A stretch of 64,000 bases of DNA from Zootoca vivipara (GCF_963506605.1 NC_083278.1:89776001-89840000), one strand, 5' to 3'; shown: positions 1-64,000, counted from the stretch's first letter. Notes: a model not told the origin generated them from the sequence alone. Translations and numbers: made by a program.

Positions 1-274
1 TTGCAAATTCCCAAATTCACTTTAGTGGAGGGAAGCAGCTCTGTATGCACATCATTGTATATACAGAGCTGACATTTCCATTAGAAGTCAATTAGAGACC
101 TCTCCTGGTAGTGGTTTCTTGAATCCCAGCATACTCAATAAATAGTTACATAATGAAAGTGGTTTTCATGAATTTTATTGCATAATTTCCCCCCAGTAAT
201 CATGCTTTCTGTGTGACATCAGCGGTATGCTTACATGTCATCAATATCTGGGCAAGTGACTAGAATTGGGACCA

Positions 275-510
275 CAGTGGAAGCTCTGTTGTCGAACGCT
301 TCAGAAGTTGAACGTTTTGGCTTTCAAACACTGACAACCCAGAAGTGAATGCTTCCATTTTCGAACACCTCAGAAGTTGTATGGCTTCCGAGGCATGTTT
401 CTCCATTATTTCAATGGATTTTGCTGACTGCCCATTGCGCCTTGGTTGTCCGTTTCGGAAGTCAAATGGTCTTCCGGGATGGATTACGTTTGACAACTGA
501 GGTTCCACTG
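275..510. mobile_element. Tc1/mariner-type MITE
   Basis: CAGTGGAA...TTCCACTG termini, TA on right flank. Confidence 0.75.
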
Positions 511-841
511 TAGTTCTTTCCTCTTGCATCTCTGTGGCTACCTGCTGCTGGCCAAGAGCCTTTAGTACCTTAAAGTTTAGAGAAGATCATTTCTGTGCAA
601 TTGCTAGAAGTATACATGCAGTCTTTAATTATGTCACCCATTTCAAATTGTTCTCCATTAGGCAATGAAAGCATTATATCTTAAAATAGGTAACAGTCCT
701 GGTGTGTGTGTGGGGGAGGGGGGTGATCCTTTAGTTGCAATATTGTAGCTACTGAGTAGTTTGACCACCGTTTTTTCTGTTGTAGTAATGCTTTATTTTG
801 TTTTCTGTTTAACTTCTGATTCTGTGTGTTTGTTTTTGCAG

Positions 842-1038
842 GTGCCTTTTTAATGATTTTTCTCCTTCCTGGAACTGTATTTTACTTGTTGCTGATGTGT
901 ACTCAGAAAGACCCCAGTGTTCTGAATTTTCCTCCCTCCCTCCCAGCTTTGGAAAGTTTATGGGAGACAAGAGTATTTGGTGTCTTTCTTCTTTGGTTCT
1001 TTCTCCAAGCTCTGTTTTACTTACTCCCAATAGGAAAG
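842..1038 (+). CDS. LBR: LBR coding exon ([10 protein letters not shown]...LLPIGK)
   Basis: gcag|GTGCC acceptor, AAG|gtaaaa donor; 197 nt. Confidence 0.95.
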
Positions 1039-1715
1039 GTAAAACTGTAACTATAAATTTGTATACTGCATTTACAAAAATGCATTTTTATTTTGTGTGT
1101 GTGACAATTTTTAAAAAATATTATGGCTGTCATAAAGCAAAACCAATGAAAATGATGATCTTGAGGGACTATATTTGATGAGAATGATCATTGGAATTTT
1201 CAGTGTTCCTACTACATTCCTGCCAAACAAGAATGTACCCAGTTCTATTTAACATCTATATTATAGATTCTATATGAAACCATTTGGATGGCCTTCAGGA
1301 GATCTGGGGCACTCAGCCCTGTTTCTCTGTTACATTTGAGTTAGGAGTGGCCCAGGCATGCTCTAACCACATGTCTTGATGAACTGGATTGTGACAATCT
1401 CAATCACTCTGGTCTGCAGAGGCAGGCTTTAGGAACCATGCCATGGACTGTAGATGTACATCTAGTTAAAATAGTTAAAAACTATTTTTAATAGTTTTTA
1501 AACTACAGATTATTATGCAATCAGTTTTATATCATGGGGATTATCATGTACAGTAATTGCAAGGTTTAGAATTTCCCCCCTTCTCTTGGCTAAGTGGCTC
1601 TGTTATTCTACAAAATGTAGAAAGGCAAAAATGATTTAAAAATGATTGTTTCCCTATAATTTGCTTTGCTACTCTTGAATCTAGGTGGAAAAGACTTTTT
1701 TCTTTTTCTTTTAAG

Positions 1716-1770
1716 CTTGTAGAAGGGACCCCACTTTTGAATGGAATGAGACTGGAATACAGGATAAATG
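1716..1770 (+). CDS. LBR: LBR coding exon (LVEGTPLLNGMRLEYRING)
   Basis: ttaag|CTT acceptor, ATG|gtaatt donor; 55 nt; not in ORF track. Confidence 0.93.
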
Positions 1771-2264
1771 GTAATTAGGTTTTAAATTCAGCATTACTTT
1801 TGAACTGGTAACCTATTTTGATAATGATCAGTTCACATATTTAAGCAGCATATTGTAATTATAATTATTGAGATTGCAAACATGAGAATATATGGTTCAG
1901 TTATGCCAAATGATGCTTTGGGTTTTCAGCTATATGGTTACAGCTGATTGTCTGCTTTTAATTTTCCACTTGCTTAGTACTTGTATGTAGGTGTGGTAGC
2001 TTTCAGTAATGGGCAATGGCCATAACTATAGTTTGTTTTATACTCCTAGTGCAATATGTGTTTAAATGGGCTAAACTTTTATTACACATATATTGTTGTA
2101 TTTGATTTCTTGTCCTTTACATACTTGATACTATCGATCATTAGATTTGGAGCAAAGTATCACTCCTTTGCTGATGATATCCAGTTCTATTTCATTCCCA
2201 GAGGTGCAAATTTGGCTTTGTATTGGCTCTGGATGGGGTTGTGCTCCCTCTGAAGGAGCAAGTA

Positions 2265-2488
2265 CAGTCGTACCTTGGTTTTCAAACAGCTTAGTTTTTG
2301 AACGTTTTGGCTCCCGAATGCCACAAACCTGGAAGTGACTGTTCCAGTTTGCAAACCATTTTTGGAAGCCGAACTTCCAACAGGGCTTCTGTGGCTTCCC
2401 AATCAGAAGCTGTGCTTTGGTTTCTGAACATTTTGGAAGTCAAACGAACTTTTGGAATGGATTCCGTTCAACTTCCAAGGTACGACTG
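2265..2488. mobile_element. Tc1/mariner-type MITE
   Basis: TA|CAGTCGTACCTTGG...CCAAGGTACGACTG|TA. Confidence 0.85.
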
Positions 2489-3000
2489 TACAGAGTTTGG
2501 GGGTGCTTGCTAGATCCATCACTAGAGACCTAGCTGACCTCAGTGGCTCAGGTCATCCATTACTAGCTAGGGGTGGTGTGCCAGCTACAACCATGCCTTG
2601 ACACGGATAGCCTTGCCAAGGTGTAACATGAGTAACCTTACAATTAGTCTCATATAACATGCTATATGTTGGGCTGCTAGAATGTTTAGTAGGACTCTCA
2701 GTTTTGAAAGCACTGGCTGCCTATTAGCTACCAAGTCAAGCTCAAGGCTTTGCTTTTGACATTTAAAGCTCAAAACATCTTGGAACTGGAATACATAGCA
2801 GGCTGTCTTCCCCAGTACAGACCTAGCCAATCTCTTAATATCTTCCAAGGATACCCTCCTGGTCATGGCACAACCAGCACATGGTCGTATGGTGACACAG
2901 TGAAAGGAAACCAGTAGATAATAGCACCCACTTTCTGGAAACGCCCCCCCCTGTGTAATTTGTGAGACAAATACAGTAATTACCACTTTAAAATGTATGT

Positions 3001-3187
3001 CAGAGCTTTCCAAACTGTGTTGCGACACATTAATGTGTCGGCTGCAGTGTGCAGGTGTGTTGCGCAAACACTCTTATAAGGGGTTAGTTTAACCTCCAGT
3101 GTGCTAGTGAAACTGAATTACTGTGTCACGAAATGATGCATGTAAAAAAAAAGTGTGTCAACAACATGAAAAGTTAGGAAAGCTCTG
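3001..3187. mobile_element. hAT MITE
   Basis: CAGAGCTTTCC...GGAAAGCTCTG TIRs; 8-bp TSD atgtatgt/gtgtatgt. Confidence 0.8.
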
Positions 3188-3657
3188 GTGTATGTGTTTA
3201 GCCAAGCTTGCCCAAAAGCTTTCTGTTTATTTTTAACGAGGGAGGGCAGGGTTGGGGGGGGGGCGGCTAAGCATTTGAATAAATTTTATTGAATGTTGCA
3301 TTATTGTTATTTTTCATGTAAGCAGCTTAATTTTTTTATTATATTAAATGGATTATTTTTTATATAAATACAGTATGTCCCTTTGGGTTCAGTGTAGTTA
3401 ATTCCAAGGTAAATGAATACAGAATTGCAGCCTTAGGGTTTTACATTGTGTATAAATATTGCCAAATTGGAAACCTTAAATACAAAGATGTCTGGCATAA
3501 AATTTTCTACCAGAGCCCACTTTATTAAGATGATTTAATTAGGAAAATGATTTTCAGTGTTTCTATGCATTCACTTTCTTAAGTGTGTTTTAGAGTAGTG
3601 ATTTTTTTTTTTACTTGTGTCTCACAATAATCGCCTGTGTTTTTTTTCTCCTTCAAG

Positions 3658-3852
3658 GATTCTATGCTTTTATCTTAACAGCTGCAACTGTAGGAATTTC
3701 TCTATATTTTGAAATGGAGTTTTCCTATATATATGACCATTTCCTACAATTTGCTGTCTGTGCTACAGTTTTTTCTGTGGTGTTAAGCATTTATCTCTAT
3801 GCCCGTTCATTAAGAGCATCCGAACAAGAATTGTCACCTGGGGGGAATTCTG
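3658..3852 (+). CDS. LBR: LBR coding exon (FYAFILTAA...SPGGNSG)
   Basis: caag|GA acceptor, CTG|gtaagt donor; 195 nt. Confidence 0.95.
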
Positions 3853-4374
3853 GTAAGTGTTCAATTGTGGAAGCATTCCGTGCTTGATTTATTTTATTTT
3901 TTGTCCTTATGCATTTCTGTGTGTCAAAAGGACTGTCATTACGAACTACATTAACCTCTGTTCCTCTGCTCCATAGTCTCTGTCTTGGGGCTTTCAGTAA
4001 AACACTAAGAGGAATCATGCATTTAACTTCAAATGCATTTTATTTCAGAATGTTTTGTCTGATTTAATCAGCTCATGCTATTTACATAATTACTAATTTA
4101 ATTTGCATGTACCTTGATAAAAAGCATTCTTATTGGATTGTGTGCTCCTGTAAATCAAACTCATTACATAGAAGAATGTGTACCCACTTTTCTTTTCAGT
4201 GTATTTTAAGAATATGGGACAAGTTTGGCATAAGTATGTGTTGTAAGAGGTTCTAGACAAAAATCCTGTCTGACATTAATTTCAGTGGGACTACTTTAAG
4301 TGTGACTTGGATAAAACCCAGTAACAGTACAGTAGCCAATATTACACTGTGGTCCAATTTATTTTTATTTGTAG

Positions 4375-4478
4375 GGAATATATTTTATGACTTTTTTATG
4401 GGACGTGAATTAAATCCTCGCATCAGAAATTTTGACCTGAAATACTTCTGTGAGTTACGACCAGGGCTAATTGGCTGG
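4375..4478 (+). CDS. LBR: LBR coding exon ([15 protein letters not shown]...RPGLIGW)
   Basis: gtag|GG acceptor, TGG|gtgagt donor; ERG4/ERG24 family motif GRELNPR. Confidence 0.96.
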
Positions 4479-4903
4479 GTGAGTAAGCGTTTAGATCTAT
4501 TCTTGCATCATCTTTGATTTTACAAATAAGACAACTAAGTTCTTAAAATGAAAAATGTATTGCAGGAAAAGACTGCAAAATACTGGAAACAATACAATAT
4601 TATGATGACACTATATTGTATACTACAAACAGCAGCATTATCATGGCAGCATTAGTTGTACAATATTCATAGTTGCAAGTATATCTCATTTTACATAGCT
4701 GTTTAATTTATAAAAGTTAAAATACAAATATGGGAAGATAAATAGAAGGTTAAAGGGAAAAGAGCACACACTAGGTCAAACTCTGCTTATACATGGCAGG
4801 AGAAAAATGCTTTGAAATGAAGTTAACATTGAAACTTTTGTTACTCTTTCACCAGAGTTGTAAGATAAAAGTTGATTTTAATGTGCAACTTAATTTTTTT
4901 AAG

Positions 4904-5029
4904 GTTGTTATTAATTTGGCAATGCTGTTGACTGAGATGAAAGTGCAACATCTGAATATGCCATCTTTGTCCATGATTCTGGTTAATAGTTTCCAGCTCC
5001 TTTATGTGGTGGATGCACTTTGGAATGAG
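4904..5029 (+). CDS. LBR: LBR coding exon (VVINLAML...VDALWNE)
   Basis: ttaag|GTT acceptor, GAG|gtaatg donor; 126 nt. Confidence 0.95.
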
Positions 5030-6095
5030 GTAATGTTTATGGCTATTTGGTAGGAATATTATTATTATTTTGGCCTCCTTTTGGAGTTTTTAAAAGATGT
5101 GGTGTATTTCTGCAAACTTTGTGGTTCCTCTAATTGTGCTAGTGCCTCCCTCATGTTTCTCAGTATCCCCATTTTGGTCATGGAGAAAACCATCTCTTTG
5201 ATATGATAACAAGCATATGATTGGCTCATCATCACAACAATTGGCTGAAAAACATTGTGGGCTAGGCTGTTCATGAAATGTTTGAGGAAATTGTTGTATA
5301 ACTTGTTCCGCTCTGTCAAGTGAAAGGGGTTGCATCTTTCTGTAGACTGCATATTAGTGGGCTTCTGCGGTCTTCCCTATGGATGCCAAAAACCAGACAC
5401 CTTTCCCAACACCTGAAGCAACCTTCAGTGGCAGGGAAGACTGCTGTGGGCATTGGGGAAGGCATTTGGCTGTGTCTTGTGTGCTACCTGGTCTGCTATC
5501 TCAGAAGAGATGCCAGATCTTCTAGCTCTAGCAGTCTTGCTCTAAGGGTTGACCACAGAATGAGCCCAGGCACAGTGTCTGCCTGCTGGCTCTTCTTTCT
5601 TTGACAGGATGAGGGCATCAAGGATACAGCCCACAAAGTGGTTTCAGTTTTGGAATCTTGTACATTCTGTGGTAGCAATGTACTGTACAAGATTGGCTAA
5701 CTTTCTTAGCCAAAAGGGTGAAGCACAAAATAGGTGGCTGTGCATTGGGGCAGGTTGTCTTGGGGGTGTGAGTGTGAATGAGATAATGGATGGATGAATG
5801 GGGTAAGGGTTTTTGTGTGAATGGGTGTGATGTTTATGAGTGAGAAACTGGTACTAGTGTGAGAGAAGGGGAAGCAGTTTTTCCTGTTTTGGCTCTCATC
5901 TGCCCATCTAGATAGCCGAATTGTAAAAGGCATTGAGAGCTCTTTGCTGATTTTTAGAAAAGTGTAAATTCAGTATATGTGTGCTTTGCTGCATATTTAA
6001 CATGTACACAACCCTAACAATACAATATAGCTAATTTTTTTTTGCCATTAACAAAAAATCAAATAAGTACTAATTTAATTCGTTTAACTTTTTAG

Positions 6096-6264
6096 GAAGC
6101 TATTCTGACAACAATGGACATCATCCATGATGGTTTTGGGTTCATGCTAGCGTTTGGAGACTTGGTGTGGGTTCCTTTTCTCTACAGCTTGCAAGCCTTC
6201 TATTTAGTGAAACATCCAAATGAACTTTCTTGGTTATCAGCTTCTGCAATTGTAGCCTTGAATA
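6096..6264 (+). CDS. LBR: LBR coding exon ([27 protein letters not shown]...)
   Basis: ttag|GAA acceptor, ATA|gtaagt donor; 169 nt. Confidence 0.96.
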
Positions 6265-6451
6265 GTAAGTGGCAATTAAAACAAAATACTGCTTTACTTA
6301 AAAGCAATCTGGATGCTTTCAGGGAGTGCTTAATAGATTGAAAATATTTGAATAAATGCTGAAAATCAATCAATCATGGAGTAAGAAAAATAAGCAGAAA
6401 AAATACAAAAATTACAAAATCATATAAGCAGGCCCGATAAGCAACAAGTTA

Positions 6452-7640
6452 CCGTATTTTTCGGACCATAACACACACTCCCCCCCCTAAAACAGAAGGT
6501 GAAAAGTCACTGCGTGTTATGGAGCGAAGGCACGGACGGCAGTGGATCCCTCGAGCGGAGGGATACGTACGTCTGCTGACAGAGCCATAGCTCTCAGCCG
6601 TAGGGGAGCAAGGAGCAGCCCCCGCTCCTCCGCGGCCCCCATCAGCGGCAGAAAGTGTGTGTGTGTGGGGTGTGACAAGCAGCCTGAAATTGGGCTTTCT
6701 CCGCTCCCTCCAGGGCCCCCCGCCAGCAGCAGAAGGTGCGGGGGCGAGAAGCAGCCCGAAATCGCGGCAAACGAGGGAAGGGGTACCAGGTCGCTCAGCT
6801 GCTTTAACGAGAGAGAGAGAGAGATCTCAAAAGATCCTGCTGATCGGGGCATTGGGGAAGCGCAGCTCAGCTGCTTTAACGTTTGTGTGTGTGTGAGAGA
6901 GAGAGAGATCAAAAGATCAGCTACTTAGGGCATTGGGGAAGCTTGCCGGCAGAGCTCTGCAGCTCAGCTACTTTGGTGTGTGTGTGTGTGTGAGAGAGAG
7001 CGCTCAAAAGATCGTGGGCTGATTAGGGCAGTGGGAAAGCTTCCCAGTATCGCTCTGCAGCTTAGCTGCTTTGAAGTGTGTGTCACGTCAACACACACAG
7101 CCATTGAGTTTATTCAACACCCCAACCCCTTTATTTGATTCAACACCCCCTACAAACACACACACACACACCTTGACTTGATTCAACACACATACACACA
7201 CAGCCCCTTGAATTTATTTAACACCCCATTTATTTGATTCAAAACGCACACACCCCTACAAACACACACATACACACCTTAACTTGATTCAACACCCAGG
7301 AGAGCAAGCCCAAGCTTGCTCTGAATGTGAGAGGGTTTTGTATATGGGGCATCAAAAGCAGCAAAGGATACATGCATTTGGAACCATATGGAGTGCATCT
7401 CTCCCCCCTCATTAGAGAATAATAACTGGGACTAGCCGTAAAAAGTCACAGATCAGAGACTAAATCCAGCACTAAATCTCACACTGTGCCAGCCTCCTCA
7501 CCGCTCTGCCGGCAGCCTCCCCTTTCCCATGAAGCCCCGGGAAGGTTTGGGAGCGGTGGACAGGCTGTTCGCTGTTGCACCGCGCTCATAATATTTTTTT
7601 CTTGTTTTCCTGCTCTAAAAACTAGGTGCGTGAAATACGG
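6452..7640. mobile_element. Tc2-like non-autonomous DNA transposon with internal tandem repeats
   Basis: TA|CCGTATTT...AAATACGG|TA; GC-rich interior with repeated gctcagctgcttt/cattggggaag units and (CA)n-containing units. Confidence 0.75.
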
Positions 7641-8774
7641 TAACAATTCTGTCATATTTTTTGTAAATAAGCAAAACTACAGTGACAAATTAAAATATCC
7701 AATTTAACCAAATACCTTAGTAAAAATCAAACACAAATCATTCATACAGGCTAAACAACCAATGATCTTAGCAATGGTTCTCACATTGTTTTTCACTTAA
7801 GTCACCCACTCACTCCCCATTACTCACACAAAGAGGGTCCCACTCTGTGCCAATGGACTCTCACCCTGTAGCTTTTGACTAAGTTAACACCTTTCACCCC
7901 CACTCTCCAACCCATTCAGACTCTCACCCTGAGTGGTATGAATTGTTGCCCACAAGCATCCACATCAAAAAATTCCCACCCCATGTCCCATAGAAATAAC
8001 AAAGAAAAAACAAAAGAAAAAGAGGGTGCAGTAAGTTACAGCTGGTTTTTCTTTTGTGGGCCTCAAGGTTGGAAAAGCTCCTTGCCAACATACAGGTGGA
8101 TTTACTCTCCTCCCATATCTCTTCTTATTAAGCCAGCAGAATTAACCTTCAGGTCTCCTGAAGGAATAATATTTCATTGTCGGTTGAGAAAGCCCTTTCC
8201 TGACCCAAACTGGTGATGTTAGTAAATCAAGTAATTTTTAGAGAGGGTGTTTGCCATCAGAACCTTGTGAGTGTCATTGTTCAATAGCATTTCTTCAAGG
8301 TGGAGTAGCTATAAAAACTACAAATAATTCTCCATCTCTATTTAATGTTGTATAGCAGTGGCTTTCAACCAGTGTGCTGTGGCACCCTGGGGTGCCTTGA
8401 ATGATAGTCAGGGATGCCGTGGGCAACTTTCTTTCTTTCCTTCCCTCCCTCCTCTGAGGCCCTCTAGTGTCTCTGCCTCCCAAAGCCTTGTGCAGCTGTT
8501 TCTTGCAGCAGCCCTGGCTACAAGCTCCCCAGGTGAATGGTGCCTCTGGGGCTGGCCAGGGGTCCTCCAGAGCTGAGGCAGCCTCACAGTAAGCAAGTAA
8601 ATTTGTAATATCCACATCAATTGTACTCATGACTAGAAAACTGGACAATAAATAGATGCCCAAGAATGTTGCTCTTGTCATTGTTATTAATGTAAAATTG
8701 GAAAGACAATGGACTGTGTGCTGTTGGCAAGTTCTGTGAGGAAATAATAGTTGCTTATTCTTTATTTTTTGAAG

Positions 8775-8855
8775 TTCTTGGCTATTGCATTTTTCGTGGT
8801 GCCAATTCACAGAAAAACATATTTCGAAGAAATCCGAAAGATCCAAAAGTTGCTT
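8775..8855 (+). CDS. LBR: LBR coding exon ([26 protein letters not shown])
   Basis: gaag|TT acceptor, CTT|gtaagt donor; 81 nt; not in ORF track. Confidence 0.94.
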
Positions 8856-8964
8856 GTAAGTACTGCTTAGGCAAATTGGTTTTCTGTCAGTGCTTTCTAT
8901 ATATTACACAGTGTGTTCTCTTCTGCTGAGTACAAATCATACTTATTTGTATATCATCATACAG

Positions 8965-9087
8965 ACTTGAAAGTTATTCCCACTGCAACTGGAAAAAACC
9001 TCCTGGTCTCTGGCTGGTGGGGCTTGGTGCGCCATCCAAACTACCTTGGAGATATCATCATGGCTCTAGCTTGGTCCTTACCATGTG
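8965..9087 (+). CDS. LBR: LBR coding exon ([29 protein letters not shown]...LPCG)
   Basis: acag|AC acceptor, GTG|gtaaga donor; sterol reductase signature [16 protein letters not shown]. Confidence 0.96.
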
Positions 9088-9477
9088 GTAAGATAGTAAA
9101 GTGTCTTCTAATGAAATCTTGCATTTTTTCATGGGTGGCGGGCCATCATGTGGGTGATACTTCACCACCTATTGTCCAAGGCAGAAAACAATTAAGAGTT
9201 GACTTCAAGGCTGCTTCCTGCCCTCACTTAAACCGTTCATTCAGGGTGGAACTATTCAGCTTGGACATTGGCCTTGTGAATTTGTCTGCGTGTGAGAGAG
9301 TGCAATCCTATTGTTTAATTTGTGTTTTTGCCTCTGACCTCTATTTTTCAAATTTTTACCAATGGTTGTTATTAACTGAGATATTAGACTTCTTAATATC
9401 TCTGGATGGTTGGGAGAGAAATTCATTTTTACAGAACATGGGATCTAAAACGGGTGAGGAATCCGGCCATCCATATA

Positions 9478-9689
9478 CAGTGGTACCTCGACTTACGAAG
9501 GCGATCCGTTCTGTGGTGCTCTTCGTAAGTCAAAACCTTCGGATGTTGAAGCGTCCATTTTGCGCCTGCACGATTTTGTGCTACTGCGCAGGCGCAGAAT
9601 GCACACGCGGCAAAAATACTTCCGGGTTTGCTGACTTCGTAAGTCGGAACCTTCGGAAGTCGAGGCATTCGGATGTCGAGGTACCACTG
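9478..9689. mobile_element. Tc1/mariner-type MITE in last LBR intron
   Basis: TA|CAGTGGTACCTCGAC...GTCGAGGTACCACTG|TA. Confidence 0.88.
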
Positions 9690-10083
9690 TATTGCTGAAC
9701 TACAGCTTTCATCACCCTTGACTATAGATCATGCTGTTTGCGACTGATGGGAGTTGGGAGTCCAATAGCATGTGGAGAACTATATGTTCCCCACCCCTGA
9801 TCTAATTGAAAATTGTCGTAAGATCATGGCTAGGTGGGATAATACACCATAAGTATATTGTTCTGTTTGTCTTTTTGACAGTAAGTTCTTTTTTTCTTTA
9901 TCACCATAGAAAACAGAGAGAAAATAAATCATGACTTGTACTCACAAATATAATGTTCAAGCTTGAAATTTAATATTAAAACCTAGTCATAAAATTTTAA
10001 CGTTAAAGTGATGAACAAAAAAACCCCTTCTTTACCTTTTCAAGTGTAGAGTGGAAAAAATAACTGTTTATGTGTTCTTACAG

Positions 10084-10244
10084 GGATCAACCACATCTTA
10101 CCATATTTCTATGTCATATACTTTACCGGTTTGCTTATTCATCGAGAAGCCCGTGATGAACGTCAGTGTAAGAAAAAATATGGCTTAGCATGGGAAAAAT
10201 ACTGTCAACGTGTACCATATCGTATATTTCCATATATCTACTGA
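10084..10244 (+). CDS. LBR: LBR final coding exon (INHILPYFY...HREARDE...RIFPYIY*)
   Basis: acag|GG acceptor; TGA at 10242-10244. Confidence 0.96.
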
Positions 10245-12310
10245 GTGTCTTCAAACTGGTGGATAATGCACAGCTTCTGCAGTCAAATCTTCATTGCAAT
10301 AAACCACATACCTCATACCATTGCACTTGGCATACATTAGTTCTGCAAAATTTTCTTAAAAATTGTGATCAAATAGTAAAGCTGCAGATACCTTTACCAA
10401 AAGTCTTTTCTATATATTTTTAGCCATCTCCCTATTTCAAATTACACACTTCAGTTAAGCAATAAATTAGTTGTATAGCACATGAAAAGCCTGTCAAGCA
10501 ATGTATATGCTTTGTGAAGCAGTCTGGATAATGTTAATTATCTGTTCTGGACATAGGAAAGACCATTTTAGGGTTTAGTGCTGAAGATTTGCTTGTTTTG
10601 TGTAACTTTTGTATTTTTCATTCTTTGGGCTAACTTCAGAGCTGTTGGCCAAAATGCACCAGAAAATAGTAAACATTACAAAGTCCAATGAAGAGTGACT
10701 TCCGATGCTACAGCTTTCTAATCATAGTAGTTCTCACTCAGGTCTGTATCTTATAACTGGTTCTCTCAGGCTGAATCCCTAGTGGCAGTTGCAGAAGCAG
10801 GAGTTGCTTCTAGGGGAGCAAATGCACAGGAGTTGCTTCTCTACCCCTTCCCTCTGGAGAACAGAATCCCATTTTAAGTCTGAGTGATGGTTGTCATGCC
10901 TCTTGTAATAGTATTCCTTATACTATGTGCTCTAAAAAGTACGTTGATTTAAGAGAATATTTTAAAATCCCTTACAGCTCATTCTTTGAGAGTCTCAGAC
11001 CTCAAGAAGTGCAAGTGACAAACAATGATACAGGGTGTGGCATGTTGTACAGACTATGAAAAAATAGGCAGTTTTTTCAGCTATTATAAACCATTGCTTT
11101 GTACTATAGCTTTTCTTTATATTGTAACATTGAAAGATTTTGTTGTACAGTGTTTTGAGTATAAGATGCAATTCTTTTTTTTTTACTAAAACCATTTCCA
11201 GTATTTTTGAAAAGTTTTATAAAGTAATGTATTGCTATGAAATTGAGTTGAACAATTGAAGTGCTCATTTAAATATTGCAATGACAAATGTGTTATGGAA
11301 GTATATGAAATTTATTCAAAGTTTTGTGAATTGGCAGTGCTACCTCAAATGTAGGGTATTTTGCCTTTTTATACTGTTGAAAGTAGGAAAAATGCTAATT
11401 TTTCAATTTGCTATTTAAAGCAGCTTTTTAACATGATTAAAGTTAACCACTTTAATTGAACTTTTTAACAAATGTATTTTTGTATATTTGAGTTTTCATA
11501 GCAACTCATGCTATGTGGTTTTATGCTGTTTGTAGCAGAACATCTATAAATTTTTATTGAATAGTTTTTTACTGAATTGGCTATAAGGTGGAATTATTTA
11601 CCTAAATGGAAGGAATAATTGCCATTTTAATATATTAAATTAGAAAGCAGGTCTGTTGAAATTTTTACAGCTGATTAAAATTATCCATTTAATAATAGCA
11701 AAGTACCCATTTTTAATTTGACTATATTTTGCATTTATGAATTTGTAGCATAGTTCTTGATAACAATTGTTTTCAGTTTAATATAGTTAAAATGCATGAT
11801 TGTGGATCACTGTAGGGCTTACTTAACAAATGCCCATATCCCCGTCTAACCAGTCCCCTTTGGAACATGAATAGCCTTGAGTGATGGGGATAACAGCACT
11901 CTTACGCCCTATGGGGATCCATATTGTACTCTGTATATTTTTATGAGCCATTTTAGTTACTGCTGTACAAGATTGTAAAATGAATGTGTGTTATGTGGCA
12001 GAAATGATCATGACAACTTTCTTTAGCTTGCATAACTTCTGTTTAGAGCAGAAAAAATCCTTATAAACATTGAGTGCTTCAAATTGTGATTTGTTATGCA
12101 AAGAAAATTGTAGAAATACCACTATTTTCGTATAATTCTAAAATATCTTCTAAAGGAAAATGAGTAATCTTTTTATATGAGCATGTTCTCCCAGGAGTGT
12201 GGTTCCTGACTAATATAAACTGCAACTTTTCATGTTTGTTACACCTTTTTACATCTAAAATGTACTCTGTAGATTGAACTTCATAAAAAGGACCTTGCAT
12301 AATTAAAATT
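10245..12310 (+). other. LBR: Probable LBR 3' UTR (end uncertain)
   Basis: AU-rich, repeat-poor stretch after the stop; AATAAA at 10298 and 10461, ATTAAA at 11436, 11634, 11674, 12302. Confidence 0.5.
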
Positions 12311-12683
12311 TAATCTAGAAATGATTTTGTGCAGATGTAATTATTTACTTGGAAGAGACTTCTAACATTTTTGTTTGAATATATAAGTAGCTCTGATTGA
12401 AGATGTATCTGTGTCCTGGGATAGTTTAAGTTTGTAAGAGTTCTAGCTGAGTTTAGGTGAATTACATGCAATCTACCCAGAAAGAGGTTGAAAAGCAACC
12501 TCTAGCTCACACTCCTCAGGAAATAAATACACATATGATCTCCCATATTCATTTGAGCCCTTCTCCTACTACAGAGGTGGAAAACTCAGGGCTGATTTGT
12601 CATGTGGGCAAACTTCCATGGTTGCATGATAGTGGTAAATGGAGTAAGAGGTAAAAAGTGCAGAGCAATAGATATGACTCGTA

Positions 12684-12921
12684 CCGTGTTTCTCATATTA
12701 TAAGACATGTCTTATATTTATTTTTTCCTCAAAAAAACACACTATGGCTTATTTTCAAGGGATGTCTTATTTTTTTCCTCTTCCTGCTGCTGCGGCGGCC
12801 AGCATTGCTGCTGCGCCTATCACTATGTCTTATTTTCGGGGTATGGCTTATATTCCTTGAATGCTTAAAAATCCTGCTATGGCTTATTTTATGGGTATGT
12901 CTTAAAATATGAGAAACAGGG
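12684..12921. mobile_element. Tc2-like MITE
   Basis: TA|CCGTGTTTCTCATATT...AATATGAGAAACAGGG|TA; repeated ggcttatttt units; related to 48833-49241. Confidence 0.8.
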
Positions 12922-12954
12922 TACTATTTGTTCAGTAGGAATGCTACAGATTTG

Positions 12955-13098
12955 GATGGCTCAGTTGGTTAGAGCATGGTGCTGTTAATGCCAAAGATGC
13001 AGGTTTGATTCCCGTATGGGACAGCTGCATATTCCTGCATTACAGGGGGTTGGACTATATGATCCTCAGGGTCGCTTCCAACTGTACAATTTTGATTC
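12955..13098 (+). mobile_element. tRNA-derived SINE with CR1-like 3' tail (POM/Squam-type)
   Basis: A box ggctcagttggttagagc, B-box-like ggtttgattcc, tail ggggttggacta...ttccaac. Confidence 0.75.
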
Positions 13099-13323
13099 AG
13101 GACAGTGGCAATAACTTTAATGCCCTCATTGTAAGGCTCCAGCATCATTGGGCTGGTCACTATTAGAAACAATACTGTGTTAAGCGAGCACTAGACGTTT
13201 CTTGCTGGAGCTGAGGAAGTTCAACTTTACCACATGGGTAGCTTGACACACATAAGTTTAATCTGCTATCATGCTTATATAAATAAAAAAGATAAATCAT
13301 AATGAAAACCACAATAAATATTG

Positions 13324-13329
13324 TTTATT
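13324..13329 (-). promoter_or_regulatory. Probable DNAH14 polyadenylation signal (AATAAA)
   Basis: tttatt on + strand about 90 nt beyond the DNAH14 stop. Confidence 0.6.
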
Positions 13330-13415
13330 CTTAAGCATCAGTTTACCAAAACTTCAGGCGGTCCAACAGTCTGAAGAGTATCAAAGTTTAAGGGGTAATT
13401 ATTTTTTTAATCTTC

Positions 13416-13628
13416 TCAGTCATCTAGTTGGCATAACAATGCAACACCTCTTGTTATCCAGTGGCTGGGTGCTATAAGACTTGGTAGGTTAACTACTGTT
13501 ATAAAATTAGTTGATATACCTGTAGAGGACAGTGTTCCTGATCTTTCAGGTGTCCTGTATAGTGGACATTCATAAAGTAGCCAGACTTCTTCCTCCTCTA
13601 GAAGATGGAGTCTTGCATGGGAGGCCAT
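13416..13628 (-). CDS. DNAH14: DNAH14 final coding exon (MASHARL...VALLCQLDD*)
   Basis: ttgaag|ATG acceptor; dynein C-terminal motif; TGA 13416-13418. Confidence 0.93.
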   Translation of the reverse strand: MASHARLHLLEEEEVWLLYECPLYRTPERSGTLSSTGISTNFITVVNLPSLIAPSHWITRGVALLCQLDD

Positions 13629-14241
13629 CTTCAAAAGAAAGGTTTTGATTAATTAATAATACATATTAGCATAACACCGATCTTTTAAGTAGACTGTATA
13701 TGGGAGGAATATGAAAGAGTAGCATGGAAAACATACAATATACAGTATGTGCAAGCAACCATTATGCCAAGCAGGAAATCACAGCACAACATAGGCAAAC
13801 TTTACATATCTATCTTCTCTTTTAAAGGGGAAAGGGTTCGAGATGTTAGTAAGAGCCTCTACCTACAGTACCCATCTGGTGATGGAGCGGTGGATGGGCT
13901 TTTTTCTACATGAGTAGCCTGACAATTGCTTGCACAAGCACGGCACACTGTTAATTCATCATAGATTCAGAACAGCCAGCCAGATGCACCACAACTGCCA
14001 TAAACACCAGGCGCATGCAGCATGGATAAAAACACTTTACAGGTTGAAACTTGGGGTCAGAATAAGGGAGTGGTTGAGAAAAGGAGTGCATAATGTAGTA
14101 AAATGATACAATGAAGTCATTTCAGGTATAAATATAAGATTATATAGCTGCTCACAACTTGTAAAATTTGTATCATTAGCGTTACCAGTTGCCACCCTGA
14201 GCTCTTGTCATAACACAGAATGTACATTGTATTTAAATCAC

Positions 14242-14388
14242 CTTTTTTGGTAAAAAATGTATGTCTGGTAGTGGATAAAATCTCTGGTGAAGCTCAGGCT
14301 CTTCCAATGCCTTTGTAGTGGGATTCCAGCAAGCACCATCTATGTATAAGCCACAAACTATAACTCCAGTTTTACACCGAGAAGATTC
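14242..14388 (-). CDS. DNAH14: DNAH14 exon (ESSRCKTGVIVCGLYIDGACWN...HFLPKK)
   Basis: tcag|GAA, AAG|gtgatt; 147 nt; GL.IDGA.W motif. Confidence 0.92.
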
Positions 14389-14504
14389 CTGAAAGTCAAC
14401 AAAAATGATAGATGAACGTCATATGATAGGGTTTTCTTGTTTGTTTTTATACCTATGCAGTTTTAGTCCACCAGACTCCACAAAACCTTCAAAATTTATA
14501 ACCA

Positions 14505-14857
14505 GCTATTATGGTGCTGGAGGAGAGACTTGAGAGTCTCAGGGACTGCAAGAAGATCTATCCATTCTGAAGGAAATCGGCCCTGAATGCTCACTGGAAG
14601 AACGGATCCTGAAGCTTAGGTTCCAATACTTTGGCCACCCCATTTAAGAGAAGACTCACTGGAAAAGACCCTGGTGTTGGGAAAGATTGAGGGCACTAGG
14701 AGAAGGGGACGACAGAGGACAAGATGGTTGGACAGCGTTCTCGAAGCTACCAACATGAGTTTGACCAAACTCTGGGAGGCAGTGGAAGACAGGAGTGCCT
14801 GGCATGTTCTAGTCTAGTCCATGAGGTCAAAGAGTTGGACACAACTAAACAACAACA
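14505..14857 (+). mobile_element. RTE-BovB LINE 3' fragment
   Basis: ggactgcaagaagatc...caatactttggccacc...ctggaaaagaccctg...(caa)n tail. Confidence 0.85.
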
Positions 14858-14951
14858 TGATTATATGTTTTAAGATAGGGAACTTGACCTGGCTGTCGTA
14901 TCCTGAGAGGCACCTGACCTACAGGTAGCATTGGCAGGTGGGTCAGTACTA

Positions 14952-15189
14952 CAGTTGTACCTCGGAAGTTGAACAGAATCTGTTCCGGAAGTCCTTTCTA
15001 TTTCCAAATCGTTTGGAAACCAAAGTGCGGCTTCTGATTGGCTAAAGGAAGCTCCTGCAGCCAATCAGAAACCATGAACGCTTGAGTTCCAAAGAATGTT
15101 CACATACCAGAACACTCACTTCCGGGTTTGCGGCATTCGGGAATCAAAACGTTTGACTAGCAAGGCGTTCGGGATCCAAGGTATGACTA
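14952..15189. mobile_element. Tc1/mariner-type MITE (related to 2265-2488)
   Basis: TA|CAGTTGTACCTCGG...CCAAGGTATGACT. Confidence 0.75.
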
Positions 15190-15668
15190 CTATGTTGGTC
15201 AAATAAAATCACCATCAACAATAGAAAAGGCATTCTTATGTATCAATTTTTCATGCATTCAGCAATTAGTGAAACAATCCTTTACAGAGGTAGACTGAAC
15301 GCTATTTAGCCTCTGCGACACCATCCTTCACATCTACATTCAGTGGTAACCTGTAAATTACATTTTAACTGATGTGCAACAGAGTAAGATGGTCTTCCTA
15401 TATGATGCTATGCATGGCTGAAGCTCAGGAATAGTCGGTATGGTGCCCTCAAAGTGCTGCAGGACTACAGTTCTCACCATCCCTGGCCATTGACCAAACC
15501 GGCAGAAAATGAGGGGAGTTGTAGTCCAGCAACATCAGGATAGCACAATGTTGGCTACCACTTCCCAGGTGTTCTAGTACTTTTTAAATGGGCAGAAGGA
15601 GGTGGCCTAACAGAATTTGAACTAAGTAAAGTGTCTCTTGATGCTCAAATTTGTGTGTGTAGAATCTA

Positions 15669-16026
15669 CGGGTGGCGCTGTGGTCTAAGCCACTGAACCT
15701 ATGCACTAGGGCTTGCTGATCAGAAGGTTGGTGGTTTGAATCCCCGTGACGGGGTGAGCTCCTGTTCCTTCCCAGCTCCTGCCCACCTAGCAGTTTGAAA
15801 GCACATCAAAATGCAAGTAGATAAATCGATACCGCTCCTGTGGGAAGGTAAACGCCGTTTCCGTGTGCTGCTCTGGTTCGCCAGAAGCGAGTCATGCTGG
15901 CCACATGACCTGGAAGCTGTCTGCGAACAAACGCTGGCTCCCTCGGCCAGTAAAGCGAGATGAGCGCCGCAACCCCAGAGTCGTCTGCGACTGGACCTAA
16001 TCATCAGGGGTACCTTTACCTTTACC
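15669..16026 (+). mobile_element. Sauria SINE
   Basis: ggtggcgctgtggtctaa head, gtcatgctggccacatgacc core, (accttt)n tail. Confidence 0.9.
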
Positions 16027-16410
16027 TAGAATTACTGAGTCCTGGCAGGAAGTCATTTGAGAGTTGCAGAAAGTGGTTCCTTCTCCTTTGGAAATGAAGT
16101 AAATGTGCTTCAGAAGGAAAATACTTTGGCACTGGAGAATTGGAAGGGAATTCACACCCCAGCCTGCCCCCTACAACCTTCCCCCATAGGATTTTCTTCT
16201 CCATGTTGTTTCAGAAATGTGTTCCAGACACTCTTCAATAGTAATATTTACATAGTATATTCCCAAAATGATCAGAACATACCACATACATTTTCTCGGT
16301 ATTTTTTATTTTAAAAAAACATTGTATAAGGCCATGAACAATAACTTAGATCAATCTTCCAAGCTCAAAGCTCATTAACCATTATGCTACATGAGCTCTT
16401 ATTTTCTTAC

Positions 16411-16568
16411 CTTAAATGCTTTGTTTATTATAGCTTCTTTTGCACTGAAAAATCTAAAACTCTGATCTTCATCCTGAACGAATGGAAGAACTTTGTGGAT
16501 AAAATTAAGAGAATCCACTGGCAATTCTTCCTGCCGAGCATAATTCTGAAGAATTGCAGTAAGAAATC
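16411..16568 (-). CDS. DNAH14: DNAH14 exon (FLTAILQNYARQ...NKAFK)
   Basis: gcag|GA, AAG|gtaaga; 158 nt. Confidence 0.92.
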
Positions 16569-18008
16569 CTGCAGGAATAAAATACATGTATGAATGTGTG
16601 AGCACATGTTGGAACTAAGCTTTAGCCAGCTTTAGTTGACTAAAAAGGGGGGGGGACTTTTTCCACTTTTCCCTCACACGATGCATAACCTTATGCACAC
16701 CTATCATGTCCTCTTACTCTTTTTCTTAAACTAGAAAGTCCCAAATGTAATCTTTCTTCATAGGAAAGTTGCTCCAAACCTTTGATCATCTTGGTTGCCC
16801 TTTTCTGAACCCTTTTCAGCATTGCTATATGTTTTGTACAAACTTTTAAACATATTGTTGCACGCTACCCTAATCTTAGTGGTGCGAGACTCCAGGGGTA
16901 CCAGGCCTACTTACCAGGGTCTATGTTGGATGATAGGGCACAGAGTAGACTATGGGGTCTTTATGATATAGGCAAGCCCCGATTTGTGCAGGGCTTGTGT
17001 TCCGGGTCACTACATGCTTGCCTGAAATGTGTAACTGAGACACCACATTCTGCCTTCACCTCGCCCTGCCCCACCCTTTTAATGAAGTCTTTTATTACAA
17101 TTCCGGGTGAGTTCTAGGCATAGGAGCCACCTCCTAGGGGCCATGGGTGCTTCGGCTCCCATAGTTGAGGGGTCAGGGTCCCCACAAAATTGATGGGCAT
17201 TCCCATTCAAATGGTGCGTGTGCACTATGTCATGTGACTGATCATATGGGGTGGAGCTTACCTGGGCCCCCACAATATTTTCAAGTTGGCACCCCTGGTT
17301 CTGGGTTTTGCACTGTGCGTATTGGTCATGCCTAAAATGGGGGTTGCCTGCATATGGTTTATTTACATATATATACAACCTGAGTTTAGAATTGGGTGTG
17401 GGGACTTCCAGCTTTACATTCCAGAAGGGTCCTGTTTCTCTCATGGCTGCTATGTTGGATTCAAACTGTCAATCCACATTGTGTTGTGGCTCCCTTTTCT
17501 CCAACTTGCAAACTAATTCCCTGAAACAAAACTATTTTTCCTCTTGCTTACATGAGCCCACGGCAATTCTGAAACTCCTCCCTCCCAACTCTGTATTGTC
17601 TTTTGCTAACTGCCCAGGGTGGGGCTCCACCCCTCTGCACCCAGCAGAGAATCTTTGTCTTGTTGATGGCTTCCTATCACCAGCCAGAATGATCCACATA
17701 TGCTACCCAGCACCACAGATCAATAAAATCTGTGCCTCAACTGGAAAACAAATTAAGGGGTCAAGTGGCTGGGGCCTCACCGGCACTGCATTTTGCAGTG
17801 CACCAAGTGCCACCCTATGAGGACTTTCTTATTAAAAATAAAAAGTTTTGGAAAAGGGGAGGGACATGCAATCTGGGGCTTGGCCCAAGAGACAAAAGAC
17901 CCAGCCCCTGCTATGCCAACTTCTAACAATGACCTGGTAGGCAACCACGGTTCCCCACTCCTTATCTACACATTGCTGAAAACAATAACTGTCCATGAAA
18001 TTATGTAC

Positions 18009-18142
18009 CTTGTGGAAAGAAGAAAGCTGGAAGCCAAAAGCAGCTGGGGTGTACCTGAGAGCTGCCATCAAAGATGTCAAGTTCCTCACCAGGTTGCAAA
18101 GTTGTTTTGGTTAGCTTCTGAAGTACCACTAAATACTGATGC
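18009..18142 (-). CDS. DNAH14: DNAH14 exon (HQYLVVLQK...FWLPAFFFPQG)
   Basis: aaag|G acceptor chosen for phase, AAG|gtacat; FWL..FFFPQ motif. Confidence 0.88.
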
Positions 18143-18710
18143 CTTTAAGAATGATAAGTTTAGAAGTACACAATTCTACTCTTGAATAAGTGGATATATA
18201 TATTAATTATAGTTTTAAATGGTCAGTTATACAATACAATAAATAATGACAATCTGCACTAGCCAAAGGCATAACCACTTTAAAAGTACAATCCGTACAC
18301 ATGTAAGAGTAAATATAAGAGTGTCATCATGCATTGGAGGATTTCTAGTACCACCTCACAATCCTAGATTTTCATGAAGTCAGTGCTAAGAGCAAAAGGG
18401 AAGGCAAAGTGCACAACAGCAGTGGCTATGGCATAGGAGCATAGGGAGGAACACTGGGGGGGGGTAGTTGTTTGAAATAATGGGAGAGGTCACATTAATT
18501 TGGCTGATTAACAGTCTATATTCTTGTAAATGTGTTTCTGGGAGGGGGGATTATTGGCTTGTTTGTTCTTGTTTTTATTATGTACTTTGTGATTTTATTC
18601 TGTGAATCACACTGGGATCTTCAGACGGCCGGTATACAAATTCAATAAATAAACAAATAGTAAAGTGCAAGCTGGTTCAGTCTGGTGAGATGAGCCACAA
18701 GGCTTCTGTA

Positions 18711-19071
18711 AGGTAAAGGGACCCCTGACCATTAGGTTCAGTCGTGACCAACTCCGGGGTTGCGGCTCTCATCTCGCATTATTGGCCGAGGGAGCCGGCG
18801 TACAGTTTCCAGGTCATGTGGCCAGCATGACAAAACTGCTTCTGGCAGACCTGAGCAGCACAAGGAAACGCTTTTTACCTTCCTGCTGTAGCGGTACCTA
18901 TTTATCTACTTGCACTTTGATGTGCTTTCAGACAGCTAGGTTGGCAGCTAGGTTGGCAGGAGCTGGGACCAAGCAATGGCAGCTAACCCCGTCACGGGGA
19001 TTCGAACCGCCAACCTTCTAATCAGCAAGCCCTAGGCGCTGTGGTTTAACCCACAGCGCCACCTGCGTCCC
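18711..19071 (-). mobile_element. Sauria SINE
   Basis: Reverse complement of the same head, core and tail. Confidence 0.9.
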
Positions 19072-19782
19072 AAACCTCCAAACCTAGAACCTCCAAACAA
19101 TCTCACCAATTCCTTCCAGCTGGAGGCATTAACCTGTGAAGAATGCCATCCATTATCCAAACAATGGCCTTTCCGAGGAATGAAAAATGGAATGAGAACA
19201 ACAAGCATACATAACAGTAGAGGTGGTCCTTTCTCCTTTTCCACATGGGCCCATCATCCAGAAGGATGAATTGATTGTTAAAGGAAAAGGCAGGTCTGGG
19301 AAGATTCAGAAGTTACAGCACAACTCTGAATGGAGGCAGTTATTTGTGAAGCAGCAGTAGTGCCCAAGGTTTACAGAGATATACACACAAAAACTTTAGA
19401 GAAAAAGACCCCAAGAGGGGCCTCCTGCACCCCACTACTGATCCAATAACTATGCAGGCTTCATGGACATAGACTGCCGACTGACTTTTACAGGAAAAAT
19501 AGAAAATATGGAAGGGGAAGGGAGTGGAAGGGAGTGGCTGAGAAATTGAACAGGAACACTTTGCTGCAGATCCCACATACGTATCAGGTTCAAAATAGGA
19601 ATTTGCCTGCACTGGATATGTCATGTTCATAATTTGTTTCTGGATTTCTATAGTAGGCATCAGAAAATTTGCAATTCCAATGTATGTTAACCGCGGCATT
19701 TAACTCTACTCTTGCCAAAGCCATTCCTTTATATTTATATACTTCGCCAGAATCTTTACTGTTGCAATATTTTGCATTTTAC

Positions 19783-19895
19783 CTTGATTCCATAAAGGTG
19801 ATAACTTGTTTAGCCCACATGGAAAAGAAAGTCACTCGTAAAACAAGGTCATCAATCCAGGATCCCAGAGGTTTAAGTGATTTATAGGAATGTTG
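19783..19895 (-). CDS. DNAH14: DNAH14 exon (QHSYKSLKPLGSWIDDLVLRV...)
   Basis: acag|CAA, AAG|gtaaaa; 113 nt. Confidence 0.92.
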
Positions 19896-20284
19896 CTGTT
19901 ACGTAATAGCAGAACAAACACAATATCATGTTTTTAAAATTTACAAAAATAAAATTGATCATCCATTCTTCCCATTCAGGTAAAAGAGTTGTGTAATCTC
20001 TGAGCAGATGCATGCAAAAAAAAACAACCCACAAACAAAACACTATACAGGACACAGAAGCCCTACTCAACCCCTGGCAGCTGGAAATAGTATGGAAAGC
20101 AACAGCTTTCTGTGATTTAAAAGGCATTGTCCACTCAAGCAGTTTTGTTTACTATAGAGGCTAGAAACCCACTTTTAAAAATGAAAATAAAAATAGACTG
20201 CTGAGATTCTGAAGATGTTAAGAATTACTGCCAGGATTCCATTCTGCTTTTGTGAACTGCTATGGAATCATGGTATCGGGACTA

Positions 20285-20570
20285 AGGGGGATCAGCTGTC
20301 TTGGACCTGATCCTCACCAACAGAGAGGAACTGATGTGACGAAGTAATCGTGTCATCTTGGGTTTCAAGATACAGAGGCAAGGTAAAGCTGAGTGTAGTC
20401 GGAAATGCATTCTGGACTTTAAGACGGTTCTATGACTTGAAAACAGAGACTCTGTATGTTACTAAAAAATAAGTCTGGTTTCAAAAAGCTTAAGGATGTA
20501 ATCTCAGAGCCTCTATCTATAATCTTGGAGAATTATTGGATAACAGGTGAGAGCCCTGCAGACAGGCAAA
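20285..20570 (+). mobile_element. CR1 LINE ORF2 internal fragments (degenerate)
   Basis: ttggacctgatcctcaccaacagagaggaactg (LDLILTNREEL) and gatgtaatctcagagcctctatctataatc. Confidence 0.65.
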
Positions 20571-21039
20571 TTGTGGTTTGTTTCACATGAATAAACCATG
20601 ATAGCTAATACAACAACAAACCATGATTTGAGGCTAGCTAGTGAGTGTAGTTACCGGTAGTTACAGTGAAACAAACCACAATCTAGGGTTGAGATATAGT
20701 ATCTCCTTTCTGCTTTTCTTTGGTGGAAATGCAGAGACTGCAGCGGGGAAGCAAAGAAGGAGAAATCACATTTGGTGAGCAGAAGTCTGTTCTGCTGGTG
20801 GACAGCCACAACTGGGGCTGGATGTAGACACATCAAAGCAGTGTTTCAGTTAAACGTGTTGTAAATTTTGTATGAGAAATCGGGTTGGCAAAACCGAAAC
20901 TCCACAGCGCCATCTTGTGTGGTAGTGTTATAATGCACATACAACACATATAAAGTGCTTTTGGGGGGCCAATGTAGCTAAGTCCATAATCTCATCCTAA
21001 AAGTTTATTTTTTGATTCCCAGATAAACTGTTCACCTAC

Positions 21040-21236
21040 CTGCCACAGTTCAGGAACTTTGTTTTTCAATACTGAATCATAAAGCTCTTCTAGTGCTGTG
21101 GTGAAGATAATCTCGCCTTTGATACCTTGTTGAAGTCCATGTAATGACTGCATTATTATGGATAATAAATGATTATACATTTTAATCTCCTGATGTAAGA
21201 CATTTAGCAAAGTTGAACTCATAAAAGAACTAGGAC
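21040..21236 (-). CDS. DNAH14: DNAH14 exon (PSSFMSSTLLNVLHQE...VPELWQ)
   Basis: gtag|GT, CAG|gtaggt; 197 nt. Confidence 0.92.
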
Positions 21237-22051
21237 CTACAATAGAAAATAAGACCCACTGGTTATCTCACTGATAAGTAGAGCAAGTTAGCTGCATCAA
21301 ACTGCAAATTTGGGGCACTCCTATAAGGCAGAAAACTGTCAATAATATACAACTATTATTGTATTTTTTCTTAGAGAGGGGACACTATTTGGATCTTCTG
21401 CTCCCGGCTTATTGGTCAGTACCAACTTACAGTATTTACTTATTTAAAACATTTTTAGGGGACCTTTCCAGATAAGTCCTCTAAAAGCAGCATACAACAA
21501 TAAGAAACACAAAGCAGAAGAATTGCAAATTTATTATTAAAGTTTAAAAATTACAAAAAATTACAAAGACAAGCAAAAACACTGAAAAATATCAGTCAAC
21601 ATAAAATAAGTGTCATTAACCACAGTAATAAAGCAATAAATTAACAGCATATTCAATAAAGCGCATAAATTAAAAGTAGCTAGAAACATAGTTGTTAAAA
21701 GGCTTAACCAAGAGAGAAGATGTTTGCCTACAGACACACACCCCTGAGCAAATTCTGGACTACCGGTAATTCTTATGCATTTAGTTCCAAGATATTCCAG
21801 CTGTGACACAATGCCATAAATTCCTCCTGCTTCCATGTAAGAATACTCACTACCAACACTCAGCATCAAATTGCTAATTAGGAGAAATAACCTAATCTTA
21901 GATGTTGGAGTGCTATATATTTTATCATTATTTATTGATTTTATTCCCCACTATGTATTCACAATAATAATAATCAGACCAGAACTATATACGTATATTC
22001 CTTCTTGCAAGATAAAGCTAATTTTCATTTTATGTGAATCAAAGTTCTGAC

Positions 22052-22227
22052 CTTTTGCAACCTTTGCAAGTGCAGCCCAAACTGAGCTTGACCTGAAGCT
22101 TTCAAATGTAACTTTTTCTTTGAGTTCAGTTTCAGGTGTCTGTTCCATATCTTCTACAGTCAGTGGTAGCCTGATTTGAATGCCAGATGCTATTTCCAAT
22201 ACTATTTCATCCTGAGTCTTTCTGCCA
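22052..22227 (-). CDS. DNAH14: DNAH14 exon (GRKTQDEIVLEIASGI...AKVAK)
   Basis: ttag|T, AAG|gtcaga; 176 nt. Confidence 0.9.
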
Positions 22228-22638
22228 CTAAAACAAACAGATAAACACCCAATGTCTTAGAGATATCAATCATTATCAATCAAGTTAATGCCCCCCTTGT
22301 TTCACTGCATGTTGCTCATTGTTCGTTGTCAAATAAATAATCCTAGGCATTCTTTGTGGGGTAGTGCACCTGATTTTGTATATATATTACAGTACATATG
22401 CAAAAAATGGTTAATGCTAATATTCTCATGTTTATGTTGTCAATCCTACATGTAATTCCCAGAAGGCGTTGGGAAAATGAACAACTAAAGGAAATTAGAA
22501 GAGGCGAGAAGCTACAATGAGTCAGTAATGGGATATTTTCTCTTCTCTGTTCTATGTGACAGGGGACTTAAGCATGCTTAACTCTGTTAGTTTGTGGTCA
22601 TATTCCAGAAACAGAAGAAGAAATCTCCAAAGAGTGAC

Positions 22639-22838
22639 CTGATGATGAAAGTGTCTGTAGTCATTGCTGGTTGAGTCCTGGCAACTGACTCAATAAATAA
22701 CTGTGCTTGAGACTTTAGGTATGCTCTTTCTGCACAATGATGCATTCCAAAGAGTTCTGGAGAATCGCTCTCTGGAAGAGATCGTAGATAGGCTCTGCAG
22801 TCTTTCAAAGTATCTTTTTCAGATATGGGTTGATATAC
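22639..22838 (-). CDS. DNAH14: DNAH14 exon (VYQPIS...LPESDSPELFGMH...)
   Basis: gcag|GTA, CAG|gtcact; 200 nt. Confidence 0.9.
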
Positions 22839-24038
22839 CTGCAAAACCAATGAAAAATGCTTTTCATCTACTAATGTCTTCACCCCACATCCTCATAGGA
22901 GAACAATAGAAACCAAATAGAGCCATTGTTCAAGGTAGAACAGAATTCACCTTCAAGAACAGATCCATACAAAAATAGGGAACATTGCATCGGTAGGAAT
23001 GTCAAGTATATTCTGAATGATATTTACTTCCTAGTATAGGCCTATAAACCTTCACAGGCAGGATGTATGTGCTTTGGGAGATGGAGAGGTAGGAGCTGCC
23101 ACCCAAAGTGGCAAGACAAGCCAGTGTTTCATGGGTGGGTGGGTGTGTTGCTGCACCTCCAGCCGCTTCACTGCCAGCAGTAGTGCCACCACTCCCCACA
23201 CCAGCATGACCCCCCCTCTCACAACTGGAGCAGACAGCCCCCACTGCCACTTCCTCCCTCTTGCCACCAGGAACCTGGCACTCAGTACTTGCCACTGCCA
23301 GGTGCTTACTGTTGCTAGGTGCTCCTCAGCCCTGATGGCTGCAATGGCACACTCTTCTACTTGCCCTTGGGCCACCATCTTCCTTCTGCTCACCCTCTTC
23401 AGAGCATGCAACCACCATCCATGAGCACACCTCTGTGGTTGAGGAGCAGGAGGCAGCAAGCAAGTGCCAGTTGCCAGGTTTGGGGGGGGGCAGGATGTGG
23501 GGGACAGCACTGGAATTTTTGCTTCTAATGGAAAGACGTCCTGGGCTGTCCCTGGTTATCAAATATGTCTGAACTCAGGGAATTCACTCTAAGAGAAGAA
23601 ACAAGGTTCTGAAACCATGGTTTGAGCCTGACTGGCTAGAGCATGTGAAAGTTTAAATGACCAGAGTTCCCTGAGTCCAGTCATAACAGTTTTTCCATGG
23701 CTAGTTCTGCCTTTTTCTCCTCTTGGCAGTGTATATTGGGTTCCAGTCTAGAGAGAGACAGGTGCATTAAGATGCCTGTAGGTGAGCTATGTCTCTGCAA
23801 TGCAGAGCTGTCCATGCAAAACAAGTCTTTTGGACTGAAATGTACAAAACAGCCAAAGTAACATCTGGCACTTAGACCCTTTTTGACTACAGTTTTATAA
23901 CAGGAAACTGTGGTTAGTTTAAAATTACAGCAGAAAGTTTTTAATCTCCTCCTTTTGCATGCAAAAGAGGGACACAGGTGAGAAGGGAGGGTAAAATGTA
24001 AGTCTTGCTGTGGTGCATGCACATACAGTAGTAGGAAA

Positions 24039-24395
24039 CAGTGGCAGAGGAAGCCGCTCAGGCACCCGGAACGGCAAACATGATGTGCACCCAGGGGTGG
24101 GGTGTCGCTACGTAGTGCGCATGTGCGGCGTCACTACGTATGACACATGCGTCATACGTAGCAATGCCGCACATGCACGCTACGTAGCAGTTTGCCGGCG
24201 CCTCCGCTCCAGCGCCATAAGGACAGTGCCAGGATCCTCTGCTTGCGGCTGCAGCTGCGAACAGAATATCCTCCACATGCGGCGGTGGTGGCGTGATGGC
24301 GGCTTGCGCCGCCACGGTGGGGTGCTGCCTTGTCACCCCTCGAGACGCGGCACCGGGAGCACACCACCCCCGCCCCCCCAATTGCGACACCACTG
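24039..24395. mobile_element. hAT-type MITE, CpG-rich with internal hairpin
   Basis: CAGTGG...CCACTG termini; perfect 8-bp TSD gtaggaaa. Confidence 0.85.
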
Positions 24396-24440
24396 GTAGG
24401 AAACCATGATTTCCTGTTAGGGCTGAACCAACCCTTTATA

Positions 24441-24658
24441 CAGTGGTACCTCTATGTTCCGAACGCATATTCGTAAGTCGAAAAAATTTGTAAGTCGAAT
24501 CCCATAGGGAGAAAAAATTCTTAGGTCAAAGGAACCCTATCTAAAAATTCGTAAGTAGAAAAAATCCTATCTAAACCGCATCCAAGATGGCGGACGGAGC
24601 TCCATTCGTAAGTAGAAACATTTGTAAGTAGAGTTATTTGTAAGTAGAGGTACCACTG
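24441..24658. mobile_element. Tc1/mariner-type MITE
   Basis: TA|CAGTGGTACCTCTA...TAGAGGTACCACTG|TA; repeated tcgtaagt(a/c)gaa. Confidence 0.85.
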
Positions 24659-24721
24659 TATAACAATGTACAGGTTGTTAAAGTGCTGTAAAATAATGAA
24701 AAAATAAATGGCTTCCCCTAC

Positions 24722-24919
24722 CCAATCAATAGTGTAAGCAAAGTCCTTCTGCAATACAGAAGGGTTATAGAAATTATCCAAAATGTTAAGAATGCACCGA
24801 CGATCCCAATTATCAGTTACACGGCCTCCATATGTTACTTCACCAGTCATATAACGCAGTGCTTCCCAAGGAATCTTCTTTTGATTCCTAAGAAGAATCT
24901 CCAGCACCTGGATCGAAAT
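24722..24919 (-). CDS. DNAH14: DNAH14 exon (ISIQVLE...YGGRVTDNWDRR...)
   Basis: ccaag|ATT (alternative in-frame AG 12 nt downstream), TGG|gtaggg; 198 nt. Confidence 0.9.
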
Positions 24920-26308
24920 CTTGGGAAGAAAATTTGAAAAAAGGTATTTTCTATTGTAGCATTATTGCTGTGGTTATGTATTGTCATTACATTTCCTTTT
25001 TTACAGAGACAAGCACTATGATCCAAAGAATGATGCGACTAGCTCTGCCTCCCAGGAGAGCTTTGGACTTGCGTGTCCTGAGGTGTAACTATCTGTACCA
25101 TATGATGAACTATTTTTGAAACTGAGATGAATTTAAAGAACAATTAAAGACATAGAATGAGGGTGTATTGCTTAAAGGAAAAAATATATAAAAGCCACAG
25201 AAGGCATGCCCAAACTATTATACTTTTCTGAAGTGTTACTTTATATCGATATCAGACTACATGAAGCACTTCTAGGTGTAAATTCTTCATTCACTAGTCC
25301 TTTTGCTGGTATTGTAAACAAGACATGTATTTAGTGTCTTTTGTGGCTGGGTCTTGTCATAGGTATGTCCAAGGGGTGTGCCCAGGCATTCCCTAAAGTT
25401 TTTTTAAAAAACAACTACTGGGGATCATGGCAATGAGGTGAGTAAAGGTGAGTAAAGAGTACAACTCACAGGGAACTGGGGGTGGGGGAGGAAGAGGCAG
25501 GAGGCAAGAAGCACACAGATAAGAGATGCAGGCAGATTTAAAGGTTTGGAAAGGACCTAGAATGGATTTTCAGCTTCTGCCTGTGTCTGCCTCTGGATTG
25601 TGGTGGTGGAGTGACTGGCTCCAGCAGCAGCAGTAAGTGGGGAGGAGGAGGAGCAAATCATCCCACCACCGCCTTCAGATACAGATGCAGGCAAAGATCA
25701 ATACTGGCCTTTTTCTTCTGCCTGTGCCTTTCTCTTATAGCTCTGTCTCCACCTGAGCTCTGCTCGCCACCTTCTGTGGAGAGAGATCCATGGGGGTGAT
25801 GGGATGCTTTTGTAATGTGCAAGCAAAGAGGAGAAGGAGCATCTTGCCCTTGGCTTCATCAGATAATTACAGTGAGGTGACTGAGGAGTTTAAGCCCATC
25901 ACACTAGGTGAGCGACATCTAATTCTCTAGGACAGGAAGATGAAGAAACTTTAATCTGTTTTCATCAATTTTGGCTAGTGCATCTGGTTCAAGATAAAAA
26001 TAATCAGAAATGACTGCATCTATACACTTGGTTACCACTACAGCAGAAATTTGGTATTTTGTTTCCATTGTTTAAGCTGGTACTTATTAAGTACACATTT
26101 AGTGTTAATTTTAAATAAATAAAAAATTCATTTCTTTATGAATAGTGGGTATGCCTTGGCAGTTCCTTGCTTCTGTATCTGCTAGATTCATGGAGGAGTA
26201 GAAGCACTACTAGGCACAGTTTGGAAATTACGGTTATAATAGGTATTATTTTAAGATGATACTATTTAGAATCATGCTTTTATTTAGATCTGCAAGACTT
26301 CCTCTTAC

Positions 26309-26536
26309 CTCTAAATCTGAAGAATTAAATTCATATGGAATGTTCCAGCCCAAAGCTCCATATTTCTTTCTTTCATGAACTACAGCACTGAAGAAGCACA
26401 GACTGAACAGTAACCTTTTCCATGATGGCCCACAGGTGGTGGTGTTGAATACAGCTTCTGTTACTATTTCAGTACCACTTACTCCAAATGTTTGAAGCAG
26501 TGTTCCCTTTAGTCCGTGGGGAGGTTCTATTACAAT
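26309..26536 (-). CDS. DNAH14: DNAH14 exon (IVIEPPHGLK...ERKKYGALGWNIPYEFNSSDLE)
   Basis: aaag|ATT, GAG|gtaaga; 228 nt; not in ORF track. Confidence 0.93.
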
Positions 26537-26904
26537 CTTTAGAAAATAAGCAGGACAGTTTATGAATAAAACAAGCAGACTTCAGCAAAATAAATAGTGA
26601 ATCACTGAAAGATTATTGTAAATACATTTTATTACATGGAAGTTCTCTGAAAGCAGCTGGACTTTCCTTTAGCTGGATGTAATTCTGAGACAGGTATATT
26701 CAAGTCCCAGTGAAATCAACAGAGTATAAATCTTCTACCAAGATGTTGGTTAATTAGCTTTTAAAATACGCTACCTTCCCATAACCACAAGGCAGCTTAT
26801 GTAACACAACCACTCAGGTGTGCAGGCCAACTGGTTGTTTGAATGATTCACCTCAAGGCATCTGAACCATCCCCTCTAATTGAAGGGATTACTTTAAATC
26901 TTAC

Positions 26905-27007
26905 CTTAAGGCCCTTCCTCAAGATAGGTACAGGGAAAGATGGATCTGGTGTTGAACTTAACCAGAGTCTAAACTTGGGGTCTATATTTGTCTGTGATCG
27001 AGTAAAT
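26905..27007 (-). CDS. DNAH14: DNAH14 exon (FTRSQTNIDPKFRLWLSS...GLK)
   Basis: gcag|A, AAG|gtaaga; 103 nt. Confidence 0.92.
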
Positions 27008-27279
27008 CTGCAGATAGAACAAATTTTGTAATACCACCACTGTCTAAAAACAGACTATGAAGTTGTACTGCACAGAGTTCAATATTATTTAACCAAGAAT
27101 TCATCTTTACAAGAAGTGGTATAACAACTACTGTACACATACCTACAAAAGCAGTTGTATCTCACAATCCCCTTACATATAATTACTACTACTTATTTTT
27201 ATTATAATAAATTTAAATATTGCTTATTTGCCAAAGTGGCTTCTGAGTGGTTTACAAATGTAAAACCAATTATAAAAAT

Positions 27280-27627
27280 AGGTAAAGGGACCCCTGACCA
27301 TTAGGTCCAGTCGTGACCGACCCTGGGGTTGCGGCTCATCTCGCATTATTGGCCGAGGAAGCCGGCGTACAGTTTCCAGGTCATGTGGCCAGCATGACAA
27401 AGCCGCTTCTGGCAAACCAGAGCAGCACATGGAAACGCCGTTTACCTTCCCGCTTTGAGCAGTACCTATTTATCTACTTGCACTTTGATGTGCTTTTGAA
27501 CTGCTAGGTTGGCAGGAGCTGGGACCAAGCAACGGGAGCTCACCCCGTTGCGGGGATTCAAACTGCCGACCTTCTGATCGGCAAGCCCTAGGCTCTGTGG
27601 TTTAACCCACAGTGCCACCTGCGTCCC
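27280..27627 (-). mobile_element. Sauria SINE
   Basis: Full-length reverse copy; caattataaaa on both flanks. Confidence 0.9.
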
Positions 27628-28712
27628 TCAATTATAAAATTATAAAAATACATCCCACTAAAAGAGTGTAACAGTTAAAACAGCATTAAAAGTGTTAGAA
27701 CAGGAGGAGCTCTTCAAGAGCTGGCACAATGTCAATATTGATGGGGCCTCTTGCATTTCAGCAGGGAGACCATCACACAAAACAGTGAAAAAACATCTCA
27801 AATACAGTGTAGCTGTATCTCTCCACCTAGTCAAGCATATATTATTTCAACCTTCGACTCCAAGGGCCAGGTCACAAAAACTAACAGCATTGATTCTCTT
27901 CATACCATCACATGTTGAGGTAGGAAACTGTTTAGGAAGGCTTAAGTTTGAAGTTAAACTGCTTGCTTAACATGGGGACATTTTGTGTGATTTTCCAAGT
28001 AACTGTGACAGTGTAAAAATTAGTAGTAATGAGGGATAGAGAACATTGTAATAAGATAAACACTGACAGAATATACTAGTCTTCCCTATAGGGAACTGCA
28101 TTCCAAATATGAAAATTGCTTCAGAAATGTGGAGAACTGGATTTAAAAGTGAAAAAAATGAGAAACCGAGAAAACAAAAATTAACAGATCCTTCCATCCC
28201 TGTGTAAGAGTAACCCTTCTCAAGCAGATCAAAGTTTATCTTGTTTTGCATTCTGTTCTCACACAAACCAACCAGATAGGTAGTTGTCAAGCAAGACATG
28301 AGTGCTATAGCACCTCCCACTCATACTCCCAGGAACTGGTGTTCAGAGACCTATTACTTCTGATAAGGGAGGCAATATATAGCTAATTGATAGCATTTTC
28401 TTCCATGAATTTGTGTGATCGCTTTTTAAAGCCATCCATCTTAGATCCTTGATCTAAGTGGAGAAAATTGTTCAATATAGACTATTCCCTATTAATTGAG
28501 TGATAGTCAGCATAATTCCCTAGCAGTAATTCAGCTTCAGGCCAGCTCAAAAGAACTGGTGAATAGCTGCAGAACAGGAATGAGCAACCTATGGATGTCC
28601 AGATGTTGTTAAGACTCTGACTCCTATCAGCTTCAGCCAGCATACCCAATGGTCAGGAAAGCAGGGAGCTCTGAAAGTGGTTGACAATGAGAAGGCAATT
28701 AATAAATCAAAT

Positions 28713-28713
<1 letters not shown>

Positions 28714-28752
<39 letters not shown>

Positions 28753-28764
28753 CAATAATAATAA
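28714..28764. repeat. (AAT)n microsatellite
   Basis: Direct read. Confidence 0.95.
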
Positions 28765-28875
28765 ACTATATTTGGTTCCTACAAGGCAAATGGTGCAGTA
28801 ATGCCAGCCTACCCTGGTCCTCACTCATCTGAACAAAACTGCATATACAAATAAATGCTAGGGGAAAACACTTAC

Positions 28876-29086
28876 GATTCAACAATTTTGCAGAGTCTGG
28901 GCATGAACGAAGCTGCAAGATGACAATTCTGGAGGAATACCCACTGTCCCTGCAGTATACTTGATTTATATATCAAATCTTCAGCTTTGCTCCCTTGACC
29001 ACGTCCCAGAGATATCATTTTCACATGCTGTGTACTTCCTTTTATTTCCTGGGCAAGGCGTAGAAGGAGAGCTGCAATATCCACAC
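28876..29086 (-). CDS. DNAH14: DNAH14 exon, AAA6 (ISLGRGQG...WVFLQNCHL)
   Basis: acag|GT, ATC|gtaagt; 211 nt. Confidence 0.93.
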
Positions 29087-29806
29087 CTGTGTAGCATACA
29101 TAATAATACTGTACTGTTTTATTTCCACATCCAGAAACCTATTATATTGGGTCAATGAAAAGGTATGCATATAATACTTTAGGTAAAATGTATGCTGCTT
29201 TACAGAAGAATGAGCAGACCTAACATAGTATTCTGTATTGCATCATTAACACGATGTCACAGGAATGAAATGACTAGATGGTTTCAAAGGGGGAAAATAT
29301 TTTGGCATCTCTCTTTTGTGTTTGCCTGCTATCAGTTTCAGGCTGTTTTGCACAAATTTACAGTGCACACTTACTTGGAAATAATAGACCTCAGTGGGAC
29401 ATATCTGTGTAAACATGAACATGATTCTGCTGTAGAAACTAAGTAGGGTAATGCAGAGGTATGGGCCATCTATAAAACAAATAAACTTTTCAATGCAATT
29501 TATGCCATTGTTATACACTTTACGCTAACATATTCAAACCAACTAAGTGACTATATTAAATTTTATTACTTTCAATTGACTAGTAAAAACTAGCACCAGT
29601 TAGATTGGGCAATATATTTTCTTCCTATGTTTTATTCCTATATACATAAAAATGTAAGGCAGTTGTCATGCTGGAGTTTGCATGGCCATCAGCAGGCAGC
29701 CACACCAACTCCAGCTTGACAACTGAATAGCAGGCAGGCAGGGGAGAGAGCAAGCAAGCAGTGTGAGCAGCAGGTGGCCCAGGTGAACTATTTAATGGTG
29801 TGGGGA

Positions 29807-30193
29807 CAAGGGCGTACCCACCACGGGGCAAGTTAGGGCAGCTGCCCTACTCTAGAAGCAGGGCTGGTGGGCAGAGGCGGAGCACAGCCCGGTGGAGCGC
29901 GAGTTCGCCATTCCCGCCGCGCCGCGCCGCACCCTCCCTCCAGCTCCCCGGCGCGCCCTCAGGCAAGGCCAAGCGTGGCGGGGAACCAGAGAGCGCGGCG
30001 CGGCGGGCGGGAACGCTGAACTCTCGCTCCGCTGGGCTGGGCTCCGCCTCCGCCCACCAGCCCTGCTTCTAGGGAGGGGCACAGCCCGGCGGAGCGCAAG
30101 TTCGCCGTTCCCGCCCACTTTGTGGCCCCTCCCCTTCCGTGCCTTGGCCCCTCCCCTTGCCCCCCCCTAGTTTTGATCCTGGGTACGCCCATG
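29807..30193. mobile_element. hAT-type MITE, very GC-rich
   Basis: CAAGGGCGTACCCA...TGGGTACGCCCATG TIRs; perfect 8-bp TSD tgtgggga; internal direct and inverted copies of gcacagcccgg.ggagcgc.agttcgcc. Confidence 0.85.
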
Positions 30194-31233
30194 TGTGGGG
30201 AGGCACTTTAGCAAACCACTATCTGAAGCACCTCTCCCTCCTTTAAATGGGGTGGGGTCTGGGGTGAATTGGGGGGGGTGCTTGGAGGAAGCTGGCAGGG
30301 GATGTTTGGGTGAGCTGGGAGGGGTTGGGTGAGGTGAGGTGTAAAGAGAGAAGAGTTTGCTCAGGTATAAAGGGAGCAGGGATTGGCCAGGTGTCAGGTA
30401 AGGTGGTTGGCAAAGGGGTTGGCAGGGTTGCCAAGTGGAGCAAGCAGGGTTAGCTGTGCATGGTATACTCATATAAATATAGAGAAGGGCAAAGCAATCA
30501 AACCCAACCCCTTTTACAGAACTGGCGCTGGATTAGGTAGAGGTTGTCGCCATCCAGAGGGGGTCGACAGCCCAGCTGGCTAGCCTCCAGCTGGATCATG
30601 CCCTTCCAGCCAACATGCTGGACGATCCCCCAATCTCTGGAGCAATGTAGCCAGTGACTCAGACTTCAGAAGTCTGAGTACACTATATTAGCAGCGCGCT
30701 GCACGAACAGAAGCGGCGTGGAGGGGCTTGTGAAAGCATAATTACAAGCAGATTTATTAAGCTTAAATCAGGACAAAGAAAAACATGTCGTCTCTCTTTC
30801 ATCTCCTCAGAGAGAGTCTCCAAAGCAAAAGCTGTACACAACGGAAGTTCCCAGCAGACTGTGCTGGAAAGTAAACAGACATGTGACATGTAACAATCTC
30901 ACACGTCTGCTCCTTAAGGTGGAATGGAATTTCCTAACAGAGGTGACCCTCTGCCCAGCTCTCCCAGTTTAGCTGGACTCCCACTGGCCACTAAATTTGC
31001 AAGTGGGTGCAGTGTTCTGAGAGTAGGGCTGAACTGCCCCAGGATCTGCTGGATCTCAAGTGTATCTTACTGTCATAATGTGAAGGCATCAGGTCTGTGC
31101 ACTGTGTCAGACTGAAGCTGGTGCAGTGTTTGGGTCCAGATTTGGCCAGATTGTCCTCCCCTTCTCTCACTGCAGTCTTTGTGTGTGGCAAGGCCGTGAA
31201 TGTATTGGTAACCCTGCTACTCTGCAAAGCCAC

Positions 31234-31235
<2 letters not shown>

Positions 31236-31274
<39 letters not shown>
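31236..31274. repeat. (TG)n microsatellite
   Basis: Direct read. Confidence 0.95.
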
Positions 31275-31276
<2 letters not shown>

Positions 31277-31334
31277 GGATTGTACCCTAATCCAGAAAGT
31301 AGTTTTTGCACACTCATCCTTTATAAATGCTCAC

Positions 31335-31494
31335 CTTGAGTATGAATGAGAATTATTGGAGTTATGGCATTAGATTCTTCTTCATATACTGCTTTCAAAT
31401 TAATTCCTTCAATCTGAAGATAGTAATCCCCCAATTTCTCAGCTACAAATGCATGTACTGCACTAGTTAAGCTTTCTAATCGAAGAACTTTTAT
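31335..31494 (-). CDS. DNAH14: DNAH14 exon (IKVLRLES...TPIILIHTQ)
   Basis: atag|ATA, AAG|gtgagc; 160 nt. Confidence 0.92.
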
Positions 31495-31949
31495 CTATTA
31501 AAAAAAATGATAATATAACTGAATTCATGAAGGATATGATTCAGCAAAGCGAAGCATCTGTAAATTCCATTGAGTTCATTGTGAAAACACAGCACATGCA
31601 TCTCTCTCTCCCATTGAAATACATGCAACTTAAATGTGCTTAACTGTGACTGGATTGCATCTGAATTCCGTAAAACTATCACTTCCTTAATTGCTGTGAG
31701 GGAATTTGTGTCCTCAAAAGCTAAAAATATTTGCAAGCAGAAGCTAAACATAAAGTGATCCCTATTGACTAGATTCCACTAACAAGTACTGCAACATATA
31801 AACATAGGAGCAACCCGCGAGATCAGGCCATTGGGCCATCTAGTCTGGTATCCTGCTCTCACAGCGGTGACCAGATGCCTGTGGGAAGCCAGCAATCAAG
31901 ATTTGAAAACAATAACATTCTCCCCTCCTGTGGTTTTCAGCAACTGTTA

Positions 31950-32183
31950 CAGTGGAACCTCGGTTGTCAAATGTAATCCGTTCTGGAAGACCGTTCAACT
32001 TCTGAAACGTTCACCAACCGAGGCGCAATTGCCAGTCAGCAAATCCCTTTTAAGAAATGGAGAACCCCGCCTCGTTCGACATTTGAGGCGTGTTCGAAAA
32101 CAGAAGGATTCACTTCCGGGTCATTGTCGTTCAGGTTCTGAATTGTTCAGCTTCTGAAGTTTTCAACAACCGAAGTTCCACTA
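31950..32183. mobile_element. Tc1/mariner-type MITE nested in CR1
   Basis: TA|CAGTGGAACCTCGGTTG...CAACCGAAGTTCCACTA|TA. Confidence 0.8.
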
Positions 32184-32569
32184 TATTCAGAAGCATCAAA
32201 ACCCTGGCCTCTAACTGTTGAGACAGAGCATAGCCATCTTGGCTAATAGGCATCAACAGGCCTCTCCCGCATGAATTTCTTTTAAAGCCATCCAAGCTGG
32301 AGGCCATCATTGCCTCTCATGGGAGCCAGTTCCATAGTTAAACTATACACTGTGTGAACAAGTACTTTATTTCATCTGTCTTGAAACTTCCAACATTTAG
32401 CTTCATTGGATGTTCACAAGTTCTAATGTTACACGAAAGGGAGAAAAAACTTTTTTCTATTCACTTTCTCCATGGCATGCACCTATATATATATATAAAT
32501 GTAAAGAGGGCACGTGGGTGGGTGTCCACTTTTCATCGAAACCGCTTGCGTTCAAATTTGGACACAACG

Positions 32570-34645
32570 GGCTTCCGGTTGACCGCGCCATCTTTGCTCA
32601 GACGGGGGTCCGATCAGCGGAGCGGACCTCGGCGCTTCAGAGGTGGAGGGAATTGCTCCAGCGAAGCAAAACCTCCTTAAAAGCCCCAAATCGAGCTTTT
32701 TGGGGACGGATTTTGCCTGGCGGCGCCAAAAGCGGGCTCTCTCCTCCCCGGATCGGCTTTGTTTAAGCCCCCGAGAGCGAGGAGGTGAACCGCGGCGGAC
32801 AGGCTGACACTGCTGCTCTGAGAGCGCGAAGCTGCGAGTCTGGGAAGTGGAGGCGGCCGATTCTTCCAAGAATAATTAGCAAATGAATAGACTGTGAGTA
32901 ATTTGGATTGTTTGGAATTTAAATTAAGGCAATTTGGATTTGGGAGAGAGGGGGAAAAGAGGAAGCCACCCCCCCCACGGTAACATAAGAGACAGTAAAC
33001 AGAAACCCGAAGCCGTAAACAGAAGATCTTAACTTAAAAGGATCCCTCAAAGGCATCAAAGAGAATCTCCCCTAAATGCAGGGTGAAAGGGGAGAGAGAC
33101 TGTGGTTGTGAGTGCCCTGCAGCAAGAGGTAAAGACTAAGAAAAACCTTTCTTTTCCTCGGGAGCCGGCAGCCCAGACAACCCAGTGAGTTGATTAGGAT
33201 TTATAAGTCAATTTTTATTTCACTGTATTTCTGAACTTTGTGGAAATTCTTTTTTGGTTTAAATGTTTGTGAAATGTGAGTTCGAACTTTATTGTCAATA
33301 AGACTTGAAGAATGCAGCCAGCTTGTTAAAATGGAGTCGAGAAAATAAACTGTGATCATATTCCACCCCACGTGACAAGTTTTGACCTTGGCAGGATTGA
33401 ACTATGTCAACAAAAAAGTGTTCCCCTGAGTTCCAGCGGTCTGTTTTGACCTTAATGTGGGAAACAAGAATAGAACTATGTCAAGAGGAGACAAAACGGC
33501 AAGAGTTACAGCAACAATTTCAGATGGTGATGGCAGAATATGATTTTCTAGAAGATGAAGCTTTTGAAACTGAAAAAGATGAATGTGAGAATGATAATGA
33601 TGGTGACTGTGATTTGGAAGAAAAAGATGAAGATGAGGACTGTGACGATTCAACACAAAATGAAGCACACCATGAAAAAAATGATGACTTTACTCTACAA
33701 AAAGTTGGATGGAGTGCCCTGCATTTGAGGGGGGCACGATTGGTATTACTGGAACTCCAGAACACCCACAGGGAAGAAGGAAAAAATATGCAGAGAAGAG
33801 AAGAAATTCAGGGGTCTTGTATGGTGGCCTGGATGGCAAAAGACTGTAAACAGGGGGTGGGGTGAAGGGAAAGTGATGTTGTGATTATAAGGATGGATTA
33901 ACAGGTTTATAACTGGTCTGCTGATTATGGAATTTGCTGGATTGGGGGGGTGGAGCTGGTAATCGGGGATGTAAGGTTAAATTGAGAATAGTTATAGTTT
34001 TAAAAGTGAATGGATTTTGGAAAAATGTGAAAATATGGAGGCTTATAGAGGGAGTAAAAATTAGGCACGGGAAGATAAAATGGGAGTTTGATTTTTCAGT
34101 GATTTGAACATTAGGTGAAAATGATAATAATTGATTTATAAGTTGTATAAGATATAAAGGTGTATTTTTATAAAGTAAGAAACTGTTAAAGATGATAAAA
34201 AAGGGATGAAAACCGGGGAAGGGGGGGGGAGGGGAAGCCCACAAAATATGGTTTTACAATTATGAATGTAAGAAATTTTTTTTCTGTTTTGTACTGTTCT
34301 TTTTCTCTTTTCTTGCTCTTTCTTTTTTCTCTTTTTTCCTATTTCATTTTTTTTCTTTTTTTGGTATGACAATAGATGGTTGGATGGATGTCCTCCTGCG
34401 TACTGCCCTGGTTTGCTGGAGCTCCCTGGTGGCAGGGGGGGGCTTTGGGGTCAGGGGAGGGGGAGGAGGACAGAAATCCAAGCATAAAATGGACCATCTC
34501 TGACTGTTCACCTACATGAGATACTTCTGTGGCAGGGGAGGATCCATGTGGGTGGGTGGGAAGGAGGTGGAAAAGGTGTTTATGTATGTACCGTTTTCTT
34601 TTTTGCAGTTTGTAAAATTAATAAAAAGTATGTTTAAAAAAAAAA
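32570..34645 (+). mobile_element. Poly(A) non-LTR retroelement lacking RT (element A)
   Basis: 17-bp TSD caaatttggacacaacg (32553-32569, 34646-34662); GGCTTCCGG start, CpG-rich 5' end, AATAAA 34620 and A10 tail. Confidence 0.85.
33404..33865 (+). CDS. 153-aa ORF of element A (helical/coiled-coil N-terminus, acidic tract, ends KQGVG*)
   Basis: Uninterrupted ATG-to-TGA ORF centrally placed in the element; function unknown. Confidence 0.5.
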   Translation: MSTKKCSPEFQRSVLTLMWETRIELCQEETKRQELQQQFQMVMAEYDFLEDEAFETEKDECENDNDGDCDLEEKDEDEDCDDSTQNEAHHEKNDDFTLQKVGWSALHLRGARLVLLELQNTHREEGKNMQRREEIQGSCMVAWMAKDCKQGVG

Positions 34646-35683
34646 CAAATTTGGACACAACGTCACATGCGAATATGCGAGGGATCATATACCGTTTGCG
34701 TAGACAGATGTCACACCTAGGGCAGCCAAAACAGGTAAAATCCAGTGTTTCTGAACACAAAAGTCAGACAGCCAGGGGTGCTGGGAGCACAGGAGAGGTT
34801 GCACAACAGCGGCCTCTAGCGACAGCTATGCTGGTACTGCACCTAGAAAACTTTCCCTCTCCACAGCAGCTTGGCTCGCCTTTGCAGACTGGATACGTCA
34901 TGGGTCAGGACAGGGTGGGGCCAATCACAGGGATGAGCCAAGGGTGGAGGGAAGATGAGGCAGGATAGGTCATGGGTCGGGACAGGGTAGGGCCAATAAC
35001 AGGGATGAGCCGGGGTGGGGGGGGGAGGGGCTGGGATGACTAATGGGTCAGGACAGGGTGAGGGCAGGGTGGGTCGGGATGGGGTGGGGAGAGTCACAGG
35101 ATGAACCACAGCAACACGTAAAACATTTCAACAAAATGAAGGGGGACTCTGAAGGTAAGGGGAGTCTGAAGAGGGACTCTGAGGGCCCATTTAACAGACT
35201 AAGCCACAGCAACACGTGGCCAGGCCTGCTAGTAGTTTTATGAACTTACATCATGTCACATCTTACTTGACTTTTCTCTAAGCTAAATACACTGCAATCT
35301 TTTAAAGATGAAACCTCTGCAAGGACATCTCCTTGTGCAATTGAACTTGCCCCCTTCTCCTTCCTTGTGCACCATGTGGAAGGGGGGGGGAGACATTCTG
35401 TTGAGCAGGGAGAAATCCTTGTACTGATGGAGCATTTGCTATAGCACAAATCCTCCCAAAAGATACCAAGTTGTATTCAATGTATCACTAAAGTGAATGA
35501 TCTGTCAACACATAGATTTGTTCTTGTATAATAAAACATTCTCCACCTCTTCTTCCCCCATGGCCAAATCTGTTCTGGGGTGTTTCAGAGGAGATTTGGG
35601 AATAGTGGGTGGGTGGTGGTGGAATAAAATCCCATTGTGCTAGCAAGATTTTAGTTGAATACTTCCCACTTGATTTTACTTAC

Positions 35684-35781
35684 CAAAATAAGTCTTTCAA
35701 ATGCAGAAAGTTTCTCCCAAGGGAAAATGCAAGGTCCACTCTCCTCATCATCACTTTCTCTCAGTACTTCTAATTTTGGGT
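35684..35781 (-). CDS. DNAH14: DNAH14 exon (PKLEVLRE...FPWEKLSAFERLIL)
   Basis: acag|AC, TTG|gtaagt; 98 nt. Confidence 0.9.
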
Positions 35782-36059
35782 CTGTAAGAGATTAAATAGT
35801 AATTTACAACATTACTGAAACTTTGAAACAGTTGAAACCATATAAAAATGTTGCAACTAATTTGTAACTTTTATACAGCCATATAATGGAATAACATAAC
35901 TGCCAGGATAAAAGTGAAGTGTGGTGGTTCTCAAACGTTTCCCTGAGCCACACTTTCAGAATAAAAATTTGCTCACACCACACCAATTTTTAAATTGATA
36001 AGAAATACACTGGAAAACGAAAAGAGACAACTCTTAGCAGTACTTGATTTATAACAGAG

Positions 36060-36136
36060 ACAGGAGTGCCTGGCGTGCTATGGTCCGTGGGGTCACGAAG
36101 AGTCGGACACGACTAAACGACTAAACAACAACAACA
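36060..36136 (+). mobile_element. RTE-BovB 3' end
   Basis: ggggtcacgaagagtcggacacgactaaacgactaaac(aac)n. Confidence 0.85.
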
Positions 36137-36728
36137 AAACAATTACCTTATAATATGACCAGAAAGTATAAAACAATGCAGCTACATAAAAACATGAACC
36201 ATTCTCCAAATATAATTATAAACGAGCCTCTTACATATGTACCTTACTGTAAGTATGTATACAAACTCAGTGAGAGGTGTGAGCTTGCTTTAGCTGGGTA
36301 ATCTCATTTATATTAGGTCTAATTTGAGACAAACAAACTCTCAAATCACCCACACAAATAAGCCTTTCTCTTCTCTACATATATGTGTAACTAAAGACAT
36401 CACAATCTCTGTTGTACCCCTATTCCAAAGGAAACATGAACCCCAGGTAAGCACCAGGAACCCCTGGAATCTCACACCACTCAGAGATTGGGGTGGCATG
36501 CAACATTATAAAAGCTTTTTGTGGACTGGAGTCTCACTACATCAGGTGCATGGATTGTGATTCTAAGTTGTCAGGTGCAAATTTCCAATGCTCTCTCATC
36601 CAAAGGAAACTAAACCCGAGAGCATTGCTACTTCAATTTTTCATGGTTTGGGGACACAGGTAGTGTTTTCAACAATAGGTTAGAAAGGCATGCTGGAAAT
36701 CAACACATAGTTTTACATCAACACTTAC

Positions 36729-36938
36729 CATGCCTTGATGACACTGGTCTATAGCCTGTACTGATCAAATTATATACATCCTGACTATTTAGAAAAGCTC
36801 TCCATTGCTGAGAATTTGTTGAAAGGGAATCACACAAGAGGCTGAATGCTGGCATGCGAGTGCTCATGTACCTGCATTCTTTCCACATCATGTCAGTAAT
36901 CCAATGGAGTGGAGGAGTTTTCTTGAATGCACGTGAAC
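36729..36938 (-). CDS. DNAH14: DNAH14 exon (SRAFKKTPPLHWITD...SSRH)
   Basis: ttag|GT, ATG|gtaagt; 210 nt. Confidence 0.9.
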
Positions 36939-37734
36939 CTAATTGAGGAATAAGAATTATATTATACATTTAATAAGTGTACATATCTACTTTTGAGATT
37001 TTCACCCAGGAAAATAAATACCGGTATGGTCATATTATTTTTAGCTTCATAAGTAACTGACAAGAAGACTTGCAGTGCAGTCCTGGAATGCCTTATATTT
37101 AAGTTCAATGGATTTCAATCAGGCCTGCTCGCAGATAAATGGGTATAGAAGTTGTTTCTACTCAGAAATTGGCCGTACACAATATAGCAGCAGTATTCCA
37201 TTTATATTACTTCCACTTTGTTTGGACTTTTGTCAAAAACTACACCACAATGGGGAAGATTCTAACACTTGTTAAATTCAGAATTGAAGTGGAAGAGTTC
37301 CTTAGTAGTTCACCCCAAATCTTTATAACTATTCTTTAAAAATAATTTAAATCACTATAAATGGAAGTGTCTGTCTACACGTGTCTCCAGACTGTCTGTA
37401 TTTTGAAGGAAGGATTCATACCTGGGAATTTAGGTTTTCACAATTAAAGTGGATTAAATCACTCTGTCAGCCCAGTGCAACAATTTCTTTAAAAAGAAGA
37501 GACTTTATGGTGTTAGGATCAATGAAAGATTAATGGGGTGGGGAAACAGCCACAACACATCAGAATGAATGCTCAATAAATACCAGATATAATCTAATCT
37601 CTATGTGAGATTTGTGCAAGGAATTAACGATAGCTCAATATATTGGAGGAGGCCCACAACTACTTTTTTGGTAGCTTGTCCTATGGTCCTCTAACTGTTG
37701 TTTTTTAGTTCATGGATGGCAGGAGTGCCAAGTA

Positions 37735-37959
37735 CAGTGGTACCTCTGGTAAGAACTTGATTCGTTCTGGAGGTCCGTTCTTAACCTGAAACTGTTCTTA
37801 ACCTGAAGCACCACTTTAGCTAATGGGGCCTCCTGCTGCCGCCGCCGCCGCCGTAGCACAACTTCTGTTCTCATCCTGAAGCAAAGTTCTTAACCTGAGG
37901 TATTATTTCTGGGTTAGCGGAGTTTGTAACCTGAAGCGTTTGTAACCTGAGGTACCACT
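37735..37959. mobile_element. Tc1/mariner-type MITE
   Basis: TA|CAGTGGTACCTC...GAGGTACCACT. Confidence 0.85.
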
Positions 37960-38346
37960 CAAGCATGGGGGCTCAAGCATTCACAAAACGTTTGTTCTGG
38001 GGGCTCAGCACCCACACTGCAGAGCCTCCGACACAACTTCTGGTGCCTCGCGAAGCACCAAAAGTCACGTCTGAGGCATTGCAAAACCTCAGATATAGTA
38101 ATCAGGAACCCACATAGTAATCATTCATCAGAGTCACTCAGTTCAGATCTCTGCTGAGGTATGTTTACCCTTCAAGCAGCCCAGAAAATGGTGAATTCTC
38201 CCACTCTGTCTTTCACCCCTCCTCTTCTCTACATGCCTCGTGAAAGCAGGCTTAAATCTCCCCCCCCCAATCTGAACTGGAACTTAACCCTTGTTGTTCC
38301 TGTGAACTCCCTGGCTCTATATCCCTCCCTGTCTGTTCCTCTAGAC

Positions 38347-38482
38347 CAGGCATAGGCAACTTTGGCTCTCCAGATGTTTTGGAACTACAACTCCCATGAT
38401 CCCTAGCTAACAGGGCCAGTGGTCAGGGATCATGGGAGTTGCAGTTCCAAAACGTCTGGAGAGCCAAGGTTGCCTATGCCTG
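38347..38482. mobile_element. hAT MITE (palindromic, actacaactcccat family)
   Basis: CAGGCATAGGCAAC...GTTGCCTATGCCTG; perfect TSD ctctagac. Confidence 0.9.
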
Positions 38483-38875
38483 CTCTAGACTGACTTCAAC
38501 AGCTCTCTCCACATTATCTCTCTCGGGCACACCTCCTCCTTCCTCCAACCCTAAGTCTCCCCCTCCCTCTGGGGAACTTGAAACCTCTGGCTCATACCTG
38601 ACACCTGGGGCCCAAGTGTTTCTTCCATCCCCACAAGTCCATGATTTCTGCATTGCAGGAGGTTGGACTAGGTGACCCTTTGGGACCTTCCATCTCTACA
38701 GTTCTACCCATTGTAGTGCCTTTACTTGAGTTTAGAAATTAGAAAAGGGCATGCCTAATTAGTACATTTCTGAAAAATGAAAAACAGAGAATTTTTTCTC
38801 TGATTTTTCAGTTTCCATCATTGCCAAATTTCATTCTCGCTTGTAGAGCCAGGAAAAAACCCTGTATTTGTAGTA

Positions 38876-39082
38876 CAGTGGTACCTCGGGTTACAAACGC
38901 TTCAGGTTACAGACTCCGCTCGGGTTAAGAACTTTGCTTCAGGATGAGAACAGAAATCATACTCAGCGGTGCGGTGGCAGCAGGAGGCCCCATTAGCTAA
39001 AGTGGTGCTTCAGGTTAAGAACAGTTTCAGGTTAAGAACGGACCGCCGGAACGAATTAAGTTCTTAACCAGAGGTACCACTG
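38876..39082. mobile_element. Tc1/mariner-type MITE, inverted relative to 37735-37959
   Basis: TA|CAGTGGTACCTCGG...GAGGTACCACTG|TA. Confidence 0.85.
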
Positions 39083-39452
39083 TATAACAGATTATTTAGA
39101 TCTCTAATGTGAGGGAACAATGGAAAGATATTGCACTGGACTCAGGCTACCCATGGGCAGAAGCTGCCTGTGGGACGTTCTATTTGAAGAAGGGGTATAA
39201 GCAGCGATTTGCTGTTCTGTGCCACCTGAAAAGGTACTCTGAAGGATTAGAGGACCCTCCAAACATTATGGGGGTGGTGCTGGGGACTGCAGGGGAAACA
39301 ACATATATCAATTATCTCCTTTTGGGAGCTTCCACTGATATTTGTCTTTTCTGCAAGTAAAAGGAGCTGTTTTAGAAATGGCAAGTCTATTTCTGAGAGG
39401 TGTATGAGAGTACAATTTGACCTATACATTTACTGAATGTGGCCTCCTTTAC

Positions 39453-39648
39453 CAAAAGTCTCAGAGTCCTGTGTGTCCATAATATTTGCCATTATGCTAG
39501 ACTGAAGGAAGAAGTTCCACTGATTCTCTGGTATAAATCCAAGCTTGTTAGTAAGTAGATTTCCATCATATTTATTTTTCATAATTGCTGTACACATCAG
39601 AAAAGCAAAGCATAGCTGATTCTCACTGAACAGAGCTGAAGAAACTCT
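39453..39648 (-). CDS. DNAH14: DNAH14 exon (RVSSALFSENQLCFAFLMC...SETF)
   Basis: acag|AGA, TTG|gtaaag; 196 nt. Confidence 0.9.
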
Positions 39649-39746
39649 CTGTTGAATAAGAAATTTAAGAACAATGAAAATCCATTATATTTTACAGATA
39701 CTAATATTAGCCAAAAGTCATATGTGTAATAAATTCAGGTACACAC

Positions 39747-40198
39747 CTTATAAACGTTTTTTGTTAATTTCTCTATTATAGCATTAATATGTCCTTGGAA
39801 ACTGTCTGCGATACTCTCTGTTTTGTCCTCATCTTCTATGGGGGGAAGCTTGATGGGAAGTCTCTCTGATTGAGTCCTAAAAACTGGCCGAGGCTTAAAA
39901 ATTCTTGTGGAACTCAATGAAACTCCAATTTTTAATTTGAGCATGTACTCTACAGAGTCTTCAAAGATCTTATGAAACCACTCCAGGGGAAACTGATACA
40001 TATAGTTGATATGAGAAAGATCTGATACTACAAAGTAGAGGATGGCACCATGAGTTGCAATAGGAAGATAGCTTTCACGCAGTGCCTCTATTTTAACTTC
40101 TGTTGCTGCAGATGCTTCAACACGCTCAAAAATTTCTGTTGAGGTGATTTTAGATCTTTGCAAATTGTCAATAAGGTCTCCATCATCTAGAATATGTC
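39747..40198 (-). CDS. DNAH14: DNAH14 exon (HILDDGDLIDNLQRSK...INYMYQFPLEWF...NVYK)
   Basis: gtag|GA, AAG|gtgtgt; 452 nt. Confidence 0.93.
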
Positions 40199-40968
40199 CT
40201 ACAATTTAAAGAAAGTTTACTTCATTTGTGGTATAGAAATAAATCAAATAATGCATTATTGATTAAATATCTACTCTTCTGTAAAAAAAAAATTTTTTTT
40301 AAATAAACTGGAGTGTAATTGTGGATAAATCTAGTAAAAGAAGCAAGGAACTTTTATGCTGCTCTTTAGTTACAATATCTCCCAGTATGGCTAAAATAAA
40401 ATCCATAACAGTAATAAGCAGGGTGAACAAGAACATCAATTAAATTAAATTTAGCAAATCAGAACAATACAACTATCAGATTAAACTGAACCCAGATGAC
40501 TAGGCCTGGGCAAGTACAAAAGGTCCAAATTTGGTGTTAGATACTACTGCCCTAATATCAAAAGGCAGGAGGGATTGGAAGAGGGTCTCTGGGCTGATTG
40601 CAGTATTTGGGCAGGTTTGTGTGGGAGGTGGTCCTTTAATTACAATTAGAACGGTTTACAATTTAATTTGCACAACACTTTATACAATTAACTCATACTC
40701 TTCCTTTAAGGAGTTCAGAGCACTGTTTTAGACCCACGAGGTAGATTAGGTTGAGGGCTTCATAGCTGAGTGGGAATCTGAACCTGAACATCCAAACTAA
40801 CATTCTAGCCTCTGCATGACACACGGAAATCATTGCAGATGACCGTATCCATGTCATTTCCTATAAAGAACAATTCATTTAATTTGTAACTTATTTAGTT
40901 ACAGGTGCCTATAATTTGTTCAAAACATATGGATGACATTTCGAGGATTTCTGTACATTTTTCATTAC

Positions 40969-41213
40969 CATCTGTTTTTTGGAGAAGCCTAAGTGACTTT
41001 TGTTCCAGTTCACGAAGTGTTATTAGGTCAGCAGCTATGCTTTCTAGCAACCCACAACGCCGGTGTTCAACCTCTGGTTTCTCCTTAATTAGAACAGTAG
41101 ATAAAAGCTGATCTTGCAAACCTTCAAATGTTACAGTGAAATTTATCATTGTCACAATACTGCATATTGCTGGCAGAAAATGAGGGTTGGGTTTTTGTGT
41201 TGTCAAGTATAAT
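40969..41213 (-). CDS. DNAH14: DNAH14 exon, AAA5 (LYLTTQKPNPHFLP...INFTVTFEGLQDQLL)
   Basis: tcag|A, ATG|gtaatg; 245 nt. Confidence 0.94.
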
Positions 41214-41331
41214 CTGAAACAACAATTAACAATAACATCAGGTGTGAGGAAAGTTAAAGCCATAGCTGAGTCAAACAAATATAGCTAATTTAAATATAGT
41301 TAGTTTCAAATTACATAAGTAAAAAATTATA

Positions 41332-41561
41332 TAGTGGTACCTCGGTTTAAGAACAGTCCTGTTTATGAACGTTTTAGTTTACAAATTCCGCAAAACCAGA
41401 AGCAGTGTCCCAGTTTGAGAACTTTACCTCGTCTAAGAACAGAATCCGAACAGTGGAAAGGCAGGAGGCCTCATTAGGGATAGTGTGCCTAAGTTTAAGA
41501 ACGGTTTTGGTTTAAGACGGACTTCTGGAACGCATTAAGTTCTTAAACTGAGGTAACACTG
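41332..41561. mobile_element. Tc1/mariner-type MITE
   Basis: AGTGGTACCTCGGTTTAAGAAC...GTTCTTAAACTGAGGTAACACTG|TA. Confidence 0.8.
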
Positions 41562-41583
41562 TATCACTGAAAAGAACAGTTAC

Positions 41584-41705
41584 CTGAAGTTTTGGTTGCA
41601 CTCAATTTCAGAATCTCCTATTCTAATGAAGTCTTGCCCTGATTTGTTGTAGATTTCCTTTTTTAAGATTGGCTTCATATTTGAATCCAGTGTTTCACTG
41701 AAATC
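41584..41705 (-). CDS. DNAH14: DNAH14 exon (DFSETLDSNMKPILKKE...IRIGDSEIECNQNF)
   Basis: gtag|GAT, CAG|gtaact; 122 nt. Confidence 0.92.
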
Positions 41706-41956
41706 CTACAAAGCACAAAACCAGTCTTAAGGTGCTTAAACCTGAAGCAGTGTGTGAAGGTGTTGACATCATAACTTCATTTATCCCCTCAATCAGAATA
41801 CCCTTGCCCACCCATCTTTTTCACCTTCTTAGGATGAGAGGACAGGGTAGGCTACTTTTACTCCACAGCAGGCAAGAGGGGAGTGAGGATGAGAGGACAA
41901 GATGAAAGAGGTGAACAGGGAGGTGTAGCAACTTCAGAACAATCTCAGAGGATATA

Positions 41957-42621
41957 TGGATCATTCCATATCAAATGATCCATCCTTTTTACGTTATGCC
42001 AGTTACTTCAGGCATTTCTTTAGAAAGTTATTCAATTAAAAGTTATCTGAAAAGCTAGTCAAACTGATATTACAGTTTGAAGTCTTGTTTATTCTGTTAT
42101 ATTTTACTCCAAGAAGACCCATTTATCCTAAATAGAACCCAAAAAGGCAGAAGTTTATGTACAAAATATTTTTAATATGATTCCATTGAGATCCCAAGAT
42201 GAAATTTTGCAGGTAGATCTTAGAAATATTAAATCAATACATTTTTTGAAATTTTTAAATCATATTAAATTTTTTAAGAGCTTTAAAAAAGTTTCAATTT
42301 TGTAACTTACATTTACAATTTGAAGTAAGTCCATCATGCGACATATATTAAAGTCCATGATGTTCTGAAGCGATTGGTGTTTTTAGTTTTGATGTTTCTC
42401 AATTCTGAGCTGAGCATTTAAGGTTTCTGTGTAGTCTGGCAAGGCCAAAATTGTCAGTTTTTTTGAAATTTCAAACTCTCATAACTCACAAACGGGATGA
42501 GTTTAAAAGTTAAAATTTTAGATTTAAATTTAGTTTTGATCATTAAACAAGTGTAAAAAATATTAAGAAAATTGCATGACATGAGGTAAAAAAGTTGGAT
42601 CACTTGATATGGAATGACCCA
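41957..42621. mobile_element. AT-rich non-autonomous TIR DNA transposon, superfamily uncertain
   Basis: tggatcattccatatcaaatgatcca / tggatcacttgatatggaatgaccca inverted termini flanked by TA. Confidence 0.7.
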
Positions 42622-43000
42622 TATGATGCAGCAACCTTTCTGAAATAAAGCAACCCTGGGGCTGCTCAGTGCCTGGATAGGAACCCCATGTACAGAGTTT
42701 TAATACAGAAGGTAGGGTAAATATGAAATAGTGGCTTTAGCCTCAGCTTAGTGCAAGGGCTCCCAAACTGTAGCCTGTGGATCACTGGCGGTCAGCAAGC
42801 TTAATTTAGGTAGTCCACAGATCTCTGTGAAGAAAAAAAAGCAGCAGCTGTAAATAGTGGCAGAAGTGGCTGCTCCAGGATAGACCAGAAGCAGGAGGAA
42901 GCAATCTGAAAAGTTCAGCCCTTCTGCTGAAAAACCTAGGCTAGGCAAAGTGCTTGGAGGCAACTTTCTATGTGTGCGAGGTGAATTAATGGAGCTGTTG

Positions 43001-43361
43001 GGGACACGGGTGGTGCTGTGGTCTAAGCCACAGAGCTTGGGCTTGCCACGGTTTGAATCCGTGAGACGGGATGAGCTCCCCTTGCTTTGTCCCAGCTCCT
43101 GTCAACCTAGCAGTTCGAAAGCACACCAGCATGATTGATAAACAGGCACCACTGAATCGGGAAAGTAAACGGTGTTTCTGTGCACTCTGGCACTCGGCAT
43201 GGTGTTCCATGCGCCAGAAGCTGTTTAGTCATGCTGGCCACATGACCCGGAAAAGCTGTCTGCAGACAAATGCCGGCTCCCTCAGCCTGAAAACGGAGAT
43301 GAGCGCCATACCCCACAGTCGAATTCAACTGGACTTAACCGTCCAGGGGTCCTTTACCTTT
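43001..43361 (+). mobile_element. Sauria SINE
   Basis: gggacacgggtgg head, core, (accttt)n tail; gagctgtt on both flanks. Confidence 0.88.
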
Positions 43362-44630
43362 AAACTAACAGAGCTGTTTAGTGATTAAGGAAATGAACAT
43401 GCCCAGAGATTCTTTCATTCTATTTATTGTATTTTATTCTAAAAACCATGCAGCACCTAGTACAGTGCATTACAATTGCTACAACAGGCAGAAAAATAAT
43501 CAGTTATAACCCATTCTCAAGTAACCCATGGGGGAAAGGGTTTGGGAACTAGTGACTATGGGAGGAATTCAGGATTAGGCTATGATGAATGTTCCACCTG
43601 TACAAGCTTTTCAGCTTAACGGATGAAACAATCCCCCTTCTCCTCTCCAACATGCTGTTCCACTGTGTGTGTGTGTGGGGGGGTTCTCTTGCCCCCCCAA
43701 GCCAATTTTGGATGTGCAAGGGGGATGAGGAGAAAGCCCTGTTGTGCAAGCAAAAGTCCAAAAGGAGTCTTACAATGAATTTCTGTTTGCAGATCCAGGC
43801 AGAAGACATTCTTGTTTAGGTATGACACCTCCTACTGGAGAAATGAGGCAGAGTCTTCTCAATCCTTTTGCCTCTTCTCCAAGTGGAGGGGTCATAACTG
43901 TAGGCAGATTGACTGACAGAGCAAACCATTTCTCAACTGCTAATCAATCAGAAGACGGAACACTAACCCTTACAGGTAAACTAAAAGGACTGTAGAACTG
44001 ATATTTATGACAACCAGAAAGAAAGACAGAACAGGAAGGAAACTCGGGGATAATACTCCAGATTGACAAACCTACAACCACCTATGTAAACCAGAACCTT
44101 TTAGCCTCCAGGCAGTCAAACAGAAAAGTTCTTCGGTAGGATAGATCATCAGCCCCTGAATCAAGAGATCTTGTGGACTGGAAGTCACCAAGGGGACCAC
44201 ACCATCAGATTGACAAGGTCCAGGAGCCAAGGCCTCCTTGGCCAATGAAGGGCAATCCACACCCCTGCCCCTGGAGATGGAAACTGAGACACAAAAGTGT
44301 CTAACTAAGCACTGTGCTTGGAGGCAAACAGATCCACAACTGGCTGACCTGGCTGCCGAACCGGCTGCTGAAAGACTTAATTGCCATTCTGTCTCACTGA
44401 TGACTATGTGGCTCAACCAGTGGTTGTTAACCTCTGCCAGATGTCTCGTTTTCAAGCTGAGCCCATGTCAACAGTTTGTCAGTTTCCACCAGCAGTGCCT
44501 TTGAATAGGATCCTTGTTGATTGGCATAGTAAGTATAAGCTTGTATCTGGCATTGCTCAGGAATTCTAAGATCCCCCTAGACCAGTTTATATAACAGTTG
44601 AGTGATCAGACTCAGTGGAAGCTGAACTAC

Positions 44631-44858
44631 CTGTAGTAGGACTGATTCACCAAGACGCATAGAGTTTTCAAGTGTTCTAAAATAATGAGCATCCGTAACA
44701 CGAATTTGGCGTAGTTTACCACTCATTTGACTTATCCATTTGTACGCTTGTCTTTCTGGATCAATTAACAAAGGATAACGTTGTCCATACATAATATGTA
44801 TAGCATTTTCTGTAGAGTACTGGTCAAGTGGCAAGCCTGCATTTTGCCACTTGCGAAC
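44631..44858 (-). CDS. DNAH14: DNAH14 exon (VRKWQNAGLPLDQYSTEN...YPLLIDP...)
   Basis: acag|GTT, CAG|gtagtt; 228 nt. Confidence 0.93.
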
Positions 44859-45313
44859 CTGTAAAACATCAATTTTTAATACGACTATTATCAACAACAA
44901 TATTTGTTCCACAAATGATTTGAGTGATTCTGAATAATAACAAAAGTAGTATGATCGCTTGAATAAATCCCAAAATATAAAATATAAATGACAGAGGCAT
45001 ACTTTGGTATTTCAAATTTCAGGGTCACCCTGTGTGATACCAAAATTTGGCATCCCCCACCTCTTGTCTTCAATTCTGTGCATGCACTATGATATAGTTG
45101 TGAAGATCAGCTTGGCATCCAAATGGGGGGGGGGCTGGTTGCACTGCCCTAAATCTACCTCTGCAAATGGGGCCTTTACCTAGTTAATTAGGTAGTGCCT
45201 CAGCCAGCAAAATTAGACTCTCTAAAAAAAACCCCACTCTCCTAAGAAGTCTTTTAATTTAAATTTCAAAGAAAACCATGGAAATGTCATTCCCTCTGCC
45301 CATGTATTACTAC

Positions 45314-45529
45314 CTCATTTTTTTCTGTCATGCAATTTACTAGCGAATAATTTGGAGATACTGGAATATTGCTTTCTTTGCAGAGTTTCAGACAGTCATT
45401 CACTAGTTGCTGACGATATGATGCTGATAATACTCCACTATAGGCAATACACGCTGCTGAAACAAAGGCATCACCCACGATTCCCTCCAACCTTTGATCG
45501 AAATTATTAACAGATTCTTTCCAGCGTTC
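45314..45529 (-). CDS. DNAH14: DNAH14 exon (ERWKESV...GDAFVSAACIAYSG...)
   Basis: ctag|GAA, GAG|gtagta; 216 nt. Confidence 0.93.
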
Positions 45530-46135
45530 CTAGGATATAAAAAAATGTTTAGGGCCAAATATCATTGAGTACTGGAGAAACTGGTTTGTTTAGAAAGTAT
45601 AGCACTTGCAACATAATAAACCTATGACTTGTCAGTACCCAGCACGTACTATAAGTGATTTCATAACAATATTTACACTTGTGTAGATATTTATGTTGGG
45701 AGTATAAGAAATAGTTTAGTGCTGTGGTATTTGTGGAAAATGCTCTCTTCCTACATTTGAAGGTACATAAATAAGCAGTAATGTTTTTTAGCCATTCTTC
45801 TCTGCTTGGATTTTGGAATAGCAAGGATTTTTCCTTCTCTGAAATTTATCAATAGCTCAGTGAACAATATACAGTACCTTGACACCTGAAAACAGCCCTA
45901 AAGCAGATGGTTAAATGCCCAACAGCTCCGTTACTCTTTCCCCTTTATCCTAGGGCTGTGGTGTGTGGCAATGCTGGTGGAAACAGCTAGCCTCTGATGG
46001 CAAATACAGAGTACTACTTCTCCACAAGAATACGGGAGGTTATATGATATGGAAAAGGACCAACAGAAAAGACGGTCTAAGACAAGTAACAATGAAGCCT
46101 AATTTTAATTAGAGTCAAACAGAAAGAAGTAATAC

Positions 46136-46276
46136 CATTTCATCCTTCAGAGCTGTGCTTAACACGGATGCACAGTGTAAACGGCGTGTTGCTTGATCTT
46201 TTCTAGCTGCTAGCATTTCTTGCTCAGCAATACTTTCTCCAAACCTTCTTTCTAAATTTTGCTGATGTTGTTCAAT
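46136..46276 (-). CDS. DNAH14: DNAH14 exon, stalk CC2 (IEQHQQNLE...ALKDEM)
   Basis: tcag|ATT, ATG|gtatta; 141 nt. Confidence 0.9.
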
Positions 46277-46434
46277 CTGAGGAGTTAGAAATTAAAGGAA
46301 AACATACTATAGTGGTATATATTGCTGTTATATATCATACTTTTTCTTTATAGCTCTTTCTTTAAAAACTTACATGAGGGCTCCTATCAAGGTACTAGAT
46401 AAGACAGCAACTACTTGGTTTCAATTCTGCTATA

Positions 46435-46660
46435 CAGTCGTACCTCGGGTTACAAACACCTCGGGTTATGAACTCTACAAAACCGGAAGTATTTTTGCCG
46501 CATGTGCAGAAGCGGCATGCACGGTTTGCACATGTGCAAAGTGCGAAAATCATGAAAATTGCGCTTTGCGCATGCACAAAATGGTGCTTCGGGTTATGAC
46601 CATTTTGGGTTACAAACTGCATCCCGGAACGGATCATGTTCGTAACCTGAGGTACCACTG
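46435..46660. mobile_element. Tc1/mariner-type MITE
   Basis: TA|CAGTCGTACCTCGGGTTAC...GTAACCTGAGGTACCACTG|TA. Confidence 0.85.
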
Positions 46661-46857
46661 TAATTGGGTCTATACATTAAGACAGGTTGCGTATCTGTAA
46701 CTGTTGTAACAGACATGTGCAATCATAGTTGTGGGTTCTGTGCAGAGCAATGCTTGGAGCTTTCTAAAGCTACCGGTAGGTGAAATAGTTTGGGCAAGAA
46801 GCCCATTCCCAACCCCCTATAAGCATGAACAAAGGGGCATAGCTCCAGTCTTTCTTA

Positions 46858-47380
46858 TAGTGGGGTGGGAGAGCTGGAAAAAAAAATTCACATCTGGCAA
46901 CCAAGGCACCACTTTGGTTTCAGATAGTCCATGGGTAGATAAGTCTACAAAGCCCAGGACACAAATTTTCACAGCCCTCTAGCAGCTATGGTGGCTCATT
47001 TACCAGAAGTAATTTGTGTCCCGGGCTTTTTAGACTCATCTACCTAGAGATGCAGTTTGAAAGCATGTCAAAGTACAAGTAGTTAAATAGTTACCACTCT
47101 GGAGGGAAGGTAAACGGCATTTCCATGCACTGCTCTGGTTTCGCCAGAAGTGGCTTAGTCATGCTGGCCACATGACCCGAAAAAACTGACTGCGGACAAA
47201 CGCCGGCTCCCTTGGCCAGTAAAGCGAGATGAGCGCCGCAGCCCCAGAGTCGTTCGCGACTGGACTTAACTGTCGAAGGTCCTTTACCTTTCTACCTTTG
47301 TACTATCTGAAATCAAAGTGGTGCATTGGTTGCCAGATGTGAAATACTTTGGCATTATTTTCAGCTCTCCTACCCCACTA
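46858..47380. mobile_element. Fold-back (long-TIR) element interrupted by a Sauria SINE
   Basis: About 110-bp inverted arms tagtggggt...cacaaatt / aatttgtg...accccacta. Confidence 0.7.
47050..47298 (+). mobile_element. Sauria SINE, 5'-truncated
   Basis: gcagtttgaaagc...gtcatgctggccacatgacc...(accttt)n. Confidence 0.85.
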
Positions 47381-48319
47381 TTAGTTCCTAACAAATCACT
47401 GCAGCAGCTATAAGGGAAGCACCAGAGTAAGAGCAGGTCAAATGCAACACCTGCAGCAGATAAAGAGAATGGTGTCGTGTTTCCTCACTGCAGTTCCTTC
47501 TCAGAGTCAGTGAAATGCATGGATGGGAAGAGGTAGATGGGTCGAACTAAGCACTGATCATTCAAGGGCACATGATAAAAATTCAAAAAAGCCAAAGCAC
47601 CATAAGATATGCCTGCCTCAAAGGCATTTGAAGAGAGACACCATATATACCGTAAATTATTGGTGATGATTATGATTAGCAGTAGTAGTAAATTTGTAGG
47701 ACTACACAGAGATCACAGAGGAGAAAGAACACAACATTGTCTCCCATTCTACTTATCTGCAATTTTCTCTGCTTGTTATCAAACTGAGCTGATTATTTAT
47801 TATTCCTGGTTTCTACTATTTCACCCCCTGTAATACATATCAATCTTATTTTCTTAAAAGTTTTGGTATCCTTGCTAGGGAAAAACAATTAAATTTTAAA
47901 ATGTATATGTAAAAAGTGAATTATTTATTTAATACCCATATGTGAATATATCATGGGAGGGGGAATGGGTCCTAGGAAAGCTGCTCTCTTCATACAATCA
48001 TTATTCGTACCCACACTCCAGTCCCCAGGTGGCCTTTGTCTTCACTTATTCACACCCTTTAGGGAAGACTGAACCTAGAGCAGAACATTCTAAATCCTCA
48101 TTCCCAGGCTAGATATATCTCTGAGAAAACTCTATCCCTTGTTACCCTCTCACTCTGCTCCAGCTGAATTACTTTTTAACAAATAAGTAGACAGATTTTT
48201 GCCTACATAAGATTTTTTAAAAATAAAACAATATATCCCAAACTGAGACAGACACAAACTTTATGTTATTTAACAAGCAATATAAATTCTATAGTATATA
48301 ACAAGTAGAATTCTTTTAC

Positions 48320-48415
48320 CAGCACTAAACTTCTTTGTTTATCAGTCAATTTTTCATATGCACGTTTTAGTAGCTCCTCTGCTTCAGCTACCTTCAATTG
48401 TTTTGGCTCTACAAA
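48320..48415 (-). CDS. DNAH14: DNAH14 exon, stalk CC2 (FVEPKQLKVAEAE...)
   Basis: atag|TTT, CTG|gtaaaa; 96 nt. Confidence 0.9.
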
Positions 48416-48832
48416 CTATATAAGAAGATATATTTATAATTCAGCTTGAATGAAGGAATATGGCTATATGGAACTCAATGGACAAACAGAAAAATATATA
48501 GGTACAATACAGATATGCAAATTACACATTTCACTTCATATGGAGATTTCATTGAAAGCAGCATCTCTGTGTCAAGTTCTTTCTCCACTTTCTTATGTTT
48601 TGGCACACTTACTGATAATGTGCCATCATTACATTTCATGCTCATCTGTTCCCACCAGCCCATGATACATTGCAGAACTGACAAAATGCATAACACAATG
48701 ACTTCCTAACTTGGGGAAATTTACCTAATAGTTGCAGTGAAGACTTGTGGATGTGGGCTAGGGGATGGAGGCTCAACATAAGGATGTTATTTCTCTGTGG
48801 CCATCCCATGTTCAGCATAAACTGTGTTATTA

Positions 48833-49241
48833 CTGTGTTTCTCCAAAAATAAGACACCGTCTTATATTTATTTTTCCTCAAAAACAAAACAAAACACGGT
48901 GGCTTATTTTCAGGGGATGTCTTTTAAAAATATTTTTATTAAGTATGGTACAGTTTAACCTACAAGAGGTTAAACCATAGCTGTCAACTTTTGGATTTGA
49001 AAATAAGGGATCAGCAGCCTCACCTGTCCTGGGGACAGTCTATGGTATATCTAACAATCCAGGATAGCAGTGGGAAACGGCGCTGGAATAAGGGAATTTC
49101 CAGCAAAAAAAGGAAAAGTTGACAGTGTGGCTTGGAATAAGGGAGTTTCCCACAAAAAAAGGGAGGGTTGGCAGCTATGGGTTAAACTGCCTATCACTAT
49201 GGCTTATTTTCGGGGTATGGCTTATTTTCGGAGAAACACAG
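48833..49241. mobile_element. Tc2-like MITE interrupted by hAT MITE
   Basis: TA|CTGTGTTTCTCC...GGAGAAACACAG; ggcttatttt units. Confidence 0.75.
48976..49179. mobile_element. hAT MITE
   Basis: CATAGCTGTCAAC...GTTGGCAGCTATG; perfect TSD ggttaaac. Confidence 0.85.
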
Positions 49242-49896
49242 CATCTCATATGTGCTTATAAGCGAAGTTGTAATATAATGCACCAACACACACCTCCTTA
49301 CACATAATTAGGTAAGGATCCTACCATAGGTACGATGCTGGAGAGAATGTGACTTTTGGTGTACTTATGAGAATGGCTGTGGAGGACATAAAATTATCTA
49401 TCCCCAGAGCTCAGAACTTGGTGGCTGTTTCTTATCACATGGTGAGGAGCTATAGCAATGTTCCCAGGTTTTTTTAAAAAAGAAGACAGAATGTCCCTAT
49501 TTTCATCAGAGAAATGTTGGAGGGTATGTGCATGCATGCAAAGTACAGGAGAGGAGAATATAGTAAACTTTATTCTCCTCTCCTGTACTAACAGTCTCAT
49601 TTCCCCTCTTTTGTATGCACTGATTTGTATACATTGTAGATGCATATTTATACACGCAGGAGAGAAGGCAGATTGTGGCCCGTATAATTAGGTTAACGTT
49701 CAAAAGGATACAGTGGTTTTGTTTTTTAATTCCTCAAATAATTTTGGCTGAAATACATTTGCAAAACTGAGCACAAATTCCTGTTTATTTCTATTTAGAA
49801 TATCTCCCAATATAAAAAAAATTAAAAGTTTTTCTTATGAGGACATTATTTTAACAACTTTTTATGATGATTCAGAAACAGTAGCTGTAAAGATAC

Positions 49897-50028
49897 CTTT
49901 TTTACAACGTGATAGTTATCTAAAGCTAAAACCCATTGACACATGGAGCAGCAGGCAACAGACACAAGTCCTACTTTTAAAGGGTTGAAATCAGGCAGCC
50001 TTACATATTTTTTCAACTGCAGAAGCAC
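49897..50028 (-). CDS. DNAH14: DNAH14 exon, MTBD ([16 protein letters not shown]...CSMCQWV...)
   Basis: ttag|GTG, AAG|gtatct; 132 nt. Confidence 0.93.
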
Positions 50029-50588
50029 CTAAAATGAACACAGATCAGTTGTTAAAACAAATGACTTAAAACAATAATAGAGACTCAGCTATACAGCTGC
50101 AAATAAAACGTTTTAAGTGTGTTTTAAGTGCAACATACAATGTGACACTAGGTGGCGATGCTGAGCCTTATGGAAAATTTCATGTTGTATTACAAATGGT
50201 TTTTAAAAAGCAGTGCATAGTGAATAGGGGCAGGGATTTCATCAAATATTGCTGGATGGAGGTAAAATTGTCTAACAGTTCTGGAGGAGCTTTAAAAAGA
50301 AACAATTTCAAAAAAAGGCCAGGAAATTATTTGTTGACCAGTTTTGGGTCAGTCCTGCTTTCATATTTTACCCGACTGAGTGACTACAACATTGGTAATT
50401 ATTTAATGTATTTCTACCATGCCTTCCAGGCCAAGCCCCTACAAGGCAGCATACAATAAAATGTTAAAACCTAAACAATGGACAAATCATGTAATGAACA
50501 CAGTATCAGATAAAACTCATATATGGGGAGTGAGGGGGCAATCATTACATCCAGATAACTTAATGATTTTGATAGCTGATATGTCAAC

Positions 50589-50739
50589 AGAGGACGAGAT
50601 GGTTGGACAGTGTTCTCGAAGCTACGAACATGAGTTTGACCAAACTGCGGGAGGCAGTGGAAGACAGGAGTGCCTGGCGTGCTATGGTCCCTGGGGTCAC
50701 GAAGAGTCGGACACGACTAAACGACTAAACAACAACAAC
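50589..50739 (+). mobile_element. RTE-BovB 3' fragment
   Basis: cagaggacgagatggttggacag...gagtcggacacgactaaac(aac)n. Confidence 0.88.
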
Positions 50740-51298
50740 ATCCAACTGAATAACCATGGGAGATGATTTCTCATTCTTTTGGAAGTTAAAGACTTTAACT
50801 TGATTCCTTTCATGCTTTTTTGCCACCATTATCCCTAATCTTTGCCTCTGAACCATGCTTGTTATTTTCCTCAGGATTAACAAAGAACTCTCTACTGAGA
50901 GGCCATTGTCTTTCTAAAAGGGGACGGTTTTTCTATTCTTAAACCAGCCTAAGTGGGTTCAATGGAACCCAAATTAAAAGAGAAAAGAGAAAAACTTAAA
51001 GAAGGGAGAAGAAGCAAAACCAAGACAGCCAGTACTTTGCAACAGAACTTCCTGATCATTTCTCTTTCTTTGTAGCTTAAGATGCATTTGCAGAATGTGA
51101 CCCTCTACTTTTAGCCTTCTCATTTCCTATTTCTAAAATGGTAATTAAGTAAACTGACCAGGAGAATAAGAGAATTGCAGTATTAGTTTGAAATGTGCAT
51201 TAAAATGATGTTGCTTATTGTTTAAGGTAATCTATCTGAAAATTCTTAGGTATACAATAGAAGAAACAAAAACAATATACACTGCATCCTTCCTTTAC

Positions 51299-51458
51299 CT
51301 TTTCTGGTAGATTATCTTTGTCTAGATTAACCAACCTCTTTAGGAACCCAGGATCTGAAAGCAGTAATTTTGCTGTTGCCCAGTTAGGTTTCTTTTGAAG
51401 AAGGACACAAACTGCATTCATAACAGTAAGTACAAGTGGAGGAGGGCGAGCATACACT
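51299..51458 (-). CDS. DNAH14: DNAH14 exon, MTBD ([20 protein letters not shown]...LPEK)
   Basis: acag|A, AAG|gtaaag; 160 nt. Confidence 0.93.
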
Positions 51459-52032
51459 CTGTGTGATACAGAAGAAAAGTGAATTGAACAAAATGTGCTA
51501 AAATTCAAAACCTTTTTTTGTGTGTCAAAGAAGTCCCTAACAACTTTAGTTAGAGCCACTACTGGACAGTGGCTTATCCTGCCTCATTAATATAGTGCGA
51601 TTAACATACAGCAGCATTTCAAATGAAAAATCTTAACACTGGAAAATACTTTGGATAGTGCTCAAAATATTTAGAATTTCATGTCAGACAGGGAACTATC
51701 ATGACTATTGTGATGTAGTAACAAAAATGAAGAAACTAGAGTTAATTTGCACATTTATTTACAGAAGTACGGTAAAACATTTTAAAGTTTGTTGACAGCA
51801 TTCTTCACTTCTTTTCCCTTAAAAGATATTTAAATCATACCTACTTTAAATTACCACAATAGTAGCAATGCTTACCTAAACCATAATGAAGGAAGATGAA
51901 CAGGAAAATGCTTTGAAATGCAGCAAATATGGGGCCACTAGATTTGTTGCTATTTATCCAGCATGATCTGAAAACTGTACTGATTTTTAACCAAAATCAT
52001 AATCAAACTACAAACATGAGCAACACACTTAC

Positions 52033-52127
52033 CTAACTTCTGCAATGTGGTTTTTGTCAAGTGCATCAAGAGCAGCGACAGCTTTTTCCAAAGTTGGCAT
52101 TACAGCACTGAGCTCTTCTGTTGCTTG
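52033..52127 (-). CDS. DNAH14: DNAH14 exon (QATEELSAVMPTLEKAVAALDAL...)
   Basis: atag|CAA, TAG|gtaagt; 95 nt. Confidence 0.91.
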
Positions 52128-53291
52128 CTATATATATATGTATAAAGAAAAGTTAGACTTTGATGTTTTCATTGACAGTGTATAGTTGTACAAATGCTGT
52201 TTTGTTTTCTATTCTCTGGGTATGTGCTCATATTTATAATATTTGTTTCAAGCCATCTACAGCTGAAGATGGGATCTACACATCCTAGAACCTGCAAAAT
52301 TTGGGATGGAATCAGAAATTGCACTGGCTCCCATAGTCAACATCAACCATGTTATATAACCAATTTTTGTTCCTCCCCCAGGAGCATTGCCATTTTATTG
52401 GAGATCTCAGTGTGTCTGTCATTTTGTCAAGAAGCCCATTCCTCTGCCTGTTCTGCTCATTACGGATAGTGGGGCATATTTGCAGCTTGCAGGCTGAAAG
52501 AGGTTCAGGAACTATGTCATACCCTATGTTATCACACACATTTCGTACCTGGTGTAGGCAGATGTCAGTGCCCTACTTAAGAGCCATACACCTGCTCCCC
52601 TGCCCTCTTCTCTCCATGGTAGCATCTGCCCTCTTCGGTCTCTCAGTGTGATTTATTTGGTTGCTTCAGGACCAGCTAGAAACTTTTGGGCCTATCTAAT
52701 CTTCAGTTCGTAGGTCAGGCCTTTTTGCCTACTCTACACTGAATAGCTGGTTGGGGACACTTGATAGCCTGCCGTGTTGTTTCATAGGTTGATCTGGGTT
52801 TCAGGTGAGTCACATTTGGTGGGTGGTTAGGTATGGGCAGAGGACGGTTATGTTTCAGCCTGGTGATGCTTTTTAGGAACCTTTCACGGGGTTGGGGTGG
52901 TCCTGATGCTTATTCTCTGGGCATTGGGGAAAGATAGGGGCCACCCCTGAGGCCAACCTGCCTCATCTACCTGGAGCTATCAGGCTGCAGGGTGATGGTG
53001 ATGCAGTAAGGATTCCCTGCTCTCTAAGACTTATGGTATGATCTGGGAAAGGTGGTAGGCGGAACAGCCATTTCCCCCTTTCTGCAGGCAGGGGTTGGAT
53101 TGCCTAGTGGCTGCAGTCTGTTAGTTTGAAGTCTGCAGGAGTTTTTCTTATGTTTAACCTTAAAATACCATAAAGTGGCCTTAGTTCAACTCCAGCCTGT
53201 GAGTCTGTCTCTTTATTCCGCCATCTGATCGCAAGCTGCAAATTCCCAGCATGGCACAATAGAAATGAAAAACAATGGTAATAGGATATAC

Positions 53292-53417
53292 CTGTGCATA
53301 TTCTTCCACAGTGCGTGTTTCTGCAGCCATAATTTCTTCATCCTGTTGAACAATAGCTCGAACTTGCTCCACAACTAATGCATCTTTGTGAAGCTTTTCC
53401 ACAAGTTCCTCTATTTC
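53292..53417 (-). CDS. DNAH14: DNAH14 exon, stalk CC1 (EIEELVEKL...EEYAQ)
   Basis: ccag|GAA, CAG|gtatat; 126 nt. Confidence 0.92.
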
Positions 53418-54329
53418 CTGGTAGGAGAGATCCATTTCTCAGTCAATTACATTTATTGCAGAATATCTGAATCAATAATTAATCTACTATTTTGGCTGTT
53501 TTATGAACTACTCAGCAAGTCCTTAATGTGATGGCAAAGATGACATGGACAGTAAGTACATAAGGACTGTGCTGCTCAGAGCAAAACACTCTTCTGTTCC
53601 AGCAGTGGTGTCAAGTCACACGCCCCTGAAAGACTTGTAGGCATGGTGTGATATTGATAGCTATCTCTCCTGTTGCTTGTGCTACCACCTGGTAATCAAA
53701 GGAACACCACCTTTCAGCAGGACCACATTCAGAGATGCAGGTGAAAGCTGAAGGCACAGCATGCAAAGCTGTGCTATGTGGGAAGCTGCAGTCAATCCTA
53801 ACTATACATGAATCCTAGTTACGTGTATGAAGGGATTAAGACAACAGAGCTGTGTTCCTAGACTCAGTTAGGTCACACACCCTTTCTCTGATGAGAGAGG
53901 AAGCGGAACCTCTTCCTGTCCTCTTCATATGCGCAAAGAACATTGGGACATAGTTTCCAAAATGAGCATCTAAGACATGGTAGTCCATGAGGTGCTGTCC
54001 AAATGTTGTTGAACTACAACACCCATCATCCCCAACTATTGACCATGCTGACTGGGGTTGATGGGAGGTGGAGTCCAACAAAACTAACTAACCTTAATCT
54101 AATGTCTATCTATGACAGAGTAACCACTGTCAAAAGCTCTGCCTCTTTATCTATTTTTAATTATTGTTTTCAGATGACCATTTGCTATTAATATTGTACT
54201 GTTTAACCAACCAGGTACCATATAAATCTACATAAAATATAGCTTATATGCTTTAAATTTTGACATGAATCCGGATAAATCTCTAAATGTTTTGAAAGAA
54301 CAAAGAAGCAGATTTGAATGAAATTTTAC

Positions 54330-54438
54330 CTTTGATTTTTTCTCTATTTGAGGACCAAGGACAAGTAACTCATTTTGCATAACTATAATCTGTGAGGTTG
54401 CTTCTAGTATTTTGGTGAGACCAGTATGATAGCAAGTT
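54330..54438 (-). CDS. DNAH14: DNAH14 exon, stalk CC1 (TCYHTGLTKILEA...KKSK)
   Basis: ttag|A, AAG|gtaaaa; 109 nt. Confidence 0.91.
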
Positions 54439-55094
54439 CTAAAATTAAAAATAGTTAAAATCCAATCATAGTCTGGCCTTTTCTGTTACATATATTGAAA
54501 TAGTCATATATTAAGTTGGCTTGCATGACACTAGCATTTTGCAAGACTCTGTAAATCTGTGGGCTCCCAGAGAGACTGTTGTAGCTGCTTTGCTCCTCCT
54601 CTGTTCATTTTGGTGCTGCACTGAAATAGGAACAAGGTTTGTTCACAGTTAAAGGTCATGGTAGTGAGAAGAGGGCTCAACCACAAGTCCCAGTTAGGAT
54701 GACATGGTAAGCACAGAATTTGCAGTAAAAAAGGATCATGGAGGAACAAAGAGGCTATGAGCTCCTCTCTGGGAGCCACATTTGGTCTTACTGTGTTGTG
54801 CAAACCAGATAATTGTAAATTAATCTGGGTCTCCTGAGCTAACTGACAGTTACAGGTATAAGCCTCTGAGCTATTGGAGCAGTTATGTATGCATAGGGTT
54901 ATGCCAAATCTGTCAATTTCTGTTTCTTTCTGTTTCTTATTTTTCCAGTCTTCAGTTATCCACATTTCTACATAGAATCATAGAGTTGGAAGAGACCACA
55001 AGGGCCATCCAGTCCAACCCCCTGCCAAGCAGGAAACACCATCAAAGCATTCTTGACATATGGCTGTCAAGCCTCTGCTTAAAGACCTCCAAAG

Positions 55095-56973
55095 GGACTT
55101 CCTGTCTATCGCCAGCTCCGATCGGCAAAGACTTGCCTCAGCTCTGAGGCAGCCCAGCTCCGTGAGGGGGGGGGAGAGCTGCGAGGGCGATGCAGCCCCC
55201 GAAAAAGAGCCCCAGATTGTGCTTTCTGGGGACGAAGGGCTCAGTGGCTGCTCTATTTGCGCCCCCTTTACCTCCCGGTAAGCTTGAGAAGAGCCCTGGT
55301 GAGAGTGGAGGTGAGAGACGCAGGGGCCATTTTGAGCGTCATTTTACCCTCACTGGGTGAAGCCCTGCAGCCGGCGGAGGAGAGTGATGGATTCTTCCTT
55401 CAAAGTAAGAATTTGATTTGTGGGATAAGCCCAAGGAGAAAACTTTAATTTGATAAGAAGATTCGGAAATAGGGGGCTATTTTAAAAAAGGAAGTCGGTT
55501 GCTACCCTCTGAGAGACAATAAAGCAGGCAATTAACTCTTAGCTGTCAAAAGGAATGGAAACATTCAATTTACCAGGAAGAGGACTTAAAAGCTCCTCTG
55601 TAGCAGGCACAGGGGAGAGGGTTAAAGTAAAATTGCCTGCGAGATACTGACATTTGATAAAAGAAAGTTCCTCTGAAAGCTGGGCCCGAGTCCCTGGATG
55701 GTTTGATGAAAGGACTTGGAGTTAATTGAAGTATTGGATCATTATATTTAATTGGAAATTATTATTCTGGATTTGATGATTTTATGGACTATGTATAGAA
55801 AATGGAGGAAGAGTGCATTCAGTTCAGCCTAAAAAATGGCGAATTTCGTGTTTGAATCTGATCCCTGCCATTTCCGGTTCTCTAACTTGTTGGATGTGTA
55901 TGAAATTTGAGATGCAGAAGGAGGAAGCCATAACAAAAGCACAAGACTGTGTTTTGCAAAAAAAATTCTCACTGCTCACAGACATTAAACAGGAACTAAA
56001 GGAAAATAATGAACAGCTGCAAGAGATCAACTGTTTATGGAGAGACAGATCCACTCCAGAAAAGAGAAAGGACTGAATTTGGAAAACCAGAAAAAAACGC
56101 AAGACGAAGAAGAGGAGGATGAAGAGCATAATGCCCCACAAGTGGCAGATGTGGGGCAAGACATAGCCATATTCCTAGGAGCTCTCAAAAAAGAAACAGT
56201 GGTTTCTGCTGAACTTCCAGTGAGAGGGGGGGTCCAGGGGGAACACTGGGAAATGGAAAAAGAGAATGCTTGTTTGATGTAATACAAAAAGAGATGGCAA
56301 AGGAAGAGGAGAGGGATGGGGTAACAGGTGCAGTGAGAAAGGGTGGGCAGATCTTGTGGAAGGAAGGCTGGAGGTGGATATGGGAAAAGGTGGGAGTGGG
56401 ATGATTATGTAAAGATTAATTTTAATGGTTGGATATGTATGGTTTGAACTGGGTACGATAAAGGGAATTCATTAAACTGTCCTGAGGATTCGGCTTCAGA
56501 AGTAGGGGGGATGATTTTAAATTTAAAAGGAAAAAAATAAAAATTAGATAGATTATTTATGAGTTAAAATATATTGCATTCCTGATAAAAAATAATAAGT
56601 TAAGAGAAGAAGTATGATATATAATTATGATGAATTAGAATTGAATTAAGGTGAGGATTTGGAATGAATAGAAATTGAATAAATAAATATATAATCATAT
56701 GTATAAGGTCGTAAAATTGGGAATATGTAAATGGATATATGATGTATGAAAATAATTGTGAAAACTGCTGTAAGGATAATTAATGGGGAACCCAGAGGGG
56801 GAGGGAACGGGGGAAGTTTAAAAATTTATGGTAATTATTAGAATTAAGAGATTTTTCTCTTTTGTGTGTATTTTTCTTTTTTCTTTTTCTTTTTAATTTT
56901 TTCTTTTTTTATGCTATTTCTTTTTTCTTGTTATTAATGGAAAATGAATAAAAATTACTTTTTTTTACAAAAA
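55095..56973 (+). mobile_element. Poly(A) non-LTR retroelement lacking RT (element B)
   Basis: 15-bp TSD taaagacctccaaag (55080-55094, 56974-56988); GGACTTCC start; AATAAA 56947; TT|AAAG target. Confidence 0.85.
55813..56404 (+). pseudogene. Frameshifted ORF of element B (coiled coil, DEEEEDEE, ends WRWIWEKVGVG*)
   Basis: Three consecutive frames (55813-56076, 56037-56282, about 56280-56404) give the same layout as the element A ORF. Confidence 0.45.
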
Positions 56974-57196
56974 TAAAGACCTCCAAAGAAGGAGACTCCA
57001 CCACACTTCTTGGCAACAAATTCCACTGTCGAACAGCTCTTACTGTCAGGAAATTCTTCCTAATGTTTAGGTGGAATCTTATTTCTTGTACAGTAGTTTG
57101 AATCCATTGCTCCGTGTCCACTTCTCTGGAGCAATGCATTCAAAACTTTTCTAAGTTTTCCTACATCACTTAGGAAATTTTTATTTAAAAGTCCAT

Positions 57197-57512
57197 CAGC
57201 GTTTTAGTGCATAATTCTCCAAATATATACATTTTCTATACAATGTTGCTTAATATCCATGTTTATGTAAGCAATTTCCCCTAATACAATGCATTTTATA
57301 TTTTCATCAGCATATGCATTTCTATGTACATTTTACTCTAACATATACATTTTTGTGCACATTGCTTAGGTGGATATATTGCATTGCAGAATTTGTATAG
57401 AAGTGTGGGTTTTGAAGGGTGGGTACATTTTGGTTCACGTATTGTTACTGGAAGTGCAAATTAGATAGGCTTACCTTTAAACTGAGCTGAATAAATTTAT
57501 TATCAATCCCTG
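57197..57512. repeat. Interspersed repeat fragment (aatatacacatt family), related to 63230-63670
   Basis: Shared gc(a/g)ttttagt...aagcaattt(c/t)ccc..aat...gcatttt blocks. Confidence 0.55.
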
Positions 57513-57595
57513 CCTATGGATGAGGTCCATTCTAGGCCAGGGAGGCTGGATGGTCTGCCATTTCAAAGCTAAGGCTATGTTGTATTGTTTCATAC

Positions 57596-57774
57596 CTGTC
57601 ACTCATAATTTTCTCTTTCATTGACTTCAGTATGGTTGAAAAGGTGTTTATGAACTGTAGATAACTATTGGGAGTGATGTAGTAATGCCTTTTAGTTTCC
57701 TTCAAGTACTTTTCAGTTATGATAGATACATTTTTATGAATATTAACACATATCTGAACAAGCACACTTAAGTC
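57596..57774 (-). CDS. DNAH14: DNAH14 exon (DLSVLVQICVNIH...YYITPNSYLQFI...)
   Basis: ccag|GAC, CAG|gtatga; 179 nt. Confidence 0.92.
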
Positions 57775-58170
57775 CTGGAAAAAAACACAAAAAGGAAAAG
57801 AATATATATTTATATCACATTTCTGTTTAAGGACATTTTGTTTGTAGTGTATTATGATGAATGATAAAACATGTATTCCTTACGTGACTGCTGTTCTGTA
57901 CTTGCCCCTTTAGGTAACCAAACTAATGGGATGTGCACATAACTTTGAATACTGCAGCCCTCTGATTACAGGCATTCCTGCCCCTCCCCCAGTTAATCCT
58001 ATTCAAGCAAACATCAGAGATGAAGCCAGTATTCTTCTAAGCAACATCGTTATTTAGACAACAAGAGAAGGGGTGTCTTACTTACCATTTTAATTTACCT
58101 CAAGTTATAGAGTTATAGATGCCCTCCATATGTTTTAGACTGTAACTCCCATCATCCCTAACCATTGGTC

Positions 58171-58832
58171 TATTGGATAATAATATATATATATGATAAG
58201 AATAATATTGGAGAAAACTGGGTATTGAAACTTGCTTAATCTAAATCATATACCCCAGTTTTCAGTGGCCCTTTAAAGTATGCTTCACACAGAGTATACG
58301 CAGTCAGAAGTCGACCTGGCTAAGAAAACACCACCAAGAGCGTAGGGAATTATCTCCCTTATATGAAACCCCTTACTAGCTGTACGCTTGTAAAAGCATA
58401 CAGAATAAAATACAAACTGTTGGGTTTCTTTAACTGAAAAACAAACTGACTCTAAAGACACTTTAAACTAAAGATAAATGCTTTCTCTCTTAGCAATGTT
58501 ATCTACCCACATTCAAAACCTCCCACAAACCTCCCATTAAACTACCCGAGAATTAACAGCATTCTAGCATTATAACTAAGCAATCATACTAAGATTCAAC
58601 TAAGGAATCTCTTAAACTGAGAACAACTGAGAGAGTGATCTACTACGAGATGAATCAAACTGAAAGATCTAACTAAGAGATGCAGAAGGCTTTCTGGCAG
58701 AGCCTTATATACAAGAAGCAGAGCCCATGCCTGTGAGCAATTAACAGAAACACCGGCACCTGTTTCTCTTAAACAGACAGTATTTACATTAGACCGGCTC
58801 TAAAGTAACTTGACTATTCAAAAAATCCAACA
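58171..58832 (-). mobile_element. Solo LTR inserted in a hAT MITE
   Basis: TATTGGAT...ATCCAACA termini, 5-bp TSD tggtc, minus-strand TATA (cttgtatataagg). Confidence 0.75.
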
Positions 58833-59067
58833 TGGTCATGCTCTGGGGCTGATGATGATTGTGGTGTAAAACATCTGGAGGGCTCCACATTGACTACTCC
58901 TGCTTTAAAACTTTGTCCTGGATTAACAGAAATGGATTAGAATAATTTATGCAAAGTTTGAATTTGTACCAAATGCTTATTGAAAATCAACATGACCTCA
59001 CTAGTGAGAACTATAACAAAATATGAAATTACAGTTTACCACATGTTAAAATGTACAAATATGCTAC

Positions 59068-59256
59068 CTGATTCTGAAATGAGTTGTCATGTTTAAAGTA
59101 ACTTTGTGCAACATGGCAAAGGGCTTCTTCAGGCCAAGTGTCATACCAGTCAACTGTACAGCAATTAATAGTGGCAGGATATGTCCGACAACGCTGACGG
59201 AAGGTCAGTCCTGCATAACTTGTTGTCAAAACAATATGAAGATTGCTGCGTACTTT
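59068..59256 (-). CDS. DNAH14: DNAH14 exon, AAA4 (KVRSNLHIVL...INCCTVDWYDTWPEEAL)
   Basis: tcag|AAA, CAG|gtagca; 189 nt. Confidence 0.94.
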
Positions 59257-60689
59257 CTGAAAAAGATTTAATCATTTGTGGAAAACTTCACCCATATATA
59301 TCATTTTTCAAAATTATGCATGCAGGAATGTTTAGATTGTCATATTAGTGGTCAATCAAATGCACACATGCTAATCCCCCCTCCCCACGGCCTTCTCAAG
59401 AGAGATTCACATATATATTCCTCTTAATTTGCATTAATAGTATACTATTACCTCCTATTTATTATTTATAGCTAAAAAGTCTGTCATATACTTTGAAAGT
59501 TAAACCTTCCCTCCCTCAGCAACTTCATGTTAAACAGCATGAAGAAGAAGGTAGAACCCCATGGAGCTCCCAAAAACATGAAGTTGAGAAGCAGTCCCCC
59601 AGCACCGCCTTTCTGGGGCCTACCTGTCAGCTAAGACTAAATAGAGCCCTCAAGTCCCATTTATTGAAGATGGTACAGAAGAATGCCACGGTCAATGGTC
59701 CAGCAAGAGCAACAGTAATCCTTGCCTAGTTACTAACATGCCACGCCTGGTTTACCTCAGCGCGCAGGGACTGACTGAGCGGGTGGCGAGGTGTTTGGGC
59801 AGGTGCTCCCATTTAACGCCTCAAGTGGCAGTGGCTCTGCCTCAAGCTCCTCCCTGTGGAGGTAGAAGGAGGCCAATGGTTTTTCCCAACCCCCTCATTC
59901 TGTCTCCCCCTCCATCGCTTTGTCGCCTCTTCCTAGCCAAGGATTTCACATGGCGCATGTGTCCTGCTTGAAGTCAGTGGCAAGTGCCTGTATCGGTTTC
60001 CATGGGGTCCTGCAAGGGTGCCACAAGTCAAGCCCAAGTCTTTTTGTTTATTTCCCCATTCAACAAACTGACCATCCAAGGTGGGTTTTGTAGTTTGTTT
60101 ATATTTTGTTGCTCTCTCCCCCTCAATTTCCAGCCGGGAGGCAGAAAGAGCCCAGGCAGGCCTTGTTTCATTTCCTAAGAGATCTCCAATATTAGCATTT
60201 TTATGTAAGGGCGGCTCCTTGGTTAGGGAACTGCAGTAGTACAAACAGGTCCAAGTTGCAATCCACAATTCCCCAGCCCCTTGAGCCGCTCCTTCTCTTT
60301 TGAACAGGGTTACTCGTGAGAATACAGCTCCTGTCTCTGGAGGGCATCCTCAGGGCTTTAGAATTAGGTCCTTAGCTGTGTGCCTTTGGGAGTAAATTCA
60401 ACCCAAAAGGAATGTGCAGCGCGGTTCCCAGTCTCTGCATTAACTTCAAACTTCTTCCCAAGCTCATTTAGGGAGAAGTTCTTTGAGTGAAATTCTTAGT
60501 ACATTTTAAACTGGTGGAGTGGGGCAGAACCAGGGTGCCAGTCTCGCCTCTAAGCTAAAGCCTATTTATTATTGTGGATTTTTAATAATGTTGCAGTATG
60601 TTTGAGTGCTGACCATTTGCACTATTTCTGAGTGCTGACATTTTTTATTTTATTTTAGTCATTATTGCTGTTATATTGTTTTTGTAGCT

Positions 60690-60954
60690 CTGTGACAAAT
60701 ATGGAACCGGATATTGACCATCTCATTAGCCAAAAGCAAGCCCATACTCCCCACTGAAATACTTATCAGTTTATGTTGATTAAAATTGTTCTTCATTTTA
60801 AATATTGTATTGTTTTTCATGTTCTTTGTGCACTACAAATATGTGCAGTGTGTATAGGAATTTTTTCATATTTTTTTCAAATTATAGTGTGGCCCCCGAC
60901 AATGTCTGAGGGACAGTGAACTGACCCCCTGTTTAAAAAGTTTGAGGACCCCTG
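60690..60954 (+). mobile_element. hAT-Charlie (OposCharlie1-like) 3' end with transposase C-terminus
   Basis: VTNMEPDIDHLISQKQAHTPH* then ...tctgagggacagtgaactg.ccccctgtttaaaaagtttgaggacccctg. Confidence 0.75.
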
Positions 60955-61136
60955 CTCTTGCTCAAGGGCAGATTAGGGAGACAGGTCAGTAGTTATCAAT
61001 AGTGATGGGATCTAATCCCTTTTTTCAGCAGAAGTTTCATAATGGCTTCTTTCAATCCTATCTTCAAGGGAGGGTTTAAGCAACTATGAAGACTGACTCA
61101 AACCTCCAATCAAATAGTTCTTCGGTGATGCTAGAC

Positions 61137-61299
61137 CCTGGGTGTAGCCAGGGGGGTGAAGGGGGGCAGCTGCCCCCCAATCAAGTAAACAAACAAGAAT
61201 ACTTAAGTAACTGACCATTTGCATCACAGATAACTTGGTTCTGCCCCCCCCCCAACATAAAGCCTGCTCCCCTTAACACAAATCCTGGCTACACCCATA
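61137..61299. mobile_element. hAT-type MITE
   Basis: TGGGTGTAGCCAGG...CCTGGCTACACCCA; TSD tgctagac/tcctagac. Confidence 0.75.
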
Positions 61300-62574
61300 T
61301 CCTAGACCTTGCATTAAATGTGTCAAACATAAGTGATTTTATCAACAAAGTATTTAACAAATCAGTCACAGCAGGCCATCCTTAAGATTCAGTTGTGAAG
61401 TCTGGGAAATGGACTGGGATCTCTGTACTTCCTGAAGTCTGCATTTCCTGCCTATGGCTATTATATGGCAGTATCTATCCTTCTGATGTACTATTTTTTA
61501 AGGGAGAACTAATGATCCCTTCACCACTTAAAACAGCTTGACTGGCAGTCACTGAGTCAATGCAGTGGAAGAGCAAGATGTTTTGCCACAGAGAGGGCCC
61601 ACAGAATGATTGTGCCTTCAATAATTTGTTCAATGTTTGATGCTGTTGGACAGGATCTTGTGAAGGATTCTTTACTAAATCCTCCAACCAGACCATGCAT
61701 GTTCATGCACAGGATGTAGTAGAACAAGCCTCCCAGACTAAGGTCCCAACAGTAGACCGCCCATTTTCTGTTTTTAAATCTCGTAATCTTCTTCCTGAAG
61801 CTGCCATTAATGGCAGTGGTTGAAACCCCCCAAATAAAGAACAGGGACAGCAAGTAACAAAAATGGTAAATATGAAATAAAGGGGTTGGGAAAGTAGCAG
61901 GAACAGAAATGAAGAAGCCAAACAGCAGAAGAAAACAAAACACAGTTTTTGTTGTTGTTGTATGTTTGTTTTTTTGGAAAAGAAGGAAAGCTGTAAGAGC
62001 AACGAATCCAGAATTGAATTAAAAGGCAAGAGAGTGGCTTTTCAGATCTTCGACAGAACCTCTGAATGAGATAGGAGGGAAATCCATTGCAGGCATCTGG
62101 AAACCAATTGGATCTATCTTTCTCAGAATGGCTATTGCATTTCCCTTCCATCTTTTTTTGTTCCACCACTCCAACATTCATTCAGCATTTTGTGCCCACT
62201 GAGCATTCTCACTGAGTTGTTTTCAAATTCCTCCCCCTCAGAAAGAAATGGGCTTCAGTCCTTCCCCCATTCATTTTTTTTGGGGGGGGGGAGTATGCGT
62301 CCAATAAGCTTAGTGATACCTCAGTCACTTGTGGATGGTGATGTTTTAGCTACAAAAAGATCCACGCTCAGAGAATGAGTTGCATATAGGACTTCAACAT
62401 GATACATGCAACATAAATTGAATTTTAAATTCAAAACAATTAGGGTCTGACATTGTTTCCACTAAATTAAATATGAAAATAATGCTCCGAAAGGTGTGCA
62501 TACATGAAGCTGAGGTAAATGTGTTTAAACACATTCTCTCCAGCATATTTGTACTGATATATTTAAAATGTTAC

Positions 62575-62736
62575 CTGTAAGAAAAATGCGTAGATATCAT
62601 CAATTGTGTTAGAGTACTTAGCCTTTTCAGCAACAGATACAAGTGGTACCATGATGTTATCCAGCTCATCCTTCTCAAATAAATTGGGCACTTGTCCTGA
62701 TTTCAGGATACAACTCAGGTCTTCTAAAAATGCATC
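62575..62736 (-). CDS. DNAH14: DNAH14 exon, AAA4 (DAFLEDLSCILKSGQVPNLFEKDE...)
   Basis: atag|GAT, CAG|gtaaca; 162 nt. Confidence 0.93.
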
Positions 62737-63229
62737 CTATAAAAATGATATTAATTAGCAATCTGCTTAGGGCTAGTTAGTTTGCCATATAACTAAGACA
62801 ACCTTCACCAATAACATGCCCTCCAGATGTTTTGGACTACAACTCCCATCATTTCTACCTAGCATAGCCAGGTGGCTGCAACAGATGCGAATTGTAGTTC
62901 AAAACATCCAGAGGGCATGAGTTTTGTGAAGGTTGACCTATGGTCATGCTGAAGTTTCCAAACCATCTTCAGAGTCAGCCCCACATATAATTCCCTGCAT
63001 TATATGTAATCTTGTGACCAGAGGATAGATGGCAGGAGTTAGGCTATCCCTGCCCAGATAGGAGCGCAGCTGGGTCACTAGCTGAAGCTGATGGGTTCAC
63101 GTCATTGAGGCCACCTGGGTCTCAAATGACAGCAATGTATCCAGAGTACGCTCAAGCTGTGCACCCACTCCTTCAGCCAAAAAATATCATTTCAATCAAT
63201 GTTAACAGGTGTACCTACTATTAAAGCAC

Positions 63230-63670
63230 CAATCTGAAAACTTTGGTTTCTCTTTAGTTCCCGTCCCCCCTACATTGTTTCGTACATTTCCACATCATTT
63301 TGTGATTTTTGAGAGGGTGGAATTCATGATAACTCACCAGCATTTTAGTATAGATTCCTAATATACCCACATTTGTATTCAATTTGGTTTATCATAGAGA
63401 TTTTTGCAAAGCAATTTTCCCCAATGTATTGGATGTGTGTTTGTTATTTCACTATATTTCTCATATATGTATTTCTACACACACTTTACCCCAGTATATG
63501 CATTTTTGTACACATTACCTGGTTGGAGAATTGCAATGCAAAATTCAGAGAAATGTGAATTTTAAAGGATGGCTGTGTCTTTCCATTTGTGTATTGTTTT
63601 GGAAAGTGTAAATTAATTAGATAGGTTCACCTTTAAATTGGAACTAAATTGTATTTGTCCCCCAGTCCTA
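63230..63670. repeat. Interspersed repeat (aatatacacatt family)
   Basis: Similar to 57197-57512. Confidence 0.55.
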
Positions 63671-63676
63671 ATTTTC

Positions 63677-63765
63677 ATAGAATCATAGAGTTGGAAGAGA
63701 CCACAAGGGCCATCCAGTCCAACCCCCTGCCAAGCAGGAAACACCATCAAACCATTCTTGACATA
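63677..63765 (-). mobile_element. CR1 3' end fragment
   Basis: Near-identical to 54971-55060. Confidence 0.85.
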
Positions 63766-64000
63766 TGCTTTGACTAGATTGAGCCTTGTTTACCCTTATC
63801 TTGTCAGTTACTGGGAAAAGTAACACCTGAATTAAAATAAAAGGAGAAAAATAGATGGATGTCATCTTTGCTATACTAAGACTTCCAAGCCTCATATTCC
63901 TGAATGTCCAAAGCTAGCTGTTTCACACAGATGTTAAAATGCATGAAAAATAAGGAGTCCTTAAAAAAAAAAACTCTCATAGGAAATAATGGTTTTCTCC

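What the first reader, a model, noticed from the sequence alone, without database searches (positions are those of the whole stretch)
32570..56973. Candidate undescribed family: ~2-kb L1-mobilised retroelements encoding a small acidic protein that ends in GVG-stop
Seen: two independent insertions (A 32570-34645, B 55095-56973) with little nucleotide identity by eye share one architecture. Each has a GG(A)CTTCC first motif, a CpG-rich 5' region, about 700-830 nt of leader, and one central short ORF (helical/coiled-coil N-terminus, acidic D/E tract, hydrophobic patch, Trp-containing C-terminus ending KQGVG* in A and KVGVG* in B). Each ends with an AT-rich 3' region, G-run, T-run, AATAAA, A-tail and a 15-17 bp TSD. 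Established: such TSDs, A-tails and a TT|AAAG target are hallmarks of L1-type target-primed reverse transcription, and HAL1 elements are L1-dependent but encode ORF1p. Inference: no RT, endonuclease, or ORF1p RRM/CTD is visible, so these look like L1 parasites carrying their own small protein. A terminal GVG kept across divergent copies would imply selection on the protein (e.g. a C-terminal degron, processing or binding motif).
Basis: partly seen in the sequence, partly recalled or inferred. Interest (0 to 1): 0.85.

Follow-up and report, generated by a model that had tools for sequence, protein, structure and literature searches.

The report
ORF2-less L1-derived lizard retroposons
Two about 2-kb insertions are full-length copies of a retroposon family that has the head and tail of a lizard L1 element but no reverse transcriptase, and carries only a short acidic reading frame whose function is unproven; this is a moderately interesting variant of a known kind of genomic parasite.

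Summary
Both insertions are real. A (32570-34645) has a perfect 17-bp target-site duplication, B (55095-56973) a perfect 15-bp one. Each has AATAAA and an A-tail.

They are homologous but very diverged. DNA aligns only in a 150-nt block of the 5' region and in a 3' G-box plus pyrimidine tract. GC profiles run parallel along the whole length.

Both start, at the first base after the duplication, with the motif published as the conserved 5' end of anole clade-1 L1 5'UTRs (GACTTCCGGTG, two mismatches each). The long CpG-rich leader and pyrimidine-rich 3'UTR are also L1-like. I read them as ORF2-less L1 derivatives mobilised in trans.

They resemble HAL1 but fail its defining test, because no ORF1p RRM/CTD, RT or endonuclease is detectable.

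A's 153-codon ORF is intact and longer than chance (p about 0.002). B's is not one ORF but a relic split by two frameshifts (p 0.01 or less).

The two proteins are not significantly similar overall. A stop-anchored comparison of the last 45 residues gives 9 identities (p about 0.004), including K-x-GVG.

Selection on the protein is therefore suggested, not shown. No other copies could be fetched, although the scan's first readers noted at least 13 similar elements elsewhere in this genome.

The parts
32553..32569 (.). Left target-site duplication of A (17 bp)
   Evidence: Identical to 34646-34662.
32570..34645 (+). Element A, a full-length 2076-nt copy (A-type subfamily)
   Evidence: Bounded by the TSD and ends in AATAAA plus an A-tail. 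No other copy in the window.
32570..32580 (+). L1-type 5' terminus GGCTTCCGGTT
   Evidence: Two mismatches to the anole clade-1 L1 5' consensus GACTTCCGGTG, exactly at the first base after the TSD (PMC5381506).
32586..32594 (-). Exact AAGATGGCG (YY1-type core) at element positions +17 to +25, on the opposite strand
   Evidence: One search finds 3 exact matches in the whole window on both strands. The anole consensus has ATGGCG at the same distance but on the sense strand.
32570..32900 (+). CpG-rich head, the presumed internal promoter
   Evidence: GC 0.60 and CpG observed/expected 0.91-0.94, against 0.29 for the window.
32639..32788 (+). 5' block homologous to B 55165-55314
   Evidence: Collinear local alignment with z 8.6-13 against dinucleotide shuffles.
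32684..32705 (+). Conserved hairpin or palindrome CCCCAAA-N8-TTTGGGG
   Evidence: 7-bp stem, -10.8 kcal/mol. B keeps it through a two-sided change.
32894..33281 (+). Four exact GTGAGT (5' splice-site consensus) in the leader, at 32894, 33108, 33185 and 33276
   Evidence: the whole + strand has only 14, so about 0.09 are expected in 400 nt. Absent from B. Unexplained.
33404..33865 (+). ORF A: 153 aa, pI 4.4, helix / acidic linker / basic helix, ending KQGVG*
   Evidence: No family or homologue found.
34151..34367 (+). 3' block homologous to B 56734-56935 (G-box 34213-34240, pyrimidine tract 34287-34362)
   Evidence: z 5.8-7.7; coordinates.
34374..34619 (+). GC-rich 3' extension found only in A
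   Evidence: No counterpart in B.
34620..34645 (+). AATAAA (34620-34625) and 10-A tail (34636-34645)
34646..34662 (.). Right target-site duplication of A
55080..55094 (.). Left target-site duplication of B (15 bp), target TT|AAAG
   Evidence: Identical to 56974-56988.
55095..56973 (+). Element B, a full-length 1879-nt copy (B-type subfamily), older than A
   Evidence: TSD, AATAAA and A-tail. CpG observed/expected about 0.5 in the head.
55095..55106 (+). L1-type 5' terminus GGACTTCCTGTC
   Evidence: GACTTCCTGTC at 55096-55106 has two mismatches to GACTTCCGGTG, one of them CG to TG.
55210..55231 (+). Hairpin CCCCAGA-N8-TCTGGGG
   Evidence: -13.5 kcal/mol. It carries the compensatory A-U to G-C change relative to A.
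55894..56404 (+). Relic of the B-type ORF in three frames (two frameshifts); the last frame ends KVGVG*
   Evidence: The last 45 residues align with ORF A when anchored at the stop codon.
56734..56935 (+). 3' block homologous to A (G-box 56785-56816, pyrimidine tract 56869-56910)
56947..56973 (+). AATAAA (56947-56952) and short A-tail (56969-56973)
56974..56988 (.). Right target-site duplication of B

Best explanation
A and B are full-length copies of two deeply diverged subfamilies of one non-autonomous retroposon lineage. The lineage derives from lizard L1: an L1-type 5'UTR, a short ORF where ORF1 would begin, an L1-type 3'UTR, and no ORF2.

Proposed working:
1. RNA polymerase II starts at the first G of the element, directed by the internal CpG-rich head. 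That head has an ETS-like CTTCC core at +3 to +8, a YY1-type core at +17 to +25 in A, and a conserved hairpin/palindrome at +115 to +136.
2. The RNA is cleaved at its own AATAAA and polyadenylated.
3. ORF2p, and probably ORF1p, of autonomous L1s in the same genome act on it in trans. They nick TT|AAAG-like targets and prime on the A-tail, which gives the 15-17-bp duplications.

Shown: the insertion hallmarks, the homology of the ends, the lack of enzymes, and ORFs longer than chance in both subfamilies.

Inferred:
- L1 ancestry, about 0.75. It rests on an 11-nt published terminus plus overall architecture.
- Trans-mobilisation by L1, about 0.9.
- That master copies must keep the ORF open, about 0.5-0.6. 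Translation or the nascent protein might help the RNA reach the L1 machinery, or the ORF may be the remnant of the N-terminal/coiled-coil part of ORF1.
For: - Perfect TSDs, AATAAA, A-tails and L1-like target sites.
- Both elements begin at the first base with a two-mismatch match to GACTTCCGGTG. The pattern has only 14 matches on both strands of the 64-kb window; the three others that I read (10697, 14983, 46481) lie in unrelated sequence. PMC5381506 gives this as the conserved 5' extremity of anole clade-1 L1.
- That paper also reports long 5'UTRs (792-1465 nt) rich in CpG, A-rich ORFs, and T- or pyrimidine-rich 3'UTRs ending in AATAAA plus poly-A. Here the leaders are 834 and 799 nt, the head's CpG observed/expected is 0.93, and the ORF zone is 34-44% A.
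- A and B share collinear homology at both ends and parallel GC profiles.
- No RT, EN or ORF1p domain is detected.
- ORF A is longer than chance (p about 0.002). The B relic stays open for 210 codons across two frameshifts (p 0.01 or less).
- The C-terminal 45 residues align when anchored at the stop (p about 0.004). DNA identity over the last 30 codons is 0.60/0.37/0.33 at codon positions 1/2/3.
- 20 public runs hold 31-mers of A, mostly from one organism, with smaller shares in three other organism labels.
- As leads only: the scan's first readers noted at least 13 similar 1.8-2.3-kb RT-less elements elsewhere in this genome.
Against: - No L1 of this genome was available, so L1 ancestry rests on an 11-nt motif and on architecture. 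An ETS/YY1-type start could be convergent.
- The YY1-type core in A lies on the opposite strand to the published ATGGCG, and it is degenerate in B.
- ORF A has no detectable similarity to ORF1p or to anything else.
- The two proteins are not significantly similar over their full length.
- The ORF zone is the least conserved part of the element at the DNA level. That is not the usual signature of a protein under strong purifying selection.
- Six upstream ATGs precede ORF A.
Confidence: 0.6

Rival explanations
1. The L1-derived non-autonomous family is the same, but the ORF is a passenger. It would be a truncated or frame-shifted leftover of ORF1, or a fortuitous frame in purine-rich sequence. 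It looks intact in A only because A is very young, and the shared GVG* is a coincidence or a DNA-level G-rich motif.
For: - A is very young: perfect TSD, pure A-tail and undecayed CpGs.
- The ORF zone is not alignable between A and B at the DNA level, and the full-length proteins are not similar.
- No homologue exists anywhere.
- Six upstream ATGs precede the ORF.
- The structure prediction has low confidence.
Against: - Two subfamilies have diverged to saturation, yet both still show an ORF or ORF relic far longer than chance, at the same position (element nt 835-1296 against 800-1310).
- The stop-anchored C-terminal alignment is better than chance, and codon position 3 is the least conserved.
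Confidence: 0.3
2. A-type and B-type arose independently from two different L1 families, by similar internal deletions or by splicing of L1 mRNA (as with human SpIREs). Their common architecture would then reflect the parent L1s, not a common non-autonomous ancestor.
For: - HAL1s arose several times independently (PMC5753468).
- Spliced L1 mRNAs are retrotransposed in humans (PMC5860796).
- Lizard L1 families keep alignable 5'UTRs while their ORFs diverge strongly (PMC5381506). That would give exactly the conserved-ends, diverged-middle pattern seen here.
- A carries four consensus splice donors, and 3' splice-site-like tracts.
Against: - ORF start, ORF end and total length nearly coincide in A and B.
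- The tails align from the stop codon.
- The 5' block aligns at almost the same element coordinates in both (A 70-219, B 71-220) with a single one-base gap.
- According to PMC5860796, SpIREs are evolutionary dead ends, whereas this family appears to be multi-copy.
Confidence: 0.1
3. They are processed retrocopies of a lineage-specific, fast-evolving host gene family that encodes a small acidic protein. On this reading they are not a transposon family.
For: mRNA-like layout with a CpG-rich 5' end, one ORF, a long 3'UTR and a poly-A signal.
Against: - The UTR ends are conserved while the coding part is not.
- The L1-type first bases occur in both elements.
- No homologous protein is found in 1.84 billion representatives.
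- Many near full-length copies of constant length were noted across the genome, though these are unchecked notes.
Confidence: 0.04

Closest known systems
HAL1 (half-L1) elements of mammals
   Same: Both are non-autonomous derivatives of L1 that have lost ORF2 and keep a 5' ORF. Both have L1-type ends and depend on L1 in trans. HAL1 arose repeatedly (PMC5753468).
   Different: HAL1 encodes ORF1p. Here the ORF has 153-170 codons instead of about 350, is acidic (pI 4.4), and has no detectable RRM/CTD. The host is a squamate, not a mammal.
Lizard (anole) clade-1 L1 elements
   Same: They share the 5' terminus GACTTCCGGTG, a long CpG-rich 5'UTR whose first part is the most conserved, A-rich coding sequence, and a T- or pyrimidine-rich 3'UTR with AATAAA and poly-A (PMC5381506).
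   Different: These elements are about 2 kb, not about 6.4 kb, with no ORF2 and no recognisable ORF1p. The YY1-type core is inverted in A. Direct sequence homology to an L1 of this genome was not tested.
Human SpIREs (spliced integrated retrotransposed L1s)
   Same: Both are shortened L1 copies made from altered L1 RNA, and both need L1 proteins in trans (PMC5860796).
   Different: SpIREs lose parts of the 5'UTR or ORF1, keep ORF2, and are dead ends. These elements keep the whole head, lack ORF2, and seem to have diversified into subfamilies.
SVA / processed pseudogenes (Pol II transcripts mobilised by L1)
   Same: Both are mRNA-like RNAs copied in trans by L1. Pol II-made substrates need ORF1p as well as ORF2p (PMC2666806; PMC3287187).
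   Different: There is no VNTR or Alu/SINE-R composite structure and no parent gene. The element carries its own L1-like promoter and an ORF.

Membership tests
L1-mobilised (target-primed) retroposed insertion | Target-site duplication of about 7-20 bp flanking the insert | tested here: met
   17/17 bp for A and 15/15 bp for B.
L1-mobilised (target-primed) retroposed insertion | 3' poly-A tail preceded by a polyadenylation signal | tested here: met
   AATAAA at 34620 and 56947; A-tails of 10 and 5 nt.
L1-mobilised (target-primed) retroposed insertion | Target resembling TT|AAAA | tested here: met
   B reads TT|AAAG. A reads TC|AAAT, a looser match.
Non-autonomous element | No reverse transcriptase or endonuclease encoded | tested here: met
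   No Pfam family for any open segment of 28 or more codons that was tested. The longest ORF is 153 aa. Segments overlapping 34333-34373 were not searched.
Lizard clade-1 L1 (5'UTR-derived head) | 5' extremity GACTTCCGGTG | tested here: met
   Two mismatches in each element, at the first base after the TSD. The consensus is from PMC5381506.
Lizard clade-1 L1 (5'UTR-derived head) | N8-ATGGCG (YY1-type site) after the terminus | tested here: inconclusive
   A has an exact AAGATGGCG at +17 to +25, but on the opposite strand. B has CGCCAG at the matching place.
Lizard clade-1 L1 (5'UTR-derived head) | Long (about 0.8-1.5 kb) CpG-rich 5'UTR | tested here: met
   Leaders of 834 and 799 nt; CpG observed/expected 0.93 in the first 300 nt of A.
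Lizard clade-1 L1 (5'UTR-derived head) | Alignable sequence homology to the UTRs of an L1 of the same genome | not testable with these tools
HAL1 | Encodes ORF1p (coiled coil + RRM + CTD) as its only protein | tested here: not met
   No Transposase_22/ORF1 family at E up to 10, no PDB relative, and no ORF1p among the phmmer hits. The model is all-helical plus disorder with no beta strands, at low confidence.
HAL1 | Derived from L1 by loss of ORF2, keeping L1 ends | tested here: inconclusive
   The ends and architecture are L1-like. Descent was not shown by alignment to an L1.
SINE | Pol III head derived from tRNA, 7SL or 5S RNA; length under about 600 nt | tested here: not met
   No Rfam family inside A or B, and the elements are about 2 kb long.
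Processed pseudogene of a host gene | Protein homologous to a host gene product | tested here: not met
   No homologue in the 5.8-billion or 1.84-billion protein libraries. The only hit is a chance match to a plakin-repeat protein.

The most novel reading that the evidence does not exclude
The short acidic protein is a real product encoded by the parasite and kept by selection. It is unrelated to ORF1p, has a helix / acidic linker / basic helix layout, and carries a conserved C-terminal tail (W-x5-K-x-GVG-stop). Two subfamilies would have preserved it through divergence to DNA saturation because it is needed in cis to capture, or to antagonise, the L1 machinery. That would make this the first L1-dependent retroposon lineage known to carry its own non-ORF1 protein.
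Probability: 0.25. Interest if true: 0.7.

Novelty: new variant of a known kind. Interest (0 to 1): 0.45.

Why it matters
Non-autonomous partners of L1 are known as RNA-only parasites (SINEs, SVA, retrocopies) or as ORF1p-only HAL1s in mammals. A squamate lineage that keeps the L1 promoter and tail, has dropped both canonical L1 proteins, and still holds a short unrelated-looking ORF open in two ancient subfamilies raises a direct question: is translation of a parasite RNA, or a minimal helical protein, enough to gain access to L1 ORF2p?

That question bears on cis-preference, a long-standing problem in L1 biology, and a marked-element assay could test it. If the ORF turns out to be a passenger, the family is still useful. 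It would be a young, apparently abundant L1-dependent marker for lizard genome annotation and population studies, and a natural reporter of lizard L1 promoter evolution.

Tried and rejected
There is therefore no read-level evidence on expression, ends or copy variation.
The Rfam scan was split around them, and Pfam pieces that overlap them were left out.
- Local scripts, which compare only within the window, still used the whole of A.

**Blank searches for ORF A**
- Pfam.
- The word-indexed 5.8-billion library, which is limited to proteins of 84-268 aa.
- The ESM Atlas.
- PDB sequences.
- An exact 24-mer in the metagenome collection, and back-translated patterns of the ORF there.
- phmmer against 1.84 billion proteins gave one hit, P0001, a plakin-repeat protein. 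The match is 29.6 bits per repeat and is inflated by seven repeats. I rejected it as chance.

**A against B**
- tblastn and global or local BLOSUM alignments of the full-length proteins were not significant.
- The N-terminal comparison gave p about 0.06.
- The heptad test for a coiled coil gave p about 0.09.

**Other checks**
- Complex prediction on a homotrimer of residues 1-65 returned no verdict. It is not evidence either way.
- No fold search was run, because the model's confidence is too low.
- Three of the other GACTTCCGGTG-like sites in the window were read (10697, 14983, 46481) and lie in unrelated sequence.
- No uninterrupted copy of B's flanking repeat spans the insertion point within the window.
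- Rfam found no family in A or B.
- The sequence supplement of PMC5381506 is not held, and Bao & Jurka 2010 is not held.
- Dfam and Repbase cannot be searched here.

Full report
**Observation**

Reading the two stretches confirms both insertions.
- A runs from 32570 to 34645. It lies between two perfect copies of a 17-bp sequence (32553-32569 and 34646-34662). It ends with AATAAA (34620) and ten A's.
- B runs from 55095 to 56973. It lies between two perfect copies of a 15-bp sequence (55080-55094 and 56974-56988). It ends with AATAAA (56947) and five A's.
- The pre-insertion targets read TC|AAAT for A and TT|AAAG for B.
- These are the hallmarks of target-primed reverse transcription by an L1-type endonuclease and reverse transcriptase.
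- Neither element has another copy in the window.

**Anatomy**

A has an 834-nt leader.
- Its first 300 nt are 60% GC with CpG observed/expected 0.93, against 0.29 for the window.
- Then comes an intact 153-codon ORF (33404-33865).
- The 780-nt 3' region holds a G-box (34213-34240), a long pyrimidine tract (34287-34362) and a GC-rich stretch that B lacks.

B has the same order of parts, but its CpGs are half decayed and its coding zone is broken. Three overlapping open segments in three frames cover 55894-56404, and only the last ends in KVGVG-stop.

Both ORFs exceed chance.
- ORF A is longer than the longest sense ATG ORF in 99.8% of dinucleotide shuffles of the element, and in 99.98% of shuffles of the central 700 nt.
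- In B, allowing two frame changes leaves 210 codons open. That is reached by 1% of shuffles of the element and by none of 1000 shuffles of its central part.
- So B descends from a master with an open frame of about 170 codons and has taken two frameshifts. That fits neutral decay of an older copy.

**Are A and B related?**

Yes, but distantly.
- Sliding local alignments against shuffles give significant, collinear matches only at two places: A 32639-32788 with B 55165-55314 (z 8.6-13), and A 34151-34367 with B 56734-56935 (z 5.8-7.7).
- The rest of the leader and the whole ORF zone are not alignable as DNA.
- Even so, the GC profiles of the two elements run in parallel in 200-nt steps over the whole length, and the ORFs sit at the same element coordinates.
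- Inside the 5' block both have a 7-bp stem with an 8-nt loop: CCCCAAA-N8-TTTGGGG in A and CCCCAGA-N8-TCTGGGG in B. The one difference in the stem is compensated on the other arm.
- With two sequences this is a single covariation, and it could equally be a palindromic protein-binding site in DNA.

**The protein**

ORF A encodes an 18-kDa protein of pI 4.4.
- Its parts are an N-terminal part (1-54), an acidic tract (55-95, 22 D/E) and a basic C-terminal part (96-153, pI 9.3).
- AlphaFold2 without an alignment gives two long helices (8-62 and 98-149) joined by a disordered linker, at mean pLDDT 59.6.
- There are no strands, so nothing resembles the RRM/CTD of ORF1p. At this confidence that is a weak statement.
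- A heptad test gives only p about 0.09.
- No family or relative was found in Pfam, PDB sequences, the ESM Atlas, the word-indexed 5.8-billion library within its length limits, or by phmmer over 1.84 billion representatives.
- The single phmmer hit is a plakin-repeat protein. It matches residues 1-40 at 29.6 bits per repeat, summed over seven repeats. That is expected by chance in a library of this size.

Across their full length the A and B proteins are not significantly similar. The N-termini give p about 0.06.

The tails are different.
- Aligned without gaps from the stop codon, the last 45 residues share 9 identities (score p about 0.004).
- The last 12 share 5, in the pattern W-x5-K-x-G-V-G-stop.
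- Over the last 30 codons, DNA identity is 0.60, 0.37 and 0.33 at codon positions 1, 2 and 3. Position 3 is at the random level.
- The 135 nt after the stop show none (0.28).

This is a small sample, and the landmark was chosen after seeing GVG. Still, it indicates that the two frames are homologous and end at the same stop, and it leans towards constraint on the peptide.

**What the elements derive from**

Boissinot and Sookdeo (PMC5381506) report the following for the L1 families of the anole lizard.
- Clade-1 L1s have long 5'UTRs (792-1465 nt) rich in CpG.
- These 5'UTRs can be aligned across families even though the ORFs are very divergent.
- The first ~120 bp are the most conserved.
- The 5' extremity has the consensus GACTTCCGGTG-N8-ATGGCG.
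- Lizard L1 3'UTRs carry T-rich or pyrimidine tracts and end in AATAAA and poly-A.

A begins GGCTTCCGGTT and B begins GGACTTCCTGTC.
- Each is a two-mismatch match placed exactly at the first base after the duplication. In B one mismatch is CG to TG.
- The pattern has 14 two-mismatch matches on both strands of the window. The three others that I read (10697, 14983, 46481) lie in unrelated sequence, so two hits at the two element starts are not chance.
- A also has an exact AAGATGGCG at +17 to +25, but on the opposite strand to the published ATGGCG.

Several features reproduce the published lizard L1 pattern: the leader length, the CpG head, a second GC rise 400-600 nt in, 34-44% A in the ORF zone, and conserved ends with a diverged middle. 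My reading is that these are ORF2-less derivatives of lizard L1, not foreign parasites. The ORF stands where ORF1 would start and may be what is left of its variable N-terminal/coiled-coil part. That could not be tested, because no L1 of this genome was within reach.

**Mechanism**

The proposed sequence is:
1. Transcription by RNA polymerase II from the internal head.
2. Polyadenylation at the element's own signal.
3. Insertion by L1 proteins supplied in trans.

Pol II-made substrates such as retrocopies need ORF1p as well as ORF2p in cell assays (PMC2666806), so both are probably borrowed. Whether the short ORF must be translated for this is open. I put it at about one half, on the strength of ORF retention in two saturated subfamilies and the tail alignment. 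Against it stand the six upstream ATGs (all followed by frames of 12 codons or fewer), the lack of any homologue, and the fast divergence of the ORF zone.

**Spread**

- 31-mers of A occur in 20 public runs from ten studies. Most are of one organism label (shares up to 0.73), with 0.27, 0.10 and 0.08 in three other labels.
- So close copies exist widely in the source species and, as parts, in relatives. Some holders are guessed to be RNA, but none is on record as RNA.
- The scan's own first-stage notes list at least 13 other 1.8-2.3-kb 'RT-less' elements with an acidic ORF elsewhere in this genome, one quoted as MSTK...GVG*. They also list intact full-length L1s.
- These notes are unchecked and are used only as leads. 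They suggest a family of some hundreds of copies, with potential drivers present.

**Comparison and verdict**

The nearest known kind is HAL1, an ORF2-less L1 derivative (PMC5753468). The defining feature of HAL1, an ORF1p-coding frame, was tested and not met. Human SpIREs are shortened L1s made from spliced RNA, but they keep ORF2 and are dead ends (PMC5860796).

I file this as a new variant of a known kind: a real, young, L1-derived non-autonomous family with an unexplained short ORF.

**Limits**

Those places were kept out of all later searches.

Noticed in passing
window 32894, 33108, 33185, 33276 (+), and 34287-34375, 34585-34604: The leader of A holds four exact GTGAGT (5' splice-site consensus) within 400 nt, where about 0.09 are expected. 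Near its 3' end there are two pyrimidine tracts followed by AG that look like 3' splice sites. B has none of the donors. They could be U1-binding sites that suppress premature polyadenylation, or cryptic splice signals able to trap host transcripts.
   Followed up: partly
window 32684-32705 and 55210-55231 (+): A conserved 7-bp stem with an 8-nt loop sits in the 5' block of both elements. The one two-sided change keeps the pairing. It may be an RNA hairpin or a palindromic DNA site.
   Followed up: partly
window about 8961-9089 (+): An open segment matches the ERG4/ERG24 sterol-reductase family (Pfam PF01222, E 1e-15, profile positions 338-380 of 432). It is probably an exon near the 3' end of a DHCR7/TM7SF2/LBR-like host gene.
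   Followed up: no
window 12957-13015 (+): A tRNA-like match reaches the Rfam gathering score (33.8 bits, model positions 8-63). It is probably the head of a tRNA-derived SINE rather than a tRNA gene.
   Followed up: no
window 54971-55062 and 63676-63767: The repeat into which B inserted has a 98.9% identical partial copy 8.6 kb downstream, so that short interspersed repeat is itself young.
   Followed up: no
window 34374-34619 (+): A carries about 245 nt of GC-rich sequence between the pyrimidine tract and the AATAAA. B has no counterpart, and the origin is unknown.
   Followed up: no
window 33386-33405 and 33466-33485 (+): A short internal duplication, GAACTATGTCAA, occurs once at the ORF start codon and once, out of frame, 74 nt downstream inside the ORF.
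   Followed up: no
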